From positions 97,003-161,002 of the IMG/VR virus record IMGVR_UViG_3300025133_000029: a stretch of 64,000 bases of DNA; one strand, 5' to 3'. The stretch comes from a virus. This document shows positions 1 to 64,000 of the stretch, piece by piece (position 1 is the stretch's first letter; the number at the start of each line of letters is the position of its first letter). The notes beneath the pieces are model-generated. The model saw only the letters and a program-made list of their open reading frames with translations, had not been told where the DNA came from and did no database searches. Made by a program: the position numbers and the translations under genes.

Positions 1-285
1 TTGTCTATGGATATAGGAAGTCCCATCCACCAAACGGAGCTGCCTCTTTATTCAATGGAAGATGTGCAGCAAGATTATGCAGATTTCTATAATGAACCTC
101 CTGAAGTACAACAAAAACTCGAGCACCTACTGGCTAGCGCACGAAATAGCATGCTTGAGCAACAAATTTCTAATGCGAACTCAGTGAGGTCATTCTATAG
201 TCGTCTTCGTGGTGCGCCTACAAGGGATCCAGAACCACAAGAACCTATACAAAGCACTGCGTTAGAAGACGATACCGAATTTTAG
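1..285 (+). CDS. hypothetical acidic protein, probably 5'-truncated by the window edge
   Basis: Open frame from base 1 to TAG at 283-285, co-oriented with the head module. Confidence 0.6.
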   Translation: MSMDIGSPIHQTELPLYSMEDVQQDYADFYNEPPEVQQKLEHLLASARNSMLEQQISNANSVRSFYSRLRGAPTRDPEPQEPIQSTALEDDTEF

Positions 286-314
286 AAAAAAAGTGTCACT
301 CGGAGATAGAGTCT

Positions 315-3300
315 ATGTCGGGAAAGATGAACTTGACCTTTGATGAAAGCGGTCAACTGAAAAGTGTGAATATCTCTGGTGATATTCCTCCAGATGCTCA
401 AGAACACGTCAAGCGAGCTTTGGGCTGGGAAGGGATGGAGGAAGAAGGATCTTTAGACGCTAAAGATTTGAATCATCCGACAACACCTCCGGGTGATAAA
501 CAAGACTTTGGGATGGAGACAGGAGATCCATCTTTGGATCAATCGCATGAGGAGCATGGTTCATTTCCTCACTCCGCTCCACCGAGTCTGGATCCTCCTC
601 CTCCTCAAGAGGATCCCGCGAATCATCCTCTGGAGACAGCTAATCCAAGAGCATCCGGTAATTCCTCTATGGGTCCTTTGCCGGTTATGCAGGATGCAGG
701 GATGGCAGGAGGGCCAGTAAATCCTCCCGATCCAGATTCCTTTATGACAACACCACCTCCGGAACTATCAGCTGGAACAGTTCGAGATTTGTATGGTCCG
801 AGTCCGGGGTCAGCAGAAGACGGGTTTCATGTGGCTCCTCCTGGTGAGAATGAACCAATCCTCAATCAAATGGTTCAAGATCAGCAGATGGAAGAGATGG
901 GTGCTTCCCCGGAGGCAGTCGTTGATATTCCGAGGGGGATTTCTCAGGAGCAATTTGCTCAACTGCCTCCTGAAGAACAGGAGGAATATCATGCTCTCCT
1001 GAGTCGTATGAACGATGCTATTGATGGGCACCAACATCAAACATTTCGTACATTGATAGGTCGTGTGCAAGAATTACAGCGGAAGATGAAGTCCTTTGCG
1101 CCAGAGCCCATGCAAGAGATGCCAGAAGTTCCGCCACCGCAGTATGCCAAGTCGGTGTCGGGGTATGATGTTTCTTATTATCTTGGAAGAGAAGGAAGTC
1201 TGCGAAAATCAGACGAAGATTCTCCGATGAGTGCAGACGGTCCGAATTTGAGATCGGCGGTTTCTTTGTCTACACCTTCTAGCAAGATGGATTCACCGGG
1301 GTCCGAAGGATCTGGTGGAGGCTTGTCTTCAGGAGAGTCGACATCTTCCTCGACTGCCTCCCCCGGTTCCTCGGTGAAGCAGAGTTCACTCTTCTCGTCT
1401 GGATCAGGATCAAATAAATCTCCTGGTCTTGGGTCCTCCTCGAGTTCAGATGAACCCGACTTGTCATCTTTTCCGGTTAGGCATGTGGCTCCGGGTAAAT
1501 TTCAAGAAAGCCAAGACAGTGGCGATAGTGCGTCTGTAGAAAGTACTGGATCGAGTGGGGTTTTCGGGGGTAGTAATGATGATGATGTTGATATCTCTTC
1601 GTTTCCAGTTCGGCATGTAGCGCCGAGCGGTCCCAGCGGAGGGAGCGGTGTGGATGATGGGAGAGAGCGGACAAACCTGCAGGCTCCTGCAGATGTTTTC
1701 GGTCGTCATTTGGATTCAAAAGGGGATCTTCATTCAAGAGGATCTCTCCATAGAATGAAACATCCAAAGTTTCATCATAGTCAGTCTCATGCTCGCTTAG
1801 TAAGTACGGGGAGCAGTCATCCCCACGAAGATCATGGTCAGATGGAGAATTATCTTCACGATCTTCTTAATCATCCCGATCATGCGGAGAGTTCCACGAA
1901 ACTTCGCGAACTTCGTGAGAAGTATGGAGAGGATTTTACTCCTTACGTCATGTCTTGGTTTGAGCACAAGCACCACTATGACCCGGAGCATCCGGAGCAA
2001 AATAGGGGTTCAAGAGCTTCTCGTGGTTCTGATGGCATTGTACCAATGATACAAGGGAAGTCCCATAATGGGCAGGGAGCACATATGTTCCAGTTCCAAG
2101 AGGGACCACACCCAGTTCATCATGGTTATGGGGGACCAGCCGCGACGGCAACTGGTCTAACGCAGGCTAAATGGCAGGATCGAGATGCTCGTGGGGCTTG
2201 GCACCAAGCCATTGCACGAACTCATTCGAACGAAGAAAACAATCACCCCAGCAACGTTGATTTTGAATTTCAGGGTGTGCCTCACACAGTTCAAATTCAT
2301 CCGGACCTATATGAGGATGTTGCTTCTGGTGAGATTTCGCCCCTCATGGCTTATCATCGAACGATGGAGATTTTAAGGGCGGAGAGTCCCGAGAAGCTAC
2401 GTTGGGGGATAAAGGACAGAGAGAATCCAGATAGATATCATGCTTATGAGCAGCAAGGGATGTCTGCGGGAGGAAAAACCAAGAGAATCGCAAATGGCCT
2501 AGCTGCGGATCAAGGGCACTACTTAGATGTCTTGGGACACGATGGTTCCTTACATGGGGAGCAATTACCCAACTGGGGAGATGATTTCAGTAGACAACAG
2601 CATTGGTTCTTTCATACCACTCAAGATGGATTTCTAGGTGGTATGAGTGACGAAGATGTTGATCTGGGAAGAATATTTGGTAAAGATAACCAATCCCTTC
2701 AAGATGGATTTTTGAAAGCTGCTCGTAGAGAAGGCAAAAAAGGACTTCATGGTAAGTTGAGTCCTTCGGGGTATAACCAGCGTCATTATTTGTATCACAG
2801 TGAGGATGATGATGCTCATCTGGGCGCGAGGTCGAAGGCTGCATTGCAGAGTGGTCGTTCTCATGTGGAGACATTCCGAAATGAAGACGGATCTCCACGA
2901 GCATCGTTGTTTCGGAGAGAGATTGGTCCCGATGCGAGTGATACTCGTCCAAGTTCACAGCCGTATGTTTTGGTGGAGCATAGTACGGATGATAAAGGAA
3001 ATCCGACACCAGGAAATAAGTGGTTTACCGCAGGAAAGGAAGGACAGGATCGTGTTTACTTTGGAACGGAGCATGGTGCTCGTCACGCGATAGATTTATT
3101 TGATCGGGTGAAGCGTGGTCAGCAGCATCCTAATGGGATTCATCAAGCGTATGCAGATTTGCAACTGCGAGAGAAGTGCCATCCCGCAATACGTGAACAA
3201 ATGGAACAACAATTTCCCTTGCTTTCGCGTATTCAATTTGGGGAGTTGCCTTATCAAGCAGTAGAGAAAGAAGTTCGACTTGGAACAGGCAAAGGTGGTG

Positions 3301-5258
3301 CGGATAAAACGTACCGAATGAGGTCGTTGAATCCTGTTATTACGGATGAAGAGTTCTGGGGAGACTACGAGTCTGTTCTGGCCACACGCGGGTCGCTGCG
3401 CCCTGAAGGGGAACAAGGTCAAGGATCTTTGCGTGCTCGTTTTGCTAATTCTGGCATGGTGGGTGAGATGTTCCCCATGATAGATAAAGCGATACGAGAA
3501 ACGAAGAATGCATGGGGACAGTTTGATGCTAAACATTGGCGTCACGATGCAAATGGAAATGTTGATTCCGACTACCAGCAAATGTTCATCGAGGCGGTCA
3601 GGGCAATCAGAGGAAAGTTTTTGACTGTTCGGCAAGGGGCGATGAACCAAGGAGGTTTTGTTCCAAACCAGGGGCCAACACAGGCAGCGCATCGTGGTAA
3701 AGGTGAAAGGGGGAAAGATTATGCTCCTCCAGGACGTCGGTGGGGAGCGGAGTGGAATGCGGGGCAGGGTAATTCCTTTATTGGATCCTATATCAGCACG
3801 CTCTTGCGATCTCAGGGTGGTCCTTTATCTAACTATTATCGTGACTATGTTGACCATGGTGCTAGCATTCCAGAAGATGTTTGGAAGAAAGAATTCCTGG
3901 ATGATTGGAAGCAAACTCAGGTAGATCAGTGGAATGTGGAGATTGGCCCATTTATACCCGAAGAGGAGCAGAGGAGTTTATTTAATGAGTTCGTAAAAGA
4001 CTTGCGGGGTATTGGGAATAGAAGTCAGGCCAGAGAGTTTTATCGAAGAAACCGTGGATGGGCGATGTATCCACAGTATAGGAAGAAGATAGGGCAGGGT
4101 GATCTGAGTGAGCGAACGGGTGTTGGGCATGGGGCAGATTATGCTTCTCAGGGGAGGCGTGAGGAGATCGCAGATGCGACGAGTGCTAGCATGGGGATGC
4201 TCAACCCAGAAGAAGCGATGATGGAGAAAGAGAGATTGGGGGGGAGTTATGCAGATAACTTATTATCGCTTGCCCCTGAATCTTCGGATTCGGAATCTGG
4301 TGTTGGGGGTCTTGATGCTTTAGCAGCTTTTGATCAAGGTGGAGAGGTGTCGGAAGAGGAACAGCGTTTTCATGACAGCATGGCTCGTATAAAAGGTGAA
4401 AAGAACGATCCTTCAAAGGAACTGTCAATCAAGGCAGGAGCGTATGTTCGGAGAAATGTCAACGCAGAGATGGATGCGTTGGTAAAGAATCACCCTGAGT
4501 TAACACAGGGGGTAGATTTGGACGAAGATGGTGATCATAACTTTCTTGACAACCATATCTATTGGCCCATCTATGATGCTTATCAGGCAATAATGACGGA
4601 GAAGGTGCTAAGGGCATCGGGGAAAGTGGTTAACAACGAAAATCTAATATCTCTGGGAAGCAGAATATTGGCTCGTTACATTTATGATCAGCATGGTGGT
4701 GAGATTGACTCCTTTGATCGAGAAGACATACAGCGCCTTGCAGAGATGAGTCGAAAGTATATTGAGCCTCTTGTGGAGAATCAAGAGCTTATGCAGGCTT
4801 TGACTAGCCATGGAAAGGCATCAACTCGAAAAAGTCTCTCTGGTTTAGATGCGGGACATATTTTGGCAACGAAACGACTGATACAGCAGAAGCGGAATAG
4901 TGTTGTGAAGTCCATATTGGATGCGGTTGCTCCTGAAAACGACATCAAGCGACTGGTTCTCTTGCGTCTCATTAAGTCACTCCGAAGTGGTGAGTTACTC
5001 AAGAGCCGTGGAGAAAGTTTAGTTGAATTGACGAGTCGATATCACCCAAAGATTTCAGAGTTTGTGGATTCAACGACTCCTCAAGAGTCGCTTCGACATG
5101 TATTGTCTTGGTATGCAGAGTTTCGCCATCATGAATTGTTCAAGGGTCTACTGGATCATGTTCAAGCGGAAATACGCTTAGATGAGGCGGATGCGCTTCA
5201 CAAGTCTGCGAAATTGAGGTTCGTATCTGCGTTTTATAATCCCTTACAGAGTAATTAG
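315..5258 (+). CDS. large (1647 aa) putative internal head/ejection protein; low-complexity N-terminus; possible sigma-like segment
   Basis: SD GGAGA before ATG; upstream of protease/scaffold/MCP; about 9 x-x-K-[S/G] motifs clustered near the ends (e.g. YAKSV, LRKSD, VVKSI, LIKSL, LLKSR, LHKSA); internal repeat D(L/I)SSFPVRHVAP x2. Confidence 0.75.
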   Translation: MSGKMNLTFDESGQLKSVNISGDIPPDAQEHVKRALGWEGMEEEGSLDAKDLNHPTTPPGDKQDFGMETGDPSLDQSHEEHGSFPHSAPPSLDPPPPQEDPANHPLETANPRASGNSSMGPLPVMQDAGMAGGPVNPPDPDSFMTTPPPELSAGTVRDLYGPSPGSAEDGFHVAPPGENEPILNQMVQDQQMEEMGASPEAVVDIPRGISQEQFAQLPPEEQEEYHALLSRMNDAIDGHQHQTFRTLIGRVQELQRKMKSFAPEPMQEMPEVPPPQYAKSVSGYDVSYYLGREGSLRKSDEDSPMSADGPNLRSAVSLSTPSSKMDSPGSEGSGGGLSSGESTSSSTASPGSSVKQSSLFSSGSGSNKSPGLGSSSSSDEPDLSSFPVRHVAPGKFQESQDSGDSASVESTGSSGVFGGSNDDDVDISSFPVRHVAPSGPSGGSGVDDGRERTNLQAPADVFGRHLDSKGDLHSRGSLHRMKHPKFHHSQSHARLVSTGSSHPHEDHGQMENYLHDLLNHPDHAESSTKLRELREKYGEDFTPYVMSWFEHKHHYDPEHPEQNRGSRASRGSDGIVPMIQGKSHNGQGAHMFQFQEGPHPVHHGYGGPAATATGLTQAKWQDRDARGAWHQAIARTHSNEENNHPSNVDFEFQGVPHTVQIHPDLYEDVASGEISPLMAYHRTMEILRAESPEKLRWGIKDRENPDRYHAYEQQGMSAGGKTKRIANGLAADQGHYLDVLGHDGSLHGEQLPNWGDDFSRQQHWFFHTTQDGFLGGMSDEDVDLGRIFGKDNQSLQDGFLKAARREGKKGLHGKLSPSGYNQRHYLYHSEDDDAHLGARSKAALQSGRSHVETFRNEDGSPRASLFRREIGPDASDTRPSSQPYVLVEHSTDDKGNPTPGNKWFTAGKEGQDRVYFGTEHGARHAIDLFDRVKRGQQHPNGIHQAYADLQLREKCHPAIREQMEQQFPLLSRIQFGELPYQAVEKEVRLGTGKGGADKTYRMRSLNPVITDEEFWGDYESVLATRGSLRPEGEQGQGSLRARFANSGMVGEMFPMIDKAIRETKNAWGQFDAKHWRHDANGNVDSDYQQMFIEAVRAIRGKFLTVRQGAMNQGGFVPNQGPTQAAHRGKGERGKDYAPPGRRWGAEWNAGQGNSFIGSYISTLLRSQGGPLSNYYRDYVDHGASIPEDVWKKEFLDDWKQTQVDQWNVEIGPFIPEEEQRSLFNEFVKDLRGIGNRSQAREFYRRNRGWAMYPQYRKKIGQGDLSERTGVGHGADYASQGRREEIADATSASMGMLNPEEAMMEKERLGGSYADNLLSLAPESSDSESGVGGLDALAAFDQGGEVSEEEQRFHDSMARIKGEKNDPSKELSIKAGAYVRRNVNAEMDALVKNHPELTQGVDLDEDGDHNFLDNHIYWPIYDAYQAIMTEKVLRASGKVVNNENLISLGSRILARYIYDQHGGEIDSFDREDIQRLAEMSRKYIEPLVENQELMQALTSHGKASTRKSLSGLDAGHILATKRLIQQKRNSVVKSILDAVAPENDIKRLVLLRLIKSLRSGELLKSRGESLVELTSRYHPKISEFVDSTTPQESLRHVLSWYAEFRHHELFKGLLDHVQAEIRLDEADALHKSAKLRFVSAFYNPLQSN

Positions 5259-5392
5259 TTTTATAGAGGAGAAGAGTGTCTGGTTTTCTTCGAATCTTTA
5301 GAGTCTAAAGATTTCCTGATATGTTGATGGTGTGTCAATTGTCTTTATGGATCTTTAGACTCTAAAGATTTTCTTATTATTTGGATGGTGTA

Positions 5393-5689
5393 ATGAGTGA
5401 AATGCGAGAACTCCGATGTTCAAAGTGCGGCAATCGTATGTTGCGCAAATCGGGCAAGGACGGGCGTTGGAGGTTGAGCAGTTTGGTTATTACTATGGAT
5501 AACCAGGGGATGGATTTTACTATCATATGTAAGGATTGTCGGTCAGAGGAGAAGGTCCCTGTGCGATTACAAATGGCTCTCCCGCCGACCATCCCTGGTA
5601 ATCCTCTTGCTCCTCAAGAAGAGGATCGACCCAACACACCACTTACTTTTAAAGAGCAGAAAAAAACAAGCGGTGAAGCAATAGATTGA
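5393..5689 (+). CDS. small Zn-ribbon protein, Mu Com-like
   Basis: MRELRCSKCGNRML...IICKDC; two CxxC pairs in the Com-family arrangement. Confidence 0.6.
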   Translation: MSEMRELRCSKCGNRMLRKSGKDGRWRLSSLVITMDNQGMDFTIICKDCRSEEKVPVRLQMALPPTIPGNPLAPQEEDRPNTPLTFKEQKKTSGEAID

Positions 5690-5712
5690 AATTGTGTTTT
5701 TTGTAAAAAAAC

Positions 5713-5742
5713 TTGACACGGATTTCATTTTGTTTGTAGTTT
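5713..5742 (+). promoter_or_regulatory. sigma70-like promoter upstream of the protease-scaffold-MCP genes
   Basis: TTGACA(5713)-18 nt-TAGTTT(5737) with an A-rich upstream tract. Confidence 0.5.
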
Positions 5743-5837
5743 GAAAAGCACAGTTCTTCTTCGGACTTATTTTGGTTCATTTGAAATAAGTGTGAAGTGG
5801 TTCAAAGAAATGTATGCAAAGAATGTGTTTTGCATGG

Positions 5838-5870
5838 AAGGGAGAGTGCCCTACGGTCCTCTCCCTTTTT
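5838..5870 (+). terminator. terminator/attenuator-like hairpin before the protease gene
   Basis: AAGGGAGAG...CTCTCCCTT followed by a T-run. Confidence 0.5.
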
Positions 5871-5907
5871 GCATTTAAAGTGCAGAGTTTCTTCAATGAG
5901 ATGAAAA

Positions 5908-6858
5908 ATGCTTCCTTTTATACGACCCGCACAAGAAAAACAATATGACTATGGCACTCTAATAGACCCGTGGGACTTGCTTTCTAAAGCGATGCCTGAT
6001 GGACAGTTGGGTGATTTTGGTTTTGCCATAAAGGGCATGGCTCGAAAAGAGGAGAGCACTGGATTCCAGCGGAGGTGGATTCGCGGTGTTGCATCAACAC
6101 CGGATCTTGACTTGCAGGAAGAAACTATTATCCAGAAAGGCTTAGATCTTAGATATTTTCGTCAGTATGGTTTTTTCAATGATGACCATAAGCCGGGAAA
6201 TAATAACAAGGTCGGAGAACCCACAGTCGCTACACTTAAGACCGTAAAGAACAAGTCAGGGAAGTCTCTTCTTGGTTTGTGGACAGAGGGTTTTATTTGG
6301 GCAAAAGGACATCATCCTGGCGCAGACCATATATGGGAATTAGCGAAGGCGATGGAGATGAGCGGGTCTCGTCGTCAAATGGCATTCTCTATACAGGGGA
6401 AAGTCCTTCTTAGAGACGGTGGAAGAGTTCTAAAAGCTTGGGTTCAGGATATTGCCATTACACCAAGTCCCATTAATCCTGAGACATGGTTGGAGCTTGC
6501 TCCACAGTTAGCCAAGTCTTTGGACACACCACATGATAGAGATGTTATTTGTAAAAGCATTTCTATAGATCCAGATGCATTTGATGATTCTCCCTCTGTT
6601 GATCTTGGGGAAGCAATGGAGAGTCATAAGGCATTGAGTGTAGCAGGAGGTAGTATCCTGGTGCCTCAGTCATTAGAGGGTACTCGTAACGCAACGTTTC
6701 GATCCTATCCTCCTGGTCATCCCCAAAACAACGAAGCTCCTAGTGAACTTAATAAGAGTTTGGTTTTTGCTTTCAACGAATTTCGTCGTCGCAACTACAA
6801 TGAGCATCGTGCATGGCAGTTGGCTCAAGCCGCAGTGGCTAGAACCATGTTTCTTTAG
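5908..6858 (+). CDS. prohead (capsid maturation) protease
   Basis: IRGVASTPDLDLQEE, FFNDDH, KVGEP, AFSIQG, DIAITPSPINP motifs typical of HK97/SPO1-type prohead proteases; two genes upstream of MCP. Confidence 0.88.
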   Translation: MLPFIRPAQEKQYDYGTLIDPWDLLSKAMPDGQLGDFGFAIKGMARKEESTGFQRRWIRGVASTPDLDLQEETIIQKGLDLRYFRQYGFFNDDHKPGNNNKVGEPTVATLKTVKNKSGKSLLGLWTEGFIWAKGHHPGADHIWELAKAMEMSGSRRQMAFSIQGKVLLRDGGRVLKAWVQDIAITPSPINPETWLELAPQLAKSLDTPHDRDVICKSISIDPDAFDDSPSVDLGEAMESHKALSVAGGSILVPQSLEGTRNATFRSYPPGHPQNNEAPSELNKSLVFAFNEFRRRNYNEHRAWQLAQAAVARTMFL

Positions 6859-6893
6859 TGTATCTCCCCAACCTCACAAGAGGAGAATTTGAG

Positions 6894-8021
6894 ATGTCCC
6901 AACAACCAAACTCGAACACAGCACTCTTGCACAGCATCGATCATCTCGATGACCTGCTGTCCAAGTCCCAGATTGTTACGGGTGGAAATTCCGAACGCCG
7001 AGAATGGGCTGGTTCCCAGCATACGGATGAGAAAACCCCATCCCCGGCTCCTGATGGCACAAGCTATCAACCTGACAAACCTATCGCTCACAAGTCCATC
7101 GCGGAAATGTCGAATGAAGAGATCCAATCTTTTCTGGAGCTTCGCAAATCTGGACTCCCCAATGTTCGCGCAGCCGAAGCAGAGATTGAGCGCCTTCCTG
7201 GTGTTCACAAGTCTATCTGTGGCGATTGTGTTGGTGTTGGTCAGGACGTGATGCGCAAATCCCGATGTGGAAATTGCGCAGGACACGGTATTGTCTTTGC
7301 TTACCCAGATGCGATGACGGGTCAGCAAGCTATGGCTATCGCAGACAAGTATAACTGTGGTCCCAATAGCATTTCCAAGAGCCAACCTTCCAATGAAGGT
7401 GGTGCTCGAGCGCAAGATCCAGATGCATCCTCGGTTCCTAAGACCATGACTGACTATAACCCCGATAAAAAGGGTGAGACCAGTCAAGATGTGGCAAAGG
7501 GTGGCGGCGAGTGTGACGAAGATCTTCTCCCAGAAGAAGGCGAAGAGTGGATGAAGTCTCTCCGGACTATCCAGAAGGGTCTCCATGCAGCGCTTGCCAG
7601 CTTGAAAGAGCAGGGCGCTCGTTTGGCCCATGTGGAGCAGCTTGCCACAGCGAGTGGGCGAACGACCTCCAATATGGCCAAGAGTTTCTCTGGCTACCAA
7701 GGCAATCCCGATCAGTCTCGTGTTCCCGCTCGTGGTCCCATGGCGCAAGGCCACGGTCTGCAGATAAACCCGCAAGATGTCCAGGTTCTCAACAAGAGCC
7801 AGGGTCCTGGTCTGCAACAGCAGCCCCAGGAAATCTCCCGTGATCAGTGGACAGAGATGAAGAAGTCGGCTACGGCTCTCGTCTATGAAGGCAAACTCGA
7901 CCCTGGTGTTGTTTTGCGAATGGACACCGATCAGATGCCTACCCCTGAAATCATGCAAATGATTCAAGAGCGTATGCATGCAGGTCGCCAACAAGCCCCA
8001 CAACAGAATTACTACCAGTAG
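6894..8021 (+). CDS. putative scaffolding/head assembly protein with a CxxC-CxxC segment
   Basis: SD AGAGGAG; between protease and MCP; about 12 x-x-K-[S/G] putative cleavage motifs; coiled-coil-like stretch. Confidence 0.7.
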   Translation: MSQQPNSNTALLHSIDHLDDLLSKSQIVTGGNSERREWAGSQHTDEKTPSPAPDGTSYQPDKPIAHKSIAEMSNEEIQSFLELRKSGLPNVRAAEAEIERLPGVHKSICGDCVGVGQDVMRKSRCGNCAGHGIVFAYPDAMTGQQAMAIADKYNCGPNSISKSQPSNEGGARAQDPDASSVPKTMTDYNPDKKGETSQDVAKGGGECDEDLLPEEGEEWMKSLRTIQKGLHAALASLKEQGARLAHVEQLATASGRTTSNMAKSFSGYQGNPDQSRVPARGPMAQGHGLQINPQDVQVLNKSQGPGLQQQPQEISRDQWTEMKKSATALVYEGKLDPGVVLRMDTDQMPTPEIMQMIQERMHAGRQQAPQQNYYQ

Positions 8022-8211
8022 TCTCTCTTAGCGTTGCCGCGCTCAGAGAATAAAAAGGCAGGTTTACTTTTCATGAAATGGAATCTTTAGAACTCAAAAG
8101 ATCTTCTGGCAAACACAAAGTCAAAAATCTTTAGATTCTAAAGATTCTAAAAGAAGACGTAGCCTCCTTTTGTCTCTTTAGAAACTCCCTCTTCACTTAG
8201 GAGAAGAAAAG

Positions 8212-9702
8212 ATGTACCCACCCGTCAGTCTTTCTCAATATAACGAGATGGGCTTGCATGGTTTTGGACATGGAACTCGACAGCAAGTCGACGAACTGAA
8301 CAAAGCCCTCTCCGCAGGCTACGTCACAGATCGGACCAACATGACAGGCGGCAACGCACTTCGTGTCGAGTCTTTGGAAGAATCTTTGAAGGTTCTCACC
8401 TTCACCGATCGCCACCTTAAGCTCTGGCCCAAAATCCACAAGAGCCCCGCGTACTCCACTGTAGAAGAATACAATCAGCTTACGAGCTATGGGAATGATT
8501 TCTACGGTCCCTTCATTGGAGAGGGACAAACTCCTCAGTCGAATGACTCCAACTTCCAGCGTAAAACTGCGCTCGTGAAGTTCATGGGCACGACCCGAGA
8601 AGTTTCACACCAAGCCACTCTCGTCCATCCAGCACACGGTGACTTGATTGCGCTCGAGAACCAGAACGGAATCATGTGGCTCCTTCGCCAGATTGAAGTC
8701 TTCTTGTTCAAAGGAAATCGAAACCTCGCCTTCAGTGGTGAGAGTGTGATGTTCGATGGGCTCGATCAACTGATCGATTCGAGCAACTATCTCGACGTTG
8801 AGGGTTCCCCTCTTCAAGAGAGCGACTTCGAAGAAGCCAGCAACCTGCTCGCCGAAAACTACGCCTTCCCCACTGACGCCTTCCTCGGCTTCCGTCCCAT
8901 GTCGGACCTCGTGAAGACCTTCTATCCCCGCCATCGTGTGCAGCTTCCTTCCCCCACGGATGGTCGCATTGGACAAGCCGTAACAAGCATGTCCACACAA
9001 GCGGGTGTGTTGAACTTCAACGCAGACGTCTTCATCCAACGACCTGAGACTGCTCCCGACACTGTTCGCGGTCCCTCCACTATGGTCCCCACCGCTCCTG
9101 CAGGATTCTCGACCCTCGCGGTTACCGTTTCGACAGACGGTGAATTCGATAAGAGCCAGGGTGCCGACGACGCCGTTTATGGATACAAGGTCTCGGCCTG
9201 TAACCAGTATGGCGAATCCGTGGCCTCTGTTGCCGCGATTACCCCCACCCTCACGGGCGCAAACGCAGAGGCGGGGCACGTCATCACCTTCGTCATCAAA
9301 AACGCCGCAGCGCTCACCAATCCTCCCGAATACTTTAACGTGTATCGGACCCTCGCTCTGACTGCGACGACAACCTTGTCCGACGTTCAAGCTCTCTCCG
9401 CTCTCGCGTTCTCTCGTATTCTTCAGGTCCGCGCACGATCCCAGGCCGCAAACGGTTTGACTCCTGCCTCTCCTGGTGTTGAGACAGACAAGAACCAATT
9501 CATGCCATTCACGGAGATGGCCTACGTTGGAGAGCTTTCTCCGCAGGTGATAACTTGTCGCCAATTGGCTCCTCTGATGAAGATCGACCTTGCCCTCCAA
9601 GGACCCGTCTATCGTTGGATGATCTTGGCGTACATGGTCCCGATTCTCTTCGCTCCGCTGAAGTTCATGAGAATTCTGAACATCGGTAGATTGGGTAGCT
9701 AG
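8212..9702 (+). CDS. major capsid protein, SPO1/phage K (Herelleviridae)-like
   Basis: GGNALRVESLE, STVEEYNQL, FDGLDQLID, VGELSPQV, LAPLMKIDLA, APLKFMRILNI match by eye the phage K MCP motifs (GALRRE, FDGLAKLID, VGEMSPQV, LPMMKLPLA, APKKWARIKNV); N-terminal LNK/A site; SD AGGAG. Confidence 0.93.
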   Translation: MYPPVSLSQYNEMGLHGFGHGTRQQVDELNKALSAGYVTDRTNMTGGNALRVESLEESLKVLTFTDRHLKLWPKIHKSPAYSTVEEYNQLTSYGNDFYGPFIGEGQTPQSNDSNFQRKTALVKFMGTTREVSHQATLVHPAHGDLIALENQNGIMWLLRQIEVFLFKGNRNLAFSGESVMFDGLDQLIDSSNYLDVEGSPLQESDFEEASNLLAENYAFPTDAFLGFRPMSDLVKTFYPRHRVQLPSPTDGRIGQAVTSMSTQAGVLNFNADVFIQRPETAPDTVRGPSTMVPTAPAGFSTLAVTVSTDGEFDKSQGADDAVYGYKVSACNQYGESVASVAAITPTLTGANAEAGHVITFVIKNAAALTNPPEYFNVYRTLALTATTTLSDVQALSALAFSRILQVRARSQAANGLTPASPGVETDKNQFMPFTEMAYVGELSPQVITCRQLAPLMKIDLALQGPVYRWMILAYMVPILFAPLKFMRILNIGRLGS

Positions 9703-9744
9703 GTAAAAGCTTTCCCAATCTAGGGACTCTCGTAAGAGTTCTCT

Positions 9745-9782
9745 AAAAGCCTCCCCTGATATTAGTCGGGGGAGGCTTTTTT
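9745..9782 (+). terminator. intrinsic terminator after MCP
   Basis: AAAAGCCTCCCCTGA-loop-TCGGGGGAGGCTTTTTT. Confidence 0.9.
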
Positions 9783-9847
9783 GTTCGTGGGAATGAAAAT
9801 CATGGCATTATATATGAACGGTTTTTCTATAAGAAGCGGGGCTTAGC

Positions 9848-10225
9848 GTGATTGATTTATATGATCCAGACTATTTTCAACCTTTCCCCGTGTTGTTATC
9901 TGTTGAGTTGTTGTCTATTCCTGGTGATTCGGAAGAGAAACAAGAAGGTGATGTCGAGTATTGGAAGTTATCTGTGGGGTGGGTGGATCGTGTGTATACG
10001 TATACGATGAGGGTGGAGTATCTAGATTTTGATGGGACTGTTGGGGGATGTTCTTCGGGGTGTAATTGTATTGTTGAGGATTATTGGAAGAGAGGGTTGA
10101 GAGGGGCGTGGTCGACGATGGAGTCGGCTTTGATTTTTGTGGCATCGAGGGTGTGTAGAGGGGTGATAGACTTGCCTGTATTGATTAATCCTCAGTGGAG
10201 TTTTTGGAGTTTCAAGGTTTCTTAG
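9848..10225 (+). CDS. hypothetical protein
   Basis: 125-aa ORF, GTG start, G/T-rich. Confidence 0.45.
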   Translation: MIDLYDPDYFQPFPVLLSVELLSIPGDSEEKQEGDVEYWKLSVGWVDRVYTYTMRVEYLDFDGTVGGCSSGCNCIVEDYWKRGLRGAWSTMESALIFVASRVCRGVIDLPVLINPQWSFWSFKVS

Positions 10226-10493
10226 TGGAGTTTTGAAGAATAAGTTCAAGGAGAGAGTTAGTGTCGGCCACATAGGCAGAAATAACATATTGAGGTGGAA
10301 TGTTGTCAGAGAGCGATCCATCTCTATACCAAATACCATTACATCGTTTCCATTCGATGTTCTCATGAATGATTGTATATGTTCGGTGTGAGGCTTTTCC
10401 CGAAAAGGAACCACTCGGTTTTCTTTTCGAGGTGGAGTCTGTGATTCGATGCTTGGACATTGTTGTGGAGTCTGTGATTCGATGCTTGGACAT
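10212..10493 (-). CDS. hypothetical protein with a duplicated N-terminus (MSKHRITDST x2)
   Basis: Start moved to 10493 to follow the upstream gene; a W-x4-G-x-W-x-x-D-G segment is shared with the gene ending at 11702. Confidence 0.55.
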   Translation of the reverse strand: MSKHRITDSTTMSKHRITDSTSKRKPSGSFSGKASHRTYTIIHENIEWKRCNGIWYRDGSLSDNIPPQYVISAYVADTNSLLELILQNSTKKP

Positions 10494-10497
10494 TGTT
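10432..10497. repeat. perfect 33-bp tandem duplication
   Basis: GTGGAGTCTGTGATTCGATGCTTGGACATTGTT x2. Confidence 0.95.
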
Positions 10498-10503
10498 GTG
10501 GTT

Positions 10504-10686
10504 TTATTTCTTTTTGTATTTACGGGGCCAGTATTTTTCTTTAGTGCTTCCGAGTTCTTTTTGTAGGTAGAGATAGTATGTATATTCTGGGTCCAAATTA
10601 TCGAGGGTAGTTTGGCCTCCAAAAATGGTGTCAGGATCCACGGATTTCCTAACGTTTTCTATGTCTTCTATGGTTTTGTCTTTCAT
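10504..10686 (-). CDS. hypothetical protein
   Basis: 60-aa ORF packed against its neighbours. Confidence 0.55.
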   Translation of the reverse strand: MKDKTIEDIENVRKSVDPDTIFGGQTTLDNLDPEYTYYLYLQKELGSTKEKYWPRKYKKK

Positions 10687-10689
10687 TGC

Positions 10690-11265
10690 TTACATTCCTT
10701 GTTGTTCTGATTCGATGCGAAGTTTCTCGAGATGGTCTTGTAGGTTTGAGAAGGATCTCCATCCAGCCTCTGTGAGGTCCCTCCCGTAGACTTCGCCCCT
10801 TGGCTTTATGGGTTGCCATCCTTCGTCACAGAATAGCCTGAAGTGCCATGTTATTGGTCTGTTTGGCGTTAGGCTCATAAGGACTTCGTATGGGTCACGT
10901 CCATCTATATTCATGGGAGGTTCGGACCAGACCCACTTTGCGTAATTTCCATAGAAAGCCTTTACCCACTTTTCAGAGAGGGGAAAGTTATGTGGTGCAG
11001 GATCCATGGTTTGGGGATCGAAGTAGCTTAGAGAGAGGTGGTAGCATCTTTCGTAGTCGGGGTTTTTCCACCATCCACTGCTATGGTATCCGATGTCTCT
11101 TGTGAAGACGAGGCATGTTCCGGTTCTATTGCAGAGTCGTCTGGAGCTTTGGATAATTCGTCGGTTTGCGGGTCCTGGATGTCCGTTATAAGTAAACCGT
11201 TGTGAGTACAGTCGAAGTTCGTGAATTAGAAGTGGGTCGACTTCTTGGGATCTTATAATGTGCAT
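10690..11265 (-). CDS. hypothetical phage protein
   Basis: 191 aa; SD GAGGGAG; RDIGYHSSGWWKNPDYERC and RGEVY segments look like a conserved fold. Confidence 0.75.
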   Translation of the reverse strand: MHIIRSQEVDPLLIHELRLYSQRFTYNGHPGPANRRIIQSSRRLCNRTGTCLVFTRDIGYHSSGWWKNPDYERCYHLSLSYFDPQTMDPAPHNFPLSEKWVKAFYGNYAKWVWSEPPMNIDGRDPYEVLMSLTPNRPITWHFRLFCDEGWQPIKPRGEVYGRDLTEAGWRSFSNLQDHLEKLRIESEQQGM

Positions 11266-11319
11266 AAAATGCTCCCTCGCGAATCTTTAGAGTCTAAAGA
11301 TTGAGAAAATGGATAGTTT

Positions 11320-11700
11320 TTATTCTTCAGTTTCTTCTTGTAGTTCTTTGCATCCGCAGCATTCGATTAGTTGAATATGCAGTGTGCCATCTCTGTCTAC
11401 AGAGATTTTGGCGTCGAGTATTTGTTCTCTCCTTGTTTTGGTTTGTGCTTCGATGAGACCTTCTGGGGCATTCTCTTCGAGTGGTACGTAGCCTGCTTCA
11501 TATCCCCATAGACGATTGAGTTGCATGTTTAGCTCTCGACGTACTTGGGGTGTTATGGCTAAAGAGAGACCCGTGCTATACCCTTTGGAGCATTCGCTTA
11601 AAAGGATGTAGCCCTTCTTCCATCTTCTTTTTGATTTCCTGTTATATTTCTTCCATAGCGCGGCTATTTCGGGATGATTTAGATCGGGTAGTTCTCTCAT
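11320..11700 (-). CDS. hypothetical protein
   Basis: 126-aa ORF abutting the upstream gene. Confidence 0.65.
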   Translation of the reverse strand: MRELPDLNHPEIAALWKKYNRKSKRRWKKGYILLSECSKGYSTGLSLAITPQVRRELNMQLNRLWGYEAGYVPLEENAPEGLIEAQTKTRREQILDAKISVDRDGTLHIQLIECCGCKELQEETEE

Positions 11701-11701
11701 T

Positions 11702-12046
11702 TTACTCTTGACCCTGTTGAGCCCATCGTGGTTGAGGCCATCGTGAAAAAAGTCTTATTTGTGGGTCACTGAAGGTTACTATGGTAAATGGCCGATCGTA
11801 TCCCTTCACCCTGGCATACTGCTCCAGGCCCAACTCACTCCGCTGGATGTGGTCACTAATGGGGCGGTCACCGAGATATTTTCCAACAAGATCGAGCGCC
11901 CTTCTTATGGAGAAAGAGGTTAGTACTTTTTTTGGGATCTCACCTCTATATTTCCTGCCATCTTTCCACCACGCTCCATCCCAGTGAGTCCAAAGGTTTC
12001 CCTCGAATTGGAAGAAGAATCGTCCGTCAAAATAGCCGTGGAACAT
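11702..12046 (-). CDS. hypothetical protein
   Basis: Start moved to MFHGYF (SD-like GAGG) to avoid overlap. Confidence 0.6.
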   Translation of the reverse strand: MFHGYFDGRFFFQFEGNLWTHWDGAWWKDGRKYRGEIPKKVLTSFSIRRALDLVGKYLGDRPISDHIQRSELGLEQYARVKGYDRPFTIVTFSDPQIRLFSRWPQPRWAQQGQE

Positions 12047-12062
12047 AACGAGTCCATCCTCT

Positions 12063-12392
12063 TTACATGGGAATAAGGGAACCATCATCTTGTTCAACAA
12101 AAAAGACAACCAACGCGGGAGTTGTCTCTCCGTCCCAAGGGAAGTCTGCTTGGATGCAGAGTCGCGCTTCTTTTGAGTGTGACTCTGCATCTATTTTTTC
12201 TTTTATAGAATGACATTCTTGGATGGCTTCTTCGCGAGAATCAAATCCGTTAGTGTGGTGTCCTTTTGACTTGTGACGAATGGGCTTATCTGCAGATGGA
12301 GGTCCAGGAAGGGGAGACTCTCTAAAGATTATAGGGTGAAAGCGATTTGTTGTGGTGTTGTGAAGGTTTCCAACAATCGGGTTAAGAAGCAT
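12063..12392 (-). CDS. hypothetical protein
   Basis: 109 aa, SD GGAG. Confidence 0.7.
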   Translation of the reverse strand: MLLNPIVGNLHNTTTNRFHPIIFRESPLPGPPSADKPIRHKSKGHHTNGFDSREEAIQECHSIKEKIDAESHSKEARLCIQADFPWDGETTPALVVFFVEQDDGSLIPM

Positions 12393-12448
12393 TCGCTATT
12401 CTCCAAATTGAGAAAGTTTCCTGTGTTTCAGTTGGTTTTTTGAATATT

Positions 12449-12820
12449 TTAGGTGGGGTCTTCTTCGTCGTATTCGGGGGTTTCATTGTGCAGGAATTCT
12501 TCCATTCCAGTTTCAAGGATTCGCCCTATTTTCATCAAACCTATCTCTATTGATTCTCCAATTTTATTACCTGCGTATTTGAAGACAGATTGTCCAAGAC
12601 TTCCCATAGTGAAAGCTCTTGCGATTTTAGCAAGAGGGTTAGTTGCGGCAGTGTCAGATCGCCCCAGGCTTTGATTGATGCTTTCGGCTAATCCATCGAC
12701 AGAGGATGCCATTTTTACCCCGACTTTTTCAACAGCATCGGCCAGCAAGGCAATCGCATAAGCTTCTTGGGATGTCACATGGGGTCCGGACTCTTGTAGT
12801 TTTTCAAGATTACTCTTCAT
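12449..12820 (-). CDS. hypothetical helical protein
   Basis: Start at MKSNLEK, coupled to the upstream stop. Confidence 0.6.
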   Translation of the reverse strand: MKSNLEKLQESGPHVTSQEAYAIALLADAVEKVGVKMASSVDGLAESINQSLGRSDTAATNPLAKIARAFTMGSLGQSVFKYAGNKIGESIEIGLMKIGRILETGMEEFLHNETPEYDEEDPT

Positions 12821-13085
12821 TCTTCTTCTTTCCTCGGGTGTAACGAAAACGAGGGATGGGATTGTCAAGAATATCTTGGACCCACTGTGGGCGTTTTCGT
12901 CTTTGTTGGAGTTCTTCTTTTTCGGAGAGAGTTATCCAGAACAACTTCTCTACTTCTGGCATTTTGTCCCATTCTTTTTCCCATATTTTATGGGGTATGC
13001 CTTTTATTCCTTTGTGTGGGTTTGCTTTGGCAAAGTTGATTTGGTGTTCTATAAAACAAAATTTGGCTTTTGTTTCATTTTCCAT
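12810..13085 (-). CDS. hypothetical protein
   Basis: 91-aa ORF in a minus-strand run. Confidence 0.55.
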   Translation of the reverse strand: MENETKAKFCFIEHQINFAKANPHKGIKGIPHKIWEKEWDKMPEVEKLFWITLSEKEELQQRRKRPQWVQDILDNPIPRFRYTRGKKKNEE

Positions 13086-13127
13086 GGATTGAGTGTTCTC
13101 TTTATTTGAAGATGTGGAGAGTGGGTT

Positions 13128-13970
13128 TTACTTTTGGTCTCGAATCCATTTTCTGTGTCTAGATGTGTTGCATGATGTGGATGTTCCATATCTGAGGGAT
13201 CGGAGGGCAACACTCCTAGTCGTTCCGCAAACACACATACATCGTATATAGCGGCGTCCCTTTTTTTTTCTCTTTAGTTCTCGGACAACAGTCCATTGAC
13301 CAATAACTGTTCCTTCTTCAATAAGGACTCGACGGCTTCTTCGACATCCGCAGGATGCGGGATATCTTCTAGTATTTTCGATGCTCTGGAGCTGCTGAAT
13401 TTGTGCGGCACTCTTGGTAAGTGTTGTGCCGCATTCGCAAGTACAGTTCCACAGGAGTTCATCCGAGTCGAAAACTCTTTCGTTGATTGTGAGCAGCCCG
13501 AAAACAGTTCCACAGTATTCCCTGGCGTTATGGTGTTCCTGGCATTCTCCGCAAGAGCGGGAGAGTCCCTGTCTTAGATTGCCAAGCCCAACGCCTTTCT
13601 CTTTTCCGCATGAACATCTGCATAAAAAATACCGCATGTTTTTTTTCTTTTCTATTTCTTCAATAACTGTCCAATGGTTATAGGAGTCCCCTGGGGAAAT
13701 TGTTAATTTTTCTTTATTGCCTTGGCCTTTTATGCACCCACAAGACTGTGTTCTTCCATTGCGAAGGTTGGAGTGTATCACTTCTGTGCTATTGCCACAT
13801 TCACAAACACAAACGGCATAATACCGCCGCTGTACTTGTTTTGGTGAACAATACCTAGAGATGCCGACTTGAGTGACGGTGAGCATGTTTATTTTTTGCC
13901 CCAAGATTTCTAAGTGGCTTGGGAGTGGTTCTCTTTCTTCTCGTTCTTGCCAAGCAATGTCTTCTGTCAT
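13128..13970 (-). CDS. protein made of four C-x-C-x-C-G...SC repeats, as in the N-termini of phage HNH/AP2-type endonucleases; no nuclease domain seen
   Basis: CVCECG..SCGC, CRCSCG..SCGEC, CTCECG..SCGC, CMCVCG..SC; SD AAGGAG. Confidence 0.75.
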   Translation of the reverse strand: MTEDIAWQEREEREPLPSHLEILGQKINMLTVTQVGISRYCSPKQVQRRYYAVCVCECGNSTEVIHSNLRNGRTQSCGCIKGQGNKEKLTISPGDSYNHWTVIEEIEKKKNMRYFLCRCSCGKEKGVGLGNLRQGLSRSCGECQEHHNAREYCGTVFGLLTINERVFDSDELLWNCTCECGTTLTKSAAQIQQLQSIENTRRYPASCGCRRSRRVLIEEGTVIGQWTVVRELKRKKKGRRYIRCMCVCGTTRSVALRSLRYGTSTSCNTSRHRKWIRDQK

Positions 13971-13975
13971 TGTCT

Positions 13976-14929
13976 TTATTCGCTCCTTCCATGGATGACT
14001 GGACCTTTGCCTTGGACCCACAGAAGTAATTCTTCGATGCTATACCAGCCGGATTTTGGTTCATACCCTTTCTCTCTAGCGAACTCTGGTGGTTGATGAC
14101 ATCCTGAAACTCGACTTCTTAGGGTGGATGGATTGAGCCAAAAAACAAGCTCTTTCTTCTTGTCGTTTTTAAATCTTCCCGCTAAGGCGTAGTATCGAAG
14201 TCCAGCATCGTCGACTGTTTTGTGTATGCCAGACTCTTCGATTGCATCTTCTAATATTTCTTGCTCCCTTTGTTCTTCTCGAGCTTTTTCCCAATGTTCT
14301 TGGGGGATTCTGTCTGCTATGAATATTCCAAGAGATCCATTTGCAAAAGCAGGCATTGCAGCTTTTAGGATGTAGAAGACTGCATTCCTTGCAAGAATCT
14401 CTTCGTATAATTTCTTCAGGTAGGGAATATTGTCCTCTCCTACAACAATCTGAGCGGATCGATCATCCCAAGAGCAATGTATTGATGAAGTTACTTCTTC
14501 TGCTCCATTCTTGCTCCATCGAGACCATTTGATTCTATCGAGGTTGTAGTGGTGTAGGTGTCTTTCAAATCTTTTTGTTTCGTCATCTCCATCTTTCTCA
14601 AGATGTTCTCTGATAAATGGATAATTTATGTTGAGGATGGCAAAACTTACTATTATTGGTTCGTTCGATTTGCGAGTTGGTGGTGAGATGGTGTGTAGAT
14701 CTACGTTGTCAAACCTCTCGAAGAAAAGATTATTGGATTGTGTGATTCTTCGAGACTCGAGCGTTTTGTCGGGATCATCTATTCCCAAGGCATAGTTTAG
14801 AGTCTCACATGAAAATTCATGCTCGGCAGTAAAATCCCAACCCAGAGTAATGCCTGTGAAAAGTTTTTCTTCCGGGTATTTATCGTCCTCCAGGAATATG
14901 AGTTCTCTTTCTCGTTCTCCGTACTTCAT
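13976..14929 (-). CDS. hypothetical phage protein
   Basis: 317 aa; SD AGGAG; LGWDFTAEHE, FWLNP, GWYSIEELLLW segments. Confidence 0.8.
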   Translation of the reverse strand: MKYGERERELIFLEDDKYPEEKLFTGITLGWDFTAEHEFSCETLNYALGIDDPDKTLESRRITQSNNLFFERFDNVDLHTISPPTRKSNEPIIVSFAILNINYPFIREHLEKDGDDETKRFERHLHHYNLDRIKWSRWSKNGAEEVTSSIHCSWDDRSAQIVVGEDNIPYLKKLYEEILARNAVFYILKAAMPAFANGSLGIFIADRIPQEHWEKAREEQREQEILEDAIEESGIHKTVDDAGLRYYALAGRFKNDKKKELVFWLNPSTLRSRVSGCHQPPEFAREKGYEPKSGWYSIEELLLWVQGKGPVIHGRSE

Positions 14930-14938
14930 AGGAATCTC

Positions 14939-15250
14939 CTAAAATAAATCTTCTTCGAGAAATAAAGTTTCTTCGAGTACGTCTTTTTGCCGCAACCGAA
15001 CCACCCGCTGCCGAAGGACGGTGAGTAGCTTTTGCCTTTCTTTCTTTTTGTCTTTTCTTTGAAGACCCCTTTTTTCTATTAGTCTTATAAAAATATCGAC
15101 GGTCGCGTTGAGGCTTTCGTGACGAACGCTATCATTTTGATCGGAGAAGGAGATTTCCTCCGGAGAGATGGTTGGACTTAGGAATCCTCCTAACATCTCT
15201 CTTACAATATCTCTCACTTGTTGTTTGCTATCGTTTTCTTTCGATGACAT
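14939..15250 (-). CDS. hypothetical protein with LEETLF/EEDLF tail
   Basis: 103 aa; preceded by a GTAAATGC motif at 15298-15305. Confidence 0.65.
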   Translation of the reverse strand: MSSKENDSKQQVRDIVREMLGGFLSPTISPEEISFSDQNDSVRHESLNATVDIFIRLIEKRGLQRKDKKKERQKLLTVLRQRVVRLRQKDVLEETLFLEEDLF

Positions 15251-15327
15251 GATTTCGTCTCTTGTTCTGTTGTAGTGTCTTATAGTCAGGTGCTAAAGCA
15301 TTTACCTGTTGGGAGTGATTAAGTTAG

Positions 15328-15771
15328 ATGTATATAGAATACAAATTTCTAAAAATACCTGAAAAATATTTAGATGCAGTAAGTGCGATGATTGCAGAGT
15401 ATTTATTTGGTTGGACTGATTTGGAGGAAGTAATTGTTTTTGACGATGAGGTTATCTGGTATGGAGTTGACGTATCAACGGGGCTAAGGTCTCCTGTTCA
15501 CAGCTATCATAATGTGACTGATATTCGAGTTTTTATCTTAGAGATGGCTAAGAAGGGATTGGAAGTTGATATAGGATCGTGTTTGTATTTATATCCAGAG
15601 CGATTTAGGTATTTGAGTACGGTGACGAAAATAAGAAAAAAAACAAAAGGTCCTGTAATCTTAGCAGAGCGATATGGGGATGTTTTGACTTTGACACTAC
15701 TAGAAGCTATTTTATGTTCTCTGGGTCACGAAAATGAGTTGGAAACACTGCGGCGAAATTATAACCTTTAG
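15328..15771 (+). CDS. phage ABA-sandwich-like domain protein
   Basis: DAVSAMIAEYLFGW...HSYH...LTLTLLEAIL pattern; similar to the genes ending at 17661 and 34664. Confidence 0.55.
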   Translation: MYIEYKFLKIPEKYLDAVSAMIAEYLFGWTDLEEVIVFDDEVIWYGVDVSTGLRSPVHSYHNVTDIRVFILEMAKKGLEVDIGSCLYLYPERFRYLSTVTKIRKKTKGPVILAERYGDVLTLTLLEAILCSLGHENELETLRRNYNL

Positions 15772-15868
15772 AGTCTAAAGATTTACGATAGAGTGATGGT
15801 GTTGAATTACAAGAGTCGAGGTAGACGAGGAACGGTCTTTTAAGTTTTACAATTTAGGAGATTTGTTC

Positions 15869-16096
15869 ATGAAAAAGAAGAACAGAATTAGTTTACGTAG
15901 AGCTTTTGGTGAGGATGAGTATGGCGAGCTAATGCTTCCCAGAAAGATGTCGGGGGTGAGGATTTCTCGACTTTTTTTTGGTGAGTGGATGGGTTGCTCG
16001 TTTTGCTTTCCGCATGGCAGAGATACAATCAATAACAGAAGGAAAAAGCCACTAAGGAGTTGGAAGGGGTACAGGAGAACACAGTGGAAGAGTTAG
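15869..16096 (+). CDS. small basic protein with a CxxC-x2-H motif
   Basis: SD AGGAG; GCSFCFPHG; K/R-rich. Confidence 0.65.
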   Translation: MKKKNRISLRRAFGEDEYGELMLPRKMSGVRISRLFFGEWMGCSFCFPHGRDTINNRRKKPLRSWKGYRRTQWKS

Positions 16097-16177
16097 TATT
16101 TCTTTTTCCTGTGTATCTCATATAGGGTGTTTTTTTGGGTTAGATTGTAATAGAAAGACACTTTATGGAGAAAGAGA

Positions 16178-16450
16178 ATGCTTTACAAGGTAAGTGATGG
16201 TTCGGTGAGTTACCATGTCTTTGCGGCTATGGATGAGATGGTTCTGGGGGTGTTGCAAGAGGGTGCAGATCTATCTGATGAGGAGATGGAGGGGTTCTCG
16301 ATTGAACGACACTATCCAAATGATGTTGTCGTTACTGTTTCTTTTGAGGGAGGGGTGTGCGATCCCGTCCATCTGGCTGCCGAGCAATGGGTTGCCTTAT
16401 GGGAGAGCTTCTTGGGGAAAGGTTCTGCTATCTTGTCTTGTTCAGAGTGA
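16178..16450 (+). CDS. hypothetical acidic protein
   Basis: SD GGAG, 90 aa. Confidence 0.65.
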   Translation: MLYKVSDGSVSYHVFAAMDEMVLGVLQEGADLSDEEMEGFSIERHYPNDVVVTVSFEGGVCDPVHLAAEQWVALWESFLGKGSAILSCSE

Positions 16451-16464
16451 TAGGGGTTTATAAA

Positions 16465-17685
16465 ATGATAATAGATGAAGTTGTACAGAATTTATGTTTT
16501 TTGACTCTTCATGGTTCAAGAGCTTATGGAACATCTCGTCCTGATTCAGATTGGGATGTTCGTGGAGTCGCCATAAGTTCGATGGATTGGCATCTGGGTT
16601 CAAGGAAATGGGAGCAGACTCAAGAAAATCATCCTCGAGTGAAACATTTATTGGGTGAGAGATTCCCATCTGCTCTCGAACATCCCGATCCTTTGGATTG
16701 CGAGATAAGGTGTTTGAGAAAATTTGTATCTTTGGCATCGGATTGCAATCCAAACGTTCTGGATGTTCTCTTTGCGGATCCAAAAGATTGGATTTTTGCA
16801 ACGCGCCCATGGATAAACCTTTATGAAGAGAGACATCGCTTTCTTTCTCTTAGAGTCCAGCATACTTATACAGGGTATGCCGTATCGCAACTGAAGCGAA
16901 TTGTTCGTCATAGGGGGTGGTTACTTAATCCACCGTCTAAAAAACCAACGAGAGAGGGGTTTGGTCTTCCTCCACATAAGAAATTAGTAAACAAGGAACT
17001 GAGTGATCTTGTGGAGTCTTTGTTATCAAAAAAAATAAATGAGTGGAGACTAGATCAGTGGTTTGAATCGATGCCCGAAGAGGTGAGGGATTCTTTTCGT
17101 GAAGATTTGTCTGCTTATTTTGAGATGGTTCACGGTCGTCATATGGATGGGCATAAAGAGCATGAGCGGTATCAGGCTTCGCAAGCGGTGGGTTTGCCGG
17201 ATCATTTATTTGAGGAGATTGAGAGAGAGAGAAGATTCCCCAATGCTATGAAACAATGGAAGCAATATCAAAGTTGGAAAAAAAACAGAAACCCAGAAAG
17301 AGCGAAACTAGAAGAAGAGTTTGGGTATGACTCCAAACACGCGAGTCATTTGGTGCGACTCCTCCTAAGTGCTCAAGAAATATTGAGTACGGGAACACTG
17401 AGTGTTCGGCATCCCTATGCAGAATTACTGAAAGAAGTACGTTCTGGTGAGTGGGAATATGATCAACTAATTGAGGAGGCAGAGAATCATAAGGAAGCAA
17501 TTAAGGAATTGGTAAGAGAAAACCCAAAGAATCTTCCGAAGTCTACGGATAAATATTCTATTGGAATGATCTCAACAGAAATTATATTGGAAGCAAATGG
17601 ATATGTCCCAATGGGAAGTGGATTGGATGAAATTTTCCCTTATCCAAACTTGGCAGGGATCTATCCAAACTTAGGAGGGGATTGA
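16465..17685 (+). CDS. DNA polymerase beta-superfamily nucleotidyltransferase (RlaP/YcgL-like)
   Basis: HGSRAYGTSRPDSDWDVRG, CNPNVLDVLF, YTGYAVSQL, GYDSKHASHLVRLL. Confidence 0.88.
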   Translation: MIIDEVVQNLCFLTLHGSRAYGTSRPDSDWDVRGVAISSMDWHLGSRKWEQTQENHPRVKHLLGERFPSALEHPDPLDCEIRCLRKFVSLASDCNPNVLDVLFADPKDWIFATRPWINLYEERHRFLSLRVQHTYTGYAVSQLKRIVRHRGWLLNPPSKKPTREGFGLPPHKKLVNKELSDLVESLLSKKINEWRLDQWFESMPEEVRDSFREDLSAYFEMVHGRHMDGHKEHERYQASQAVGLPDHLFEEIERERRFPNAMKQWKQYQSWKKNRNPERAKLEEEFGYDSKHASHLVRLLLSAQEILSTGTLSVRHPYAELLKEVRSGEWEYDQLIEEAENHKEAIKELVRENPKNLPKSTDKYSIGMISTEIILEANGYVPMGSGLDEIFPYPNLAGIYPNLGGD

Positions 17686-18173
17686 TTCGAGATCATCAAG
17701 AGTGACGGGGCGGGGAGATGGGGAGAGGGGCTTTCGGAGGGTGTGGGTTCCTGGATGGGGTCATCTATGGCGTTTTGAAAGGCTTTGGCTACGAGAAGGG
17801 GGATGTTGTCGTAGGAGTCGTTATCGGAAGCGGACCATCTTCCAATATCATAACCTTGGGCGGGGTGTTTCTCTACGATAGTCACAGAGCTTAGATCTGC
17901 GTGAACAACATCAATGGAAACTTCAAAGAGTCGCTCTGGGTGTTTCATTATTGTTTTTATTATATGGAGAAGCCAGTATCCGCCCCTGTCTGTATAGGCA
18001 GGGACAACACTGCTTATCATTGTTGGAGAAGATGGCCTTGTACCCGTTGGTATTTCGCCCGACCATCGGATTTGGTTCCATCCAAAAAGATGCTCTGCCA
18101 GGAAGGCGTCGGCCTTTCTCTTTGCCATATATGAACTTCCCACGTTTTTTTCTTTGCGTTTTTCTTCGGGCAT
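17661..18173 (-). CDS. phage ABA-sandwich-like domain protein
   Basis: DAFLAEHLFGW...VPAYTD...IPLLVAKAF. Confidence 0.6.
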   Translation of the reverse strand: MPEEKRKEKNVGSSYMAKRKADAFLAEHLFGWNQIRWSGEIPTGTRPSSPTMISSVVPAYTDRGGYWLLHIIKTIMKHPERLFEVSIDVVHADLSSVTIVEKHPAQGYDIGRWSASDNDSYDNIPLLVAKAFQNAIDDPIQEPTPSESPSPHLPAPSLLMISNQSPPKFG

Positions 18174-18179
18174 GATGTC

Positions 18180-18809
18180 TTATCCCTCGGAGGGGTTGGT
18201 TGGGATTTGCTCATACTTTCTGTAGTGCTTCAGTCTCTTGAGCTTTATCTTGCTTTTTCTTTTTTTCTCCACACCATCCACAGTGACTTTGCATATAGCT
18301 TCTTCTTCTGGTGTGACCTCTTCGACGATGAGAATGCGTCCTGGACGCCGGGGGTCTTTATCTCTGAATCGGCATCCAACCCATGATTGACTTACTGTGA
18401 TGTGTCCCTCTGCTTCACTAGTGTCGGAGTGGGATTGTTGTTTCTCTGTTTCCACATGGGAGCACATTTCTTCTTGTTCGTCTTCGGTTGACTTTGGGAT
18501 GGGTATATTCTGTTCTCTACAGAGATTCAGAATAAGAGAGAGGCGAGCTAATCTTAGAGCGCGATTGAGTCTTTCTCTGGGTATGAGAACTAAATCTTCC
18601 CATCGAATTGGGGCGCTATCCTTGCCTAACCATGCGATGCGATGCGTGTGATCGGTTCTTTTGATAAGTCCTGTTGTATGTGGCTTACTTTTTCTAAAGA
18701 CGTGGTCGCCGGGAGAGAATAAGATTTTCCCTCTTGAGGCCAATTTGGATCTCACCTCTTCGGAAAGACCACCTCCATCACGACCCGCAGCCTCAGATGC
18801 GTTTGACAT
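18180..18809 (-). CDS. hypothetical protein, possibly two SH3-like barrels
   Basis: FSPGDHV...TGLI and VGCRFRDKDPRRPGRILIVEEV segments; SD GGAG. Confidence 0.6.
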   Translation of the reverse strand: MSNASEAAGRDGGGLSEEVRSKLASRGKILFSPGDHVFRKSKPHTTGLIKRTDHTHRIAWLGKDSAPIRWEDLVLIPRERLNRALRLARLSLILNLCREQNIPIPKSTEDEQEEMCSHVETEKQQSHSDTSEAEGHITVSQSWVGCRFRDKDPRRPGRILIVEEVTPEEEAICKVTVDGVEKKRKSKIKLKRLKHYRKYEQIPTNPSEG

Positions 18810-18985
18810 TTTTTTATCTCCAAAACATTCTACTTGTGTTCTTAGATCTTTAGACTCTAAAGATCTTCTTTTTTTGGTCGAAGAGCTTCAAGAGGTTCAA
18901 GACACATACTGGAAAATAACATTCTTTTTCTTTCTTCGAGTAACTCGATTATTTTCCTCCTTTCTTCTTCTTTTTTAGTAGAAAG

Positions 18986-19735
18986 TTAAATGGGCATAAT
19001 GTGTGTCCACATGCCAATAGGAAGTTTTTCAATGAGCTTATCTGCGGCGGTTGAGGCATCTAAATTTATGGCATTGCCCAGAGGAACGAGTATTTCAAAT
19101 GCGGCGTCTTTCAATTCTTGTGGCAATAAAACCCATTTATTAGAGACTGCTACTTCTTTCAAAAGGTTATAGGCAAGAACAGACATTTCCCCCACAGCAT
19201 CTTGCTGCGCCAGGAGAATGGACCTTCTTATGTTGTCCTTCATTGAGATTGGCGGGGTTGTTGGAGAATCTTTGTCTTCTTCTGGTGTGTGATTGTTTTT
19301 CTTGGGAGCAGGAGTTACTTCTTCATCTGATTCGGTATTAGTTCGAACATCGTCAAGGGCTTCGGAGAGAAACTGCATCTGTTCTCCGAGAAGTTGGAAT
19401 GTTCGAAAAAACTCCCACTGTTCTTTTATATAGTTTCCTGCTTCCATGTATAGACTGGCTACATATTTACGAAGAAGATACATAGCATGGTGGAAACTTC
19501 TTACTTTGATAAGCCAATCTTCTTCGGCTTCTGGAGGAGCAAAAACTCTTTCGATTAAATCTACTTGCCAGTCCGCGTTTTGGAAAAACCTCTTCGTGGG
19601 AAGACCCCAAACACGCTCGTTCACTCTGTGTATGAGTTCGAGATGTTCGATAATAGCATCCGCAACAATCGCGAGATCTTTATCTCTGTCGCGACCGTCT
19701 AGATCTTCTTTAGTTATTCTGGTGAGGTCATTCAT
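18986..19735 (-). CDS. hypothetical helical protein
   Basis: Start at MNDLTR, overlapping the upstream stop. Confidence 0.7.
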   Translation of the reverse strand: MNDLTRITKEDLDGRDRDKDLAIVADAIIEHLELIHRVNERVWGLPTKRFFQNADWQVDLIERVFAPPEAEEDWLIKVRSFHHAMYLLRKYVASLYMEAGNYIKEQWEFFRTFQLLGEQMQFLSEALDDVRTNTESDEEVTPAPKKNNHTPEEDKDSPTTPPISMKDNIRRSILLAQQDAVGEMSVLAYNLLKEVAVSNKWVLLPQELKDAAFEILVPLGNAINLDASTAADKLIEKLPIGMWTHIMPI

Positions 19736-20024
19736 TCTTGTTTTTTTCCTTTTTGCATCTAGCAATGGCTTTTAGGACTTTTGGGGTACATGGAACATAA
19801 GTGTATCCATGTGGGGGTGAGGAGGAAAAGCAGATGTCTGTTCTTTTGTCTTGCCAGTAGTAGTTATGGCCACAAGCTTTTCTTATGCGATTTTCTTCTT
19901 GTGTTATCCCGGAGAGGCTTGATAAGAGATAAGCAAAAGACACAATAAAAATACAAGCGATAACAACGAAGGCTACTGCTTTTAAAATTGTTTGTGCGGT
20001 CGACATTGTTTTGCTTTCTTGCAT
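19728..20024 (-). CDS. small membrane-anchored protein
   Basis: One hydrophobic helix then a Cys-containing domain. Confidence 0.65.
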   Translation of the reverse strand: MQESKTMSTAQTILKAVAFVVIACIFIVSFAYLLSSLSGITQEENRIRKACGHNYYWQDKRTDICFSSSPPHGYTYVPCTPKVLKAIARCKKEKNKNE

Positions 20025-20028
20025 ACTT

Positions 20029-20235
20029 TTACCAATCTTCGGGAAAGAAACAGGAGATGAGGAGAAATCCGCAAATAAAGGTCGCGGTATTCCAATTATG
20101 TTTATAGAACCCTATTGTGAGAGTAAGCCAGAAGAGGGCGGCGATGGCGCGTTGTGAACGATAAGAGAGAAGGGCAGCCGAGAGTCCGATGGCAGCTATG
20201 GTAAACATATACGTTCCTTTTTTGTTAGGGGGCAT
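20029..20235 (-). CDS. small membrane protein
   Basis: Hydrophobic 68 aa; GTAAATGC motif at 20271. Confidence 0.6.
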   Translation of the reverse strand: MPPNKKGTYMFTIAAIGLSAALLSYRSQRAIAALFWLTLTIGFYKHNWNTATFICGFLLISCFFPEDW

Positions 20236-20344
20236 AAAGGTACCTTACGACATCGACATTATAGATTAGAGCATTTACGTTCTAATATTATCAAAAGGAG
20301 AGGGGGGAAAGAGGGAGTGAGGGAGAGAGGTGGGAGGGTAAGTT

Positions 20345-20878
20345 CTATTGCTCGGCCCATTGTTCAATGGGGCCGTATCCGGCGAATTCTTCCTCCTCGG
20401 GTTCCCTCTTTGCTTGGTTTGTGGGGAAATCTTCTTCTGAGCAAACAGTCTCCAAGAGATCTTCGTTTAGAGTTTCCATTGCGAGACCGAGATTTCCACC
20501 TGGAACCATATAGGTTGCGTAATAGATAACAGGAACTCTGATGCAGTGGTTTGTTTCTTCCAGAACCATTTTCTCTGCAACAGAGGGGTAGTTGTCTTTG
20601 ATCTTCTTTTGTAGTTGCTGAGATGGTACTTTTGACCAGAACTCGACAACTTCTTGGAGGGTTGGGTGGCGCATAATGGTATCGGATGAGATAGAGTCAT
20701 TTTTTCCACTACTCAACCAGTGGCCTGTTATGTTTCGACCTCGAGTATTGGGTGATGCTCCAAACCCGCCAGTAACAAACATAGCGCAGTGAAAGATGCT
20801 ACGGGGTAGCGTTTTAAATGATTCGGGTCCGATGATAACAATCTGATTGGTGATATCACAACGAAGGGGGTTGCTCAT
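20345..20878 (-). CDS. hypothetical protein
   Basis: 177 aa, SD AGGAG. Confidence 0.7.
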   Translation of the reverse strand: MSNPLRCDITNQIVIIGPESFKTLPRSIFHCAMFVTGGFGASPNTRGRNITGHWLSSGKNDSISSDTIMRHPTLQEVVEFWSKVPSQQLQKKIKDNYPSVAEKMVLEETNHCIRVPVIYYATYMVPGGNLGLAMETLNEDLLETVCSEEDFPTNQAKREPEEEEFAGYGPIEQWAEQ

Positions 20879-20888
20879 GCTTGTTCTC

Positions 20889-21794
20889 CTAAACAGGTTC
20901 TTCGAAGATTGTGTCTTCTAGTTTATCCCTCCATGAGGCGAGATTGTTTTCTAATAACTTTTCTCGAAGATATAGGGAGCTAAGAAGTGATTTGCGGTGA
21001 TTCAAAAGTATTTCAAGTTTTTGCTTAAAAACTTTTTCGATCTTCTGTATTACTTCAAGGCGATATTTGTGAATCATGCATCCTATAATAGTTCCAGAAG
21101 TTCTTGTATCGAAAAATACCAAGTCGGACCAGCGAGACCGTGCGATATTTCCAAGGGCAATTGTTTTTACGGAAGCGTAAGCTTCTATAAGGAATCCTAG
21201 AAAGACCTCTCTTGTTGTTCCTGCTCTTCTGAGATTCTCTATATCCCATGCAGCTTGTGTTTGTGTAATGTTTGTATATGGAAGAACTAAACTAACAATA
21301 AGACGAACGAACAGATGTATGGTTAGGCAATATGCGTTTCTAATAGTGCGGTCTTGTGAACGAAGGTCTTCGGGGGACTGAAGGAACACTTCTGGGTTTT
21401 GGCGTTCCATGAGACAAATAAGACCATTAGATGCAGTATTTCGGATGAGGTGCTCGTTGTATCGAAGATACCCTAGTATGCCTATTTCACCGTAAGGATA
21501 TAGTGTTTCTTCCAGAAGGCTTCTGCCTGCGGTGAGCGTCTTAGATAGGTTTGAATAGAAACTACGGTTCATGTTGAATTCATGAACAAGGTCTCTGCCG
21601 ATTTTCTCTGCCATGTCGAATAAGAATCCGAGGAATACTTTTCTGGTCACAGTCTGATGACAGAGTTTACTGACGAGATCTTCTCGGCGATTCTGTAATT
21701 CGGTAAAGAGTTCTGTTTGGATTTCCAGGAGTCCATTCGAAGAATGTATACCTCGCGCTGTTAGGGTTTGAGCAAACTTTACATATTCTTGCAT
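20889..21794 (-). CDS. helical protein of the C-terminal acidic-LF tail family
   Basis: Ends SWRDKLEDTIFEEPV. Confidence 0.7.
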   Translation of the reverse strand: MQEYVKFAQTLTARGIHSSNGLLEIQTELFTELQNRREDLVSKLCHQTVTRKVFLGFLFDMAEKIGRDLVHEFNMNRSFYSNLSKTLTAGRSLLEETLYPYGEIGILGYLRYNEHLIRNTASNGLICLMERQNPEVFLQSPEDLRSQDRTIRNAYCLTIHLFVRLIVSLVLPYTNITQTQAAWDIENLRRAGTTREVFLGFLIEAYASVKTIALGNIARSRWSDLVFFDTRTSGTIIGCMIHKYRLEVIQKIEKVFKQKLEILLNHRKSLLSSLYLREKLLENNLASWRDKLEDTIFEEPV

Positions 21795-21822
21795 CGTGAT
21801 TTTCTTTTTTTACAGGGGAGGG

Positions 21823-22017
21823 TTATTTGCCAACCTGGGTTATAATTGCTCTCTTGGCATCCCATTTGTGTGTAAAGTATCGGGAGTAGAGTACAAAGTA
21901 GTCAACCGGGCATCGTGGGTCTGACACCCATTCGCGAATGGTTTTGGTTTCCCCCCATGCGGTGATAGTGAGTGTGTTTCTTTTGGATGGAGTAGTGATT
22001 GCTTCCTCGGCGCTCAT
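21823..22017 (-). CDS. stand-alone small DNA-binding module like the C-terminal repeat of phage HNH/AP2-type endonucleases
   Basis: ITAWGETKTIREW..DPRC...LYSR....WDAKRAI. Confidence 0.65.
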   Translation of the reverse strand: MSAEEAITTPSKRNTLTITAWGETKTIREWVSDPRCPVDYFVLYSRYFTHKWDAKRAIITQVGK

Positions 22018-22261
22018 TCCTTTTTGTATGCGTCGGAGGATCGTAAGTCCTGTTATTGAGCAGTGTCGAGTTCTATGCCCGTAAGGTTTGCAATCCTTAC
22101 ATCGTGTCCAGCCTGCTCTAGAGCATATGCTATCGCGAAAGCGGATTCAGGATCTGCGAGAGCCATTTTTACATCAAATGGATCGAACTCGGGGTCTGGC
22201 TTGAAAAGGATTTGGAGCAGAGATTTCGACATTTTTCTATCTTCCTTTGTGATGGATCGAT

Positions 22262-23116
22262 CTAGTCACGAGGAGGATGTGTTTGGTTTGTTTCCCTTTG
22301 TCCTCCAATGGGAGTGGAAACAGCTTCCTCGGGCGTCCAACCCAAAACGCGCACACGCTGTCGGATAGCAGAGTTGTTGGATTTGCAGCGTTCGTCTTCT
22401 TCCCACTCAGAGAATTTTTTTTCTTCTCCCCATGCCGTGAGGGTTTGACAGGTTGTTTTTTGGGGCTTAGGCTTTTTTCTTGGCATTATGCGAAGGGAGG
22501 TGGTCATTGCTTCTTCAATGCCCCAACCATTGCGAACTCGGCTTTTCAGTGTCCCAAGCCGCACAATGCACCTGGGATCTCTGCTCCAGTCTGTGATTGT
22601 TTTCTTTGTGCCGAAAGCATAACGTAGGTAGGGGACAAGGTGAGGAGGGTACCCATAGTCTTCTTCGGGTTCCTCTTCTTTAGGACCTGCTTCCTCTTCG
22701 AGGGTTTTAGGTTTTTTTTCGGAGTTTTCTTTTGTTCTTCCGAGGTATTCATCAAGGAACTCGAAGAGATGGGGGTCGAGGGTTCGGCGAAGGTCTTCTA
22801 GGCGCTGATCTATCTGTTGTGATGAAAGGAAGTGCGGATTGTATTTTTTCCCTGCAGGAACTTTCATCCTGATACAGATGTAATCCGATTCTTCTTCGTA
22901 TTCAATCGTCACGTTTTCCCACCCACGCTCCATATACCAGCTTGTGATGATCACGATTTCTTTGTCAGTCACTTCAAGGATGTTCGAAAGTTGAATTCGG
23001 ATAGCTGCTTGTCCTATATAGTCTCGCGCAAGATGATAGTCTATGGTTGCGGCTATATAGTAGCATTGGTTGAGGACAGACGGATATTCGAGTGCTTCTT
23101 CTGGCGATAAAGGCAT
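22262..23116 (-). CDS. protein with two copies of the same DNA-binding module
   Basis: AFGTKKTITDWSRDPRC..LKSRVRNGWGIEEAMTT and AWGEEKKFSEW..DERC..RQRVRVLGWTPEEAVSTP; SD AAGGAGG. Confidence 0.72.
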   Translation of the reverse strand: MPLSPEEALEYPSVLNQCYYIAATIDYHLARDYIGQAAIRIQLSNILEVTDKEIVIITSWYMERGWENVTIEYEEESDYICIRMKVPAGKKYNPHFLSSQQIDQRLEDLRRTLDPHLFEFLDEYLGRTKENSEKKPKTLEEEAGPKEEEPEEDYGYPPHLVPYLRYAFGTKKTITDWSRDPRCIVRLGTLKSRVRNGWGIEEAMTTSLRIMPRKKPKPQKTTCQTLTAWGEEKKFSEWEEDERCKSNNSAIRQRVRVLGWTPEEAVSTPIGGQRETNQTHPPRD

Positions 23117-23278
23117 GGTGGCCTCCTTTGTGGTTTTGTAGCCATATTTATTTCTTCGCTAACAAAAGAAGCAAACCATTTACCCTTTAATTATAAGAAG
23201 ATCTTTAGACTCTAAAGATTCTGATATTTCTACACTGAGTTGTTATTGTCTTATAAAATAAATAAGGAGATTTATTAT

Positions 23279-23923
23279 ATGTCTTTATCAAAAGATGAAG
23301 CTTTGGGTATGGCGAGATTGGCTATAAGGGGTTGGGGTGATCGTGCATCCCTTATAGGACCAATAGAAATAGAAGAAAATGATAATGGCTTGGAAGCAGT
23401 TGAGGATTGTTTCCTACGGATGTGTTCGGATAATTATTTATCTGGCAAGAGTTTACCCACTCTGATGTTTTTCTTATTTGAAGATCTTCGGCCCGAGAAG
23501 AACGATAAGTATATATTAGCTCTTGATATAAAAGACTTATATCGAACAAAAAAGAGTCAAATGCTTATGGTGGCAATTGCGAGAATGGTAAGGAAACATT
23601 TGCGAGCAAGCTTCACATGTTTGTCTAAGACTTCGAATGCAGTTTACTACCAGAATGATCGCGAGGGTGTCGATTGTTCAACTGAAGATATGGAAACATA
23701 TAGTGAGACAAAAAATATCCCGAAATCGATAGAGGTTGTCTCTATGACCTTTGATTTTAGAGACAAGGACACACCTCCACGTTTGGTTTTATTTAAGATC
23801 TCTGACAGTGGACTTGTGGATTTAGAGAGTCGAGATGAAATCTTTGGCCCATTCGATGTGAAGTTAAGTGAGAACGCTAGAATTGCAAGACTCTTCCTGG
23901 ACCAGAAAAGAATCACAAACTAA
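23279..23923 (+). CDS. hypothetical protein
   Basis: SD AAGGAG; start at MSLSKDE. Confidence 0.7.
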   Translation: MSLSKDEALGMARLAIRGWGDRASLIGPIEIEENDNGLEAVEDCFLRMCSDNYLSGKSLPTLMFFLFEDLRPEKNDKYILALDIKDLYRTKKSQMLMVAIARMVRKHLRASFTCLSKTSNAVYYQNDREGVDCSTEDMETYSETKNIPKSIEVVSMTFDFRDKDTPPRLVLFKISDSGLVDLESRDEIFGPFDVKLSENARIARLFLDQKRITN

Positions 23924-23928
23924 TCTGC

Positions 23929-25725
23929 CTACGACTTCATCTCTTTTTGAATCTCAGATTGATATTTTTTATCGAGTTTCCGTGGCTTCAGTATTTTTGA
24001 TCGAACAAGCGCCTGCATGAGGAATTTGAACTCCTCGAGCGACCATTCGGTTATTCCCTTTGTTTCACCATCGGGCAGGTATCTATCTGGTGTGTCGTAC
24101 ATGCGGCGAAAAGCACCGATCGCCTGTTGTTTACTTGGGAAGTTGAGAGCCACTTTGTCATCGTAAGGCTCGTCGTCTGTGTGTGGGTCTACAACGTGAA
24201 ATACCCAAACCTTCTTTGGAGATTCTTCGTTTCCAAGAAAAACATCCAGGTGGTCTCCATCCGGTGCTATGCCAAGAGTTCCGCGGATATATCCATAATC
24301 AGCAGGCATCGTTGTTGACCAAGATTTTCCTTGTGGTGATTCTCCTGATCTAGTGTTTCCTTGCGAGGTCTCGATCGAAATTCTCAGACCGTGATCATAT
24401 TGTCTGGCATCGAGGGCACGTCTTCCTTTGTTTACATTGTCTATGGCCAGTGGGTCATTGTTTTGTGGGATAAAGATGTGTCGCAAGTGATCGATGTATT
24501 GACGATGGAACTCGATACCTAAGAGGTTAGCAAGAGAGGAGATGGCTTCGATGTGTTGGATGATATAGCTGAAGCCCCAATAACCATCTTGTCGATCATA
24601 GTGCAATGGAACACCCAGGACGGGACTAAGTAATTCTTCAAACAGTCGAGCTAAACATCTCCGAGGAGCGTCATTGTTGTGCAACCCATCCATGCGCCGT
24701 TTGTAGTGTTGTTGCATTTTATGTTCTGGGGTGAAGTGCAGTGGATGAATTCCGGTGCTTTTATCGGGGACGATGAGATTCCATTCTTGCGATGCTCGGA
24801 TAAATTCTCTGACGTTTTTGTCCGCACTGGATGCTCTCTGTCCAAATCCTGTGTGGAAATCGAGCGCTTCCAGGAGGGCATGGGTCAGTGTATTGTTAGG
24901 CTTGTTTTTGTCTGGTTCCAGAATTGCTAAAGTGCGCCAATGAGATCGGTAGTAGCCAATCATCGAGTCGCCGGAGGATTTGTGTGTTTCTACAACAAGA
25001 CCAATCCCGTGTCTTGCTAATGCTTCTCTTACACAAAATGCTCGATGGAGCTTGCCCATGTATGCAGTCAGTTGTTGAAACACAGGAAGTGCTAATTCAT
25101 ATTGTCCTGCGAGCGGACCATCTTGTGGAGAGAAAAGTATCAAACCCCATCGATCCCATGCTTGTTGGATGTATTGTTCATACATTCGAACCCAAGGATG
25201 TGCATCGGGATCTACTCCGAAAGACTTATAGTATTCTCTCCAGCCTATCGGGTTGTTTACCAAGTACTCTCTGGCAATAACGGCATCTCGTGTATGCCCA
25301 GAAAGCAGAAAGTGTTGGGGCGTGGTTTTATTCTGTTGGCTTTCTACCTGCGAAAGCATGAACACATAACTGGATGCGTCTTGTATAGCATCTTCGCTCA
25401 TGGAGGGATGATTGTCTTCTTCCATGACTTGATGTTGTTGTAGTTCTACCAGAGCAGTAGAGCGAGATGTTTCTTCAGGAGCATCCATCAGAGCTTTGTA
25501 TAGAGTTATTCGCTTTTGATGCAGAAAGAGATCTCGTCCACGAGTAGAAAGAGATGCGGCACCAGAACTTAATGTTGGCGCTGCATCTGTCGTCCATATT
25601 TTTTCTATCTCAAGAGGAGGAGGTGGCGGGAGAGTTCCTTGTGTGTTGGTCCATTGTGGTGACCATGATACCTTTTTCTCACAGGGATGTTTATCGTCTA
25701 GACTGCCAAATGCAAAAGTAAACAT
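23929..25725 (-). CDS. protein with a C-terminal inorganic-pyrophosphatase-like (InPase) domain
   Basis: ISIETSQG..RSG...GKSWSTTMPADYGYIRGT...DGDHLDVFLG...DDKV. Confidence 0.8.
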   Translation of the reverse strand: MFTFAFGSLDDKHPCEKKVSWSPQWTNTQGTLPPPPPLEIEKIWTTDAAPTLSSGAASLSTRGRDLFLHQKRITLYKALMDAPEETSRSTALVELQQHQVMEEDNHPSMSEDAIQDASSYVFMLSQVESQQNKTTPQHFLLSGHTRDAVIAREYLVNNPIGWREYYKSFGVDPDAHPWVRMYEQYIQQAWDRWGLILFSPQDGPLAGQYELALPVFQQLTAYMGKLHRAFCVREALARHGIGLVVETHKSSGDSMIGYYRSHWRTLAILEPDKNKPNNTLTHALLEALDFHTGFGQRASSADKNVREFIRASQEWNLIVPDKSTGIHPLHFTPEHKMQQHYKRRMDGLHNNDAPRRCLARLFEELLSPVLGVPLHYDRQDGYWGFSYIIQHIEAISSLANLLGIEFHRQYIDHLRHIFIPQNNDPLAIDNVNKGRRALDARQYDHGLRISIETSQGNTRSGESPQGKSWSTTMPADYGYIRGTLGIAPDGDHLDVFLGNEESPKKVWVFHVVDPHTDDEPYDDKVALNFPSKQQAIGAFRRMYDTPDRYLPDGETKGITEWSLEEFKFLMQALVRSKILKPRKLDKKYQSEIQKEMKS

Positions 25726-25836
25726 GGTGAACTCCGGTGAGTATAAAAGCTATCTTTATCGTAGAGTGAATTTATTTCATACACATCAATCTTGTATCAG
25801 ATTATATAGGGTTTGATCGAGAACATGTAAAAAAAT

Positions 25837-25870
25837 AAAAAGGCCCAAGATATAAACCTTGGGCCTTTTT
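25837..25870. terminator. bidirectional intrinsic terminator
   Basis: AAAAAGGCCCAAG-loop-CTTGGGCCTTTTT. Confidence 0.88.
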
Positions 25871-25963
25871 ACAAGGAGATAGGAGAGAGAGTGACAAAAA
25901 CCTCGATGATCGTAGAGGAATCGTCAAGACAATTAGATCACACAGAGTAGATAATCGTCAAGT

Positions 25964-26878
25964 TTATGAGTTTGGTATTTGTGTAAAGATATTTGCCGTG
26001 GCTTGGTTTGGTGTGGTGAATACTCTTTTGTACCGTGTCGCGGGAATTCTAATCTGCACCCTAACTCCTCTTGGTAGCTTGAGTGAAAAGAATCCGTTAC
26101 TGTCCGTTTTGACCTTTTGTTCTCTATCTCCCCAGGCAACTCCCATTGTTAGGTTGGGCATGGCGATGAGTCTTCCAAAGACAGGGACATCAGCATATGG
26201 GGTTGGGGGGTAATTCTCGGGATTCCACACTTGACCTGTCAGTTCAATAATTCCACTTCCAGGGATGCTCGAGGCATCATAGGTTACCTCCACTTTTCCA
26301 CTGACTCTCCCACCGGGAGTATCGATATTAATAACCTTGTTTTTTCCCGGAGATATTGCGGTTCCAACGGTGACTTGTATTTGTGAGTCGGTATTGGCAG
26401 TGATGGCAACAATAACACCATCAATGGTAACAGATGTAGCGTTCGCTAAATCCTTCCCATTTAGATTGAGTGTGGCGTTGTGAGCTACTGGATCTGTTCC
26501 AACTCCTGGAGGTGCGTCAGTTTGCAGATTGAGTGTTGGTGGATCTTGAGCAGGATAGGTTGGGAAAGTGGTGACAACGTGTAGTTGATCTTGATATGTA
26601 ACAAAGGCTCCAGGCGTTACCGGAGTTATTCGGTATCGAAAAATCCCGGCAGTATCAACATCGCCGATGCTAAATTTCAGGGTATATAGACCTGGAGTGA
26701 CAGCGGTTCTATCAATCCAATCGGATATCAGTATTGATTTTGAAGTAAATCCTGGATCTCCTTCTTTTTTTATAGTCACTAGTACTTCGGAATGTAGCAG
26801 GTTATCAACGGGAACATTATTGCTATCGAAAAGTTGTACTGCGTCTTCGGTTGCTACGCTTTTAAGGACTGTGTTCAT
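25964..26878 (-). CDS. beta-rich IPT/TIG (Ig-like) domain protein, putative virion structural protein
   Basis: LNLNGKDLANATSVTIDG...NTDSQIQVTV...IDTPGG; SD AGAGGTG. Confidence 0.7.
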   Translation of the reverse strand: MNTVLKSVATEDAVQLFDSNNVPVDNLLHSEVLVTIKKEGDPGFTSKSILISDWIDRTAVTPGLYTLKFSIGDVDTAGIFRYRITPVTPGAFVTYQDQLHVVTTFPTYPAQDPPTLNLQTDAPPGVGTDPVAHNATLNLNGKDLANATSVTIDGVIVAITANTDSQIQVTVGTAISPGKNKVINIDTPGGRVSGKVEVTYDASSIPGSGIIELTGQVWNPENYPPTPYADVPVFGRLIAMPNLTMGVAWGDREQKVKTDSNGFFSLKLPRGVRVQIRIPATRYKRVFTTPNQATANIFTQIPNS

Positions 26879-27043
26879 ATTATGGCACCTCTTTTTCAAA
26901 ACTTTATACTTTTCCAAGATACAGTGGTCTTGTGAAAGGTACAATCTTTAGAGTCTAAAGATTATATAGATGGGGTGGGGAGAGGATTTAGATTAGGAGT
27001 GTGGGGGAGGGGAAGTGGTGGGATTGGGGTGGGGTGTTTGGGC

Positions 27044-27457
27044 TTAGGAGATTCGGTGGAATTCGACTTCGACCCAAAGCTCGAGGATGCCAGCATCGCC
27101 ATCGGTCAGTTCGATATCAACAGTATCGACGCCACCTGTAAAGAGGGAGTAGGCAGCGGTTGTGCTCAGGTCGCCAGAATTGACGGACTTGCCAACGGCA
27201 GTGGCACTGGAAAGATCCATGACAGCAGCGAGGGCAGAGTTTGCACCGCTCTTTATATCGAGGGTGTCACCTGCGCCACCGACTCCACCAACGAGGAGGG
27301 CTTTGGCGGATTTGAATTGCAAGACCATTCCAGTGGGAACAGCAACACTGACAGTCCCTGCAGCAGTGAGTTTTTGTACAAACTTAGGATTGTTTGACCA
27401 TGCTCCATTGAGTTGTGGGGCAGAGTTTTCGGCACCTATTTGCGTGGGAAACGACAT
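27044..27457 (-). CDS. small G/A/T/S-rich protein, possible capsid decoration protein
   Basis: SD AGGAG; composition; neighbours. Confidence 0.55.
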   Translation of the reverse strand: MSFPTQIGAENSAPQLNGAWSNNPKFVQKLTAAGTVSVAVPTGMVLQFKSAKALLVGGVGGAGDTLDIKSGANSALAAVMDLSSATAVGKSVNSGDLSTTAAYSLFTGGVDTVDIELTDGDAGILELWVEVEFHRIS

Positions 27458-27519
27458 AAGGAATTTCTCCTATATTGTGGGGTATATGCTTTGTTTGTGA
27501 TGTTTGCGTGTGTAGGGGT

Positions 27520-28128
27520 TTAGGATTTGCGGGTAGAGCGTCGGAAGTGTGCAGAGTTCACGTCAAGAGCTTTGGCGATGTCACTCGGCTCGAGTCGCAT
27601 TTTATCAGTGGGGGATGCGATGAGAGAGACACCGATGGTTCGAACGCCTACTTCCGCATTGTTGAAGGAAACGTAGATGAGGGTTTGTTTGGGGATGATG
27701 ATGTTTGATTTTTTCCCAGTGACGGTATCTCCGATAGCCACTCCATCGATTTGCTTGAGGAACTTGATGGACTTTGCGGGAAAGTTATTGGTAGCAAACC
27801 CGGTCACGCCGAAAGTTGTCCCTTCGGTGCCAGTTCCCCCAACGACGTCAGCATCAGCTGCAGTTCGTGTATGCAGCTTGATGGTCGTACCCGCTGCGAT
27901 AAGAGCATTGTTCTGAAGGTTTGCGATAGCGATTTGTTTGATATGTACAGGATGCTCGAAGAAGCCAAGGCAGACGTGTTTTTCTTGTCCACTATTTGTT
28001 TCGATTTCACGCATACTGCAAATTTCAGCAACGTTGAGTTGCTCTGTGATCTCACGAACAACATTCGATCCAAGATCATCAATAACGCGAATCTCGTTTC
28101 CAGATCCGGCTCTGCGGTTTCTACCCAT
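27520..28128 (-). CDS. beta-rich protein, possibly structural
   Basis: SD AGGAG; 202 aa. Confidence 0.6.
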   Translation of the reverse strand: MGRNRRAGSGNEIRVIDDLGSNVVREITEQLNVAEICSMREIETNSGQEKHVCLGFFEHPVHIKQIAIANLQNNALIAAGTTIKLHTRTAADADVVGGTGTEGTTFGVTGFATNNFPAKSIKFLKQIDGVAIGDTVTGKKSNIIIPKQTLIYVSFNNAEVGVRTIGVSLIASPTDKMRLEPSDIAKALDVNSAHFRRSTRKS

Positions 28129-28291
28129 TGTTTTGTTCTCCTGTGTTTGCCAATTGAATCTATAAACAAGCCTATAAAAATAATGACTTGCTCGTTATTC
28201 TTACACGTAGGAGGGTATGCGAAAGATTCTTTTCTGGTCAAGTTATAAAAAAATGTCAGCTTTTTATTTAGTATTACGTTATATTGTATAT

Positions 28292-28497
28292 AGCATTCTG
28301 CGAAGTACCCCCTCACTGATCAGAATGCTGCCCTTGGAAGCCTTTCAGGCAGGTGATTGTTTTATTCTAACGCGAGTTGAGACCCAACCCTTCCCTCCGG
28401 GTTGGAGTTTCCTCCCTCAGAATAGAGATGAGTGGATCCCCACCAAAGAACTCATCTCATAAAACGTTCGCCTCCTGGAAGGCTTCTTGTTTTTTGT
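28292..28497 (+). ncRNA. candidate structured non-coding RNA
   Basis: Hairpin 28292-28329; 19-bp stem 28337-28356/28468-28486 with G-U pairs on +; inner hairpins 28384-28405 and 28425-28458; U-rich tail. Confidence 0.55.
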
Positions 28498-28529
28498 AGT
28501 TCTTTTCTTCTTTAGACTCTAAAGAAATA

Positions 28530-29522
28530 CTAATCTCCTTTTGTAGTTCGTGACCACTCTCTATACATTTTTCTTTTTTGATGCTCGTATTCGGCTTCAT
28601 CTGAGGAGATGATATTGTAATAATCATCCTCGTTGAAAACTAACCAGCCTAGCTCTCTAAATTCTTCTGGAGGGATGGTAGAGTCAACTTCGGACTCCTC
28701 TATGATAAACCTTCCGTTGTAGAAGATCCCAAAAAACTCTTTCGAGTATGCGAATGTCTTGGAGTCTACCCAGTTTTCAAAATTCCACCCACCTGTCACA
28801 TAATCCACAAGTTCCAAAGGCAGTCCCCCTTCTGGGTTAAAGAAGTTCATTATCCGCAATTCAAACTCCCCTCCCCAAAAGCAACCATCGGCAACGAGCA
28901 GGTTTCCATCTGGGCTTGCGACCATTGACGAGATGCACCAACCGAACCCCTGCAACTTTCCAGCGTGGATTAAACACCAGCGTTGCCGGGTATCGAGGTT
29001 TATCAGGTCTAGTCCTTGGTAGTCTTCTCCACATAAAAGGTATTCATTCCCATTGAGATGATCTACAAAGCAATGCCAGAAGGATGAGTAATTTCTATAT
29101 ATGGCAAAGTGTTCTTTTGTATCATATGGGATTCTTATTGTGCCCTTTGTCAGCTTCCAGGTCCTTCGCCCCGCTTGATAGAAATCAATAGAGAGTTCCC
29201 ATCTACCTGAAGGAGAGGTGAAAAACTTTTTAACCCCTCTAACTTTATTTTTGTCTGCGTAGAGGTGCATTCTGTCTCTGCGCATAAGAGCCATATATTC
29301 TTCTATAGGTATGGATTTGTGTATATTTTCTAGTTCAGTCCATAGCGCTCCAGAGATTGCGCTGTAGGCATCCCCAAGTATTTTTCTGTCCAGGTGTCGT
29401 ATTTCGTATCGCACCATATCCATTCTTCTAAGCTTCTGTGTAGTCTCGAACGACCACGGGAGTTTTCGAAGATTGTGTATGATCCGACGAAGCTTCATTC
29501 CTATTTTTTGAAAAATGTTCAT
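28530..29522 (-). CDS. hypothetical protein with beta-repeat-like C-terminal part
   Basis: 330 aa; RNYSSFWHCF, LLCGEDYQG, SPDGNLLVADGCFWG. Confidence 0.72.
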   Translation of the reverse strand: MNIFQKIGMKLRRIIHNLRKLPWSFETTQKLRRMDMVRYEIRHLDRKILGDAYSAISGALWTELENIHKSIPIEEYMALMRRDRMHLYADKNKVRGVKKFFTSPSGRWELSIDFYQAGRRTWKLTKGTIRIPYDTKEHFAIYRNYSSFWHCFVDHLNGNEYLLCGEDYQGLDLINLDTRQRWCLIHAGKLQGFGWCISSMVASPDGNLLVADGCFWGGEFELRIMNFFNPEGGLPLELVDYVTGGWNFENWVDSKTFAYSKEFFGIFYNGRFIIEESEVDSTIPPEEFRELGWLVFNEDDYYNIISSDEAEYEHQKRKMYREWSRTTKGD

Positions 29523-29715
29523 TTTCTTCCATCTTCTCCTTGTTTATTTTTTGTTCTATATAAAGTAATCGTAAAGGGTTGATCGGCGCGAAGGTTTTTT
29601 ATTATCTGCTTTGTTTGTCTTTTTTTTTTGTGTATAGTGTAGAGGTTTTTTACAAAACTTGGCGATAGTCTTGGTTTCTATTGTCATTCTTCCCTTAGTA
29701 GACAGGAGAGCAGAG

Positions 29716-30279
29716 ATGGCGAGGTTATACGTTGATCAGTATGTTGGCAGGGCGAGAACAGTTAGTGTGGGTGGGCACAATGTTCGGTTCGATGAGAACG
29801 GTGTGTGTGAACACGAAAGCCTTTCCTTTTTAGAGACGGTTCGAAGGGTTGTGCCGAGCGGTGTTATTCTTTCTGAAGAAGTGGTTGCCGAAGAAGTTCC
29901 AGAGGTAGTTGAGGAGCCTGTTGAAGTTGCTCCAGAAGCTCCAGAGGTAGTTGAGGAGCCTGCCGAACCAGAGGTGAAGCTTGCGATTGAATCGCCAAAA
30001 GAAGTCGAAAAAGACACTCCCGCTCCTGCTCCCGCCTCTGGTGATTGGAGAGAAGATGTTCGTCGGAAGGTGGAAGAGGATAAGAAGGCAAAAGAATCCG
30101 AGGCGCCTGCAGTTCCTACTACTTCTGTTCCCGAAGCTCCAGTGGTTCCGGAAGCTCCAGCAACACCTGTCCCTGAAGCTCCTTCAGCGAAAAAGAAAGC
30201 AGGGAGCAAGAAGAAGTCTTCGAATAAAAAGAAGTCGTCGAATAAAAAGAAGGGAAAGCGCAGTAAGATAAAAGAGTAG
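29716..30279 (+). CDS. protein with E/P/A-rich linker and Lys-rich C-terminus
   Basis: SD AGGAG; PEVVEEP x2; KKKSSNKKK tail. Confidence 0.75.
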   Translation: MARLYVDQYVGRARTVSVGGHNVRFDENGVCEHESLSFLETVRRVVPSGVILSEEVVAEEVPEVVEEPVEVAPEAPEVVEEPAEPEVKLAIESPKEVEKDTPAPAPASGDWREDVRRKVEEDKKAKESEAPAVPTTSVPEAPVVPEAPATPVPEAPSAKKKAGSKKKSSNKKKSSNKKKGKRSKIKE

Positions 30280-30301
30280 ACATGATCGCTAGGAGAGAGA
30301 T

Positions 30302-30595
30302 ATGGCAGGAAAAGATTCTTTCATTTGTCCCAATTGCAAGGGTTCTTACTTTGGGACAACCCGAGACAAAAAGAGAAAGACAACAACCTTGAACTGTCAT
30401 GGTTATATCTCAACAGGCCCCGGGAAACATTCTCGCCCTTGTGGATACAGTGTCCCTTATACCCTGGAAGGTCTTGGCGAAGACAACTATCGTCGCCTAA
30501 CCAGAAATGCAGGAACTGTTATGGTTGGAGTGAGTGTGGGTCCGATCAAGACGGTCGAGGTAAAGAAGCGATCTCCTGGATACACTTTGCCTTAG
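30302..30595 (+). CDS. small Zn-ribbon protein
   Basis: CPNC...CHG...PCG; SD AGGAG. Confidence 0.65.
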   Translation: MAGKDSFICPNCKGSYFGTTRDKKRKTTTLNCHGYISTGPGKHSRPCGYSVPYTLEGLGEDNYRRLTRNAGTVMVGVSVGPIKTVEVKKRSPGYTLP

Positions 30596-30609
30596 ATAAG
30601 CCCCTCGCC

Positions 30610-31449
30610 CTATGAATGGAAGAGGGCATCCTGCCATTCACTTCTCCACCTCTCTGCTCTCTCAGACATTTGAAATCCTCTCCTCTTTATGACCTCCAGA
30701 ATCTCCCTCTCCCAGAAGCCTCTTGTTAGTTCACACCAAAAGTCAAAGACCAGTTCATCCACGATGTCGCTTGTGCTAAAGGCACTGTATATAGGTTCCC
30801 GCATGTTGTTTCTGAGGTATCTGATTGTTCTGGCGATGGCTCGAATGACTTCGATCTGTCTATCAAATAAATCAATATCGTTCCCCAGGAACTCCCACAC
30901 AAGATTAGCAGTACTTATGTATTGATTGGTTTGAATTGCTATTTGATAGGCTTGCGGGGAGAGTGAAGGATCCGGAGATGGAGACTCCTCTTCTCTTTTT
31001 CGTAGTCTCTTACCACAAAGATCCAGTTCTGTTTTTATCTTTCTAATGAGTGCTTCGAACCCAAGGATGATCTGGTTCTTGGAGAGTCGCATCAGAAATG
31101 TGTTATTTGTGGGAGCCAATGCCATCCAGTGTCTGTGTTCTTCTCTAAAATATCTGTAGGAGACTTTGACCTCTCCCTCCCATATTGGCTTTGGGGACAA
31201 ATGCCCTTCAGGGAAGTCTTCTCCCAAGAGGGGCATCTGTCCCCATCTATATAAGTAGTCATCCGCTTGTTTATATTCGGATAATAACCAAGGACAGATA
31301 TGTATCGCAAGGTTTTCATTCTCTAGGCCCAATCCCATACTTCGGAGGTTCCTCTCGCCCTTAGCTATGAGGTTGCCCATAGTGATGAGGAACTTTTTAG
31401 CACCAAGTGCTCTTTGTCCGGGGATGAGGTCTCTACCTTCTATAAGCAC
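30610..31449 (-). CDS. acidic-LF tail family protein
   Basis: Ends ERWRSEWQDALFHS. Confidence 0.7.
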   Translation of the reverse strand: MLIEGRDLIPGQRALGAKKFLITMGNLIAKGERNLRSMGLGLENENLAIHICPWLLSEYKQADDYLYRWGQMPLLGEDFPEGHLSPKPIWEGEVKVSYRYFREEHRHWMALAPTNNTFLMRLSKNQIILGFEALIRKIKTELDLCGKRLRKREEESPSPDPSLSPQAYQIAIQTNQYISTANLVWEFLGNDIDLFDRQIEVIRAIARTIRYLRNNMREPIYSAFSTSDIVDELVFDFWCELTRGFWEREILEVIKRRGFQMSERAERWRSEWQDALFHS

Positions 31450-31485
31450 GATTCTGTCCTTTCTTTGTAGAAAAATCTTTAGACT

Positions 31486-32274
31486 CTAAAGATCCATAAA
31501 GAGAGCTTGGTCTAATTCTTCTTTCAGAGACTCCAGATTTACACGGCGGGGAGCGTTCTCCAATATGAGGTTAGCAAGTCTTCTTCGCCACGCCACTTGC
31601 TCTCTCTCTCTTTGAATCCACAGGTAAAGCATCAGTTGTGTCTGACTCACAGCTGGTATTGGGGTGCGAACGTAGTATTTGTGTATGGCGGCATAGAGTA
31701 TTCCTGGGAGGAAATCGATGAGCCTCGAGTGCCTTTGAAGGGGAAGGCTTGTTCGGAGAAGAGATGTAGCGCTTCTTTTGTTGGGGATGTGATATTCTTC
31801 TGCGATGCGAATCCACTCTTCCAGGAGTTGGATGTGATGATTCCGCACTTCTTCCAACTCCTCCACCCCTTGATATTGTTGCACCCATGTTGGTATTTTG
31901 ATCTGGTGTGTTTCTTTCAGCAATTGCTTCATCAAGTCTACAACGATCTTGCAGCTTGTGGCCTCCAGCCACTCCTGTGTCTGGGGTTTGACGATGATGG
32001 CATTCTTCGGGAGGTCTCCAAAAATTGCGATCTGCCCTTCGAGGTAATCTATTCCAGAGAGGATGTGAAACCGAATATTAAACTTGCCTTCGTTGATATG
32101 AAAGTCACCTACGCAAGCATGGGGGGTTATTCTGGAGATGGCTTCGAGGCTTCTCTGGTATCTGTAGGGTGACATACAAACGAGGACATGCCTGTCCCAT
32201 TCAAGACGGGAGGCACCCCATAGGGACTCTCGCTTGTTGCTCTCGAGTATTTCCTTTGCTTCTTGGTCATTCAT
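31486..32274 (-). CDS. acidic-LF tail family protein
   Basis: Ends ESLKEELDQALFMDL; stop lies inside a palindrome copy. Confidence 0.7.
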   Translation of the reverse strand: MNDQEAKEILESNKRESLWGASRLEWDRHVLVCMSPYRYQRSLEAISRITPHACVGDFHINEGKFNIRFHILSGIDYLEGQIAIFGDLPKNAIIVKPQTQEWLEATSCKIVVDLMKQLLKETHQIKIPTWVQQYQGVEELEEVRNHHIQLLEEWIRIAEEYHIPNKRSATSLLRTSLPLQRHSRLIDFLPGILYAAIHKYYVRTPIPAVSQTQLMLYLWIQREREQVAWRRRLANLILENAPRRVNLESLKEELDQALFMDL

Positions 32275-32285
32275 GGACGGTGGCC

Positions 32286-32594
32286 CTATTCCTTTTTATC
32301 CAGTCTTGGTAGGATGGCGATAATATTTGGGTCAGTCTCTTTACTGAAGATGTGTTGAACAATTGCGAGGACGTTGGGTGGGAGTTTATCTTTTGGACCC
32401 CGATGGATTTGGTAGTCGTCGAGGCATACTATTCCTAGATCTCCTGACTTCCCTTCGTGAATGACTCCTCCATAAGAGAGAGAGTGTTCAAAGAAGGAAA
32501 AGATCTCTTCGTCCGATGTGTTAGCTGGTATCATTCTGGTGGCGACTGCGCTTAGGCCGTTTATGCTAGCGCATAGTATCTTCCTGTTTCCCAT
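32286..32594 (-). CDS. hypothetical protein
   Basis: SD AGGAG; 102 aa. Confidence 0.65.
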   Translation of the reverse strand: MGNRKILCASINGLSAVATRMIPANTSDEEIFSFFEHSLSYGGVIHEGKSGDLGIVCLDDYQIHRGPKDKLPPNVLAIVQHIFSKETDPNIIAILPRLDKKE

Positions 32595-32618
32595 GGCTTT
32601 GTTCTCCTGTCGTAGGTG

Positions 32619-33497
32619 TTATTGCGCAAACAACCCATCTTCTAATTGGTCCCGGAAGTCTCGTGCTTTGGTTAGTTTGTACTGACGTTCTCTTAGGGAG
32701 TCTAGGAATAGTCGGTGCCAGTATGTTTTATTTGCTTCTAGCCATAGGTTGCAGAGGAGTTCTCTTTTTCTTATGGAGGGTCCATCGTTGCCGGATATTT
32801 TCATGTGGTAGCCAGCGCGGACGCGAAAGAAAACGCCCGAGAGTTGTTCTATTATGTTTGATTCTTGGTAGACGTATGCGCTTATCTCGTTCCATCTTGC
32901 TCCGGTGAAGATCTGGTCGGCGAGTTCCCGCATAAAGAGTCTGTCCTCGTTTATCCAGTAGGCTATCCGTTCTTCTTCTTTTGTCATCCTGGCTTCGCTT
33001 ACTGTTCCTGCTAATAGTTCTCTCACCTTTCTTTGTTCACGCGCAGCCACGACGCTGATTTGTTGATGGTAGAGCCACCACACCCATGTATTGATGTTTG
33101 TGATGTGTTCTTCGTTGTGCATCCAGCCTAGTTCAAATGGCATGGCAACTACCATGTTCTCTGGCATCAGGTTATCTACGCACCAGACAAGATATGTTTG
33201 GTCGTAGACTATGGAGTCAAATCCATCATCGGGTGCCTTGACTCGGTGGATTCCAAAGGGGGAGTGACTGGTGAGGTAGACCCCACCGTTTTCTTTTCTT
33301 AGGGTGAGCATGTCGACGTTTGAAAAAAAGTGCCCTCTTTTAGCCCCCTGGAGGCTCTTCTTGCCAACCATCAAGGTAAGTATCCTCTTCCCTGCCCTGC
33401 GCTCCACACAGAGGACGAGAGACCTATCAGAATGGATTCTAGATGTCTGGTGTATGGCCTGCATCGCAATATTGTCTAGAAAAGTATTCTCACTCAT
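32619..33497 (-). CDS. acidic-LF tail family protein
   Basis: Ends RDFRDQLEDGLFAQ. Confidence 0.7.
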   Translation of the reverse strand: MSENTFLDNIAMQAIHQTSRIHSDRSLVLCVERRAGKRILTLMVGKKSLQGAKRGHFFSNVDMLTLRKENGGVYLTSHSPFGIHRVKAPDDGFDSIVYDQTYLVWCVDNLMPENMVVAMPFELGWMHNEEHITNINTWVWWLYHQQISVVAAREQRKVRELLAGTVSEARMTKEEERIAYWINEDRLFMRELADQIFTGARWNEISAYVYQESNIIEQLSGVFFRVRAGYHMKISGNDGPSIRKRELLCNLWLEANKTYWHRLFLDSLRERQYKLTKARDFRDQLEDGLFAQ

Positions 33498-33573
33498 CGC
33501 GCAAACTACTCCCTGAAATTATCTAAGATCTTTACCAAAATCTTTAGACTCTAAAGATTTTCCTGTCGCGTTT

Positions 33574-34395
33574 TCACCCAACGTCAAACAAAACTTCGTC
33601 CCACATCCCCCTCCATCTCTCCACGCTCTCCCCTAAACCCTTCTCGCGTATCCCAAATAACTCACGCAGCCTCCGTATAGAGCTAAACCACTCTAGAGAC
33701 TTTCTATAGAACCCCAGCTTTATGACGTTCGTAACATGTGGGTTTCCAAATATAGAGCGAAGGGTATAGTCCAACCTCACCCGACCAGAGTACAGATCCA
33801 AGAGTCTTATGTTTCGAGTCTCAACTTCAACACGAGAAGAGCTATTGGGTCGAAATAAATACACAAAGAGGTCGGATGGATTTCTTATTTCCCTGATATG
33901 CCGAAGATTAGCAGTAGCATCAGCTATCTTTTTTTCGCGCTTCTCTACAGTAAGTGCAGGATCCAATAGTCTGACCACCAAGTCATTGTAGCGATTGTGA
34001 CGATCACGATCCGCAGACCGATTCAACACCCCCCACGTATGCATCGTATCCCAGGTAACTCGCCACACCACACATGAATAATCAAAGAGCAAGCCATCAG
34101 GAGCATGCAGTAGTAGGCTTTTCATCTGTGGAATGAACCAAACCTCACCATTATCCAAACCATTATCCAATGAACCATGGACAAAGAACTCCACCCTTCT
34201 ACTGTTTATAGAGTCTCCCAAATAGTCATCCCTAAACTCTATACGCGCCCCATACCCCAACCCACCCACCAAGTCTTCACAAACTTTTAGGCCACACGCC
34301 ACCATCCCCAACCCAAGTCCCTCTCCCTCCAACCACCACCTACACGCATCCAGCGCCCCAAAGAACTGATCGCTGTCCCTGTATACAACGCGCAT
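33574..34395 (-). CDS. acidic-LF tail family protein
   Basis: Ends ERWRGMWDEVLFDVG; motif at 34462 upstream. Confidence 0.68.
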   Translation of the reverse strand: MRVVYRDSDQFFGALDACRWWLEGEGLGLGMVACGLKVCEDLVGGLGYGARIEFRDDYLGDSINSRRVEFFVHGSLDNGLDNGEVWFIPQMKSLLLHAPDGLLFDYSCVVWRVTWDTMHTWGVLNRSADRDRHNRYNDLVVRLLDPALTVEKREKKIADATANLRHIREIRNPSDLFVYLFRPNSSSRVEVETRNIRLLDLYSGRVRLDYTLRSIFGNPHVTNVIKLGFYRKSLEWFSSIRRLRELFGIREKGLGESVERWRGMWDEVLFDVG

Positions 34396-34663
34396 CTATC
34401 TCACTCCCTACATGAGTCTCACCCCACCCCAACTAATCTCTCACGCAATAAACAAATCAGAGCATTTACCACCACTACCCACCATTATTCATCCATCAAC
34501 TGACCCAACTCCTCCTTCTCCCCATAACACCTCCTACACAACAACAACCTCACCCACGGCGTCTCATCATGACACCCCCTATCCACATACACCCTCACCC
34601 ACCTACACACCATCCTCCTCTCACACACATCACACACCTCCCTCACCATCTTCTTTCCCTTCC

Positions 34664-35326
34664 TCATCTCTTCAACTCCCCACACAATGGAGCCACACCC
34701 AACACTCCATCACCCAAATCTTTAGACTCTAAAGATCCACCAACTTCTGAACCCAACTCACCACCCGCCAAACACTCACCACCCGCCAAACACTCACTAC
34801 ACGAATACTCCTCCAACACACCATCCACACCATAATAACCAGCAAACACATTCAACGCCGCAAACAAACCACATCCCACACACGAACCCTCCAAACCATC
34901 CCTACCCACAAACCTAACCCAATACCTCTCACCACACAATACATCAAAACTCTCATCCTCCAACGTACACACATAACCCAAACGACGCATACCACCCCAC
35001 AACTCAAACATACCCCTACCCGACCAATAATATGGTAACTCCTCACCACCCAATATCATTCCACCCATCCTCACACCCACCCATCCCCTAAACCCCCTCG
35101 CCTTCCTTATCTTACTCCAACCCAAACACCTACCCACATACTTGTCTATCTCCCTACTCCCCTCCAATACACTAACACCCAAGCCACCCAGCACATCACC
35201 ACATAATCCCAATAACCCATCCTCATACGGATGCACACCCACACCCTCCAATGAAGGCATCTCAACCACTACACCCAAGCCACCCATACCCACCCTCTCC
35301 CTATACCCACCCAAACCAAATATCAT
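34664..35326 (-). CDS. Gly/Val-skewed ABA-sandwich-like protein
   Basis: IDKYVGRCLGW...LPYYW...LFAAL; SD GAGG; composition follows the local G/T skew. Confidence 0.55.
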   Translation of the reverse strand: MIFGLGGYRERVGMGGLGVVVEMPSLEGVGVHPYEDGLLGLCGDVLGGLGVSVLEGSREIDKYVGRCLGWSKIRKARGFRGWVGVRMGGMILGGEELPYYWSGRGMFELWGGMRRLGYVCTLEDESFDVLCGERYWVRFVGRDGLEGSCVGCGLFAALNVFAGYYGVDGVLEEYSCSECLAGGECLAGGELGSEVGGSLESKDLGDGVLGVAPLCGELKR

Positions 35327-35552
35327 CCTCTTCTCTCCTCCTTCTCACCTCCTTCTCACACACCCTTACACACGCCACCATATCCACACATATACAACAC
35401 ACCCCAAAAATTCCTACCCATATAAACAAACATAACATCTGATCCAACGAAATAAATTATTACACTATAAAAACATACCCTACTCACTCACACACCTAAC
35501 CACTACCACACCCACTCACACCACCCATATAACCCAATAAACCACTAATCTA

Positions 35553-35920
35553 ATCTTTAGACTCTAAAGAAATACATCATCTAATTCCTCACTGAACCAT
35601 AGAGGATTCTTCTCAGACCCTCTCTGAGATTAGAGAATCCCACCTAGTCCTCTCGGACCCTCTCTGAGATTAGAGAATCCCACCTAGTCCTGTGAGGATT
35701 TCAGGGCATTCTCTAATCCTCTCGGACCCCATCTAATCTTAGAGAGGGCCACCTAGTCCTGTGAGGATTCCAGAGAATTCTATAATCCTCTCGGACCCCA
35801 TCTAATCTCAGAGAGGGTCTATTGCCAGCCTATCTAATCTCAGAGAGGGCTTATTGCGAGGATTCTAGAGGACTAGATGGGATTCTCTAATCTCAGAGAG
35901 GGTCTATTGCCAGCCTAGAC
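35553..35920. other. putative replication origin (iteron-like repeats at a strand-skew inversion)
   Basis: 17-mer CCCTCTCTGAGATTAGA forward at 35618 and 35658, reverse at 35732(1 mm), 35801, 35833, 35886; 40-bp and about 69-bp direct repeats; + strand C/A-rich to the left and G/T-rich to the right. Confidence 0.65.
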
Positions 35921-35942
35921 CCTTGGGGGGGTGGAAAAAAAT

Positions 35943-36731
35943 TTATTTTTTTATTAAAACCGGCGCAAGAGGGACAATACCGAGGCTGCGGCCATTGTTG
36001 GGTGGTGCCTGGGTTTCGCTGGGGTTCTCTAGTGGTGCCGGGGTGAGGATATAGGGTGAGATGCGCCACTTGTCTTTTGGGTTTCCTTCGATGTGGGCAG
36101 AGACGGTTCTCTTGTTTACCCTTATAACGATGGCGTGTTCTGTGTTTCCTTGGTATGGGAAGCTTACGCGCTGCCCTGGGTAGAACTCCTGGATCTCTTC
36201 ATTGGGTCGTAGGTATTCGAGAGGGGGTAGTCCGGCGTCCCGTGCTTCACTATATATATAGATAGAAAGCTCTTGTGGAAGGTCGTGGTTGCGGTGGAGG
36301 TCATCGAGGATGCGATAGAAGGCGGGGCTGTGTACGTTGTTGCGGGTGGGATGTCCCCGATAAACTTGTATGAGGTGTGCGTATTCATGGAGGCACAGCG
36401 CGACCAACTGACATAGGAAGGAGTTGGGGTTGTCTTCTGAGGAGAAGTATCCACGTTCTCGTATCTCACTAGATGCGGTCCATCCGTGGGCGTGGCGCGG
36501 GGATTCCATTTTTTGGCGGATGGCTTTTTTGCCGTATCGGATGTAGTGCGTGCCTCGTTTTTTGATGTGGTGAGATGTCTTTCTATTGGACACTCCAAAG
36601 TCTACGGGGATATATGCAGTTGTTTGCATGATTTCGCGTATGGCGTAGTGGTGAATTACCTCTTTGGTGGCACTTGCCAGGATTAGGGCGAGTCTTTCTA
36701 TCTGTATATTGGTCCATGGTTGAGGTGTCAT
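35943..36731 (-). CDS. SprT-like zinc metalloprotease domain plus C-terminal SH3-like domain
   Basis: LHEYAHLI...HSPAFYRIL; FYPGQRVSF...VIRVNKRTVS. Confidence 0.75.
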   Translation of the reverse strand: MTPQPWTNIQIERLALILASATKEVIHHYAIREIMQTTAYIPVDFGVSNRKTSHHIKKRGTHYIRYGKKAIRQKMESPRHAHGWTASSEIRERGYFSSEDNPNSFLCQLVALCLHEYAHLIQVYRGHPTRNNVHSPAFYRILDDLHRNHDLPQELSIYIYSEARDAGLPPLEYLRPNEEIQEFYPGQRVSFPYQGNTEHAIVIRVNKRTVSAHIEGNPKDKWRISPYILTPAPLENPSETQAPPNNGRSLGIVPLAPVLIKK

Positions 36732-37059
36732 GTGGGGTTATCCTTTTTATATGGTGTGGTGATCCTCTTTCTTGTGTTGCTATCGTCCTGTCTGCGTATT
36801 GTATAGAAAGCAAAGCATTTACGTGTGGTTAGTCTTGGTGCGGGAGGACTTGGTGTACTGTCTGTAAAAATGGAGAATGTGGGGATTGTCCGAAAAAAAA
36901 AGATCCGGACAGTGAGCGGGTTTGATTAGGGTCTCTCACAGGGGAAGTAAGAGCTTTTTTGGTGGGGATTGTGGTTTTTGTGAAAAAGGGTAGTTTTGGG
37001 GTGTTTTTGGTGGGGAAAGGTGTGGATCTTTAGAGTCTAAAGATTTTCATGTAGAGGAC

Positions 37060-37100
37060 CCCACTCGCTTATATATATAAATATATATAAGCTCGTTGGG
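37060..37100. repeat. (TA)n-core hairpin element, copy 1 (reverse orientation)
   Basis: CCCACTCGCTTATATATATAAATATATATAAGCTCGTTGGG. Confidence 0.85.
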
Positions 37101-37104
37101 GCCT

Positions 37105-37602
37105 CTATGGTGATTTGTCTTTGGGTTGGGATATGTCGAAGATCTCTTGTGGGGTTCTCATGAAGGTTTTTGTACGTTGTTCTGGGTCAGGGTGGTTGTG
37201 GTATCGGATGGGTATGGGGGTGTGGGGGTCTGTTTTTAGAAGATTTGCGACAATGCTTCGTCCTTTTCCGATTCCACCAGTGTGATAGTTGACGTGCGCG
37301 ATGGGGAAAGTTTTGGTGAGAAGCTCTTCGGTTCCAGATTCTCTGGAGATGTCGAGAGGGGACATGGATGTTTCAGCGGATATGGTGGTGAGTTCGTGGC
37401 ATCCCGGTTGTTGTAGCACTTGGTCGATGCGCTCAATGCCACCTGCAACACCCGAAAACCCCTCGTCGCTGGATGAAGCCTGGAGGTAGTGTCGAGGGCA
37501 GGAGGTTGTTGGGTATAGTAGGATGCGGAGTCGGTATTGTTTGCCTGGGACGGGTTTGAATCGTTGGTGTTTGGATTGTGGTGGGCTGGAGGTGGGCTTC
37601 AT
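37105..37602 (-). CDS. hypothetical protein
   Basis: 165 aa; SD AAGGA. Confidence 0.5.
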   Translation of the reverse strand: MKPTSSPPQSKHQRFKPVPGKQYRLRILLYPTTSCPRHYLQASSSDEGFSGVAGGIERIDQVLQQPGCHELTTISAETSMSPLDISRESGTEELLTKTFPIAHVNYHTGGIGKGRSIVANLLKTDPHTPIPIRYHNHPDPEQRTKTFMRTPQEIFDISQPKDKSP

Positions 37603-37728
37603 GTTTATTTTTTATCCTTTTTGAGTTTGAAGTGGAGTTGAGTAAAGGAGGTGTCGCCATCGGAGGTCGTTCTTCTTTTGTAGACACGAAAGGAGATGGG
37701 GTGGGGAGAGGGTGGGGAGTGATGGATG

Positions 37729-38100
37729 CTATCCCAGCATGTCTCGGAGTTCTTCGAAGGCATCTCCGATGTCGTCGGAGTGTTCGCCCTGTGTCCATTC
37801 GAGGGCATAGGCGAGTCCTTGCACTTGGCACATCCAAATCAGTGCGCCGAGCTTTTCGGCCCCCTTGGGTCCAAAGATTTGACTGAAGTGGGATACCAGT
37901 TGAGGGTGCATCTCTACCTGGGCCTGGAGGGCTTCCCGCAGATTTTGGGTGGTGTCGGGGACGGACGCGGTGCGTTGTGGGTTTCCGACAATGGAGTAGG
38001 GGATGTGTGCTGCTGCTAGCAGTTGTTTTGCGCGTCCTGTGTTTTCTTCGACTGTGTTGTTGGGGCTGTCGTGGATGATGATTGTTTCTATTGGTTTCAT
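37729..38100 (-). CDS. hypothetical protein
   Basis: 123 aa downstream of the ComM-like gene. Confidence 0.6.
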   Translation of the reverse strand: MKPIETIIIHDSPNNTVEENTGRAKQLLAAAHIPYSIVGNPQRTASVPDTTQNLREALQAQVEMHPQLVSHFSQIFGPKGAEKLGALIWMCQVQGLAYALEWTQGEHSDDIGDAFEELRDMLG

Positions 38101-38111
38101 GTGTGCTGGGC

Positions 38112-39686
38112 CTACTGGTTAGGGGGGAGGAGGTCGAGGGCTTCTTTGAGGTGTTCGTCGAGGATGTGGATGGAGCCTTCGATGTCGGCGATGGTTCTGG
38201 CGAGTCTTCTGGCGGTGATTTTATTATAGAATCGGTGTGCTTGATTGAGGAGTCTGGTGTCGTTGCAGGATGTGAGGGCGAAGTCGTTGTGAGAGAGAAC
38301 GAAGTCGGGAGGGCATGTTCCGTTGTTGTTGAGATTGGGGGCGAAGAAGTTACGGAATCGTATTCGTTGGGCGTTACGGGCGAGGAGGAGAAACACTTGA
38401 AGTTCATCGCTGGTGGGGGCGTGGTGATTGTCTTTGGGGTCGTTGGGTGTTGGTGTGGGGAGGTGAGTCCATATCTGTACCCTATTGGCAATTCTTTGGT
38501 TGCCGGGAGTCATTTGTCGTCTTGAGCTATGGGGAGCTTGTGTGGAAAAAACGGGGAGTGTGTGAATGGGGAAGGTTGTGGTGGTGTGGAATGTGTTTCC
38601 GCGGAGTTTGTAGTTTTTTTGGAAGGAGTTGCTTGCTCGTGGTATTTGTCTTTCGCGTGGTGGAGAGTCGAGGGTTCCCTCGGGGGTGTGATACATGCAG
38701 TGAAAGAGTCGCTCGAGGGTGTCTTCGAAGAGGGTGGCTTCATCGAGGAAGAGGATTCCGTGCAGTGCTCGATGGAGTTCACCGGGGTGGTCGTGATTGC
38801 CGGTAAGACCCTTTGTGCTGATGGTGTGGTGGGGGGCGCGAAAGGGAGGGGCATTGATGGGTTCGGGGTTGTGTCTTGCGTAGAGGAGATTGAGGTCGCG
38901 CTGTTGGTATTCGTCGAGGGGTGGGAGGATAGTGTTGATGCGTCGGGCGAGCATGGTTTTGCCTGTGCCTGCTTCTCCGTGGATGGCGATGGGGTGCCAT
39001 CCGGATGCGGCGATCAGAGCATGGCGGATATTAGGGAGGAGGTGGCGAGGGAGTTGTGAGAAGCATAGGTGGGTCGATCGAGACAGTGTTTGTGGCTCTG
39101 TGGGGCTCTCAGGGGGGCTGTAGGGGACGAGGGCTCTGCCCTCTTGAGTCATTGCGTCGAGGAGGTAGGTGAGTTGTTCGATGTCTTCACATGGGATGAT
39201 GTCGACCTTGTCGGCGAAGAGGTTGAGGATGTTGGAGTGGGATCTGATGCAGTCAGTGGAGAGAAAGACTCGTGCGATAGTGTCGCACTGGGAGGCGTGG
39301 TGGAGAAGGGTGTAGAGTCCGTGACATGGTTTGATTCGGCCAGAGAGGGCCAGTTCGCCCCAAAAGATGGAGTTTAGGGTGGGGATAAAGGGGATGCGTT
39401 CTTGGGCGAGGAGGAGGGAGACCGCGATGGGGAGGTCGAGGCATTCGGTGTTATTGGTGTTGGGTTGTGCTTCGATAGTAGTGCGGTAGGGGATGGTGCG
39501 TGAGAAGGAGGTTGCGGAGTTGCGGAGAGCGGCGGTGACGCGGATCTTTGTTTCGCGGAGGGGTTTTTGGAGATCTTGTTGAGAGTGCTTGATGGTGAGT
39601 GCGGGTTCACCTGCTTGTAGAACTTCCGTTCCGATGAGCGCGGGGAGGGGGCGTGGTCCTCGCGAGAGAAATCCATTTACGTACAT
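38112..39686 (-). CDS. divergent ComM/YifB-like (Mg-chelatase-related) AAA+ ATPase
   Basis: LDLPIAV, GELALSGRIKP, GEAGTGKTMLARRINTILPPL, PFRAPHHTIS, PGELHRALHGILFLDE, RLARTIADIEG; the CPCG Zn motif is not seen. Confidence 0.88.
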   Translation of the reverse strand: MYVNGFLSRGPRPLPALIGTEVLQAGEPALTIKHSQQDLQKPLRETKIRVTAALRNSATSFSRTIPYRTTIEAQPNTNNTECLDLPIAVSLLLAQERIPFIPTLNSIFWGELALSGRIKPCHGLYTLLHHASQCDTIARVFLSTDCIRSHSNILNLFADKVDIIPCEDIEQLTYLLDAMTQEGRALVPYSPPESPTEPQTLSRSTHLCFSQLPRHLLPNIRHALIAASGWHPIAIHGEAGTGKTMLARRINTILPPLDEYQQRDLNLLYARHNPEPINAPPFRAPHHTISTKGLTGNHDHPGELHRALHGILFLDEATLFEDTLERLFHCMYHTPEGTLDSPPRERQIPRASNSFQKNYKLRGNTFHTTTTFPIHTLPVFSTQAPHSSRRQMTPGNQRIANRVQIWTHLPTPTPNDPKDNHHAPTSDELQVFLLLARNAQRIRFRNFFAPNLNNNGTCPPDFVLSHNDFALTSCNDTRLLNQAHRFYNKITARRLARTIADIEGSIHILDEHLKEALDLLPPNQ

Positions 39687-39808
39687 GGTAGCTCCTGGGT
39701 GGTGGGGGGGTGTTTTTTTATTAGTTGCTTCGTGAATGAAAGAAAGCAAAGCATTTACGTGAGGGGAAATCTTTAGAGTCTAAAGATTTTGGATAGAGGT
39801 GTTGTGGG

Positions 39809-39850
39809 TATACAACGAGCATATATATATAATATATATGCGAGTGTATA
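39809..39850. repeat. (TA)n-core hairpin element, copy 2
   Basis: TATACAACGAGCATATATATATAATATATATGCGAGTGTATA. Confidence 0.85.
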
Positions 39851-39944
39851 GGTGTGAATTAGAGGGTGACTCTTTTGGTTTCTTCTTCGGTGAGGCCATC
39901 GATGGTCTCGAGGTATTTTCGAGTGAGCCACGTTCTACGCATGC

Positions 39945-41087
39945 TCATGACTTATTGTCCTTTTCGCGCAGCGCCGCGCCGATGGTTTCCAGAGCGTCGT
40001 GTTCGTTGCTGGTGAGGAGGAAGTGGAGTTGCGCTTTAAAGCCTTCTTTCTCTAGATCCTGATTGCATTTTTCAAGGATGGCTTCGGTTCTATCGTTAAG
40101 GAAAAGCTGAACCCAGTCAGGAAGCTCTGTGATGTTGGGGTCGATGTCGTAGAGTTCGCAGAGGAGTTGCCAGTCACTCTTGTGTGGCCACCCGCAGCGT
40201 GAGGTGAAGTCCTGCCATGTTTGGGTGATCTCCGCGAGACCTTCCTTCACGTTATCACTCCACTCGTTGAAGTGGTCGACAAACCGCGACAGGGTGCGTA
40301 GCTGGGAAAGGAGACTGCTAGAGACTTGCTCGAAGTGTTCGACTTGAGCGCGGTGTCCATTTTGGGATAGAGACAAGATGTCCTTTGTTTCGCGGTAAAC
40401 CTCTGCCAGTTCAAGGCCAACCTTCCCAAAATGGTCGTGTCGTACTTTGAGTCGTCGCTTTTCTTCAACAATGAGGCGACGGATGGTTTCATCCAAGTGG
40501 GGGGTTCCATCTTCTGAGATGTCTTCGTCTTGTGTGTAGAAGGCTCCTCCTTGTATATCCCTGGCATCCTTGCAGGCATAGTACCAGTAAGGGACAGTGA
40601 CGGTGCTTTCGTAGGGGAAGGAGTAGTGGTTGGCGTTCAGGTAGTGGGAGAGGGGGCTTCCTTCGAGCGCTTCTTCGATCCGGGCTTCCTGGGTTTTGGC
40701 GAGGCTTGCTTGAATGGGTTGTCCGATGTAGGAGAGGGGTTTTTCGATTTGCCACTCGCCTTTAAAGGTGACCGTGATGGCTCCATCGGCTTCGTTGTCT
40801 TCCACATGGGAGACACCATAGATGACACGAATCATTCCCTCTTCGCGAAGGAACATGTTTTTGTCCAGGTAGAGAAGGAGTTCGCTTTGATCGGGATGTC
40901 CTTCGTTGCCTGGAGTTTCAAGTTCGTTAGCAAACTTGCAGGACTCTTCTGTTTTCTGATTCCCTCGCCAGTAGTAGGCAATCGTTTCAAGTATTGCCAC
41001 CGCTTGGGAGGCTTCCTGGGCTTCGTCCTCCGCATCAACATGGCGGTCCCAATCCTCACTGGGGCACCTCATTCTTGTCTTAGACAT
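39945..41087 (-). CDS. hypothetical acidic protein
   Basis: 380 aa; motif at 41140 plus SD AAGGAG. Confidence 0.78.
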   Translation of the reverse strand: MSKTRMRCPSEDWDRHVDAEDEAQEASQAVAILETIAYYWRGNQKTEESCKFANELETPGNEGHPDQSELLLYLDKNMFLREEGMIRVIYGVSHVEDNEADGAITVTFKGEWQIEKPLSYIGQPIQASLAKTQEARIEEALEGSPLSHYLNANHYSFPYESTVTVPYWYYACKDARDIQGGAFYTQDEDISEDGTPHLDETIRRLIVEEKRRLKVRHDHFGKVGLELAEVYRETKDILSLSQNGHRAQVEHFEQVSSSLLSQLRTLSRFVDHFNEWSDNVKEGLAEITQTWQDFTSRCGWPHKSDWQLLCELYDIDPNITELPDWVQLFLNDRTEAILEKCNQDLEKEGFKAQLHFLLTSNEHDALETIGAALREKDNKS

Positions 41088-41238
41088 CGTTGACTCCTTA
41101 TTGGTTACTAGTGTTTTCTCATATATGAAAAAAAACAGAGCATTTACGTGTATTGGGAAGTGAGGAAAAAAGGAAGGGTAGAGAAAGATGGGGAGAGAAA
41201 TCTTTAGACTCTAAAGATTTCTGTGTGTGTTGGTGGGG

Positions 41239-41523
41239 TTAGTTGGCGGGTCCGATGGAGATGTCGGTGTAGCCGTCCTGGGAAAGTTTTTCGTGGGTGG
41301 TTTGTTGTGTGCGGATAGCGAACTCTATCAATTTTTCAGAGGGAAACCATCGACAGTTGTTGGGGTCATATTCAGCTATGGTTTCCCCGTCCTTTGTGTC
41401 GAGGTCGGGGTTGGCCCCCATGCGAAGTTCGTCATATGTGAGTTGAAAAAAAGGAGACTCGAGGTGTTTGATGACGAAGCTTTTGTCTTCGTGGATATTC
41501 ATAAATTCTATGGAGAAGATCAT
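41239..41523 (-). CDS. hypothetical protein
   Basis: Start at MIFSIEF with SD AAAGGA. Confidence 0.6.
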   Translation of the reverse strand: MIFSIEFMNIHEDKSFVIKHLESPFFQLTYDELRMGANPDLDTKDGETIAEYDPNNCRWFPSEKLIEFAIRTQQTTHEKLSQDGYTDISIGPAN

Positions 41524-41551
41524 TGTTGTTCCTTTGAGTGTGTTGGTGGGG

Positions 41552-42136
41552 TTAGTTGGCGGCTTCTTTGATGTATTGGTTGAGGCGCATGGCACGTTTG
41601 AGGAGGTTGTCACTCCAATCCGCGCCAGCGTAGAGCGGTTGAAGGGCAGGGCGTTGGGGCATGCCGTATCGCGTGTTGCCGAAACTGTTTGTGTTTTCTT
41701 CGATCCACTCATTCAGTTCATTGATGAGTCTGGACGCGCGGCGTTGCTGACAGTTACAGAGGGCATCGATGATAGCCTCGTGCTTGGTCCGAGCGATGTT
41801 GGCTTCTCTGATGGTGTCGTCGTCCCCAACCCATCGTTGTTCAGCTTTGGCGTCAAGGAGGGCGCGGTGGACAGCGGCGTCAATCCAGTCCCAGAGACAT
41901 GCGTCCTTGAGCATGGTGGGGCGTTCGGCTTTGATGTGGTCGTATATTTGGCGCAGGGAGGGTGGATACCCGACTCGATGATATCGTCGGAGGGCGTCTT
42001 TGACGAGACTGATCATCTCGTTCTTTTCTTCTTGGGTATAGGGGATGTTGTCGGTGGAGGACTTGAGTGGCCATCCACAGTTATCGCGACTGAGAACTTT
42101 GCAGTAGTTGGGTACGTATCCGTGGGCGTAAGACAT
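41552..42136 (-). CDS. hypothetical protein, possible HTH
   Basis: GYPPSLRQIYDHI segment; SD AGGAG. Confidence 0.7.
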   Translation of the reverse strand: MSYAHGYVPNYCKVLSRDNCGWPLKSSTDNIPYTQEEKNEMISLVKDALRRYHRVGYPPSLRQIYDHIKAERPTMLKDACLWDWIDAAVHRALLDAKAEQRWVGDDDTIREANIARTKHEAIIDALCNCQQRRASRLINELNEWIEENTNSFGNTRYGMPQRPALQPLYAGADWSDNLLKRAMRLNQYIKEAAN

Positions 42137-42145
42137 GGGTAGCTC

Positions 42146-42451
42146 CTATTGGTTGTCTTGTTCTTCTTCAAGCGCAGAGAGGCGCTCAAGTCGCCAGCCC
42201 TTCAATTTTTCGAGGAGGGCGATAAGACTGTCGATTTCTTTCGTGGTTTCAAGATACAGGTGAATCTTCCTGCGGAAGGTGTACTGGTCATGATCGTCGG
42301 GGATGTTGAAGGTGATACATGAGTTGACCCGTGCTTCGAGATCGGCCACATCGTCGTCGGGTCCGAGGGCTCTTGTACTTGAGCTGGCCCCGGCGCTACA
42401 TCCTGGGAAGTGTTTAGTGGTTTTGCGTCGGTGCATGCTAGTGAGGATCAT
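42146..42451 (-). CDS. hypothetical protein
   Basis: Motif at 42498 plus SD AAGGAG. Confidence 0.68.
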   Translation of the reverse strand: MILTSMHRRKTTKHFPGCSAGASSSTRALGPDDDVADLEARVNSCITFNIPDDHDQYTFRRKIHLYLETTKEIDSLIALLEKLKGWRLERLSALEEEQDNQ

Positions 42452-42557
42452 CTTCTTTCTCCTTGTTGGCTAGGTGTCACCTACATAAGAAAGCAGAGCA
42501 TTTACGTGTCGGGGGGGTGAAAAAGAGGAGGGGGGAGGTTGTTGGGGGGAGGTTTTA

Positions 42558-43025
42558 CTAGCAGAGGATGGAATCACTTTCTTCAACAGTGAGGATGACT
42601 GCGGGGAGGTATTCGAGTCCTAACATTTTTGCTTTAGCGATGCGGTGCCAGCCATCAATAATGAAAAGGGATGTTTGCCCTTCGTGTGGGGGGGAGGTGA
42701 GTACTTTTGTTATAGCGATGAGCGGGATACTGAGGTTGAAGCGACCCAGACGCTGCTGGACATCTGCCAGGATGGCATCCCAGTCAACGGAGATCATCAT
42801 CATTTGTAGCTTGCGCTTGCCGTCAGGACCCGGTGGATTGCCTACGTAGTCTGCAAGACCTTCTATTCCAATTTTGATAATTTCGCGCTCGTCTTGTCGG
42901 AGGATTTCTTTAGCTTTCACAACATCCCACATGGTGCGCATGAGTTGAAACGCTTCATCCTCGCAATGTTCACTGGTGGTGTCCCATTCAAAGTCGGGAA
43001 CTTCCATCGTGGGGTAGTGTGTCAT
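42558..43025 (-). CDS. ParB/Srx N-terminal-like domain protein
   Basis: PLIAI...FIIDGWHRIAKA..LG...LPAVIL. Confidence 0.72.
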   Translation of the reverse strand: MTHYPTMEVPDFEWDTTSEHCEDEAFQLMRTMWDVVKAKEILRQDEREIIKIGIEGLADYVGNPPGPDGKRKLQMMMISVDWDAILADVQQRLGRFNLSIPLIAITKVLTSPPHEGQTSLFIIDGWHRIAKAKMLGLEYLPAVILTVEESDSILC

Positions 43026-43048
43026 GATCTATTCCTTAATATAAAAAA

Positions 43049-43212
43049 AGAGCAGGCATGTTAGTGCTTGGTTGGGCGCTACTTCAAAGAACAAAAACTT
43101 TTTTATCAGGAGCCGTTTTGAACTTTGTGGGGATTGAGAGCCGCCTGTAGCGCCTCCATGAACACCCTTTTTTACCACCTAGCATTTAGCGGTTATCTAA
43201 CATGCCCGCTCT
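43049..43212 (-). ncRNA. candidate structured RNA
   Basis: 16-bp closing stem with G-U on the minus strand then a U7 tract; nested stems. Confidence 0.45.
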
Positions 43213-43483
43213 CATGTGTTTAAGTATCAGTCATGTGAGAGGGAAAAGGAAGCCCCGCGCTGCGCATCAGTTGTTTGCTTATGCCAAAGTCTGGTGTGTG
43301 GGTTAGTTTTGGCAAATAGTGATTCGTTTGATGCGAAGCGCAGGGATTCCAATCGTAACGTTTGGGGTTATTGTTGTTAGAGAAACGGGTTGGGGTTGAG
43401 TTTTGAGAACTGCGGGTTAGGGTTGTTGTTTAGTGTGGGCGAGTGTGGGGCCAAATGGCCCCGTGTGGGGGTGGAGTTGTTTC

Positions 43484-44170
43484 TTAGGAGGTTTGGGCCG
43501 AGGTAGCTTTCTTTTTGCCCTTAGCGCTTTTCTTTTTGCCTTTGGCGCTTTTCTTTTTGCCCTTGGTGGAGGCTTTGGGTTCCTCAACCTGGGGTTCGGG
43601 GGTGGCTTCGGCTTGCGCTTCGGCTTCGGGGGTGGCTTCGGCTTGCGCCTCGGTGGTGGGGGGGGAGGGGACCGTGGCGGTCTCTTCGGTGAGGGTGGCT
43701 TCGTTGCTCATGCCTTTGGTGGAGTGAGCCAGCCGTTTGGCGGTCTCTTCTTCGGTGGAGAAGCGCTTGCCCTTGTAGTTGTAGATGGCGTCGACACCGT
43801 TGTCGTGGATGCTCATCGGGGAGTCGCTCACCGTGGCGAAGGCGTCGGTCATGCCGGGGAGGTTTTCGAGGTAGAGGGGGATCTTGGTGCCGTTGGGCGT
43901 GGTCAACATGAGGACTTTGCCGTCGAGTTCGAGGTTAGCCTCGCTCAGTCCGTCGAACAGGGTGGAGGCGGGGACCGTGGCGGTGCCGAAGCTTTCGAGT
44001 CGGAGGTCGCATTCGACACCGTGTTTGATGGTGAAGCCTCGGTCGATGTCGTCGAAGGAGCGTCGTTCTTCGATCACGATGCCATCGGCGTAGATCACGG
44101 CGACCTGGGCGCTCTTGAGGAGTTTGGTGAGCTTGGAGTTGGGTTGGAAGCTGGTGTTCTCTTTCTTCAT
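43484..44170 (-). CDS. protein paralogous to the gene ending at 52908, with a basic KGKKKSA-repeat tail
   Basis: Shared SK..KLL..DGI.I.E.R.FDD.DR...HGV.CD and YN..GK..S; EAQAEATP x2. Confidence 0.8.
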   Translation of the reverse strand: MKKENTSFQPNSKLTKLLKSAQVAVIYADGIVIEERRSFDDIDRGFTIKHGVECDLRLESFGTATVPASTLFDGLSEANLELDGKVLMLTTPNGTKIPLYLENLPGMTDAFATVSDSPMSIHDNGVDAIYNYKGKRFSTEEETAKRLAHSTKGMSNEATLTEETATVPSPPTTEAQAEATPEAEAQAEATPEPQVEEPKASTKGKKKSAKGKKKSAKGKKKATSAQTS

Positions 44171-44369
44171 GATTGTTCTCCTGCCCTATTTTTAGGGGCT
44201 TTGCTAGGAAGTTGCGCTAAAGTGCGCTGTGGCGTGTTCGCTAGTTGTTAGCGTTTCGCCGGGTTCGCTATTGAGAGAAAGCAGAGCATTTACGGGAAGT
44301 CAGTCAAAACAAAAAAGGATGACCGGGAGGCCATCCTTAGACAGTTGGGGTTTGGGTGTGTGTTGGGGC

Positions 44370-45077
44370 TTAGATTCGGCCATATCGTCGAAGGAGGGCC
44401 AGGATGGCTTCGTGGTGGTTTTCGATGTTTGCCATTTGTTCCATCTTTTGGAAGCCTCGTGCCAGGGTGGTGGCATCTTCGAAGATAGTGGAGACATGAA
44501 GCTCATAGAGAAGATCTAGTGTTTCTTCGAAGCTCTGGGTATCCCTTTCCTGGTTGTTGCATGTGTCGCAGCGTTTGACTGCAATGTTACTGCCGCCGAA
44601 GTCATTGTAGCGCCAGACCTCACATCCGCATGTGAGGAACATTCTGTCCTCGTTTTCCTGGAGGAGGGCGTCGTAGGGAAGCTCGATGGGTTCATCAATG
44701 AGAGCTTCTTCGTAGAGCATGAGGTGGGGACAGAGGACACCCTGTACAAAGCTGTCCATGTCTTTGATCATTGCGGCGATGTTCCATTCGCGCATGGGGA
44801 AGTGTTCTTCGTGAAGCTCTGGAGAGAAGAGGTCTCGATAGTAGGGGTTCAGTTGAAAAAAGAAGGAGGCGGTCTCTTGTTCGGCGAGTGCGTGATGTTG
44901 AATGATGTGGCCAATGCTCATGGTTCCATCATCATAGTATGTGCAATTGGTAAAGCCATACTTCACCCGCCACACTTTTTGATCTTTGTTGCTCTTGAAG
45001 TAGTGTTCGGGTTCTTCAGTGTCGTGGGGACAAAACTGAAGAGATTCGAGACTGCCTACGATTTCGGGAACGTTCAT
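44370..45077 (-). CDS. hypothetical protein
   Basis: Motif at 45136 plus SD GAGG. Confidence 0.72.
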   Translation of the reverse strand: MNVPEIVGSLESLQFCPHDTEEPEHYFKSNKDQKVWRVKYGFTNCTYYDDGTMSIGHIIQHHALAEQETASFFFQLNPYYRDLFSPELHEEHFPMREWNIAAMIKDMDSFVQGVLCPHLMLYEEALIDEPIELPYDALLQENEDRMFLTCGCEVWRYNDFGGSNIAVKRCDTCNNQERDTQSFEETLDLLYELHVSTIFEDATTLARGFQKMEQMANIENHHEAILALLRRYGRI

Positions 45078-45192
45078 TGCTATTGCCTCGCTAGGTGGTG
45101 GGTGGGTTGACTTGTCGCTCATGTAAAAAAGCAGAGCATTTACGAGAAGAATCTTTAGAGTCTAAAGATTCTGAGAAGTGTTTGCGCAGGAA

Positions 45193-45233
45193 CCCAACGA
45201 GCTTATATATATATATATATATAAGCGAGTGGG
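45193..45233. repeat. (TA)n-core hairpin element, copy 3, between two palindrome copies
   Basis: CCCAACGAGCT(TA)nAGCGAGTGGG, between palindromes at 45151 and 45258. Confidence 0.85.
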
Positions 45234-45278
45234 TTGTTTGATTGTGGTGGTGACAGAATCTTTAGACTCTAAAGATTC

Positions 45279-45812
45279 TCAGTCGAGAGGTGTCGGGACG
45301 GGGAGGGTCTGTTTTTCAGGGGTGGGGGCGATGATGGGGAGGTTGTCAAAAAGCTCTGCGTTGCGTTGGCAAGCCTTCTGAAGCATCTCGATGGCAAGAA
45401 GGAAGTCGTTTTTATCCAGGTATTCAATCAGAATACCCCGCGAAGAACCAATGTTAGGTTGGAGCATCCAGAGGTTGAGTTCTAGAACGGGGGCCTCGAC
45501 AACAACTTCCTCAGTGAAGTCCAAGACGGTCGCGATGGTGAAGTAGAAAGCGTGGATGGTGGCAAACGCACCGGGAACCTCGTCTTTTGGCCACTCATTG
45601 CGAAAGTGCTCCCAAAGAGTATAAAAGGCAGGTTCGCGGTTGGGAAAAAAGCCGTCCCCTTTTCCCATGTAGTCATCACCAGCGCTCCAGCTTTGATGTT
45701 GTACTGGGTTGAGTCTGAGCGTTTCTTTCATCCACTCGGGGATACTGTCTTTGAATAGTGCGATCTCCGTCACATTGAGGTGTTGTGCGCGGATGGTAAT
45801 GTTTTCGGTCAT
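45279..45812 (-). CDS. hypothetical protein
   Basis: SD AAGGAG; ATGA overlap with the upstream stop. Confidence 0.72.
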   Translation of the reverse strand: MTENITIRAQHLNVTEIALFKDSIPEWMKETLRLNPVQHQSWSAGDDYMGKGDGFFPNREPAFYTLWEHFRNEWPKDEVPGAFATIHAFYFTIATVLDFTEEVVVEAPVLELNLWMLQPNIGSSRGILIEYLDKNDFLLAIEMLQKACQRNAELFDNLPIIAPTPEKQTLPVPTPLD

Positions 45813-46546
45813 AGGGTCTCCTTACATTCTTCATCGGTAATGGGTTTGACTTCCCAAAATTGTCCGTCGATAGTATAGAGGCGGTCTTCGAAGGCTTCGC
45901 GGAGAGCTTCCTCACTGCAAAGATACTCATACTGAGCAACAAGCGATCGGAAGGCACTGTCCATCAGGTCGTCGAAACGATCCATTGCGCGGTGAATGAG
46001 GCGATAGACTTTTTCGCTCTGATCCTGGTTATAGCAGGGTTCTTCGCGTTCGTCACTCCACCACTCCGGTCCCATCGACTCCAAGAAGTCCTCGTCTTCA
46101 TTGAAGATCGGGTTTTCAAGCTCCAGCTTGGTGGTGGGGTACATCTTGGACGAGTTCTTGAAGCTCCAGTCGAGCGCCCAATCAGGCTGACGTGGATCGC
46201 CTTGTTCCCATAACCACTTGGGGATACCGAGGAGTAGGCGGAAGACCTCAAAGCCTTCTTCTCTGACCTCCAGGTCTTCAAAGGCGAGGTGTTGTCGGTG
46301 TCCTTCGATATCGAAGCTGCAGATCTTTTTCCACTTGAAGACCTGGGCACCGTGTAATTCTTCGGGGACGCCAGCAGCTTCTAGCTGCTCTTTGGTGGGT
46401 TCTAACCAGCAGTCGCCGTCCCACCATTCGTTGTGTTCAATATTGTAAAAACCGTCTCTTTCGAGGATGCGTTGTTGGATAGGATCGGGCAATTGGTTGA
46501 GACGATAGAGAGGAAGGTCAACGTGCTTAAAGGGTGTGGGGTTCAT
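45809..46546 (-). CDS. acidic phage protein
   Basis: C-terminal YEYLCSEEAL.E......YT.DG pattern; motif at 46592 plus SD AGGAG. Confidence 0.75.
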   Translation of the reverse strand: MNPTPFKHVDLPLYRLNQLPDPIQQRILERDGFYNIEHNEWWDGDCWLEPTKEQLEAAGVPEELHGAQVFKWKKICSFDIEGHRQHLAFEDLEVREEGFEVFRLLLGIPKWLWEQGDPRQPDWALDWSFKNSSKMYPTTKLELENPIFNEDEDFLESMGPEWWSDEREEPCYNQDQSEKVYRLIHRAMDRFDDLMDSAFRSLVAQYEYLCSEEALREAFEDRLYTIDGQFWEVKPITDEECKETL

Positions 46547-46642
46547 GGTTGCTCCTGTGGGTTGCTAGGTTCGTATATGTAAAAAAGCAAAGCATTTACG
46601 TATCTGTGTGGTCGGCAAGCAACGATGCCTACCTCTCTTGGG

Positions 46643-46993
46643 CTACAGGGGATTCCAACCCCAGAGCCCTCGACTGTTTTGTTCTCTGATATGGATGGAG
46701 GTGCAACCCAGAGCGGGCATACAGTAGTCATGGAGCGGGGCGAAGGAATCAATATCTTCGCCGGGTCCCATCATGACCCCTTCGGTATAGAGAACACCGT
46801 CGTCGTCGTAGCAACGCCACTGGGCGAAGCTCAATCCTTTTTCATCGGCGACCTGTTGGGTGACTTCTTCGTCAAAGCAGTTGCTCGGACCTTCGACTCC
46901 TGCGCAGGATTCGCCTTCGTAGAACTCGTCCCCTTCAAAGGACTCGTGAAGGTGGTCTTTGGTAATTTTCCATTTATAGTTAGCAGACATCAT
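46643..46993 (-). CDS. small acidic phage protein
   Basis: WRCYDDDGVLYTEG...FAPL.DY..P..GCT.I. Confidence 0.7.
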   Translation of the reverse strand: MMSANYKWKITKDHLHESFEGDEFYEGESCAGVEGPSNCFDEEVTQQVADEKGLSFAQWRCYDDDGVLYTEGVMMGPGEDIDSFAPLHDYCMPALGCTSIHIREQNSRGLWGWNPL

Positions 46994-47050
46994 GTGAACC
47001 TTTTGCTTGTGTAGTTAGTGAGTACTTACTGGTCTTTGATTCGTGGATCT

Positions 47051-47314
47051 CTAGTAGTGACTGAAGTGGTCTTTCTTACCGTAGCGAAGCTGTCTGCCTT
47101 CCATGATGATGATGTCGTATTGGGTTTTGCCGTCAGTGTTGTCTTCTTCGTCCTCGGGGAAGGTGCCGTCCAGGCCGTGTCGCTGGTCGACGGCTCGGAT
47201 GGAATTCTCGAAGGGGTAGCTGGGCTGGCTCAGGAAGATCACTTCTGGGTCAATCTCTTCCGGGGTCGCTTCACGAAGATCTTGGAGAACTTCGAGGAGT
47301 TGGTCAAGAGTCAT
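47051..47314 (-). CDS. small acidic phage protein
   Basis: MTLDQLLEVL..QPSYPFE..EGRQL; motif at 47376 plus SD GAGG. Confidence 0.7.
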   Translation of the reverse strand: MTLDQLLEVLQDLREATPEEIDPEVIFLSQPSYPFENSIRAVDQRHGLDGTFPEDEEDNTDGKTQYDIIIMEGRQLRYGKKDHFSHY

Positions 47315-47467
47315 GGTTTTTACCTCTTGCTAGGTGGTGTGTAGCTCATTGCTTTCGTATGTGTAAAAAAGCAGAGCATTTACCTGTCGAAGAATAAAAA
47401 ACAGGGATAGGGGAAGCAAAAAGCTACCCCTAGCAACCCCCCTTATCCCTGTCATGTGTGGGGGAGG

Positions 47468-49063
47468 CTAGTTCCAGCCCTGGCCTTGCTTGCTTTTCTT
47501 GACAACTACCGCATGCTCAACCGCTCGTGTGAGCGCAGTGTAGCTCCATCGGTAAACCTGATTGGGGTCGTTATCGGCGATAAAGTCAACCATGTCGGCG
47601 ATGATCATCACTTCTTTATATTGAGACCCTTGGGAGGCGTGGCAGGTGATGGCATAGCCGCTATCAACGGCAGCCATGTATTGCTGGAGGTAGAGGGCGT
47701 GCGCGCCGACATCACGAGCAACCTGTGCTTTCCAGATACGGAGCAGCCACTTGGAAGCTTCGCGTCCGTTTTTGCGTTCCCAGCGGTCGGCCATACGGGT
47801 GACTCGTTTATCAATCTCTCTGCCGTGTTCGCGCATATCATCTTCGCAGTATTCTTCGAAGGCATCGCGGATGGATCGGGGGATAAGCCCTCGGTGTTTT
47901 GCGAGGGTGCGTCCGGTTGTGTCGGTGGAGATGTCCCAGGTGCGCCGGAGGATAGCGATCTCGCGATCGTGTGGCTTGCCTACGTTGACACGTAACACCC
48001 AACCGTCGCCAAAGCGAGGGCCGAAGTCGGCAGGGGTTACTTCCGTTACGAGCATGGTGTCAGCGTTGCGTAAGCCTGCGCTTCCTGCGCGGCAGATCAG
48101 AAGCTCGCCGAGTTGGGGGCCTTCGGATCGAGTGGGGAAGCCGAGGAAGATGCGGCAGGTGTCGTTGAGTTTGACTCGGCTTCGATGGGTGCCGACAACC
48201 GCGACTGCATCGCCGTTGGTGCGTCGGAACATATCTGCGAGTTGAAGTCCTGCCTCGTGTGCGTCCTTCCAGGGGGAGGGTACACCAGATCGTCGGAGGG
48301 CGTCGGCTCCTGCCTTGTAGTTTGCACCGCATCGGCTATAAGTGAAGGGGATGCGTCGGGTGCGGATCTCGGTAGCAGCTTTCAAAACGGGCGAGGCGTC
48401 GGCTTGTCTGTATACGGTGGTTAGCTCGACGGGCGCTTTGTCGAGGGGGAAGCCAGCGGGTTCCCCTACGGGGGGGAGTTGGTGGGGATCGCCCATGGCA
48501 ATCACGGCGACATTGTGCGGAAGGGCGTCCCACATATCTGCCGCGAGTCTTTCGCCGACCATGCTAGCTTCGTCGAGGAGGAGAACGTCGCCGACCTTAG
48601 CGGTGCCGGGGTCGCGTTCATTGAAAAGAAGCTCTTCGCCGAATTCTTCTTTGACGAGGATGGTGTTGCCTTCTTCGTCTTCTTCTTCGTGAGTCTCGAC
48701 TTTTTCTTCGGCTCCGGCGTAGATCACGCTATGGATGGTCTTGACGTCCATTTTGCCGTCTTCTGCCATATCGCCGAGGGTCTCTTTGGCGCGTCCTGCA
48801 GCCTTCCAGGTGGGGGCGCAGAAAGTGATTGTCTTTCGACAATCCCAGAGAACCAGGATCATCAGTTTTGCGGTGGTCGTTTTGCCGGTTCCTGCGGCTC
48901 CGGGAAAGAGGCACAATCGCTCCCCGTTATTGAGCCTTTTGAGGCAGTGCGCGATGAGGTCGCGTTGTTCGCGACCCGGCTCGAAGTCGAGCCCATAGAG
49001 GGGGGCGAGGGGTTCATCCCCCTCGAAGAGAAGGGCGGCAGTGGCGTAGGTTTGGGGCTTCAT
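47468..49063 (-). CDS. SF1B DNA helicase, Dda/RecD2-like
   Basis: GAAGTGKTT, APTWKAA, LLDEASMV, GDPHQLPPV, LTTVYRQ, YAITCHASQGSQY, YTALTRA. Confidence 0.92.
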   Translation of the reverse strand: MKPQTYATAALLFEGDEPLAPLYGLDFEPGREQRDLIAHCLKRLNNGERLCLFPGAAGTGKTTTAKLMILVLWDCRKTITFCAPTWKAAGRAKETLGDMAEDGKMDVKTIHSVIYAGAEEKVETHEEEDEEGNTILVKEEFGEELLFNERDPGTAKVGDVLLLDEASMVGERLAADMWDALPHNVAVIAMGDPHQLPPVGEPAGFPLDKAPVELTTVYRQADASPVLKAATEIRTRRIPFTYSRCGANYKAGADALRRSGVPSPWKDAHEAGLQLADMFRRTNGDAVAVVGTHRSRVKLNDTCRIFLGFPTRSEGPQLGELLICRAGSAGLRNADTMLVTEVTPADFGPRFGDGWVLRVNVGKPHDREIAILRRTWDISTDTTGRTLAKHRGLIPRSIRDAFEEYCEDDMREHGREIDKRVTRMADRWERKNGREASKWLLRIWKAQVARDVGAHALYLQQYMAAVDSGYAITCHASQGSQYKEVMIIADMVDFIADNDPNQVYRWSYTALTRAVEHAVVVKKSKQGQGWN

Positions 49064-49208
49064 AGCTCAATCCTTATGGCTAGGGGATCATAAGGTGCGT
49101 TAGCCGGGGTGGCTTATACGCTTCGTGAATATAAGAAAGCAGAGCATTTACGAGAAGTGGAATAGGAGGGGAAGGGGGTAAGCCCTCTCCCCCTCCCGTG
49201 TTTTGTGA

Positions 49209-49808
49209 TTAATCAACGGTGGGGTAGGGGAGAACGTGGTAGGTAAGGGGTCCGTCGCTTGTGTAGAACCAGCCATTTGTGCCATCGGGGTCGCCGCCGA
49301 GGGTAAACTGTCGATCGTCGGCCCATTTTTCAACACGGTCTTTTGTACCGACATACACAAGGGATTCGGTTCCGTTGGAGTCGCGGAGGTAGACACCGTA
49401 TTCAACAGGTTCGACGATAGCGGGGGGGGTGTTGGGGGCTTGCGGTGGGTCGAAAGAAACTTCGTCTTCGCGAACACCCGCCCACATGATCGCGGGGACA
49501 ATCTTCCACCCGGAGACTCGTTCGTATTGAACAATCTCGAGCTTTGCGTGGGGGTATTCTTTCGCTCCGAAGCTCCTGCAGTACTCTTCCGCATCCCTGG
49601 TGGAGTCGAAGGAGATGCCGTCGATCATCATCCAAAAGGAGTCTGAGTTCTGAGTCCCTTTCTCCATTTGGTCGAGAAACGCCTGAGCGACCTCGCGGTT
49701 CGTTTCGTCGAGGCGAACGATGTTCTCTATTGCGTTATAAACGCATTCGGGAACGGTAATCAGTCGTGCGAGTCGATACTTTTGACTGTTGTCTAGAAAA
49801 CTCTTCAT
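49209..49808 (-). CDS. hypothetical protein
   Basis: Motif at 49860 plus SD AAGGAG. Confidence 0.75.
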   Translation of the reverse strand: MKSFLDNSQKYRLARLITVPECVYNAIENIVRLDETNREVAQAFLDQMEKGTQNSDSFWMMIDGISFDSTRDAEEYCRSFGAKEYPHAKLEIVQYERVSGWKIVPAIMWAGVREDEVSFDPPQAPNTPPAIVEPVEYGVYLRDSNGTESLVYVGTKDRVEKWADDRQFTLGGDPDGTNGWFYTSDGPLTYHVLPYPTVD

Positions 49809-50047
49809 GGCATGGTAGCTCCTTGTTAGCTAAGTGGCTCACTCGTATAAGAAAGCAGAGCATTTACGAGAAGTGTGTGGTGCAAGAATCTTTAGAGTCT
49901 AAAGATTCTTGTGTTAGAGAAAAACAAGATAGAGGATGGGCGCGAGGATGCAGGTGAAGCAGATAAATAGTTCAAGGTCTCGACGCCAGAGGGGTTGAGG
50001 GCTTTTGAGGTTATGGTGGTGCTTGTACTTTCGCAGGGGTGCAGTTT

Positions 50048-50527
50048 TCACAGGGGGACGTCCTCGCAGTATGGGGGGAGACCCAACTTGTTGATGGGCT
50101 CGGTTCCGACAACCCGACCTTTTTTTCGAATAAAGCGAGGGGAGTCGGGGATGGGGGCCTCGGAGGTGCCGGAGGTGCCGGGGGGGCGCGGAGGGGAAGG
50201 GAGCGTAGGGGGAGGGTTCTCCATTCGCTCGTTTGCGATGCGGGTGAGTTGCGCGGCGTGAAACATTGCGATCTCTCTTGCCTCATCAATAAATTTGCCC
50301 GACAGCCTCCTATCGCCGAGAACCCATCGGGCGAAGTAGGTGCCTCGGGCAACAGTTTTAGTGGCGAACCCTCGCCTGTTGTTCTTATTGACCGATCCGG
50401 TGGACCCCTCTCGTTCATCATCGGTTTGTTGTTCGTAGAGCGAGACCATCGCTCTTTCCACGGCGCTGGGTCGCTGGAGGAGTTCTTCAATCTCGCCTCG
50501 GGTCCAGGGTCGGGTTCGTCTACTCAT
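50048..50527 (-). CDS. hypothetical phage protein
   Basis: AVERAMVSLYEQQTDDE...NRRGF...QL; motif at 50576 plus SD. Confidence 0.75.
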   Translation of the reverse strand: MSRRTRPWTRGEIEELLQRPSAVERAMVSLYEQQTDDEREGSTGSVNKNNRRGFATKTVARGTYFARWVLGDRRLSGKFIDEAREIAMFHAAQLTRIANERMENPPPTLPSPPRPPGTSGTSEAPIPDSPRFIRKKGRVVGTEPINKLGLPPYCEDVPL

Positions 50528-50635
50528 GATAGCTCCTTGTGTTAGCTAAGTGGTTCACTCACATAAGAAAGTAAAGCATTTACGTGTGGGACGTCGCACA
50601 AGAGGTGCCCCCGCCCTCCCCCTGTTGCTGGCAGG

Positions 50636-51082
50636 CTAGAACCCACCCAACTGTTGTCGAAGAACATAGTCGTGTTCGATCATGATGTCTCGGAAGTCAG
50701 ACTCGCTCATAATCGAGAAGGGGTGCTTGTTGTTGTGAGTGTCATAGATGATGGTGGGAACGTAGATGTCCCCCATATTGATGTAGGAGAAGTTTTTGTC
50801 TTCCGTTCCGACCGGACCCTCGAAGGTCCAGCCCTCGACCCCGCAGCCTTCGAGGAGTTGGTTGCAGGCGTACATGAAGCGCATGGCGAGGGACACCAGC
50901 GATCGGTTTTGATCCACATAGTCTTGGACCTGGGTGTAGGCGGTTGTGAGGATGTTCTCCAGCATACACTGGGCCACGTATTCGCCGCTTGTGAGGGCAT
51001 CGAGGTAATCCTCGATAAGAGAGAGAGCGTGCTGGGTGCCGGGGAGTTCTTGAATCTCTGCTTTCATCGTCTTGGTCATCAT
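50636..51082 (-). CDS. hypothetical phage protein
   Basis: GVEG...YINMGDIY.PT; motif at 51133 plus SD AAGGAG. Confidence 0.75.
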   Translation of the reverse strand: MMTKTMKAEIQELPGTQHALSLIEDYLDALTSGEYVAQCMLENILTTAYTQVQDYVDQNRSLVSLAMRFMYACNQLLEGCGVEGWTFEGPVGTEDKNFSYINMGDIYVPTIIYDTHNNKHPFSIMSESDFRDIMIEHDYVLRQQLGGF

Positions 51083-51183
51083 GGGGTAGCTCCTTGTGTT
51101 AGCTAAGTGGTTCGTATGTATAAAAAAGCAGAGCATTTACGAGAAGTGGGTTGGTGTCCTCTTGAGGGGACACGTCCATTCCT

Positions 51184-51801
51184 CTAGATATATCCTCGGT
51201 CTGTAAAGGAGAGGTAATCAGTGTTGGAGATGATGATGTGGTCGATAATCTCCAGACCAAGGAGCTTTGCAATTTTCTGGAGTCTGGTGGTGAGGGCTCG
51301 ATCTTGTGTGGAGGGTTCCACGTTCCCGCTCGGATGGTTGTGAATAAGAATCAAGCGCAGAGCTTTCATCCGCAGGGCGGGGGCGAAGATCTCTTGTGGC
51401 GATAGGGGGCAGAGGGACACCGACCCCTTGCTCACGACCTCGGTGTCTATGATGCGGTTTTTGTTGTCGAGGAAGAGTACTGCAAAGTGCTCCTGTTCAG
51501 CGGTGCCGATGCGGGTTCGCCAGTGTTCCCACACGGATCGGGAGGATGTGAATGCTTCGCCTCGCATGAGGGGAGTGTTCTGAGCCTGCATTCCGATTGC
51601 CATGGCAGCGCGAAGGCGCTCGATGGCTTTGCGTCCGACGTATCTGCATTGGAGGAGGTCTTGGTCGCCTGCGGTGAGAAGTTGTCGGGGGTTGTTGTAT
51701 CGTTCCAACACTCCATCGGCAGCTTTGTCGCCGAGAAGAGCACGCAGGTTCCTCTCGAAGACATCTGGCTCGTAGGTGGGGAGGGATTCGTGAATCAACA
51801 T
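51184..51801 (-). CDS. radC: RadC-family JAB-domain protein
   Basis: QEHFAVLFLDNKNRII, HNHPSGNVEPSTQD, IIDHIII, HhH-like VGRKAIERL. Confidence 0.92.
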   Translation of the reverse strand: MLIHESLPTYEPDVFERNLRALLGDKAADGVLERYNNPRQLLTAGDQDLLQCRYVGRKAIERLRAAMAIGMQAQNTPLMRGEAFTSSRSVWEHWRTRIGTAEQEHFAVLFLDNKNRIIDTEVVSKGSVSLCPLSPQEIFAPALRMKALRLILIHNHPSGNVEPSTQDRALTTRLQKIAKLLGLEIIDHIIISNTDYLSFTDRGYI

Positions 51802-51900
51802 GGTAGCTCCTTATAGCTAGGTGGTTCACTTGTATAAAAAAGCAAAGCATTTACCAGACGCAGTTATCCTGCAGATCTTTAGAGTCTAAAGATCTTGGTT

Positions 51901-52407
51901 TTATTTGGAGTAGCAGACCTCGGCGCAGACAATATTGTTTTGCCTGGACTTGAACTTCGGTGCCCCACAGTGGTGACACTTGAAGGGTTCGATGCTTTGG
52001 ATTCTTTCGATCGCGTTGATTACGTTATCGACAATCTCCTGACATGGGACTCCTGGTTCTCGCTTGATCCGGATCTCTCTTGGCTTCGCTAGGATGCGCT
52101 CTGTACCATCGGAAGCCGTATAGATGATGTGGAGGGTGAGGGGGTTCAGTCCGTCGTCGAAGACAAGGGCGCTTTCAGGCAGCCCCAGGAGAACGAAGAG
52201 GGACTTTCTGTCTTCGATCGGCTTGCGATAACCCACCTCGTTCGAGGATGTTGTAAACCGCAGGTAGTCATCTGCGATGAGGAGGTTACGAAGACTGTTG
52301 ACCAGCCCGGTGCGTTGCTCATGGTCTTCTGGATCATATGTCGAGGATGGACTGTAGGTCGAAGACACCGGCAACGGGGTCTGGTCCGAGTGGGGGGGCG
52401 AATTCAT
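51901..52407 (-). CDS. protein with C-terminal Zn ribbon
   Basis: CHHCGAPKF...CAEVC; start with SD GGAG. Confidence 0.65.
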   Translation of the reverse strand: MNSPPHSDQTPLPVSSTYSPSSTYDPEDHEQRTGLVNSLRNLLIADDYLRFTTSSNEVGYRKPIEDRKSLFVLLGLPESALVFDDGLNPLTLHIIYTASDGTERILAKPREIRIKREPGVPCQEIVDNVINAIERIQSIEPFKCHHCGAPKFKSRQNNIVCAEVCYSK

Positions 52408-52801
52408 AGCGTGATGCTCCATGGCTTGCGTGGCGCTCAAGAAGTGCCTTCGCGGTTAGGTGTTCCCAGCCCATGGAGGTTATCAATGTTTGTTCAACAT
52501 CAGAGAGGGTGTCTGCAAGGTATCGCGCTGTTATTGCAATGGTGCGAGCGAGTTCCCCTTGCTTGAATCCTGCTCCCGTTACGGTGGATGTCATACAAGG
52601 GGAACCGTCTGCATTCAGCGTGCGGACGCGATAGTGTGCGAACAATCTCCCATACACATCGTGTTTTCTTGCACAGATCTCGACAATCTCGGATTCTCTT
52701 CCAAAGGGGGTGAGTCCGACATCCCCGACTTTTAGTTCGCGGATAAAGTTATAGTTGGGGATAATCCATATCAAGTTATCGTTGCATCGCTTGTGTAACA
52801 T
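52334..52801 (-). CDS. hypothetical protein
   Basis: Motif at 52852 plus SD GAGG. Confidence 0.62.
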   Translation of the reverse strand: MLHKRCNDNLIWIIPNYNFIRELKVGDVGLTPFGRESEIVEICARKHDVYGRLFAHYRVRTLNADGSPCMTSTVTGAGFKQGELARTIAITARYLADTLSDVEQTLITSMGWEHLTAKALLERHASHGASRYEFAPPLGPDPVAGVFDLQSILDI

Positions 52802-52907
52802 CGGCCACCTCTAGGGCTGGGGGTTAGCTTTCACAATAAAAAGAAAACAGAGCATTTACGTACCAAATATTGAAAGGCGGCGAGCGCCTCCCCCCGTTTT
52901 GCTGTTT

Positions 52908-53525
52908 CTAGCAGGCTTGCGCCGATTCGTCGGTGCTTTGGTTGTTGTGGCTCATGCCGTTAGAGGGTGTCGTTTCCTTCGAGGCTTGGTGCGCTTGTTT
53001 CGCTTCGTCGGCTTCGCTCGGAGAGAGCTTTTTGCCCCGGTTGTTGTAGGCGACGTCGATCTGGTTATCGAAAATGGATCGGGTGCCGTCCGTGTTGCCG
53101 TAGACATAGCCCATGAAGGGCATGCCTTCGCCTTCGAACATGAAGAATCGGTGGGCAGCGTTCGAGGGTGTCCAGTATCTGATCTCGTGTCCCATAAACT
53201 CGCCGTTTTCGCCGTTTTCAGCCAGATGGTGTCGGGGCTTGACGTGGATGGCGTCGAGTCCATCCATCAGGCGTCGGGCTTCGAGGTAGACGCATCCGGT
53301 GGGGGCTTGCTCGTCGGGTCGGATGGGGCTAATGATCCGTCCTCTCATGTTTGTGTCACAAAGCACACCGTGGAACACGGTGTAGGTGCGATCGACATCG
53401 TCAAACTTGCGGGATTCGGCGATGAGGATGCCGTCGTTGTACACCTGGACAAAGGCGTCGGTTCTCTCAAGAAGTTTGCGAATCTTGGAACTGGGGGAGA
53501 AGTGGGTGGATTCTTGCTTGCTCAT
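52908..53525 (-). CDS. paralogue of the gene ending at 43484
   Basis: See 43484; motif at 53595. Confidence 0.8.
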   Translation of the reverse strand: MSKQESTHFSPSSKIRKLLERTDAFVQVYNDGILIAESRKFDDVDRTYTVFHGVLCDTNMRGRIISPIRPDEQAPTGCVYLEARRLMDGLDAIHVKPRHHLAENGENGEFMGHEIRYWTPSNAAHRFFMFEGEGMPFMGYVYGNTDGTRSIFDNQIDVAYNNRGKKLSPSEADEAKQAHQASKETTPSNGMSHNNQSTDESAQAC

Positions 53526-53695
53526 TTTTCTTTTCCTCATGCTAGGTGGGCTTCGGGTTATCCGTTGCCTTGTTCACTCGTATAAAAAAGTAGAGCATTT
53601 ACATGTCAAATCTTTAGAGTCTAAAGATTTCCAGAGGTGTTCCTTGCAGCAAATAGCGCTAGATGAAAGGGCCATAGCGCTATCAGTTGGGGTTA

Positions 53696-54193
53696 CTAGC
53701 CCTGGGGATAGACAACGTGCCCCATGCCCATGTTATCGCTTTGACAAAGGACAGTGGTGGCCGCATGCGCTTCCTGAAGGTAGTCTACGTTCACGGCGGG
53801 ACCTTCCCAGAAGTTGCGACCCCGATAATGATAGGGGTTGAGTCCCGCAGCTCTCATCTCCGCGACAAAGGTTCTATAGGTCTCTTTGTCGTATTCGGGC
53901 AGGGCAGGCTCCTTGTCACCATCCACATCGATCGAGATCCAGGTATCGTTATAGGAAGAGAGGGCGTGTTCGAACTCGGTGCTTTGGGGTTCAACTTCAA
54001 TACACAAGCCAATCCCACCACCTCTTTCCTCAAAATAATCAAAGAGCGCAGTCGCATCCTCGGGATGCCGATTGATGTGTTTTTGAATCTCGTCGAAAAG
54101 CACCAGGAGGAGGCGCTCAACGATCAAAGGTTCTTTGTGGTGGTGGAGGGATAATAATTTTGCCTGCGCGGTTAGCCAAGTGATTCGTTCCAT
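53696..54193 (-). CDS. hypothetical phage protein
   Basis: YRGRNFWEGPAV...DNMG...VYP; motif at 54239 plus SD AAGGAG. Confidence 0.75.
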   Translation of the reverse strand: MERITWLTAQAKLLSLHHHKEPLIVERLLLVLFDEIQKHINRHPEDATALFDYFEERGGGIGLCIEVEPQSTEFEHALSSYNDTWISIDVDGDKEPALPEYDKETYRTFVAEMRAAGLNPYHYRGRNFWEGPAVNVDYLQEAHAATTVLCQSDNMGMGHVVYPQG

Positions 54194-54328
54194 TCTAGCT
54201 CCTTATAGCTAAGTGGTTCACATGTATAAAAAAGCAGAGCATTTACCTCAAAGAGATGTGTGGGTAGTATTAGAGAAGGACAGCCTTCCTCCCGTGTCTG
54301 TTGTCCTCTTAGGGGAAGGGTGTCGTTA

Positions 54329-54583
54329 CTATCCTTTGTTAGCGTCAATAGCGTCGGATAGTTCCTGTAGCTCTTCTTCAGAAAAATGGGCCTCATAGTC
54401 TTCGGGATGCGGACCTTGAGGGCATCCTGGGCACGCCACCCATGCGTCAAAGGGAGTCAGACGCCAGCCTCCTGAGCATCCACACTCGCCGTCTTCTTCT
54501 GTATCGCGTCGTGCGTGTTGTCTGGCGTATTCCTGTGTGGCGTCGGGCAGGTAGGTGGGGTCATGATAAAAGGGGTTTGACAT
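54329..54583 (-). CDS. small acidic Cys-containing protein
   Basis: CGCSGGW...CPGC; motif at 54640. Confidence 0.7.
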   Translation of the reverse strand: MSNPFYHDPTYLPDATQEYARQHARRDTEEDGECGCSGGWRLTPFDAWVACPGCPQGPHPEDYEAHFSEEELQELSDAIDANKG

Positions 54584-54732
54584 GTCAGGTTACCTCTTAG
54601 GTGTCGGGGTTATTGCTCTCATACGTATAAAAAAGCAGAGCATTTACGTCTTCAAGGATAAAGAAAAAGCACACCCCTTAGCGTGAGCGTTATAACCCTA
54701 TAGCTAAGGAGGTTAGGAGGAGGGCTTAGAAC

Positions 54733-55149
54733 CTAGTTGAGCGCGGCGTGGGCCACCGTTTCGCGGCGCATACGTCGGTGTCTTTTCCGAATCTGGTTGC
54801 ACTCGGTCAACACCCAGGCCGCAGCGGCCCGAAGATGCTTGCAAAGCTTGTGGTCCTGAGTTTGAAAGTCAGGGCAGTCGCATGTGCATTCCTGGTCCTG
54901 ATGAAGAACGACCGCATAGAACGTGTTTTCATCGGTCTGAGACCCGACTGTGATGTTGAGTCCGTGTCCGACCCATACCGCTTCAATGGATGTAGCCAGC
55001 AATACCATGGCCTTGCTCGTTCTTTCACAGTCCGGATGCTCCGCATCTCTACGTCGCGCTTTGTCACGCAGTTCCAGAGCTTTTTTGCGGTAGCGGGCGA
55101 TTTGTCGCTCAAATGCGACTATGGAACGATCCATAACTCTGTTTTTCAT
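54733..55149 (-). CDS. SWIM zinc-finger protein
   Basis: Y.V......CTCDCPDF.....LCKHL. Confidence 0.85.
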   Translation of the reverse strand: MKNRVMDRSIVAFERQIARYRKKALELRDKARRRDAEHPDCERTSKAMVLLATSIEAVWVGHGLNITVGSQTDENTFYAVVLHQDQECTCDCPDFQTQDHKLCKHLRAAAAWVLTECNQIRKRHRRMRRETVAHAALN

Positions 55150-55293
55150 GTCCCTACTCCTATGCTAAGGGATGTGCTTCACATGTATAAAAAAGCAGAG
55201 CATTTACGATAAAAATCTTTAGAGTCTAAAGATCCGAACGAGAAAAGCCCCCTTTCGGGGGCGTGGGGAGGGGGGAGGGGGGCGGGGGGCGGC

Positions 55294-55536
55294 CTATTGG
55301 GCCTGATGAGCCGCCTTGCGTTTGGCGCGTTCCCGGTCGAGGCGTTTTTTGTGGGCGTAGGTCGGGCGTCGGCGCTTGTTGCCGTTGCTCAACCGGGTTT
55401 CCGTGTAGCCGTAACAAAGGGCGTAGGGGGTCGCTTCCTCGGCAGCGGCGGGGGCATTGCCGTTTTGGCGGTCGATGCGTCGGAGGGCGTTGTCTTCGTT
55501 GTAGTTCCGGCGCATTCCGTGTTTTTTACTCATCAC
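55294..55536 (-). CDS. small basic protein
   Basis: Motif at 55609, SD AGGAG, terminator hairpin at about 55241-55262. Confidence 0.65.
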   Translation of the reverse strand: MMSKKHGMRRNYNEDNALRRIDRQNGNAPAAAEEATPYALCYGYTETRLSNGNKRRRPTYAHKKRLDRERAKRKAAHQAQ

Positions 55537-55658
55537 AAGCTCCTGCTAGGCTTTTTGGCTAGCGGGTTATCCGCTAGCTCTCTTTGTTCATGTGTATAAA
55601 AAACCAGAGCATTTACGAGAAGGGTGGGGTGGGCTAACAGCCCCGAATACATGGGTGA

Positions 55659-56018
55659 CTAGCTAGGATATTTTATAGAGGTCGGTTGAACATTCAGAGG
55701 CGTAAAACAAGCTATGCTAGGGGACCAGCCGTTCCGGACTCTTTGAATAAACACGTCTATGGGCGTAGACAACAGGTGGGCTTCTTCAAGAACTTTGGCC
55801 ATATCGGGAACGGTGTGTGCTTCCCCGACATGCTTTGCGATATCCAGTGTCGGCCATACCGATTCGCGACACGGATCGGTCCATTCTTTCTTTTTTTCTG
55901 TGTGGTGCCATTCTGATAGATAGAAACCTTCTTCAAGTGATTCTATTACGGAGATCCTCGTCCCGTAATGCTTTGTTTCGGTTTGTTTTTCGTGTCGTTT
56001 GTCTTGACTTTTCCACAT
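55659..56018 (-). CDS. hypothetical protein ending in an RVRNGWS-type module
   Basis: FIQRVRNGWSPSIACFTP resembles the 22262 repeats; motif at 56063. Confidence 0.65.
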   Translation of the reverse strand: MWKSQDKRHEKQTETKHYGTRISVIESLEEGFYLSEWHHTEKKKEWTDPCRESVWPTLDIAKHVGEAHTVPDMAKVLEEAHLLSTPIDVFIQRVRNGWSPSIACFTPLNVQPTSIKYPS

Positions 56019-56407
56019 TTTTTATATCCTCGCTATAGGTTGCGTGGATATAAAAAACCAGAGCATTTACGTGTGGTGAGCTTAAATGAAAAAGCCCCCG
56101 AGGTGGGGGCGAGGTAGCGCTTGGGCTAAGGCGGGAAAGGGCGACCCCGTGGGGTCTCGTGAGGGATGGGGCGGGTTAGGGTTGGCGGGGTGTCGGGTTA
56201 GGGTGTCGCGTCAAAACACCGTGTACTTTTTGGGGAACATGATAGTCCTCTTTTGGCGTAGATTGGGCCGCGATAGATTCGGTGCGGTCCCGTTATTTGG
56301 ATGTTGCCGGTCGCATCCGCCTTGCGGTGCGGTGCGCGTTGGTGGGGCTATCCCCTAAACCTAATGGTAGCCGGTGGGGTATTGTGATCGCATGTGAATC
56401 CTTATGT

Positions 56408-56520
56408 GTTAGTGGTGGGCAAGGACAAGGCTAACCGTCACTAGGGGCTAACGTAATCGCGGCCATGATTCTCGATGGCGGCTAGTGTAATCACTCACTA
56501 GCGGGGCCAGCCTCATCCTC
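56408..56520 (-). ncRNA. candidate small multibranch RNA directly downstream of promoter motif 56540
   Basis: About 15-bp closing stem with G-U pairs on minus; inner hairpins GCTAGTG/CACTAGC and GCCAT/ATGGC. Confidence 0.55.
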
Positions 56521-56588
56521 ACACATCAAAGAAAGCAGAGCATTTACCTATAAACATCGAAGCGAGGTTCCCCTGGCCCCTTTTCTGT

Positions 56589-56792
56589 TTACACTTTCTC
56601 CCAGGCTCCGTATCGTATCGACCTTATCCCTAATTCAGCTTTCATCGCTTTCATGCGATGTTCACCCTGCCAAGGACCTTTGTTCGCTTCCTCTTTATCC
56701 CCCGCGAATAAGCGGGGGCTGTGATGAATCACTTCATTTTCTTCATACCCGACAAGGGCTTCATCCCCTATCACTTCTCTCATAACGCTCAT
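56589..56792 (-). CDS. hypothetical protein
   Basis: Motif at 56839 plus SD AAGGA. Confidence 0.65.
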   Translation of the reverse strand: MSVMREVIGDEALVGYEENEVIHHSPRLFAGDKEEANKGPWQGEHRMKAMKAELGIRSIRYGAWEKV

Positions 56793-56904
56793 TTTTTATC
56801 CTTGTTAGCTATAGGGTTCATACCTATAACAAAACAAAGCATTTACGTGTTGAAAGGACAAGGGGCTAGCTAATCCCTAGCTAGCCCCCCTCGGATGTTA
56901 GCGG

Positions 56905-57357
56905 TTACAGTTGATCGGCACACTCGGCGAGTCTCAGATAGGTTTTGTCAAAAGCCCGAAGGTATACCTCGGGCCATTTTTCGCTATAAGCCCCGGCGAG
57001 GCGTTCGCGGGTGTAGCGTTTGTAGCCGTGTTCAATGATCGCTTTGATCGCGATCACTACCCCGTTGAAGGTCATATCAATACGGTCTTCGTTGAAAACA
57101 ATGTATTGAGTGAGATCCTCGGTGAACGGTTGTCGGACACGATCGCTAACACTTTGATTCAAGACGTCTTCGGTGTACACCGTGAGTTCATCCTCATCGG
57201 TTGATTCAATTGCAACCGCGTCGTTGAGGTAAGCGCTAAGTAAGGCAAGCGCTTGTTTTTGTTGATTGCTCGCCTTGTCGGCGGCAAGGCTCAATCCTTT
57301 GTCGGTTAGGGCGCGAAGGTCGGTTAGTTCAAAGGGGTCTTCAGGTGAACGGTGCAT
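56905..57357 (-). CDS. hypothetical protein
   Basis: Motif at 57415 plus SD GAGG. Confidence 0.72.
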   Translation of the reverse strand: MHRSPEDPFELTDLRALTDKGLSLAADKASNQQKQALALLSAYLNDAVAIESTDEDELTVYTEDVLNQSVSDRVRQPFTEDLTQYIVFNEDRIDMTFNGVVIAIKAIIEHGYKRYTRERLAGAYSEKWPEVYLRAFDKTYLRLAECADQL

Positions 57358-57477
57358 TTTTTACCTCACTAAGGTTTATCTAGTCTAACGCTTTCATACA
57401 CATAACAAAGCAAAGCATTTACCTAATAAAAGCGGAATAGAGAACCCGCCTAAGCGGGTTGTGGGGGATTAGTTCAG

Positions 57478-57810
57478 CTACCCTTCTTGAGGTTGTCCTG
57501 CGTGGTCGATCTCTTGAAGGTCGAGCTTGAACCCCGTGTCACGAAGCATTTGGGCGGCTTGAACGGGGTCGATCACGATGCACTCGAGCGCGGTCCCAGA
57601 CCCATATTCCGGTTCTTCGCCCCATCGGTCGGGGTTGGCCGCCCGATCGAACGTTTGGAGAGAGAAGTCTCCATCATCTTCAAATTTGATAACAAGGTCA
57701 CATTGATCTTCGAATCGCTTTGTCCATTTCACGGCGACACTCAGGGTTCGCGTGCGGGGGTTGAAAATGATAGGGCTGTAGTTCACCGGGGTTTTCATCA
57801 GTTCGGTCAT
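57478..57810 (-). CDS. paralogue of the gene ending at 62564
   Basis: SPIIFNP.T.TLSVA...DR.ANPDRWGE..E.G.GTALEC. Confidence 0.8.
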   Translation of the reverse strand: MTELMKTPVNYSPIIFNPRTRTLSVAVKWTKRFEDQCDLVIKFEDDGDFSLQTFDRAANPDRWGEEPEYGSGTALECIVIDPVQAAQMLRDTGFKLDLQEIDHAGQPQEG

Positions 57811-58013
57811 TTTTTCTACCTCATAGGGTTTGTTAGCCGGGTTCATCCCGGCCTAACGTTCACACCCGCAACAAAATAAAGCATTTACGTGTTGAGGTAT
57901 AGATCCCCTTATAGCGCCCTTAAGGGTTGTTTTGTCTATAGCGCCCCTAGCGCCCCTAGCCCTTTATAAAGCCCTAGCGCCCTTATAAGGCCCTTTGTTA
58001 TATAAGACAACCG

Positions 58014-58063
58014 CGCCCTTAGTTGACTATGATCACCCCGCCCTTAGTTGACTATGATCACCC
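58014..58063. repeat. 25-bp tandem duplication
   Basis: CGCCCTTAGTTGACTATGATCACCC x2. Confidence 0.9.
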
Positions 58064-58128
58064 TAGACCTTGAGGTAAATGCTCTAGTTTTTTAGGTAGT
58101 TGATAACACTAATAACTAAGGAGCTAAC

Positions 58129-58287
58129 ATGAACTACCTGACTTATTTGAAAAGCCGCCGAGCCAAGGCGATCCGCGAGATGAGAAACGCCGCTCATGAG
58201 GGCAATTGGGCGGTTTATGAAAAACTCTTAGATCTGATAAATGAGCTTGATCAAGATATTATGATAGAGGGGATTTTTGAGGGTTAA
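58129..58287 (+). CDS. 52-aa helical protein (not in the ORF track)
   Basis: Motif at 58075(+), SD AAGGAG, MNYLTYLKSRRAKAIRE...IFEG*. Confidence 0.7.
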   Translation: MNYLTYLKSRRAKAIREMRNAAHEGNWAVYEKLLDLINELDQDIMIEGIFEG

Positions 58288-58481
58288 CTAAGGCTTAGGG
58301 GGGGCTTAGGGGGGGCTTAGGGGGGGCTTAGGGGGGCTTAGGGGCTAACACATACATATAGCCGGGGCTAACACAAACAAGCCCCTTGTTATAAAAACAA
58401 AGGGCTTAGTAAATGCTCTAGTTTTTTATACCTATAAATCTTTAGACTCTAAAGATCCCCCTCACCCCCCCTTTTGTTGTT

Positions 58482-58769
58482 TTATTCGACGTTGATAACA
58501 ACGGTCACAAAGTGTCCCGGTGCGGGGTGAATATTTTCCGGGAACCCTTGTCTCGCTGAAAACTTTTTAGACGCGTTCATATTGAATTCGGGATTGTGTT
58601 TATAGCGGTCCCCGGCGATTGATTGATCGGCTTGATCTATCGCGTCTGCAAGGGCGTCGTACCAAGTTGGCCCTGTTCCTAAGAAGCCTTCGGGCGGGAT
58701 CTCATTGATAGGCTTCGGGTAGCTCGGCTCTTTGATTGAGGGGCAGGCCGCGTACAAAAGTTTAATCAT
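58482..58769 (-). CDS. hypothetical protein
   Basis: Motif at 58814 plus SD GAGGA. Confidence 0.68.
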   Translation of the reverse strand: MIKLLYAACPSIKEPSYPKPINEIPPEGFLGTGPTWYDALADAIDQADQSIAGDRYKHNPEFNMNASKKFSARQGFPENIHPAPGHFVTVVINVE

Positions 58770-58934
58770 TGTGTTTATCCTCGTTATAGGGTTCAAACTT
58801 ATAAGAACCTAGAGCATTTACCTAAAAAGCCCCTTGTTATAACAACAAAGGGCTTAGTAAATGCTCTAGTTTTTTATACCTATAAATCTTTAGAGTCTAA
58901 AGATCCCCCTCACCCCCCTAAGCCTAGCCCTATC

Positions 58935-59306
58935 TTAGTTATCAGTCGCCCGATATCGTCTGATCCGGGGAGCGTATTTTTGATGAAAGTCCTCATACGT
59001 GTTATGCAGGGGAAAGGTGTGGGTCAAAACGGTTACGGCGGTGTAGCAGTGGTCACCAAGATCGTCGATCGTGACCGTGAGGGTCAGTTCCCCGACAAGC
59101 ATGAAACAGGTCGTTTGACCGTGGCCGCATAGCCACTCACACTTATCGGGGTCGGCCTCAAACTCAACATCTTCAACCGTCACCTTAGCGTTGCCTATGT
59201 TGTTATTGAGTTCCTCATCAATCCCCCAACCCTCGACGTCATGGGGGCTGGCGGCAGTGATCGCCGCCGCGATTTCTTCCGCCGTAGCGGGTTTGTTAAA
59301 CATCAT
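58935..59306 (-). CDS. hypothetical acidic protein
   Basis: Motif at 59355 plus SD AAGGAG. Confidence 0.72.
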   Translation of the reverse strand: MMFNKPATAEEIAAAITAASPHDVEGWGIDEELNNNIGNAKVTVEDVEFEADPDKCEWLCGHGQTTCFMLVGELTLTVTIDDLGDHCYTAVTVLTHTFPLHNTYEDFHQKYAPRIRRYRATDN

Positions 59307-59394
59307 CTTGTTAGCTCCTTATAGCTATAGGGTTCAAACTTATAAAAACCTAGAGCATTTACCTATCAAGACCCTTAAAGGGGTTAGCCCCGGC

Positions 59395-59625
59395 TAGCCT
59401 TATTTGTTCCACTTGGGGCGCTGGTTCAGCGCTAAGGCTAGGCGCGGGGCCTGTTTACGGCGTCGGGTTCATGCCTAGCGGGGTGAAAATACTTTCAACT
59501 AGGGCCGTCTTAGATCGGGATATCCCCCCCGATCAACCGCTCACTTGAGCGCTAAGGTTATCACGGGTAAGGGATGCTTTGATTGCCCTTTTGGGTGACC
59601 CGTGAGCCGTTAGCTCAACGTCGTT
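59395..59625 (-). ncRNA. candidate structured RNA downstream of promoter motif 59646
   Basis: No credible ORF; stems TTGAGC/GCTCAA, TCACGGGT/ACCCGTGA, GATCGGG/CCCGATC, GCGCTG/CAGCGC. Confidence 0.5.
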
Positions 59626-59673
59626 CACCTATATAATAAAACAAAGCATTTACATGAACACGCTATAAACAAC

Positions 59674-59692
59674 AAAAGCCCCGTTAGGGGCT
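59674..59692 (-). terminator. repeated cassette terminator AGCCCC(TAAC/GCTA-type loop)GGGGCTTTT
   Basis: Near-identical hairpins also at about 60463, 61625, 61866, 62527, 63953. Confidence 0.8.
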
Positions 59693-59710
59693 AGCTAGAC
59701 TTAGTGGGGG

Positions 59711-60193
59711 CTAGTGTTTGAACACCCATCGCATCAGTTGACGGATCGGGTTATTATAGGCGAGTCCCCACCCGGCGATCTTAGATCGTGTGAGGTTGAA
59801 GGGGTGATTATAGCCAGCCAGGATCTCCCCTGCCGCCCCGGCGCTGAGAGAGATCATAGCTATGTTGTCGGGGTTGTCCGGATCGCGGAAAGGGTTGTCT
59901 TCACGGGGGATCATATAGGTCGACATAGACCTGATCCTTAGCGCGACAGTGTGAATAGTCGGAAGCTTGAGACAGGGGTGCTCACGTAATAACTCCGCAG
60001 TGTCATCAACCTTTTTATATTCACGAAGATCAAGGATCAGGTCATAGTGACCGAGTTCCCAAAACTTCTTAGGGTCGGGCTGATTGATCACAATCACGCC
60101 CCCCCCGTTCAAAAATAAGATCGGGTCTTGTCTTAGTTTTGAGATGAGAATCGGGTCATCAGGGATCACCTTTACCTCAATTTTCTTTTTCAT
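59711..60193 (-). CDS. hypothetical protein
   Basis: Motif at 60255 plus SD AGGAG. Confidence 0.72.
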   Translation of the reverse strand: MKKKIEVKVIPDDPILISKLRQDPILFLNGGGVIVINQPDPKKFWELGHYDLILDLREYKKVDDTAELLREHPCLKLPTIHTVALRIRSMSTYMIPREDNPFRDPDNPDNIAMISLSAGAAGEILAGYNHPFNLTRSKIAGWGLAYNNPIRQLMRWVFKH

Positions 60194-60499
60194 TTTGTTA
60201 GCTCCTAGCTAATAAAGGGTATATAGGGGATCACTCAACCTATAACAACCCAGAGCATTTACCCTGCTAGGGTTAGCGGGGGTTAGCTAGGGTTAGCGGG
60301 GGCTAGCGGGGGTTAGCTAGGGTTAGTGGGGGCTAGTGGGGGCTAGTGGGGGCTAGCGGGGGTTAGCGGGGGCTAGCGGGGGCTAGCGGGGGCTAGCGGG
60401 GGTTAGCGGGGGCTAGCGGGGGTTAGGTAAATGCTTTGTTTTGTTGCACTAGCTCGAACAACAAAAGCCCCTAACGGGGCTAGTTAGGGCGCGGGGGGT

Positions 60500-60907
60500 C
60501 TACTTGATCCAGATCGCCGCGTCAACCGTCAGGGCGTAGGCGGTCATAGCGATCAGGCCGATGACCGCGCCGATCATGAGAAGTTTGAGTGTTTTTTTGA
60601 GCGTGATCGGGCGCTCAGGCTTAGGGGCCTCAAGGCCGCGTAGGTCAACGAGCGTGGGCATTTGCCCGAACAATCCTTCTTCGTGAAGGGGCTTAGGGGG
60701 GGCTTGTTGAGGGGTCGCGGTGTCAATCTTAAGCCAACCCTTGGGCACACGCGGCTCGTGTGTCGAGGGCGCGGGGTAGCTCAGGGGGGGGGTGATCGCG
60801 GGGTGTTCGGGGTAGTTGAGCGCGGGGGGGGCCGTTTTCACGGTGTCATTAGGGGTGTCGGTAATAACGCGGGTGAAGGGGCTTTTGTAGGCTGCGGTCA
60901 TGTTCAT
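60500..60907 (-). CDS. Pro-rich protein with a C-terminal membrane anchor
   Basis: LLMIGAVIGLIAMTAYAL; motif at 60989. Confidence 0.7.
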   Translation of the reverse strand: MNMTAAYKSPFTRVITDTPNDTVKTAPPALNYPEHPAITPPLSYPAPSTHEPRVPKGWLKIDTATPQQAPPKPLHEEGLFGQMPTLVDLRGLEAPKPERPITLKKTLKLLMIGAVIGLIAMTAYALTVDAAIWIK

Positions 60908-61039
60908 TTTTCTTTCCTATAGCTAGGGGGGCGACCGGGTTGTTGATCCCGGTCAGGGTGTTTTGTGCTCAACCTATAACAACCCAACGCATTTACCTAA
61001 ACCCCTATAAATAGGTAAATACTCTAGTCTTTTGTAGGG

Positions 61040-61237
61040 GTGAGCTAACAAGTGTTCGGGCCTCGCCCCTTGTTAGCCTAAGCCCCGGCTAGGGGTCACG
61101 GATCTAACACCGCGACCTGACCCTATAGCCCAGGCTAACGCCCCGTTAGGGGGCCAACGGTTAGGGATCTATGATCGCGGCCTAACCCTAAGCCCCCTAA
61201 CAAAAAGGGCACCTAAGCGGCTATAAGCCCCTTTTTT
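61040..61237 (+). ncRNA. candidate structured RNA downstream of promoter motif 61015
   Basis: No ORF; stems GCTAACAAG/CTTGTTAGC, GGGTCA/TGACCC, TTAGGGGGC/GCCCCCTAA enclosing GGTTAGG/CCTAACC; ends AAAAAGGG..CCCTTTTTT. Confidence 0.48.
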
Positions 61238-61340
61238 GACAATGTTTTGGGCTTTTTATAGGCGCTTAGGTTTATCCTGGCTTAGGTAAATACTCTAGGT
61301 TTTTATAAGTTTGAACCCTATAACTATAAGGACAAAAAAA

Positions 61341-61541
61341 ATGTTCAAAGGCTTTAAAATGATCGCCGCCCTCGCCGCTAACGCCGCTAACATCCGGATC
61401 GCCGCCCTGGAGGCCAAAATTGAGTGGCTTTTCGACAACTTTGAAGGTTGTGACTGGTGTGACGAATGTGGCGGGGGTGACCGCTTATTAGCGGCCTATG
61501 AGGCGGAGATCGCCGCCCTTGAGGCTAGCTTAGGTCGCTAA
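61341..61541 (+). CDS. small helical protein with CDWCDECG
   Basis: Motif at 61286(+) plus SD AAGGA. Confidence 0.7.
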   Translation: MFKGFKMIAALAANAANIRIAALEAKIEWLFDNFEGCDWCDECGGGDRLLAAYEAEIAALEASLGR

Positions 61542-61660
61542 CACAAAAAGGGGGGGGCGGGGGATTTTTTTGACTTTAAAGGTTCTTATATAACAAAGCA
61601 GAGCATTTACCTTAGTCCAACAACAAAGCCCCGTTAGGGGCTAGCTAGGGTTAGCGGGGG

Positions 61661-61780
61661 TTATTTTTTGTTAGGGGTGGGGGCGTTTTTTGAACGCCAC
61701 ATCACCCATGATTTTTTAGTGCATGCGCAGTTGTGAATAAACCAAATTTCGTAATTGTAATTTTTGTTAGAATCTTTCAT
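61661..61780 (-). CDS. 39-aa peptide (not in the ORF track)
   Basis: Motif at 61838, SD AAGGA, MKDSNKNYNYEIWFIHNCAC... Confidence 0.55.
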   Translation of the reverse strand: MKDSNKNYNYEIWFIHNCACTKKSWVMWRSKNAPTPNKK

Positions 61781-61898
61781 TTTGTTCCTTATCTAATAAA
61801 GGGTCATAGGGGATCACTCAACCTATAACAACCCAGAGTATTTACCCCTAGCCGCTATAAACGAGAAAAGCCCCGCTAGGGGCTAGCTAGGGTGTGAC

Positions 61899-62195
61899 CT
61901 AACCGCGCGGGTCTTCATAGTCAAGCCCTAGCGCGGCGGCGAGGTCCGGGCTAAGATCCCAAGCGCTAGCGATCTGCCACCGGATCGGGTAGATCGCTTC
62001 ACCGGGGTGATCGGTGTGTTGACGGGTGAGGGGGTGCGTGTTATAAACGCGGCTATCCGCGTCAATAACAAGAGTGTTACCCTTGAAGGTGACCCCCTTG
62101 AGGGCTTCAGCGGCAGGGATAGCCCCCTCGCTGTAACCCTCAATCGCGGGGCGCGGGTCAGTGAATCGGCGGCTAGTGAAGTTAGGCTTAGTCAT
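61899..62195 (-). CDS. hypothetical protein
   Basis: Motif at 62251 plus SD AAGGAG. Confidence 0.72.
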   Translation of the reverse strand: MTKPNFTSRRFTDPRPAIEGYSEGAIPAAEALKGVTFKGNTLVIDADSRVYNTHPLTRQHTDHPGEAIYPIRWQIASAWDLSPDLAAALGLDYEDPRG

Positions 62196-62563
62196 GTTAG
62201 CTCCTTAGCTAATAATAAATAGGGGATCACTCAACCTATAACAACCCAGAGCATTTACCCGTTAGGGTTAGCTAGGGCTAGCTAGGGCTAGCGGGGGCTA
62301 GCGGGGGCTAGCGGGGGCTAGCGGGGGCTAGCGGGGGCTAGCTAGGGTTGTTAGGGTTGTTAGCTAGGGTTGTTAGGGTTGTTAGGGTTGTTAGGGTTGT
62401 TAGCTAGGGCTAGCTAGGGTTGTTAGCTAGGGCTAGGGTTGTTAGCTAGGGTTAGCTAGGGTTAGCTAGTACAACAAAAGGTTTATAACAAAGCAGAGCA
62501 TTTACCCCTAAGCCGCTATAAACGAGAAAAGCCCCGCTAGGGGCTAGCTAGGGGCGCGGGGGG

Positions 62564-63013
62564 CTAGCTAAGGGTCAGATTAGCTTTGATCTCAACCCGG
62601 CGGTTTTCAAGATCGCCGTATGTCAGGGGGATCACACCGTTAGCGAACACTTGATCGCGCTTGAGGGGGGGGTGGCTAGGGTCACACCGCTTGATCCAAC
62701 TGTTAGCTTGTTGAAGGGTCAAGGGGCGGCACTCAAGCGCGGTGCCCTCACCGATCTCAAGATCTTCACCCCAGCGATCGGGGTTAGCCGATCGGTCTAA
62801 CACACCGTGATTGATCACGCCGCGCCGGTGGCTAAGCGTAAGGATAAGATCATAATCACCGACAACCGTCGATCCGTTATATTCTTGATTAGGATCAACC
62901 GGGGCGGCAACGCTAAGCGTCATAGTTTGAGGGTTGAAAATGATCGGGCTAACGTTATTGATGTCGGGGATTTTTTGATCTAACATTTTCTTTCGGCGAT
63001 CGGTTTGACTCAT
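62564..63013 (-). CDS. paralogue of the gene ending at 57478
   Basis: See 57478; motif at 63073 plus SD AAGGAG. Confidence 0.8.
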   Translation of the reverse strand: MSQTDRRKKMLDQKIPDINNVSPIIFNPQTMTLSVAAPVDPNQEYNGSTVVGDYDLILTLSHRRGVINHGVLDRSANPDRWGEDLEIGEGTALECRPLTLQQANSWIKRCDPSHPPLKRDQVFANGVIPLTYGDLENRRVEIKANLTLS

Positions 63014-63130
63014 GTTTGTTAGCTCCTTAGCTAATAATAAATAGGGGATCACTCAACCTATAACGGATCAAAGCATTTACCTGTTAGGGCTAGGGGCCAA
63101 CTAGCCCCGCCTAACTAGCCAACGTTGATC

Positions 63131-63310
63131 TCACGGCTGAACTTGTACCAATACCGCGGCCCCCAAGCTAATAATGCCCCAGGCCCTCATCATTTTTCGA
63201 GAGGCGGATTTCCTAAGAAAAGCGGGGGGGAGGGTCAATTGGCCCTTGTGGCCCCCCCGCGTGAAGCTTTTGTTAGGGGTGATCATTTCAGTTTTGACAA
63301 AAAATTTCAT
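63131..63310 (-). CDS. 59-aa basic peptide (not in the ORF track)
   Basis: Motif at 63370, SD AGGAG, MKFFVKTEMITPNK... Confidence 0.58.
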   Translation of the reverse strand: MKFFVKTEMITPNKSFTRGGHKGQLTLPPAFLRKSASRKMMRAWGIISLGAAVLVQVQP

Positions 63311-63427
63311 TTGTTAGCTCCTAGCTAATAAAAGGGTATAGGGGATCACTCAACCTATAACGGATCAAAGCATTTACCTTAGCTTGATCAATAACAAAAA
63401 CCCCGCCTAAGCGAGGCGCGGCGGGGA

Positions 63428-63709
63428 TTAGCGGCGGCTATAGCGGATCAAATCATAGCCCCAAATCTGCCGGATCTTAGACCCGCTTTTAACAACGCGG
63501 CTAAGGGTTAAGCCGAGATTATAGGCGCTAACAAAACGCGGGGGGGCGGCGCTCATAAGCGGCCACAAGGACAGGCGGCTATCATAATAAAAGCCCTTGG
63601 CGGGGTCGTCCTTAGAGATCCGGTCAAAGGCATAGCGGGGGGAGATCCGGTCAAAAATGATAGGATAGTTGATAGCGGCTTGTTTGTGTTGTTTTTGTTG
63701 TTTAAACAT
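63428..63709 (-). CDS. small basic protein
   Basis: Motif at 63761 plus SD AAGGAG. Confidence 0.65.
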   Translation of the reverse strand: MFKQQKQHKQAAINYPIIFDRISPRYAFDRISKDDPAKGFYYDSRLSLWPLMSAAPPRFVSAYNLGLTLSRVVKSGSKIRQIWGYDLIRYSRR

Positions 63710-64000
63710 TGCTAGCTCCTTATAGGGTATAGGGGATCACTCAACCTATAACGGATCAAAGCATTTACCCGCTAGGGTTAGCGGGGGCTAGCGGGGGCTA
63801 GCTAGGGTTAGCTAGGGTTAGCGGGGGCTAGCGGGGGCTAGCTAGGGTTAGCGGGGGCTAGCTAGGGTTAGCGGGGGCTAGCTAGGGCTAGCTAGTACAA
63901 CAAAAGGTTTATAACAAAGCAGAGCATTTACCCCTAAGCCGCTATAAACGAGAAAAGCCCCGCCAGGGGCTAGCTAGGGGCGCGGGGGGCTAGCTAATAA

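What the first reader, a model, noticed from the sequence alone, without database searches (positions are those of the whole stretch)
449..58904. A 19-bp palindrome with a GANTC centre recurs about every 2-4 kb across all functional modules
Seen: about 26 copies of ATCTTTAGA-N-TCTAAAGAT, mostly intergenic, in head, accessory, origin and cassette regions. Copy 28508 has a compensatory change at both ends (TTCTTTAGA C TCTAAAGAA). The central base varies (G, C, T) but keeps GANTC. At least 7 copies sit within about 30 bp upstream of a GTAAATGC motif (23201, 39769, 45151, 49888, 51875, 53610, 55215); others do not. Inference: a binding site for a dimeric phage protein. The module-independent, semi-regular spacing fits genome organisation (parS/matS-like, packaging or ejection, nicking) at least as well as a simple operator. 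It could be sensitive to GANTC methylation. Candidate binders in the window are the ParB-like 42558 and the DNA-binding modules at 13128, 21823 and 22262.
Basis: partly seen in the sequence, partly recalled or inferred. Interest (0 to 1): 0.8.

Follow-up and report, generated by a model that had tools for sequence, protein, structure and literature searches.

The report
Evenly spaced palindrome sites across phage
A large uncultured phage repeats one exact 19-25 bp DNA palindrome about every 3 kb over its whole genome; these are most likely docking sites for a two-part DNA-binding protein, probably the phage's own ParB-type protein, an arrangement known from plasmid RK2 but which I did not find described for phages.

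Summary
The window has 25 copies of ATCTTTAGA-N-TCTAAAGAT (0 expected). The 161-kb contig has 54, and a separate 66-kb structural-module contig of the same phage type has 16.

What the copies look like:
- The core CTTTAGA-S-TCTAAAG never varies, and A/T-rich flanks extend the symmetry to about 25 bp.
- Flanks are otherwise unrelated, so this is not a mobile repeat.
- Spacing is far more even than chance (CV 0.51, longest gap 5.7 kb, P<5e-5).
- Several copies sit inside long genes, in the one frame that stays open, and fill gaps that would otherwise be 7-8.5 kb.
- The copies show no polarity relative to transcription. They occur between convergent genes and between a terminator and a promoter, and they fold weakly (-4.9 kcal/mol). 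This argues against a terminator or promoter role.

The phage encodes a ParB/Noc/KorB-fold protein 3.1 kb upstream of the window, and no ParA. The half-site TCTAAA is one base from KorB's GCTAAA and from Vibrio parS2's TGTAAA. A sister phage with a 36%-identical ParB uses a different palindrome, GTTAGGwCCTAAC, and in both phages copies lie just upstream of parB.

Best reading: a genome-wide array of docking sites for the phage ParB. Binding itself is not shown. Earlier agents in this scan reported the same array on overlapping windows of this genome.

The parts
449..467 (.). palindrome copy with 1 mismatch (GACGC centre), inside the 1647-aa gene 315-5258
   Evidence: Reads in frame as G-S-L-D-A-K-D. 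Without it the gap would be 7.3 kb.
5294..5312 (.). exact copy, first of a pair 57 bp apart
   Evidence: Intergenic, just after the 1647-aa gene.
5351..5369 (.). exact copy, second of the 57-bp pair
8127..8145 (.). exact copy with centre T, 66 nt upstream of the major head protein gene 8212-9702
11283..11301 (.). exact copy, intergenic
15764..15782 (.). copy with 1 mismatch (ACC...), overlapping the stop codon of gene 15328-15771
18846..18864 (.). exact copy, intergenic
23201..23219 (.). exact copy in the divergent gap between genes 22262-23116(-) and 23279-23923(+)
26944..26962 (.). exact copy, intergenic
28508..28526 (.). copy with a symmetric change at both ends (TTC...GAA)
31475..31493 (.). 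exact copy, intergenic
33540..33558 (.). exact copy, intergenic
34718..34736 (.). exact copy, inside ORF 34664-35326(-) if that ORF is a real gene
35553..35571 (.). copy with 1 mismatch (...GAA)
37026..37044 (.). exact copy, about 25 nt from a CGAGC-(TA)n-GCTCG hairpin
39769..39787 (.). exact copy, 10 nt upstream of a minus-strand GTAAATGC promoter-like box, with a (TA)n hairpin on the other side
41200..41218 (.). exact copy, 52 nt upstream of a GTAAATGC box
45151..45169 (.). exact copy, 7 nt upstream of a GTAAATGC box
45258..45276 (.). exact copy, 107 bp from the previous one, with a (TA)n hairpin between them
49888..49906 (.). exact copy, about 20 nt upstream of a GTAAATGC box
51875..51893 (.). 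exact copy, 20 nt upstream of a GTAAATGC box
53610..53628 (.). exact copy, 7 nt upstream of a GTAAATGC box
55215..55233 (.). exact copy sitting between a canonical minus-strand terminator (55262-55247) and a GTAAATGC promoter-like box
58438..58456 (.). exact copy, 6 nt downstream of a plus-strand copy of the promoter-like 23-mer
58886..58904 (.). exact copy, duplicate of the 58438 arrangement

Best explanation
The palindrome (full form about RAA-ATCTTTAGA-S-TCTAAAGAT-TTY) is a high-affinity site on double-stranded DNA for a symmetric dimer of a phage-encoded protein. The most likely reader is the phage's own ParB/Noc/KorB-family protein, which has no ParA partner. That gene is at contig 92532-93884 on the + strand, 3.1 kb upstream of the window. 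About 70 sites tile the roughly 230-kb genome, with gaps under 6 kb on this contig. By analogy with ParB and KorB, dimers would load at each site, close as nucleotide-driven clamps and slide a few kb. The array would then cover the whole chromosome and allow genome-wide organisation, protection or long-range damping of transcription, including of parB itself. Shown here: the sites, their symmetry, the spacing statistics, the ParB-fold gene, the absence of ParA, the likeness of the half-site to known ParB-family sites, and the re-spelled sites in a sister phage. Inferred, not shown: that ParB is the binder, that it binds CTP and slides, and what the coverage achieves. The confidence of 0.55 is for the full ParB-array reading. 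That the element is a symmetric protein-binding site on double-stranded DNA, I hold at about 0.8.
For: 1. Sequence, not structure, is conserved. The core CTTTAGA-S-TCTAAAG is invariant in 70 of 70 copies. There is no tail of 3-4-mismatch copies beyond chance.
2. There is no polarity relative to transcription. The centre base on the coding strand is G in 26 sites and C in 18. The A-run upstream and T-run downstream are equal (3.77 vs 3.96, p=0.71).
3. Copies occur in tandem, divergent and convergent gaps. One lies between a terminator and a promoter (55215).
4. Flanks are unrelated.
5. Spacing is over-even: CV 0.51 and longest gap 5715 bp, never matched in 20,000 random or intergenic-only placements. 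The 66-kb contig has CV 0.46.
6. The two halves of the palindrome close two of the three reading frames on each strand. In-gene copies all use the one open frame (S-L-D/E-S-K-D/E). Five of eight fill gaps that would otherwise be 7.0-8.5 kb.
7. The ParB-family gene is well supported: PHROG 'ParB-like partition protein' E 9e-15; family profile against PDB gives Noc 5.6e-21, Spo0J 1e-17, KorB 1e-8; the AF2 core has pLDDT about 90 and Foldseek top hits are CTP-bound ParB, Noc and KorB.
8. No ParA was found in 227 kb.
9. The half-site TCTAAA differs by one base from KorB OB GCTAAA (PMC11790492) and from parS2 TGTAAA (PMC3688505). The odd length and the free S centre match OB.
10. Sister-phage contigs L056-L058 (ParB 34-38% identical, portal about 50%) carry GTTAGGwCCTAAC instead. 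Two copies lie 183-240 nt upstream of parB in L056 and two lie just upstream in L058. In this phage a copy lies 209 nt upstream of parB.
Against: - No binding data exist. Any phage-encoded dimeric protein would also have diverged along with the sister phage's site, so the ParB link rests on family likeness and on the position upstream of parB.
- The ParB box II reads GFSRFK instead of GERRxR (the family consensus is GFRR), so CTP binding is uncertain.
- Pfam ParB_N and HTH_ParB scores for the single sequence fall just under the curated cut-offs.
- The palindrome is the only strongly enriched motif upstream of non-early genes apart from the ribosome-binding site. Many copies lie only 14-30 nt before a start codon, sometimes right after a canonical terminator. 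Both fit a promoter role.
- Symmetric double changes at the ends (3 TTC..GAA, 1 AAC..GTT, against about 0.7 expected) hint at selection for base pairing.
- Some copies sit at the tip of much longer hairpins (contig 10039 and 66824).
- 24 viral contigs with more distant ParB relatives, and a contig with a 30%-identical portal, show no recurrent palindrome.
- The sister evidence covers only about 25 kb of DNA.
Confidence: 0.55

Rival explanations
1. The palindrome is the phage's middle or late promoter, or the site of a dimeric activator that overlaps the core promoter. One copy would head each transcription unit of about 3 kb.
For: It is the only conserved motif besides the ribosome-binding site upstream of non-early genes. 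It lies within 100 nt upstream of about 38 of 198 genes and often 14-30 nt before the ATG. At contig 31978 and at 23202 on the 66-kb contig, a canonical terminator directly precedes the palindrome, so the downstream gene needs a new start. TCTAAAGA matches 6 of 8 positions of the T4 late promoter TATAAATA (from my own memory). The density is similar to that of T4 late promoters (from my own memory). No separate phage RNA polymerase was found, so host polymerase with phage factors is plausible.
Against: The element is perfectly symmetric and has no polarity relative to the downstream gene. One copy lies between two convergent genes and supplies both stop codons (contig 51048). Copies lie inside genes, including the middle of a 2655-aa gene. 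In the early region the copies sit upstream of an already complete promoter motif. Over-even spacing and gap-filling in-gene copies are not expected of promoters.
Confidence: 0.17
2. The palindrome acts in RNA, as a hairpin that serves as a terminator or attenuator, a processing site, or a target for an RNA-binding protein between cistrons.
For: It typically sits between a stop codon (0-8 nt away in about 18 tandem junctions) and the next ribosome-binding site. A-rich and T-rich flanks extend the stem. Symmetric double changes at the stem end are over-represented. Two copies cap long, stable hairpins of -43 and -25 kcal/mol.
Against: The hairpin is weak: -4.9 kcal/mol for the 19-mer and -7.6 with A4/T4 flanks. 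The phage uses ordinary GC-rich terminators elsewhere, some of them right next to a copy. The stem interior shows no compensatory variation, and there is no excess of T downstream over A upstream. Exact copies occur inside coding regions. One copy lies between a terminator and a promoter, where little RNA is expected.
Confidence: 0.1
3. The copies are footprints or targets of DNA transactions other than regulation: a selfish short repeat, cassette-shuffling junctions like the PeSL elements of T4-type phages, or sites for nicking or packaging.
For: In the 45-59 kb cassette region, copies lie next to the repeated promoter at cassette borders. One cassette border is duplicated (58438/58886). The phage carries several HNH endonucleases and inteins.
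Against: Flanks are unrelated in nearly all copies. Copies are just as frequent in the replication and structural modules. Only 9 of 41 early-type promoters have a copy. Even spacing and in-frame copies within genes point to selection on position rather than spread by copying. Nick and packaging sites could not be tested.
Confidence: 0.06

Closest known systems
KorB and its 12 OB operators on IncP-1 plasmid RK2 (PMC11790492)
   Same: Both are odd-length perfect palindromes with a free G/C centre and nearly the same half-site (OB TTTAGC-S-GCTAAA, here TTTAGA-S-TCTAAA). Both have many copies dispersed over the whole replicon, some next to promoters and some far from them. Both are read by a ParB-fold protein; KorB is a CTP-driven sliding clamp that silences at a distance.
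   Different: There are about 70 sites over about 230 kb of a phage, against 12 over 60 kb of a plasmid. The spacing is strikingly even, and some sites are placed inside genes. By sequence the protein is closer to Noc and Spo0J than to KorB. No IncC/ParA partner was found. No KorA-like second operator was found: no second recurrent palindrome appears. Long Lys-rich N-terminal and acidic C-terminal tails are present.
Noc and its roughly 70 NBS sites on the Bacillus subtilis chromosome
   Same: Both involve a ParB paralogue without a ParA partner and tens of dispersed palindromic sites. Noc is the best-scoring solved relative of the phage protein (E 5.6e-21 with the family profile).
   Different: NBS sites (ATTTCCCGGGAAAT, from my own memory) are spread over 4 Mb and are not evenly spaced. 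Noc tethers DNA to the membrane to block division. Nothing here shows membrane binding.
ParABS partition systems, including V. cholerae ParB2/parS2 (PMC3688505), the P1 prophage system, and the dispersed centromere repeats of prophage N15 (N15 from my own memory)
   Same: Both involve a ParB-family reader. The parS2 half-site TGTAAA is one base from TCTAAA. N15 also scatters its sites over a phage genome.
   Different: No ParA was found in the 227 kb held. Partition needs only a few clustered sites, not about 70 evenly spaced ones.
Host Spo0J parS sites in the phage phi29 genome (PMC2731898; abstract and hit list only)
   Same: ParB-type sites are dispersed in a lytic phage genome.
   Different: In phi29 there are only a few sites and the host protein reads them. 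Here the phage encodes its own ParB, and the site changes along with that protein in a sister phage.
PeSL (promoter-early stem-loop) cassettes of T4-type phages (from my own memory; not checked in a paper)
   Same: A repeated promoter plus a short palindrome lie at the borders of small accessory gene cassettes, as at window 45-59 kb.
   Different: Here the palindrome is independent of the promoter: only 9 of 41 promoters have one. It also occurs at the same density in the replication and structural modules and inside genes.

Membership tests
ParB/KorB-type site-plus-clamp system | A protein with the ParB N-terminal (CTPase-fold) domain followed by a ParB-type HTH, encoded by the same replicon | tested here: met
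   Contig 92532-93884 (+). PHROG ParB-like E 9e-15. PDB hits Noc, Spo0J and ParB at E 6e-8 for the single sequence and 5.6e-21 with the family profile. Foldseek top hits are ParB-CTP, Noc and KorB. Single-sequence Pfam scores are just below the cut-offs.
ParB/KorB-type site-plus-clamp system | A short, near-perfect palindromic site resembling known family sites | tested here: met
   Half-site TCTAAA against OB GCTAAA and parS2 TGTAAA. Odd length with a G/C centre, as in OB.
ParB/KorB-type site-plus-clamp system | The protein binds the site specifically | not testable with these tools
   Only indirect support. The site is re-spelled (GTTAGGwCCTAAC) in a sister phage with a 36%-identical ParB. 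Sites lie upstream of parB in three lineages.
ParB/KorB-type site-plus-clamp system | Intact CTP-binding boxes (GERRxR box II, ENLQR box III) | tested here: inconclusive
   Box III (ENLQRKDLSP) is intact. Box II is GFSRFK in this phage and GFRR in the family consensus.
Classical ParABS partition system | A ParA-type Walker ATPase partner | tested here: not met
   PF13614 and PF01656 give no match in G000 plus G001, while the controls do match. The genome held may be incomplete.
KorAB regulon of RK2 | A second, KorA-type operator and partner repressor | tested here: not met
   The only recurrent palindromes in the contig are this one and (TA)n runs. No search for a KorA-type protein was made.
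Intrinsic (rho-independent) terminator | A stable GC-rich hairpin followed by a U-tract on the transcribed strand | tested here: not met
   Folding energy is -4.9 kcal/mol for the 19-mer. T downstream equals A upstream. Exact copies lie inside genes. The phage's canonical terminators are GC-rich.
Mobile short repeats (REP/MITE-like) | Copies share longer flanking sequence or a family structure | tested here: not met
   Flanks are unrelated except for overlapping neighbours, the promoter motif, a (TA)n hairpin and one duplicate.
CcrM-type GANTC methylation target | A GANTC-specific methylase, and biased use of GANTC | tested here: inconclusive
   GANTC occurs 794 times, close to expectation. 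The ParB_N-N6_N4 methylase is nearest to DpnA-type enzymes (1.4e-14), with CcrM at 7.8e-7. Its specificity is unknown.

The most novel reading that the evidence does not exclude
The array is not a partition or single-operon control device. It is a loading grid that lets a partner-less phage ParB, with histone-like Lys-rich and acidic tails, coat the entire phage chromosome with sliding clamps. This would amount to a phage-made chromatin that shields, compacts or globally times the genome. Site spacing would be held under about 6 kb by selection, even at the cost of writing sites into protein-coding sequence.
Probability: 0.3. Interest if true: 0.85.

Novelty: new variant of a known kind. Interest (0 to 1): 0.7.

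Why it matters
ParB-family CTP switches are known for chromosome and plasmid partition (ParABS), nucleoid occlusion (Noc) and plasmid-wide silencing (KorB). A virus that tiles its whole 230-kb genome with about 70 identical loading sites at controlled intervals, and has no ParA, would extend this switch to whole-genome coverage in a phage. It would also give a natural system for measuring how far such clamps travel, because the spacing limit of about 6 kb is a prediction. It would show selection on site spacing strong enough to shape coding sequence. The exact 25-bp site and its re-spelled sister form an orthogonal protein-site pair that could be used for DNA labelling or synthetic silencing. 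In three literature searches I found no paper describing such an array in a phage.

Tried and rejected
- Megablast of 20 kb against cultured phages gave nothing. The terminase and PolA are at most 30% identical to any cultured phage.
- A PolA-based locus search gave only 24%-identical relatives.
- 24 viral contigs with distant ParB relatives (22-31% identical) show no recurrent palindrome.
- P0003 and P0004 are not in viral contigs.
- The genome-contig scan returned only ordinary bacterial ParBs.
- A scan for TGTTAGGNCCTAACA in viral contigs gave only single, unrelated hits.
- A portal-based search found one 30%-identical relative with no array.
- No T7-type or multisubunit RNA polymerase and no Sigma70_r2 were found. 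The PF00940 control rang in no genome, so that negative is weak.
- A terminator role is rejected on energy, symmetry and in-gene copies. A mobile repeat is rejected on flanks.
- The window's own 'ParB-like' ORF 42558 and the 'DNA-binding modules' at 13128 and 22262 are rejected as binders. ORF 21823 matched no family.
- Complex prediction was not used, because it takes no DNA.
Full report
OBSERVATION. None appear in 100 dinucleotide-preserving shuffles. Twenty matches are exact. Copy 28508 has the symmetric end change TTC...GAA. Copy 449 breaks the GANTC centre (GACGC). The window is bases 97003-161002 of a 161,002-bp IMG/VR virus contig, G000, rated 68% complete. That contig holds 54 copies with up to two mismatches: 41 exact, 9 with one mismatch and 4 with two.

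A scan of IMG/VR for the exact pattern found two further contigs. G001 is 65.9 kb and has 16 copies. G002 is 25 kb, has 7 copies, and is 98.8% identical to part of G001. G001 encodes a portal with inteins, baseplate J and large tail proteins. It shares no DNA or protein similarity with G000 apart from the palindrome. A sister-phage contig (L056/L057, below) carries homologues of G000 genes and of G001 genes side by side. G000 and G001 are therefore complementary pieces of one phage type of about 230 kb, which carries about 70 copies.

ANATOMY. In a symmetrised count over the 70 copies, the core CTTTAGA-S-TCTAAAG is invariant. Positions 1-2 and 18-19 vary a little. The three bases on either side are A-rich on the left and T-rich on the right, so the element is really a 25-bp palindrome. 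The centre is G or C in 64 of 70 copies. Copies either fit within two mismatches or do not exist: 3-4-mismatch relatives are no more common than chance. Flanks of 120 nt are unrelated, except for overlapping neighbours, the early promoter motif, a (TA)n hairpin and one duplicated cassette border at 58438/58886. The copies are therefore not hitchhikers in a longer repeat.

The palindrome carries TAG and TAA on both strands, which closes two of the three frames on each strand. The copies that lie inside genes all use the remaining frame and encode S-L-(D/E)-S-K-(D/E) in acidic linker-like stretches. Examples are window 449, contig 42595, 59162 and 83793, and G001 62251 in a 2655-aa gene.

POSITION. 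By my own rough codon-usage gene model, 47 copies lie between co-directional genes, 8 in divergent gaps, 5 in convergent gaps and 10 inside genes. The model is unreliable in the 34-64 kb region of the window. In tandem junctions the copy is often 0-8 nt after the stop codon and 14-30 nt before the next start, so it fills most of the spacer. At contig 51048 two convergent genes both end on stop codons supplied by the palindrome.

In the window's early-type region, a 23-mer (GTAAATGCTCTGCTTTTTTATAC) precedes about 40 small genes. Seven of the 41 such motifs have a palindrome 7-52 nt upstream, and two plus-strand motifs have one 6 nt downstream. At 55215 the order on the minus strand is canonical terminator, then palindrome, then promoter motif. 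Little RNA is expected to cover that copy.

SPACING. Over G000 the mean gap is 2.9 kb with CV 0.51 and a longest gap of 5715 bp. Neither value was reached in 20,000 uniform placements, nor in 20,000 placements restricted to intergenic gaps. The window alone gives CV 0.59 (P about 0.004), and G001 gives CV 0.46 (P about 0.001). Removing an in-gene copy would open a gap of 7.0-8.5 kb in five of eight cases. The one long gap in G001 (8.1 kb) spans the portal gene, which has been lengthened by two inteins. This looks like selection on position along the chromosome.

DNA OR RNA, PROMOTER OR NOT. As RNA the 19-mer folds at only -4.9 kcal/mol, and at -7.6 with A4/T4 flanks. The phage's evident terminators are GC-rich hairpins with T-runs. 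Relative to the direction of transcription the element has no polarity. The centre base on the coding strand is G in 26 sites and C in 18. The A-run upstream equals the T-run downstream (3.77 vs 3.96, p=0.71). Exact copies sit inside genes. These points argue against a terminator, a processing site or a one-directional promoter.

Some points favour the rivals. The palindrome is the only conserved upstream motif outside the early region, besides the ribosome-binding site. Two copies directly follow canonical terminators. Symmetric double changes at the ends (three TTC..GAA and one AAC..GTT, against about 0.7 expected) hint at pairing. Two copies cap very long hairpins (contig 10039, 53-bp perfect palindrome, -43 kcal/mol; contig 66824, -25 kcal/mol). 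I found no phage RNA polymerase or Sigma70_r2 domain.

THE LIKELY READER. A lead from earlier notes of this scan pointed to a ParB/KorB-type protein, and I tested this independently. G000 has two ParB_N matches. One is a ParB_N-N6_N4 methylase fusion at 83739-85157. The other is a 450-aa protein at 92532-93884 (+), 3.1 kb before the window.

The 450-aa protein matches the PHROG family 'ParB-like partition protein' (E 9e-15). Among solved structures it matches Noc, Spo0J and ParB (E 6e-8). A profile of its nine closest relatives, taken from a search of 1.8 billion proteins, scores Noc at 5.6e-21, Spo0J at 1e-17 and KorB at 1e-8. The AlphaFold model has a confident core (residues 95-370, pLDDT about 90) between disordered Lys-rich and acidic tails. 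Its best structural matches are CTP-bound ParB, Noc and KorB. Box III (ENLQR) is intact. Box II is GFSRFK here and GFRR in the family. No ParA-type ATPase was found in G000 or G001.

The site resembles known ParB-family sites. KorB OB is TTTAGC-S-GCTAAA (PMC11790492) and the V. cholerae parS2 half-site is TGTAAA (PMC3688505). Here the half-site is TCTAAA, one base from each.

ORF 42558 matches nothing relevant. ORFs 13128 and 22262 match HNH endonuclease families. ORF 21823 matches nothing.

SISTER PHAGE. A metagenome scan with the ParB alignment found three contigs with ParB at 34-38% identity. L056/L057 also carry homologues of four G000 genes and of the G001 portal, the portal at about 50% identity. 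They lack the present palindrome. Instead they carry GTTAGGwCCTAAC, with the same odd-length architecture and a shared TTAG/CTAA core. There are three copies in L056, two of them 57 bp apart and 183-240 nt upstream of parB. L057 has one copy. L058 has two, just upstream of parB. In the present phage a copy (contig 92304) lies 209 nt upstream of parB. The site has thus changed spelling together with the phage's proteins, and it keeps a place in front of parB, as expected of an autoregulated ParB/KorB-type gene. This evidence covers only about 25 kb of DNA and does not single out ParB among phage proteins. More distant relatives show no array.

VERDICT. That the element is a symmetric protein-binding site on double-stranded DNA, placed under selection for even coverage of the genome, I hold at about 0.8. 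The purpose (organisation, protection or global damping of transcription) is inference. GANTC methylation sensitivity is untested: GANTC is not unusual in frequency and the specificity of the methylase fusion is unknown.

I did not find a phage-wide array of this kind described in the papers I searched. The closest described system is KorB with its 12 OB sites on RK2. Earlier agents of this scan reported the same array on overlapping windows of this same genome. My sister-phage, symmetry, gap-filling and ParA tests were made independently.

Noticed in passing
L016:10022-10074 (contig G000 10022-10074): A 53-bp perfect palindrome (AATAATGGGAAGGGGAG + palindrome copy + CTCCCCTTCCCATTATT, -43 kcal/mol as RNA) lies just upstream of a UvsW/ResIII-type helicase gene. 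It could be a strong bidirectional terminator or an origin-like cruciform. A second extended copy (A8-GGGAA-copy-TTCCC-T9) is at contig 66811-66855.
   Followed up: partly
window 37060-37105, 39815-39850, 45195-45240: Three long hairpins of the form CGAGC-(TA)n-GCTCG lie about 25-35 nt from palindrome copies 37026, 39769 and 45151. Their function is unknown; they could be terminators or easily melted DNA.
   Followed up: no
window 34000-64000: About 40 copies of a 23-mer, GTAAATGCTCTGCTTTTTTATAC, almost all on the minus strand, each lie 30-40 nt before a ribosome-binding site and ATG. The spacing of its two conserved parts does not fit a standard sigma-70 promoter. Many are preceded by GC-rich terminators.
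   Followed up: partly
window 58378-58456 and 58826-58904: Two near-identical units in which divergent copies of the promoter-like 23-mer flank one hairpin. The plus-strand copy points straight into a palindrome copy and then into the 3' end of a minus-strand gene. This could be an antisense or occluded promoter.
   Followed up: no
window 5294-5369; L056:8445-8514: Pairs of sites with the same 57-bp centre-to-centre distance occur in this phage and in the sister phage, upstream of parB in the sister. This may be coincidence or a preferred two-dimer geometry.
   Followed up: no
contig G000 51048-51066 (L018:11048-11066): Two convergent genes both terminate on stop codons (TAG on each strand) supplied by the palindrome itself.
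   Followed up: partly
window 8212-9702; window 13128-14021 and 22262-23116: 8212-9702 is the major head protein (PHROG 752, E 7e-98). 13128-14021 and 22262-23116 match HNH endonuclease families (PHROG 374 at 2.4e-34 and PHROG 3377 at 1e-4).
   Followed up: partly
contig G000 14176-17247 and 29455-31539; G001 49895-53761: Inteins, some with LAGLIDADG domains, interrupt the DnaB helicase, RecA and portal genes. The portal inteins lengthen the only 8-kb gap in the palindrome array.
   Followed up: partly
contig G000 83739-85157 (L020:3739-5157, minus strand): A ParB_N-N6_N4 DNA methylase fusion carries an exact palindrome copy in frame in its C-terminal tail. Its nearest solved relatives are DpnA-type adenine methylases.
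   Followed up: partly
window 60200-64000: Dense short repeats (GCTAGCCC and GCTAACCC units) lie between the last promoter-like motifs. There is no palindrome copy in the final 5.1 kb of the contig.
   Followed up: no

Follow-up and report, generated by a model that had tools for sequence, protein, structure and literature searches.

What reverses the strand composition of a phage genome so sharply at one cluster of repeats? The question arises in a window of 64,000 nt, which belongs to a 161-kb contig of an uncultured marine jumbo phage (about 68% complete), and the whole contig was analysed. The preliminary description read the flip as a candidate bidirectional replication origin. We found that the flip is real and is centred on the cluster, which has an origin-like anatomy, but that it is not an origin dividing two replichores. 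The features concerned are listed in Table 1.

Table 1. Positions of the features around the composition flip (window coordinates).
Feature	Position	Strand	Remarks
Moderate (tier-2) island	33300..34399		polarity inverted as in tier 1, moderate; ends near 33.3 kb
273-aa gene	33574..34395	-	N-terminal part inside the strongly skewed zone
Strong (tier-1) island	34400..35554		+ strand C about 46%, A about 31%, T about 19%, G about 4%
Cassette-promoter motif GTAAATGC, then CTCTG..TTTAT	34462..34469	-	position-weight-matrix score 29.4
220-aa ORF	34664..35326	-	C-free coding strand; third positions A 11, C 1, G 47, T 41%
Genome-wide 15-bp palindrome, copy	34720..34734		within the 3' part of the 220-aa ORF
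Genome-wide 15-bp palindrome, copy	35555..35569		sharp right edge of the G-free zone
Repeat cluster	35604..35922		six 17-mers, 40-bp and 69-bp direct repeats, nested inverted repeats
A/T-only run, 25 nt	35935..35959		13 bp from the cluster end; overlaps the stop codon of the SprT-like gene
SprT-like zinc metalloprotease, 262 aa	35943..36731	-	HExxH motif
Cassette-promoter motif	36815..36822	-	precedes the SprT-like gene; nearest such promoter to the zone
ComM/YifB-like AAA+ ATPase	38112..39749	-	Pfam Mg_chelatase, ChlI, Mg_chelatase_C

A nearly G-free island on the + strand

Per 100 nt of + strand, the bins from 34400 to 35599 hold 1-7 G, 31-50 C and 24-46 A. The nearly G-free, C/A-rich stretch previously reported at 34.4-35.55 kb is thus confirmed (G 1-7%), and it is the sole such patch in the 161-kb contig. 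In this stretch the 300-bp GC skew runs from -0.75 to -0.90 and the AT skew from +0.17 to +0.44. The 300-bp GC skew elsewhere in the contig has a mean of +0.18 (sd 0.15), so that the minimum of -0.90 corresponds to z = -7.5; all other windows of the contig are at or above -0.40. Because the + strand is nearly G-free, the minus strand of tier 1 is nearly C-free and G/T-rich. Over 1.15 kb this minus strand, the non-template one, has about 46% G and about 4% C, with dense G clusters: GGG runs number 39-40 in each of the two 1-kb bins that cover the island (mean 6.8 per kb), and the minus strand of the contig has four G3-type quadruplex motifs, all of them between 34248 and 35312 (in tier 1 and the edge of tier 2 next to it). 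The + strand of the island scarcely folds (-0.03 to -0.04 kcal/mol/nt; contig mean -0.29, sd 0.05).

On the minus strand of the island both C and A are scarce (third positions C 1%, A 11%), and what C remains is found chiefly at the second position of codons (9%) and within functional motifs (palindromes, promoter). The two spacers left of the cluster have GC skews of -0.85 (34396-34663) and -0.94 (35327-35554), matching the third positions, so the bias is regional and not gene-specific. Its right edge is sharp (within about 100 bp) and lies at the palindrome and the cluster. The left side is stepped and decays, and the step coincides with the next promoter (34462): minus-strand third-position G+T is 0.53-0.73 in tier 2, 0.23 at 33228-33317 and 0.1-0.4 further left. 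The keto bias of the island is of the same kind as that of the + strand contig-wide, but lies on the other strand and is about five times stronger.

Four sister contigs from metagenomes (~97% identity) are all colinear with the window through the patch; the pattern is therefore no assembly artefact. One of them (L001) aligns as a single block from 24901 to 37727 without a break, which rules out an assembly junction at the flip. Between the window and the sisters, the island has 5.9 slippage indels per kb and the cluster 5.7, as opposed to 0.9-2.6 per kb in the flanks, and one 32-nt unit of the cluster is absent from the sisters. Point substitutions show no such rise (6.4 per kb in the island vs 5.4 per kb in the left flank); little further substitution would be expected if the composition is by now at equilibrium. 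Database searches found no distant relatives for a conservation test.

The repeat cluster and the genes on either side

All the repeats reported earlier at the flip are present, including the inverted repeat and the palindrome copy. The 17-mer CCCTCTCTGAGATTAGA has forward copies at 35618 and 35658 and reverse copies at 35801, 35833 and 35886 (exact) and 35732 (one mismatch). Across the whole contig it is confined to the cluster at up to two mismatches, and the sole site with three mismatches is unrelated and about 108 kb away. There are two copies of a 40-bp and 2.5 copies of a 69-bp direct repeat. Inverted arms measure 36 nt (97%) and 48 nt (92%), and the nested inverted repeats form an imperfect palindrome of roughly 300 bp. 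The 17-mers, two forward followed by four reverse, are therefore convergent sites inside a compound palindrome and form no tandem direct array. As single-stranded DNA the cluster folds at -86.5 kcal/mol (z = -9.5 vs shuffles). It holds six GANTC sites (top 1.7% of windows); neither a DnaA box TTATNCACA nor a CtrA site (TTAA-N7-TTAA) occurs in or near it. The adjacent A/T-only run is the longest in the 161-kb contig, as would suit an A/T-rich unwinding element beside the repeats. The dispersed palindrome has a further copy at 33542, so that copies lie near both ends of the island.

The 220-aa ORF, which lies in tier 1, is a real coding gene: its open frame of 226 codons exceeds all of 3000 dinucleotide shuffles (mean 66, maximum 174), and it has an AGGAGG-type ribosome-binding site. 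Its GC3 skew of -0.94 is the lowest among 179 ORFs; the second-lowest in the contig (-0.36; + strand keto3 0.33) belongs to the 273-aa gene, and both sit immediately left of the cluster. The sister copy is the only relative of the 220-aa ORF in the databases, with no match in Pfam, PHROG or the Atlas, and a single-sequence AF2 model is uninformative (pLDDT 30). The promoter at 34462..34469 precedes the 273-aa gene and stands at the boundary of the two tiers. Between 35327 and 36800 there is no promoter of the cassette class, and the 220-aa gene has no recognised promoter immediately ahead of it. A search of the minus strand between the promoter at 36815..36822 and the cluster gave no terminator-like site, so the SprT-like transcript may read through across the cluster into the 220-aa gene.

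The SprT-like protein was assigned by an Atlas feature score of 0.96 to SprT-family clusters, with no match in Pfam, PHROG or PDB sequence searches; it is a zinc metalloprotease with HExxH and not an initiator. Matches to the initiator families Rep_3 (PF01051) and lambda-O type (PF04492) and to RNase H were not found in the contig (about 68% complete). The ComM-like gene matches all three Pfam domains above cut-offs, but the AAA+ match covers only profile positions 14-121 of 207, and its nearest homologue outside the sisters scores only 121 bits (E 6e-30). The composition of the protein is shifted, with G and V reduced and T, P, H and N increased, yet 91 of 162 conserved columns are kept. Its third positions have 57% C and 6% G, and its GC3 skew of +0.80 is the joint highest of the 179 ORFs (with ORF 9848-10225). 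The third-highest belongs to ORF 37105-37602, also within 4 kb right of the cluster.

The genes flanking the flip are, as the preliminary description stated, all on the minus strand, and their proteins differ in the way it described: the 220-aa ORF is rich in Gly (23%) and Val (10%), and the ComM-like protein in Pro (9%), Thr (9%) and His (6%). The + strand right of the flip is G/T-rich, as had been noted, with a GC skew of +0.19 to +0.57 and a negative AT skew from 36.0 to 39.8 kb; the right-hand spacers have skews of +0.44, +0.63, +0.36 and +0.52. Since the flip appears at non-coding sites as well as at third codon positions, it is no simple coding effect. On the right, however, the signal is partly a preference of the cassette genes for C-ending codons, since + genes there are slightly C3-rich too. 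The right-hand third-position skew (0.4-0.6) persists to at least 49 kb; given this and the codon preference, the right wing is less clearly local.

One polarity across the contig

The + strand is G/T-rich throughout the 161 kb, in + genes, minus genes and spacers alike. This sign is shared by all 2-kb bins but three: two lie at the island, and a weakly negative one (-0.06) near window 7-9 kb. Left of the cluster the polarity reverts to the contig background near 33.3 kb, after about 2.2 kb. The feature is therefore a 2.2-kb island and not a replichore boundary, and the proposal that the flip separates oppositely replicated halves fails: the sign of the skew is not kept on each side of the cluster in this contig (about 68% complete). 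Because the rest of the contig has one polarity, bulk replication would be unidirectional through it. The sign of the flip on each side nevertheless matches strand displacement diverging from the cluster, with the minus strand exposed on the left and the plus strand on the right. The site would be, at most, a local and asymmetric initiation zone.

A proposed displacement of one strand from the cluster

Our tentative explanation, favoured at somewhat less than even odds, is an initiation zone that keeps the minus strand displaced to its left, in an R-loop or a D-loop. The cluster and the A/T tract would be a site of protein binding and unwinding. Nucleic-acid synthesis would begin there and, time after time, strip the minus strand from the duplex towards the left; most events would cover about 1.2 kb and some as much as about 2.2 kb. 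Two forms of displacement may act, alone or together: an R-loop of the 220-aa transcript, which is G-rich and C-free, and a short D-loop with this transcript as its primer. In single-stranded DNA, C is lost (C to T) and, at a slower rate, A (A to G); over generations of exposure the minus strand would become G/T-rich and the plus strand C/A-rich. Hybrids would form more easily as the transcript gains G on a template rich in C and free of structure, and the process would therefore reinforce itself, explaining the extreme skew. Exposure of the plus strand right of the cluster would amplify the background polarity there, and the sharp right edge and the stepped, decaying left side are what leftward progress from the cluster along the transcription unit would leave behind. 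The G content of the minus strand, a GGG density about six times the mean, the quadruplexes and the unfolded template argue for a propensity to form R-loops, and the raised slippage indels of island and cluster also favour this reading. Against it stand the failure to find an initiator gene or RNase H in the contig (about 68% complete), the missing recognised promoter ahead of the 220-aa gene, the non-tandem 17-mers, the less clearly local right wing and the substitution rate, which is not raised.

Transcription without replication might seem to suffice, the 220-aa unit being an R-loop-prone or heavily transcribed mutation hot zone with its non-template (minus) strand exposed, and the cluster an operator array or other regulatory site. 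Tier 1 does correspond to one transcription unit (leader, coding sequence, trailer) up to the promoter at 34462, the left-hand polarity fits deamination of the non-template strand, and G clusters are dense. However, about 40 other minus-strand units with cassette promoters have the opposite polarity; transcription alone therefore gives no such bias in this phage. It also leaves the extreme opposite-polarity genes right of the cluster, the A/T tract and the palindrome unexplained, and we consider it unlikely.

Selection could instead have kept the transcript or the DNA free of C or G for a function, which we regard as quite unlikely. Rho needs YC-rich sites and many mRNA-cutting toxins have C-containing targets; by extension to the island, a C-free RNA would lack both and would be immune to CTP-analogue chain terminators, a G-free antisense RNA would offer Rho an ideal target, and a duplex without G on one strand excludes palindromic restriction sites bearing G/C. 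The frame stays open in a stop-rich composition behind a strong ribosome-binding site, the bias extends exactly over a transcript-like unit, and a + strand RNA would be essentially structure-free with 46% C. Avoidance of C alone does not, however, require the depletion of A at silent sites (A3 11%). The bias also decays gradually into the next gene, and the sisters tolerate frame-breaking indels at both ends of the 220-aa ORF, whose protein has no known relatives.

A fork barrier or terminus is very unlikely: a rightward fork, the genome-wide direction, would stall at the protein-bound palindromic cluster, and a gap or resection of the nascent leading strand would leave the minus-strand template single-stranded for 1-2 kb behind it. 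This would suit the sharp cluster edge, the variable left boundary, the unidirectional contig-wide polarity and the raised slippage indels, but the amplified opposite polarity right of the cluster is not explained, and the reading is purely inferential, with no evidence of a Tus- or RTP-like protein.

It is just as improbable that a segment of roughly 2.2 kb with the normal + strand G/T bias was inverted long ago, perhaps between the palindromes at 33542 and 35555 near the island's ends: the composition of tier 2 (keto3 about 0.66) does equal that of ordinary + strand genes seen upside down, but tier 1 lies far beyond any gene in either orientation, so an inversion cannot account for the magnitude, the polarity shifts stepwise and within genes and not at two sharp breakpoints, the island's phage promoter and palindromes stand in working orientation, no inversion is polymorphic among the five assemblies compared, and, if the cluster were a pac/cos-type packaging or recombination site, end resection at the cut would predict the opposite signs.

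The displacement that we favour has partial likenesses among known systems. Immunoglobulin class-switch regions and CpG-island promoters also have a kb-scale, G-rich and G-clustered non-template strand that favours R-loops (for GC-skewed CpG-island promoters, Ginno et al. 2013, as cited in PMC12599619), by analogy only, since the biology is different. Herpesvirus oriLyt has G+C-rich transcripts embedded in the origin (HCMV RNA4.9, EBV BHLF1), and a transcript segment of roughly 0.8 kb enters a hybrid with DNA on which replication depends. In HCMV oriLyt the bases are distributed asymmetrically, repeats are both direct and inverted, and the G+C-rich transcript forms an RNA-DNA hybrid (PMC7185721). 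The phage locus shares the asymmetric base distribution and both kinds of repeats, with no sequence or protein relationship; oriLyt is of a eukaryotic virus and high in G+C (about 80%), whereas the phage, with a G+C content of about 50%, has lost a single base on one of its strands. Strand-asymmetric organelle genomes likewise show extreme, mutation-driven skew in silent sites and amino acids, ascribed to long single-strandedness of one strand. For a short zone that stays displaced, the abortive mitochondrial 7S D-loop can serve as a model. The mitogenome of Galdieria sulphuraria has a genome-wide GC skew of 0.74, read as unidirectional replication (PMC4316638). Organelle skew is genome-wide, whereas the phage has an island of 1.2-2.2 kb at -0.85 to -0.94, opposite in sign to its contig.

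As in iteron-type theta origins (lambda ori, P1 oriR, R6K, pSC101), repeated sites of 17-22 bp lie by an A/T-rich unwinding tract; unlike there, the phage sites are convergent and nested in a palindrome, and no Rep_3 or O-type initiator accompanies them in the contig. The origin transcript of T4 doubles as mRNA, and in the same way the 220-aa unit would be origin transcript and mRNA at once. At the R-loop origins T4 ori(uvsY) and ori(34) and in ColE1, the origin transcript remains in a hybrid with its template, so that the non-template strand is displaced and the origin is primed or opened (PMC12599619, which cites Kreuzer and Brister 2010, PMC3016281). Those origins have no kb-scale G-free zone, repeated 17-mer array or 300-bp palindrome, and the hybrid proposed here is a prediction, in a contig where RNase H was not found; the G-rich non-template strand of such origins is present in the phage zone. 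We infer that the minus strand may be exposed in this way, and that the 220-aa transcript may contribute to a start of replication at the cluster.

Composition of the polarity island

Over 34400-35599 the + strand carries 1-7 G per 100 bases versus 31-50 C. GC skew in 300-bp windows is -0.75 to -0.89 in this stretch of inverted polarity (hereafter the island) with a positive AT skew, and right of 35.95 kb it is +0.19 to +0.57 with a negative AT skew. The binned counts and skews thus confirm the preliminary description of a + strand almost free of G at 34.4-35.55 kb and rich in G and T from about 35.95 kb. The window comprises bases 97003-161002 of a single 161,002-bp virus contig, classed as linear and with an estimated completeness of 68%, so that about one third of the genome is absent from all contig-wide counts. 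Outside the patch, the 300-bp GC skew of this contig has a mean of +0.18 (sd 0.15) and every window is at or above -0.40; the patch minimum of -0.90 lies 7.5 sd off the contig mean.

The same polarity is found at third codon positions. The + strand third-position GC skew of 179 ORFs averages +0.29 (sd 0.23). Across the contig, third positions favour G in + strand genes and C in minus-strand genes, and spacers have more G than C; therefore one strand is G/T-rich throughout, regardless of transcription direction. In huge phages and organelles, such single-strand polarity has been read as one-directional replication (PMC7162821, PMC4316638). In the 161-kb contig (~68% complete), the + strand third-position G+T fraction falls below 0.4 in only two ORFs, both of them island genes and by far the lowest, and elsewhere a single polarity holds. 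As island polarity returns to background near 33.3 kb, we are dealing with a 2.2-kb island and not a replichore boundary. Of the bidirectional origin initially proposed, the flip and a local two-sided signal at the adjoining palindromic repeat array (the cluster) stand, but the replichore boundary does not.

The right edge of the island is sharp, and the left side is stepped and decaying. On the minus strand, the third-position G+T fraction ranges from 0.80 to 0.97 through the bulk of the 220-aa gene (34.70-35.33 kb), with 0.73 in its last 11 codons, and is then 0.53-0.73 at 33.3-34.4 kb and 0.23 at 33228-33317. Tier 1, the extreme part of the island, coincides with one transcription unit, and the step to the moderate tier 2 coincides with a cassette promoter. 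G-runs in the island reach about sixfold the mean density, and the only four quadruplex motifs on the contig's minus strand are located there. The + strand, which is the template, cannot fold (-0.03 to -0.04 kcal/mol/nt versus -0.29, sd 0.05).

Features of the locus and of the wider window (window coordinates)
Feature	Position	Strand	Remark
Small ORF	9848-10225	+	GC3 skew +0.80
Tandem duplication	10432-10497		exact, 33 bp
Island, tier 2	33300-34399		moderate
273-aa gene	33574-34395	-	second island gene
Island, tier 1	34400-35554		+ strand nearly G-free
Cassette promoter	34462		at tier-1/tier-2 step
Cassette promoter motif	34469-63931	-	consensus GTAAATGCTCTGcTTTtTTATA, TGA about 5-6 nt later
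220-aa (C-free) ORF	34664-35326	-	in tier 1
15-bp palindrome, copy	34720-34734		
15-bp palindrome, copy	35555-35569		cluster left edge
Repeat cluster	35604-35922		six 17-mers
17-mer, forward	35618, 35658		
17-mer, reverse	35732 (one mismatch), 35801, 35833, 35886 (exact)		
A/T-only run	35935-35959		25 nt, longest of contig; 13 bp from cluster end
SprT-like protease gene	35943-36731	-	adjoins cluster
Promoter	36822		nearest for 220-aa gene
Sister-only 228-aa ORF	~37705-37727		L001:6722-7520; between 123-aa and 165-aa genes
ComM-like ATPase	38112-39749	-	Pfam matches
Sister-only 253-aa pentapeptide-repeat protein gene	~39856-39881		L001:3870-4572; between 380-aa gene and ComM
Tandem arrays, GGGTTAGC / GGGGGCTAGC-type units	60270-60422, 62265-62396, 63775-63887	+	near contig right end

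The C-free gene and the repeat cluster

The island harbours a genuine gene. None of 3000 shuffles that preserve dinucleotides gave an open frame as long as its 226 codons on the minus strand (220 aa from ATG; shuffle mean 66, maximum 174), and a ribosome-binding site of the AGGAGG type is present. The + strand of the island can form only TAA stops; its longest frame, 134 codons, was reached by 738 of 1000 shuffles and is thus ordinary for the composition, and we reject coding on that strand. Third codon positions of the 220-aa ORF comprise 11% A, 1% C, 47% G and 41% T, with the remaining C mostly at second positions (9%). The untranslated flanks are equally biased (GC skew -0.85 and -0.94), which indicates that the pressure is regional, acts on silent sites and does not result from a protein rich in Gly and Val. 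Silent sites and flanks therefore bear out the earlier view that coding bias did not cause the flip. The 220-aa protein has no relatives in Pfam, PHROG or Atlas, and a single-sequence structure model gives no confident fold.

A 96% identical copy of the C-free ORF occurs on four JGI metagenome contigs (the sisters), some of which are possibly re-assemblies from the same samples. They align colinearly with the window, with an identity of about 97%, and one alignment block is unbroken across 24901-37727. An assembly junction at the flip, raised at the outset as a concern, is ruled out by their continuity through the locus. Slippage indels between window and sisters are raised in the island (5.9 per kb versus 0.9-2.6). 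The frame of the 220-aa ORF is shifted in the sisters by a 62-nt duplication close to its start and by a unit of about 20 nt, variable in copy number, towards its end; the in-frame core common to all copies is only about 156 aa. Ongoing point hypermutation was rejected, as divergence of the island from the sisters about equals that of the left flank. We also rejected a hypermutated copy of another genome region, as there is no protein paralogue and matches in a purine/pyrimidine alphabet are at chance level (longest 33).

Beyond the ~97% sisters, no relatives were found by protein-pattern scans, word-based protein searches, full HMMER with ComM or phage megablast; the last, a nucleotide search of a phage collection, gave no match to the contig. 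Scans of viral and metagenome collections with 17-mers recovered no distant relative. No known RNA family was found. Links to phages are confined to distant helicase matches, to phages of Alphaproteobacteria and others.

In the cluster we recovered every repeat reported initially: the six 17-mers (two forward, four reverse), direct repeats of 40 and 69 bp, and inverted repeats, with arms of 36 nt (97%) and 48 nt (92%). Elsewhere in the contig the 17-mer has no match at ≤2 mismatches, and one unrelated site with three mismatches lies about 108 kb off. Single-stranded, the cluster folds as one long nested hairpin (-86.5 kcal/mol, z = -9.5), and it is thus better described as a compound imperfect palindrome of repeated sites, about 300 bp long. 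A 15-bp palindrome dispersed through the genome has a copy at the left edge of the cluster; its centre is also GANTC. GANTC and CTAG each occur six times in the region 35570-35934, which puts it in the top 1-2% of windows, and GATC is absent. There are no DnaA or CtrA sites in the cluster region, and the 161,002-bp contig (~68% complete) encodes no Rep_3 or lambda-O type initiator and no RNase H. The gene adjoining the cluster encodes a SprT-like protease rather than an initiator. The 220-aa gene has no recognised promoter immediately in front of it, and a transcript from the nearest one would have to read through the cluster.

The right-hand side and the cassette array

In spacers right of the cluster, GC skew is between +0.36 and +0.63 as far as 42.5 kb and +0.1 to +0.34 thereafter. 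The ComM-like gene has 57% C and 6% G at third positions and ties for the most positive third-position GC skew of the contig, with the ORF at 37105-37602 third. The right-hand signal is in part a general preference of cassette genes for C-ending codons, since third positions of + strand genes in that stretch also lean slightly to C. Compositional pressure reaches the protein level in ComM, which has half the usual Gly, less than one third of the Val and about twice the Thr, His and Asn, and retains 91 of 162 conserved columns. Pfam matches only part of its AAA+ core, and among 1.8 billion representatives (HMMER) the best homologue outside the sisters reaches just 121 bits. This ATPase may be drifting under compositional pressure, or may have been repurposed.

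The two parts of the genome are under different codon regimes. The + strand genes of the cassette region (39000-64000) have a coding-strand GC3 skew of -0.05 to -0.35 and a GC3 of 0.55-0.64, and those of the first 100 kb have a GC3 skew of +0.3 to +0.44 and a GC3 of about 0.4. The small + strand ORF that ties with ComM lies within the 300-bp window of maximum GC skew of the contig (+0.63). Exact copies of GTAAATGC occur 39 times on the window minus strand. The two sister-only genes suggest that cassettes have been gained or lost in the array. The telomere-like, G-quadruplex-prone tandem arrays supply most + strand quadruplex motifs.

A candidate initiation zone

The sign pattern requires that the minus strand be exposed left of the cluster and the plus strand right of it. 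At least on the left side, this could result from lagging-template or D-loop exposure at diverging starts, from an R-loop formed by leftward transcription, or from both combined; a leading-strand gap behind a stalled rightward fork could serve for the left side only. We favour a process that has its start at the cluster and follows the transcription unit leftward, given the sharp right and stepped left edges, the restriction of tier 1 to one unit, the G-runs and quadruplexes, the unfoldable template and the slippage indels. R-loop origins are established for T4 and ColE1 (PMC12599619), and in HCMV oriLyt bases are distributed asymmetrically, repeats are both direct and inverted, and a hybrid-forming transcript is embedded in the origin (PMC7185721).

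Alternatives are an R-loop zone due to transcription alone, selection for a C-free transcript, and a fork barrier. An old inversion between the palindrome copies cannot account for the magnitude of the skew and predicts two sharp breakpoints, none of which is seen. End resection at a packaging cut would give signs opposite to those observed, and was rejected.

Rho needs C-rich, G-poor RNA. By these requirements Rho would be unable to act on the leftward transcript and would have an ideal target in an antisense transcript, so that the island would let transcription proceed one way only.

Our preferred interpretation of the feature, as a candidate function, is an asymmetric zone of initiation or strand displacement with the palindromic repeat array as its anchor. 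A more specific reading, which we hold only tentatively and consider rather unlikely, is a jumbo-phage initiation zone in which persistent displacement and deamination-type pressure strip nearly all cytosine from about 1 kb of strand, a translated gene included, with a self-reinforcing R-loop/D-loop landing pad on the palindromic array. The pad would combine an RNA that is rich in G and resistant to Rho, a C-rich template devoid of structure, and a displaced strand prone to form G-quadruplexes. We know of no description of such an origin architecture for phages.

To our knowledge, jumbo-phage origins are largely unmapped, and this locus is a sharply bounded origin candidate of about 2.5 kb that is directly testable. 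At about -0.9 over >1 kb, the skew is locally stronger than the 0.74 reported as a genome-wide record, for a mitochondrial genome (PMC4316638), and an open reading frame is maintained. It thus offers a natural case for gauging the limit of strand-specific mutation pressure on coding sequence, and a possible mutual reinforcement between GC skew and R-loops. If the composition was instead selected, for a C-free, Rho-proof or nuclease-proof transcript, it would represent a new kind of phage counter-measure.

Follow-up and report, generated by a model that had tools for sequence, protein, structure and literature searches.

In an uncultured marine giant (jumbo) phage, some 45 small genes form a 30-kb row, each behind a copy of a common, unusual promoter-like motif of about 30 letters. 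On balance we favor the explanation that this motif is a promoter recognized by a phage-specified reader on host core polymerase, and that its repetition drives shuffling of the cassettes. The phage is represented by a contig of 161,002 nt (IMG/VR record IMGVR_UViG_3300025133_000029; estimated completeness 68%), and the window that we analyzed, whose coordinates are used below, is the 64,000-nt stretch from position 97,003 to 161,002. The array occupies 33574..64000, mostly on the minus strand, and comprises 44 motif copies and ~45 ORFs. The initial annotation had it begin at 35,943; the array is real, and its start lies at ~33.6 kb, with the motif at 34,469. The contig terminates inside the array, which continues ~1.7 kb further in a sister strain.

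With at most one mismatch allowed, the 12-mer GTAAATGCTYTG has 46 occurrences in the window where 0.5 are expected (maximum of 3 in 100 shuffles). The contig-wide scan, of the kind that had been suggested, used a 30-nt weight matrix at a threshold of 16.3 bits (best shuffle, 15.3) and likewise gave 46 copies. Forty-four of these lie at 34,469-63,931 (37 on the minus strand and seven on the plus), while the two others, at 20,278 and 23,183, are weak; the first 117 kb of the contig contain none. The motif is built of the 12-mer, a T-run and a TATA-like element. Columns 1-12 are invariant except for Y10 and G/A12, and they are followed by TTT (14-16), TT (18-19), ATA (20-22) and TGA (27-29). Conservation is continuous over ~22 nt, the TATA ends just before a purine, and the whole is asymmetric, without a dyad. 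The distance from GTAAAT to TATA measured 12 nt, the spacing first reported in place of 17, and the region 17 nt (16-18 nt) ahead of the TATA element holds no -35 hexamer. Consensus sigma-70 sites were not enriched in the array (13 versus 14.9 expected) and were depleted in the replication block (23 versus 37.3 expected); these results agree with the earlier description of the motif as not sigma-70-like. No other promoter-like signal is conserved near the copies. The motif was arrayed in none of 185,579 species genomes, which held only 19 scattered singletons, and in no other IMG/VR contig (three singletons).

The motif runs on the strand of its gene and flips with it, as had been noticed at the plus-strand copies 58,075 and 61,286, which precede plus-strand ORFs. 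After 36 of the 44 copies comes an SD-led ORF of 25 aa or more. Counted from the motif start, its initiation codon is 52-91 nt downstream (123 nt in two cases, never less than 52). One of the 36, a 50-aa TTG ORF after +58,857, is doubtful. Eight copies precede no ORF and lead instead into tandem repeats of 10 nt, a palindrome, structured RNA or a micro-ORF of 10 aa. Terminators had been described after many cassettes, and this holds in part: a canonical hairpin with a T-run lies within 90 nt upstream of 15 of 42 copies, versus 13% of control windows, mostly in 52.8-64 kb. Terminator-like sites are enriched (43 versus 23 expected), and where terminators exist the motif stands after them; read-through is likely across 34-52 kb, where they are rare. 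Leader subtypes do cluster by position, with GGTTGAGTGATCCCCTAT occurring six times at 60.2-63.8 kb and GAACCACTTAGCTA five times at 49.8-54.2 kb. Exact repeats are longest (40-51 nt) in 58-64 kb, the most mosaic part. Between most motif copies exact identity is short, with a median of 11 nt and ~11-20 nt in most pairs.

The units are given here by motif position and extent, on the minus strand unless marked with a plus, together with their differences from strain B, a close relative. Nearest the contig end, motif 63931 (63775..63931) has no ORF and enters 10-nt tandem repeats (63775-63892). Three cassettes follow: 63768 (63428..63768), with leader subtype II and a 93-aa ORF; 63377 (63131..63377), with a 59-aa ORF whose orthologue is tandemly duplicated in strain B; and 63080 (62564..63080), with a 149-aa ORF that is 47% identical over 76 aligned residues to a paralogue, the 110-aa ORF at 57478-57810 in cassette 57888 (57478..57888). 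Motif 62505 (62263..62505) has no ORF and enters ~10-nt tandem repeats (62263-62469). Beyond it lie cassettes 62258 (61899..62258; 98 aa) and 61845 (61661..61845; 39 aa), motif 61610 without an ORF (61545..61610), and the flipped cassette +61286 (61286..61541) with its plus-strand 66-aa ORF. Motif +61015 (61015..61044), also without an ORF, stands back to back with motif 60996 (60500..60996; 135 aa), and the ORF-less +60427 (60427..60490) has a GC hairpin directly after it. A 10-nt repeat array (60270-60426) then leads to motif 60262 and a 160-aa ORF; this entire cassette (59711..60426) is missing in strain B. Motif 59653 (59395..59653, ~230 nt) has no ORF, and cassette 59362 (58935..59362) encodes 123 aa. 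In the unit of +58857 (58857..58925), which has no credible ORF, a genome-wide palindrome begins ~28 nt after the motif start, and the ORF-less +58409 (58409..58470) repeats this unit with 51-nt exact identity. Cassette 58821 (58482..58821; 95 aa), between the two, is missing in strain B. The flipped cassette +58075 (58075..58287) has a 52-aa ORF.

Further inward, cassette 57422 (56905..57422) encodes a 150-aa protein with 54% identity to its strain B counterpart, and cassette 56846 (56589..56846; 67 aa) is missing in strain B. Motif 56547 (56071..56547) precedes no long ORF; its unit contains a stem, retained in strain B despite changed bases, and a conserved 10-aa micro-ORF. These two features support the proposed RNA and peptide cargo in part; Rfam and tRNA scans gave zero matches. 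Strain B is without a counterpart of cassette 56070 (55659..56070; 119 aa), which is followed by 55616 (55294..55616; 79 aa) and by 55207 (54733..55207), encoding a 138-aa SWIM zinc-finger protein. In the unit of 54647 (54329..54647; 84 aa), strain B has an additional 186-aa cassette inserted directly after the motif. Next are 54246 (53696..54246; 165 aa) and 53602 (52908..53602), whose 205-aa ORF is a paralogue of the 228-aa ORF at 43484-44170; paralogous cargo, which had been pointed out, exists in these two pairs only. Then come 52859 (51901..52859; 155 and 111 aa), 51854 (51184..51854; a RadC-like JAB protein, 205 aa), 51140 (50636..51140; 148 aa), 50583 (50048..50583; 159 aa), 49867 (49209..49867; 199 aa) and 49151 (47468..49151), which encodes an SF1B (RecD/Dda-like) helicase of 531 aa. 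Cassettes 47383 (46643..47383; 87 and 116 aa) and 46599 (45279..46599; 245 and 177 aa) carry two ORFs each, and 45143 (44370..45143) carries a 235-aa ORF; a palindrome lies 7 nt upstream of the motifs at 45143 and 55207. Cassette 44293 (42558..44293) has a 123-nt leader, the 228-aa ORF and then a 155-aa ORF. In the operon of motif 42505 (41239..42505; 101, 194 and 94 aa) the 94-aa gene is missing in strain B, and the edges of this indel are a 25-nt direct repeat, not the motif. Cassette 41147 (39856..41147) has a 380-aa ORF and then the 29-aa remnant of a pentapeptide-repeat gene; strain B retains the intact gene of 253 aa. The row ends with the operon of motif 39758 (37105..39758; a ComM/Mg-chelatase-like ATPase of 524 aa plus downstream ORFs), cassette 36822 (35943..36822; 262 aa) and cassette 34469 (33574..34469; 273 aa), which lies beyond the limits first drawn.

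Strain B is 96-97% identical (96.7% over 13 kb), with cassettes inserted, deleted, replaced and changed in order. In both strains, 14 of 26 homology-block boundaries fall within -70..+50 nt of a motif, in windows that account for 17-18% of sequence length (binomial P 4e-5 to 3e-8). BLAST blocks tend to stop at motif edges simply because the motif aligns anywhere, and for this reason the statistic identifies the whole cassette as the unit of change without proving that crossover occurs inside the motif. Two strains, L028 and L029, are 99.8-100% identical, yet differ in a single unit of 282 bp whose limits are exactly two successive motif starts; the ends of this copy-number change are in exact register within ~95 nt of repeated terminator, promoter and leader. 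Three indels in the well-conserved half do not rely on the motif: one has the unrelated 25-nt direct repeat at its edges, another is an internal gene deletion, and the third has its left edge alone in the motif. These alignments show cassette duplication, loss, replacement and reordering among natural strains. The proposal of shuffling is supported in that content and order, which might have proved invariant among relatives, differ between near-identical strains with boundaries concentrated at the motif; it does not extend to every indel. No integrase or attC-like hairpin is present.

We propose that each of the 44 units opens with a shared one-way promoter of ~30 nt, made up of GTAAATGCTYTG, the T-run and a TATA-like -10. 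The predicted transcription start is the conserved TGA(A/G), ~29 +/- 2 nt past the beginning of the motif. With the TATA element taken as the -10, the invariant 12-mer falls at -30 to -19 without a -35 hexamer, and for this reason the most likely reader would be host core RNA polymerase with a phage-specified recognition factor or a remodeled sigma factor. One promoter would drive one to three small genes, a micro-peptide or a non-coding RNA. The repeated promoter, often with the preceding terminator and following leader, would offer 12-50 nt of exact portable homology. The phage encodes UvsX, SbcC, SbcD and RusA, and these recombination genes (UvsX, SbcCD, RusA) could use that homology for unequal crossover, so that promoter-to-promoter units may be duplicated, lost, replaced and reordered without a site-specific recombinase.

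Searches of the 161-kb contig turned up neither a phage RNA polymerase nor a sigma factor or MotA. PF00940 and PF00562 gave zero matches (a weak negative for PF00940, since that search was also silent in all 14 control genomes), the DxDGD and RxxxK..YG polymerase motifs were not seen outside the DNA polymerase, and no MotCF domain was found in the contig. With completeness estimated at 68%, the missing part of the genome could still encode a sigma factor or an RNA polymerase. A sister phage, G001 (IMGVR_UViG_3300018080_000112, locus L033), has a helicase that is 59% identical and 13 copies of a different 22-nt block, all on one strand, that precede the helicase orthologue and an ArdA operon, among others. 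Six nucleotides separate the end of this block from the T-run and TAT/TGT-A element that follow it, so both phages have an invariant block, 6 nt, a T-run and TAT/TGT-A before the orthologous helicase. In G001, however, the block is longer and its copies are scattered over 144 kb rather than arrayed, and only G001 has tandem iteron arrays of 30-31-nt period upstream of some genes. The different invariant block at an orthologous promoter lends indirect support to a phage-specific reader.

An unmodified host holoenzyme, with a primary, alternative or otherwise unusual sigma, might instead read the motif, the extra bases being 'uber-promoter' features with no need for a phage factor. We regard this as possible, though doubtful. 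The empty search for a phage sigma factor, RNA polymerase or MotA fits it, immediate-early genes must be read prior to any phage protein, and the consensus of T4 early promoters also extends beyond the sigma-70 elements (PMC2988021); moreover, the G001 block has an A-run and a CTTGCC/CTTGAC string, possible UP and -35 elements. However, the TATA element has no hexamer 16-18 nt before it, no representative bacterial genome has the motif arrayed, and wholly different invariant blocks at orthologous promoters of sister phages are unexpected for one conserved host sigma, unless the phages have different hosts. A phage-encoded RNA polymerase, either single-subunit (T7/N4-like) or divergent two-barrel and possibly injected with the DNA, is in our view improbable. 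Continuous ~22-nt conservation ending in TATA before a purine recalls T7-group promoters, and the gene could lie in the missing third or be unrecognizable, perhaps as the 1,647-aa protein, which has no family match and was assigned no function by our search. Against it stand the negative domain and motif searches (of which that for PF00940 carries little weight), the absence of an RNA polymerase beta-like gene from G001 as well, which is 89% complete, and the head, protease, terminase and replication genes already found within 161 kb.

Alternatively, the motif might serve as an operator at which a shut-off or activator protein acts, or as a processing or antitermination signal in the RNA, beside weak variable promoters. 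This seems very unlikely: conservation is strongest in the would-be spacer and read-through is likely in 34-52 kb, but the motif is asymmetric, strictly co-oriented with genes, placed after terminators where these are present and accompanied, at a fixed distance, by a T-run and TATA of its own, with no other conserved promoter-like signal nearby. As for the variation, selection could account for it if illegitimate or microhomology events happen everywhere and only whole-unit changes survive. The indel at the unrelated 25-nt repeat, the plain internal deletion and the short identity of most motif pairs are consistent with this account, which we nevertheless hold to be rather unlikely, given the exact register of the 282-bp change between 99.8%-identical strains and the coincidence of the most mosaic part with the longest repeats.

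Integron gene cassettes are also ordered arrays of small exchangeable single-gene units, but they lack promoters and need an integrase and attC, whereas each unit here carries its own promoter. Dense small early genes behind many near-identical strong promoters are also known from T4 (early 'uber' promoters) and from the SPO1 host-takeover module, but those promoters are read by the host sigma-70/sigma-A holoenzyme via canonical -35/-10 elements with 17-bp spacing. Closer in organization are the promoter-early stem-loop (PeSL) cassettes of T4-type phages (Arbiol et al., 2010, PMC2839356; Comeau et al., 2014, PMC4122927), in which a repeated terminator hairpin and strong promoter flank small ORFan genes in hyperplastic regions, and the unit marks the limits of indels and replacements between close relatives, with no site-specific recombinase involved. 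PeSL promoters are, however, of sigma-70 type (TTGACA-N17-TATAAT or close variants), a geometry that the array motif lacks; a canonical stem-loop accompanies only about one third of our copies; and PeSLs occupy several scattered regions rather than one contiguous 30-kb array of 44. In phage nt-1, PeSL-like units are built on Mot promoters (PMC4122927). T4 MotA/AsiA middle promoters (sigma appropriation; Hinton, 2010, PMC2988021) similarly have a phage-specific box replacing the -35 plus a -10-like element, and the array core, TGCTYTG preceded on its 5' side by A/T-rich bases, is similar to the MotA box, (a/t)(a/t)(a/t)TGCTTtA, but the array box ends 6 nt before the TATA rather than 12 +/- 1 nt, and the array -10 has no conserved final T. 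With a family A DNA polymerase and a ParB lattice, the phage is not T4-like. Altogether, the array is the hyperplastic accessory-gene block, probably the early one, of an uncultured marine jumbo phage. It is PeSL-like but stands outside the T4 group, and its promoter, of a new type, fits no known class.

The window forms the final 64 kb of a 161,002-nt IMG/VR virus contig with an estimated completeness of 68%. Outside the window the contig encodes a DnaB-type helicase, a primase, a family A-type DNA polymerase (assigned by phrog_17 and a 'DNA polymerase I' match), a terminase, a major head protein, a head protease, ParB and DNA methyltransferases, and the recombination genes of the contig are UvsX, SbcCD and RusA. 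The virus is a large tailed phage. When 49 kb of the window were compared by megablast with 50,697 phage records, no match was obtained.

To characterize the cassette array (window 33574-64000), we started with the ~30-nt repeated element, or motif, that delimits its cassettes and consists of a 12-mer, a T-run and a TATA-like element. The 12-mer, GTAAATGCTYTG, occurs 46 times with at most one mismatch, against 0.5 occurrences expected. The initial annotation had called for a genome-wide scan; run over all 161 kb with a 30-nt weight matrix, it yielded 46 matches exceeding the best shuffle, 44 of them concentrated in the array at window 34,469-63,931; the first 117 kb of the contig contain no match. 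A weak outlying match in the non-array part (window 20249-20278, 20.4 bits) contains a perfect TATAAT 9 nt after a GTAAAT hexamer. Information content peaks over motif positions 1-12, and conservation past the 12-mer extends through TTT, TT and ATA (positions 14-22) to a weaker TGA at 27-29.

Among the 44 array copies, 37 lie on the minus and 7 on the plus strand, in agreement with the downstream ORF wherever one exists, so the motif does flip with gene orientation, as had been claimed. Leader subtypes cluster by position, also as described before. An ORF with a Shine-Dalgarno site follows 36 of the 44 copies, one of them, a 50-aa TTG ORF, being doubtful. Start codons fall 52-91 nt from the motif start (two at 123), and the minimum of 52 fits a transcription start near +29 with a leader no shorter than 22 nt. 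Eight copies lack an ORF. Motifs 58,409 and 58,857 (both plus strand) lead into a palindrome, 62,505 and 63,931 (both minus) into 10-nt tandem repeats, 60,427 (plus) into a hairpin, and 56,547, 59,653, 61,610 (all minus) and 61,015 (plus) into longer untranslated stretches.

Next, we asked to which promoter class the motif might belong. Taking the TATA-like element as the -10 places the invariant 12-mer at -30 to -19 and leaves the -35 position without conservation. The earlier view that the motif is not sigma-70-like was borne out: no hexamer lies 16-18 nt from any -10-like element in any register, and the array holds no excess of consensus sigma-70 sites (13 versus 14.9 expected). In the replication block at contig 36-56 kb, sigma-70 promoter-like sites are depleted (23 versus 37.3 +/- 4.9 expected in shuffles). 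Exact searches with a 21-nt motif in IMG/VR and GTDB species genomes returned scattered single matches only, so this spelling is not common to any host or relative searched.

The motif was compared with several described classes. The core TGCTYTG recalls the T4 MotA box, which is separated by 12 +/- 1 bp from the excellent TAtaaT -10 that follows it (PMC2988021), but TGCTYTG ends 6 nt before the TATA, and the last -10 position is not T, unlike that of MotA-dependent promoters; a six-frame search of this 161-kb, 68% complete contig for the MotCF domain (PF09158) gave no match at E <= 10. A T7/N4-type promoter would call for a cognate phage RNA polymerase, and PF00940 had no match in the contig (68% complete), a weak negative since the same search had no match in any control genome either. 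A phiKZ/AR9-type multisubunit polymerase would be encoded by split beta/beta' genes, and PF00562 had no match in the contig (68% complete) or in the sister phage described below (89% complete). An archaeal TATA/BRE register would put the expected start in or after the ribosome site, the Bacteroidota -33/-7 pattern is absent and the strong Shine-Dalgarno sites count against it, and the NtcA (GTA-N8-TAC) and sigma-54 (GG-N10-GC) registers do not fit. Judged by its sequence, the predicted promoter fits no described class.

Searches for a factor that might read the motif covered the same 68% complete contig. Six-frame searches for RNA polymerase beta, T7-type polymerase and sigma-70 domains found none of weight. 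The catalytic DxDGD is absent from all large ORFs, with one chance match in a 168-aa frame, and the polymerase motif B pattern was found only in the DNA polymerase. No transcription protein appears among 25 listed of 37 and 25 listed of 39 PHROG families matched by the 140 non-array ORFs. Three candidates were set aside: a Sigma70_r2 match at contig 28.9 kb falls in an antisense frame, judged spurious, of a low-complexity gene; a Sigma70_r4/ECF match at 92 kb is a 236-aa protein with one N-terminal helix-turn-helix that looks less like a sigma factor than like a small terminase or a regulator; and a 1,647-aa protein considered as a packaged polymerase or sigma factor has no Pfam match and no polymerase motifs.

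Relatives of the SF1B helicase encoded in the array (window 47468-49063) offered a comparison. As a single query the helicase had no match in IMG/VR, and the relatives, at 41-59% identity, came from an alignment query. The closest, IMGVR_UViG_3300018080_000112 (144 kb, 89% complete; the sister phage), lacks our motif and carries another invariant block, 22 nt long, in 13 copies that all lie on one strand (0-1 in the control), one before the helicase orthologue and one before an ArdA operon. Here too, a T-run and a TAT/TGT-A element follow 6 nt after the end of the block, and some copies have a downstream half that differs very little from ours. The layout is thus kept while the specificity block has changed, which is indirect evidence for a putative phage-borne reader of the promoter. 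Alternatively, the different block could be due to a change of host. The sister phage (89% complete) has no RNA polymerase beta gene, and its 393-aa Sigma70_r4 protein has no homologue in our contig.

The sister phage also holds tandem GTCAACAGCCTTGA arrays of up to ~20 copies with a 30-31-nt period (locus L013, 4800-5450, 16876-17150, 17991-18300 and 18783-19000), directly upstream of several genes, and the 393-aa protein, which combines an HTH with Sigma70_r4, is encoded nearby. In more distant relatives (L016, L145, L146) no repeated promoter motif was found, operons are tightly packed and promoters look ordinary. The helicase gene itself lies inside the cassette array in our phage, with SbcC 105 kb away on the opposite strand. 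In the relatives L013, L017 and L145 it lies a few genes downstream of an SbcC-RusA-large ATPase block on the same strand; SbcD is within that block in L145 only.

The initial annotation had proposed that the cassettes are shuffled, and the order comparison it suggested supports this. About ten metagenome contigs carry the helicase sequence, and one of them (L020) is identical to the window. A close relative, strain B (contigs L019 and L028 of one JGI record), is 96.7% identical over window 54,564-41,535 and mosaic beyond. Missing from strain B are window cassettes of 160, 95 and 67 aa, and a 119-aa ORF has no counterpart there; missing from the window are strain B ORFs of 186, 141, 96, 95, 88, 56, 52 and 49 aa. 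Order differs as well: the window runs through genes of 93, 59, 149 and 98 aa in this sequence, and strain B through two copies of the 59-aa orthologue, a 141-aa gene, and then the 93-aa and 98-aa orthologues. The array is the most variable region between the strains. Interior homology-block boundaries number 26. In both strains, 8 of these fall in the motif itself (-5 to +50) and 14 in the wider interval from -70 to +50; the two intervals make up 8-9% and 17-18% of the sequence (P from 1e-4 to 3e-8 overall; 4e-5 to 3e-8 for the 14). Because motif copies align anywhere, BLAST blocks tend to end at motifs, and the statistic shows the cassette to be the unit of change; it does not locate the crossover point.

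A single event is visible between L028 and a further contig, L029 (99.8-100% identical), where a 282-bp unit running exactly from motif start to motif start, with a leader, a 52-aa ORF and a terminator, is present as two identical tandem copies in L028 and as one in L029. Exact repeats reach their greatest length (40-51 nt) in 58-64 kb, which is also the most mosaic stretch. Other changes are not bounded by motifs, or only on one side. The indel of the 94-aa gene at window 41249-41535, which strain B lacks, is flanked by a 25-nt direct repeat that is unrelated to the motif and copies the end of the gene before; a 253-aa pentapeptide-repeat gene, complete in strain B (L019 18808-19569), has been reduced by an internal deletion to a 29-aa remnant at window 39856-39948; and the 186-aa insertion in strain B has only its left edge in a motif. 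The strain B array ends ~1.7 kb past our contig end, giving ~32 kb for the whole array, and its outer edge is marked by a split ISAzo13-type transposase and pentapeptide-repeat genes. At L028 1507-2725 this ISAzo13-family DDE transposase is split into 181 and 235 aa in overlapping frames and adjoins two pentapeptide-repeat proteins.

Frequent GCCCC/GGGGC terminators, also claimed earlier, were found in part. Terminator-like hairpins are in excess (43 versus 23 expected), but a hairpin with a T-run occurs within 90 nt upstream of only 15 of 42 copies, mostly in 52.8-64 kb, with the hairpin ending 6-39 nt upstream (13% of control windows have one). In 59-64 kb the hairpin is conserved together with spacer and promoter as a single unit; in 34-52 kb a hairpin is missing at most copies.

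Two further repeats adjoin array promoters. A genome-wide palindrome lies upstream of four of them (window 39780, 45165, 53625 and 55230), ending 7 nt from the promoter in three cases and 10 nt in one, and at 58437 and 58885 it starts ~28 nt after two plus-strand ORF-less promoters. From this proximity, the palindrome, a ParB-type site, may regulate or block some array promoters. Three arrays of the 10-nt unit GGGCTAGCGG (plus strand, 12-20 copies) occupy window 60270-60426, 62263-62469 and 63775-63892, directly upstream of subtype-II promoters 60262, 62258 and 63768; two are themselves behind ORF-less promoters and predicted to be transcribed. Between two flanking motif starts, such a tract measures 193 nt in L028 versus 73 nt in L029, in sequence 99.8% identical. 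The 10-nt period equals one helical turn, which suggests a protein-binding array.

Only 4 of 40 array proteins scanned exceed a curated Pfam cut-off: a ComM/Mg-chelatase-like ATPase, the SF1B helicase, a RadC-like JAB protein and a SWIM zinc finger. Paralogous cargo, reported before, is present but amounts to two pairs. The claim that cargo includes peptides and RNAs found partial support: Rfam and tRNA scans returned no family and no tRNA; in the unit behind motif 56,547, which is otherwise ORF-less, a 15-bp closing stem is kept in strain B through changed bases, and a 10-aa micro-ORF, MR(S/Q)QYPTGYH, with its own ribosome site (window 56390-56425; L028 11640-11680) differs synonymously in its codons. 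Since both are kept, RNA and peptide cargo appears plausible. Relatives carry ArdA and pentapeptide-repeat proteins in a like setting.

At the level of sequence organization, the closest known system is the promoter-early stem-loop (PeSL) cassette of T4-type phages, in which a terminator stem-loop is directly followed by a sigma-70 type promoter (-35, 17-nt spacer, -10), units lie in hyperplastic regions beside ORFans, close relatives differ along unit boundaries, and mini-circles are excised between neighbouring units (PMC2839356, PMC4122927). The two share a logic and an evolutionary signature. Like PeSL, the array is hyperplastic, being the most variable region with few Pfam-assigned proteins, and its differences are motif-bounded at 14 of 26 boundaries and in the 282-bp duplication, with exceptions. 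Unlike PeSL, its promoter is not sigma-70-like, a stem-loop accompanies only about a third of the units, and the 44 copies form one contiguous array. The phage lineage, with its family A-type DNA polymerase, DnaB-type helicase and ParB lattice, is unrelated to T4-like myoviruses. An integron would pair an integrase with attC sites, a combination that the array lacks; it contains no recombinase, and the only transposase is the ISAzo13-type one beyond the array edge in strain B.

It is conceivable, if rather unlikely, that a clade of large marine phages directs polymerase in an undescribed way, with no -35 and a specificity block abutting the -10 region (-30 to -19) that co-evolves with a putative phage factor, and that here the same element is the engine of a 30-kb cassette system making and testing new genes, micro-peptides and RNAs. 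The changing spelling and constant layout between sister phages provide a concrete handle for finding a putative new polymerase-redirecting factor, and the ~45 mostly family-less cargo genes are a well-defined candidate set for host-takeover or anti-defence functions. The strain pairs catch single events, namely a one-cassette duplication, cassette gains, losses and an order swap. Altogether, these data extend modular shuffling of the PeSL type beyond the T4-type phages, the only group in which it was known, to an uncultured marine jumbo phage unrelated to them, and suggest that the repetition of promoters is a general means by which large phages renew their accessory and counter-defence genes.
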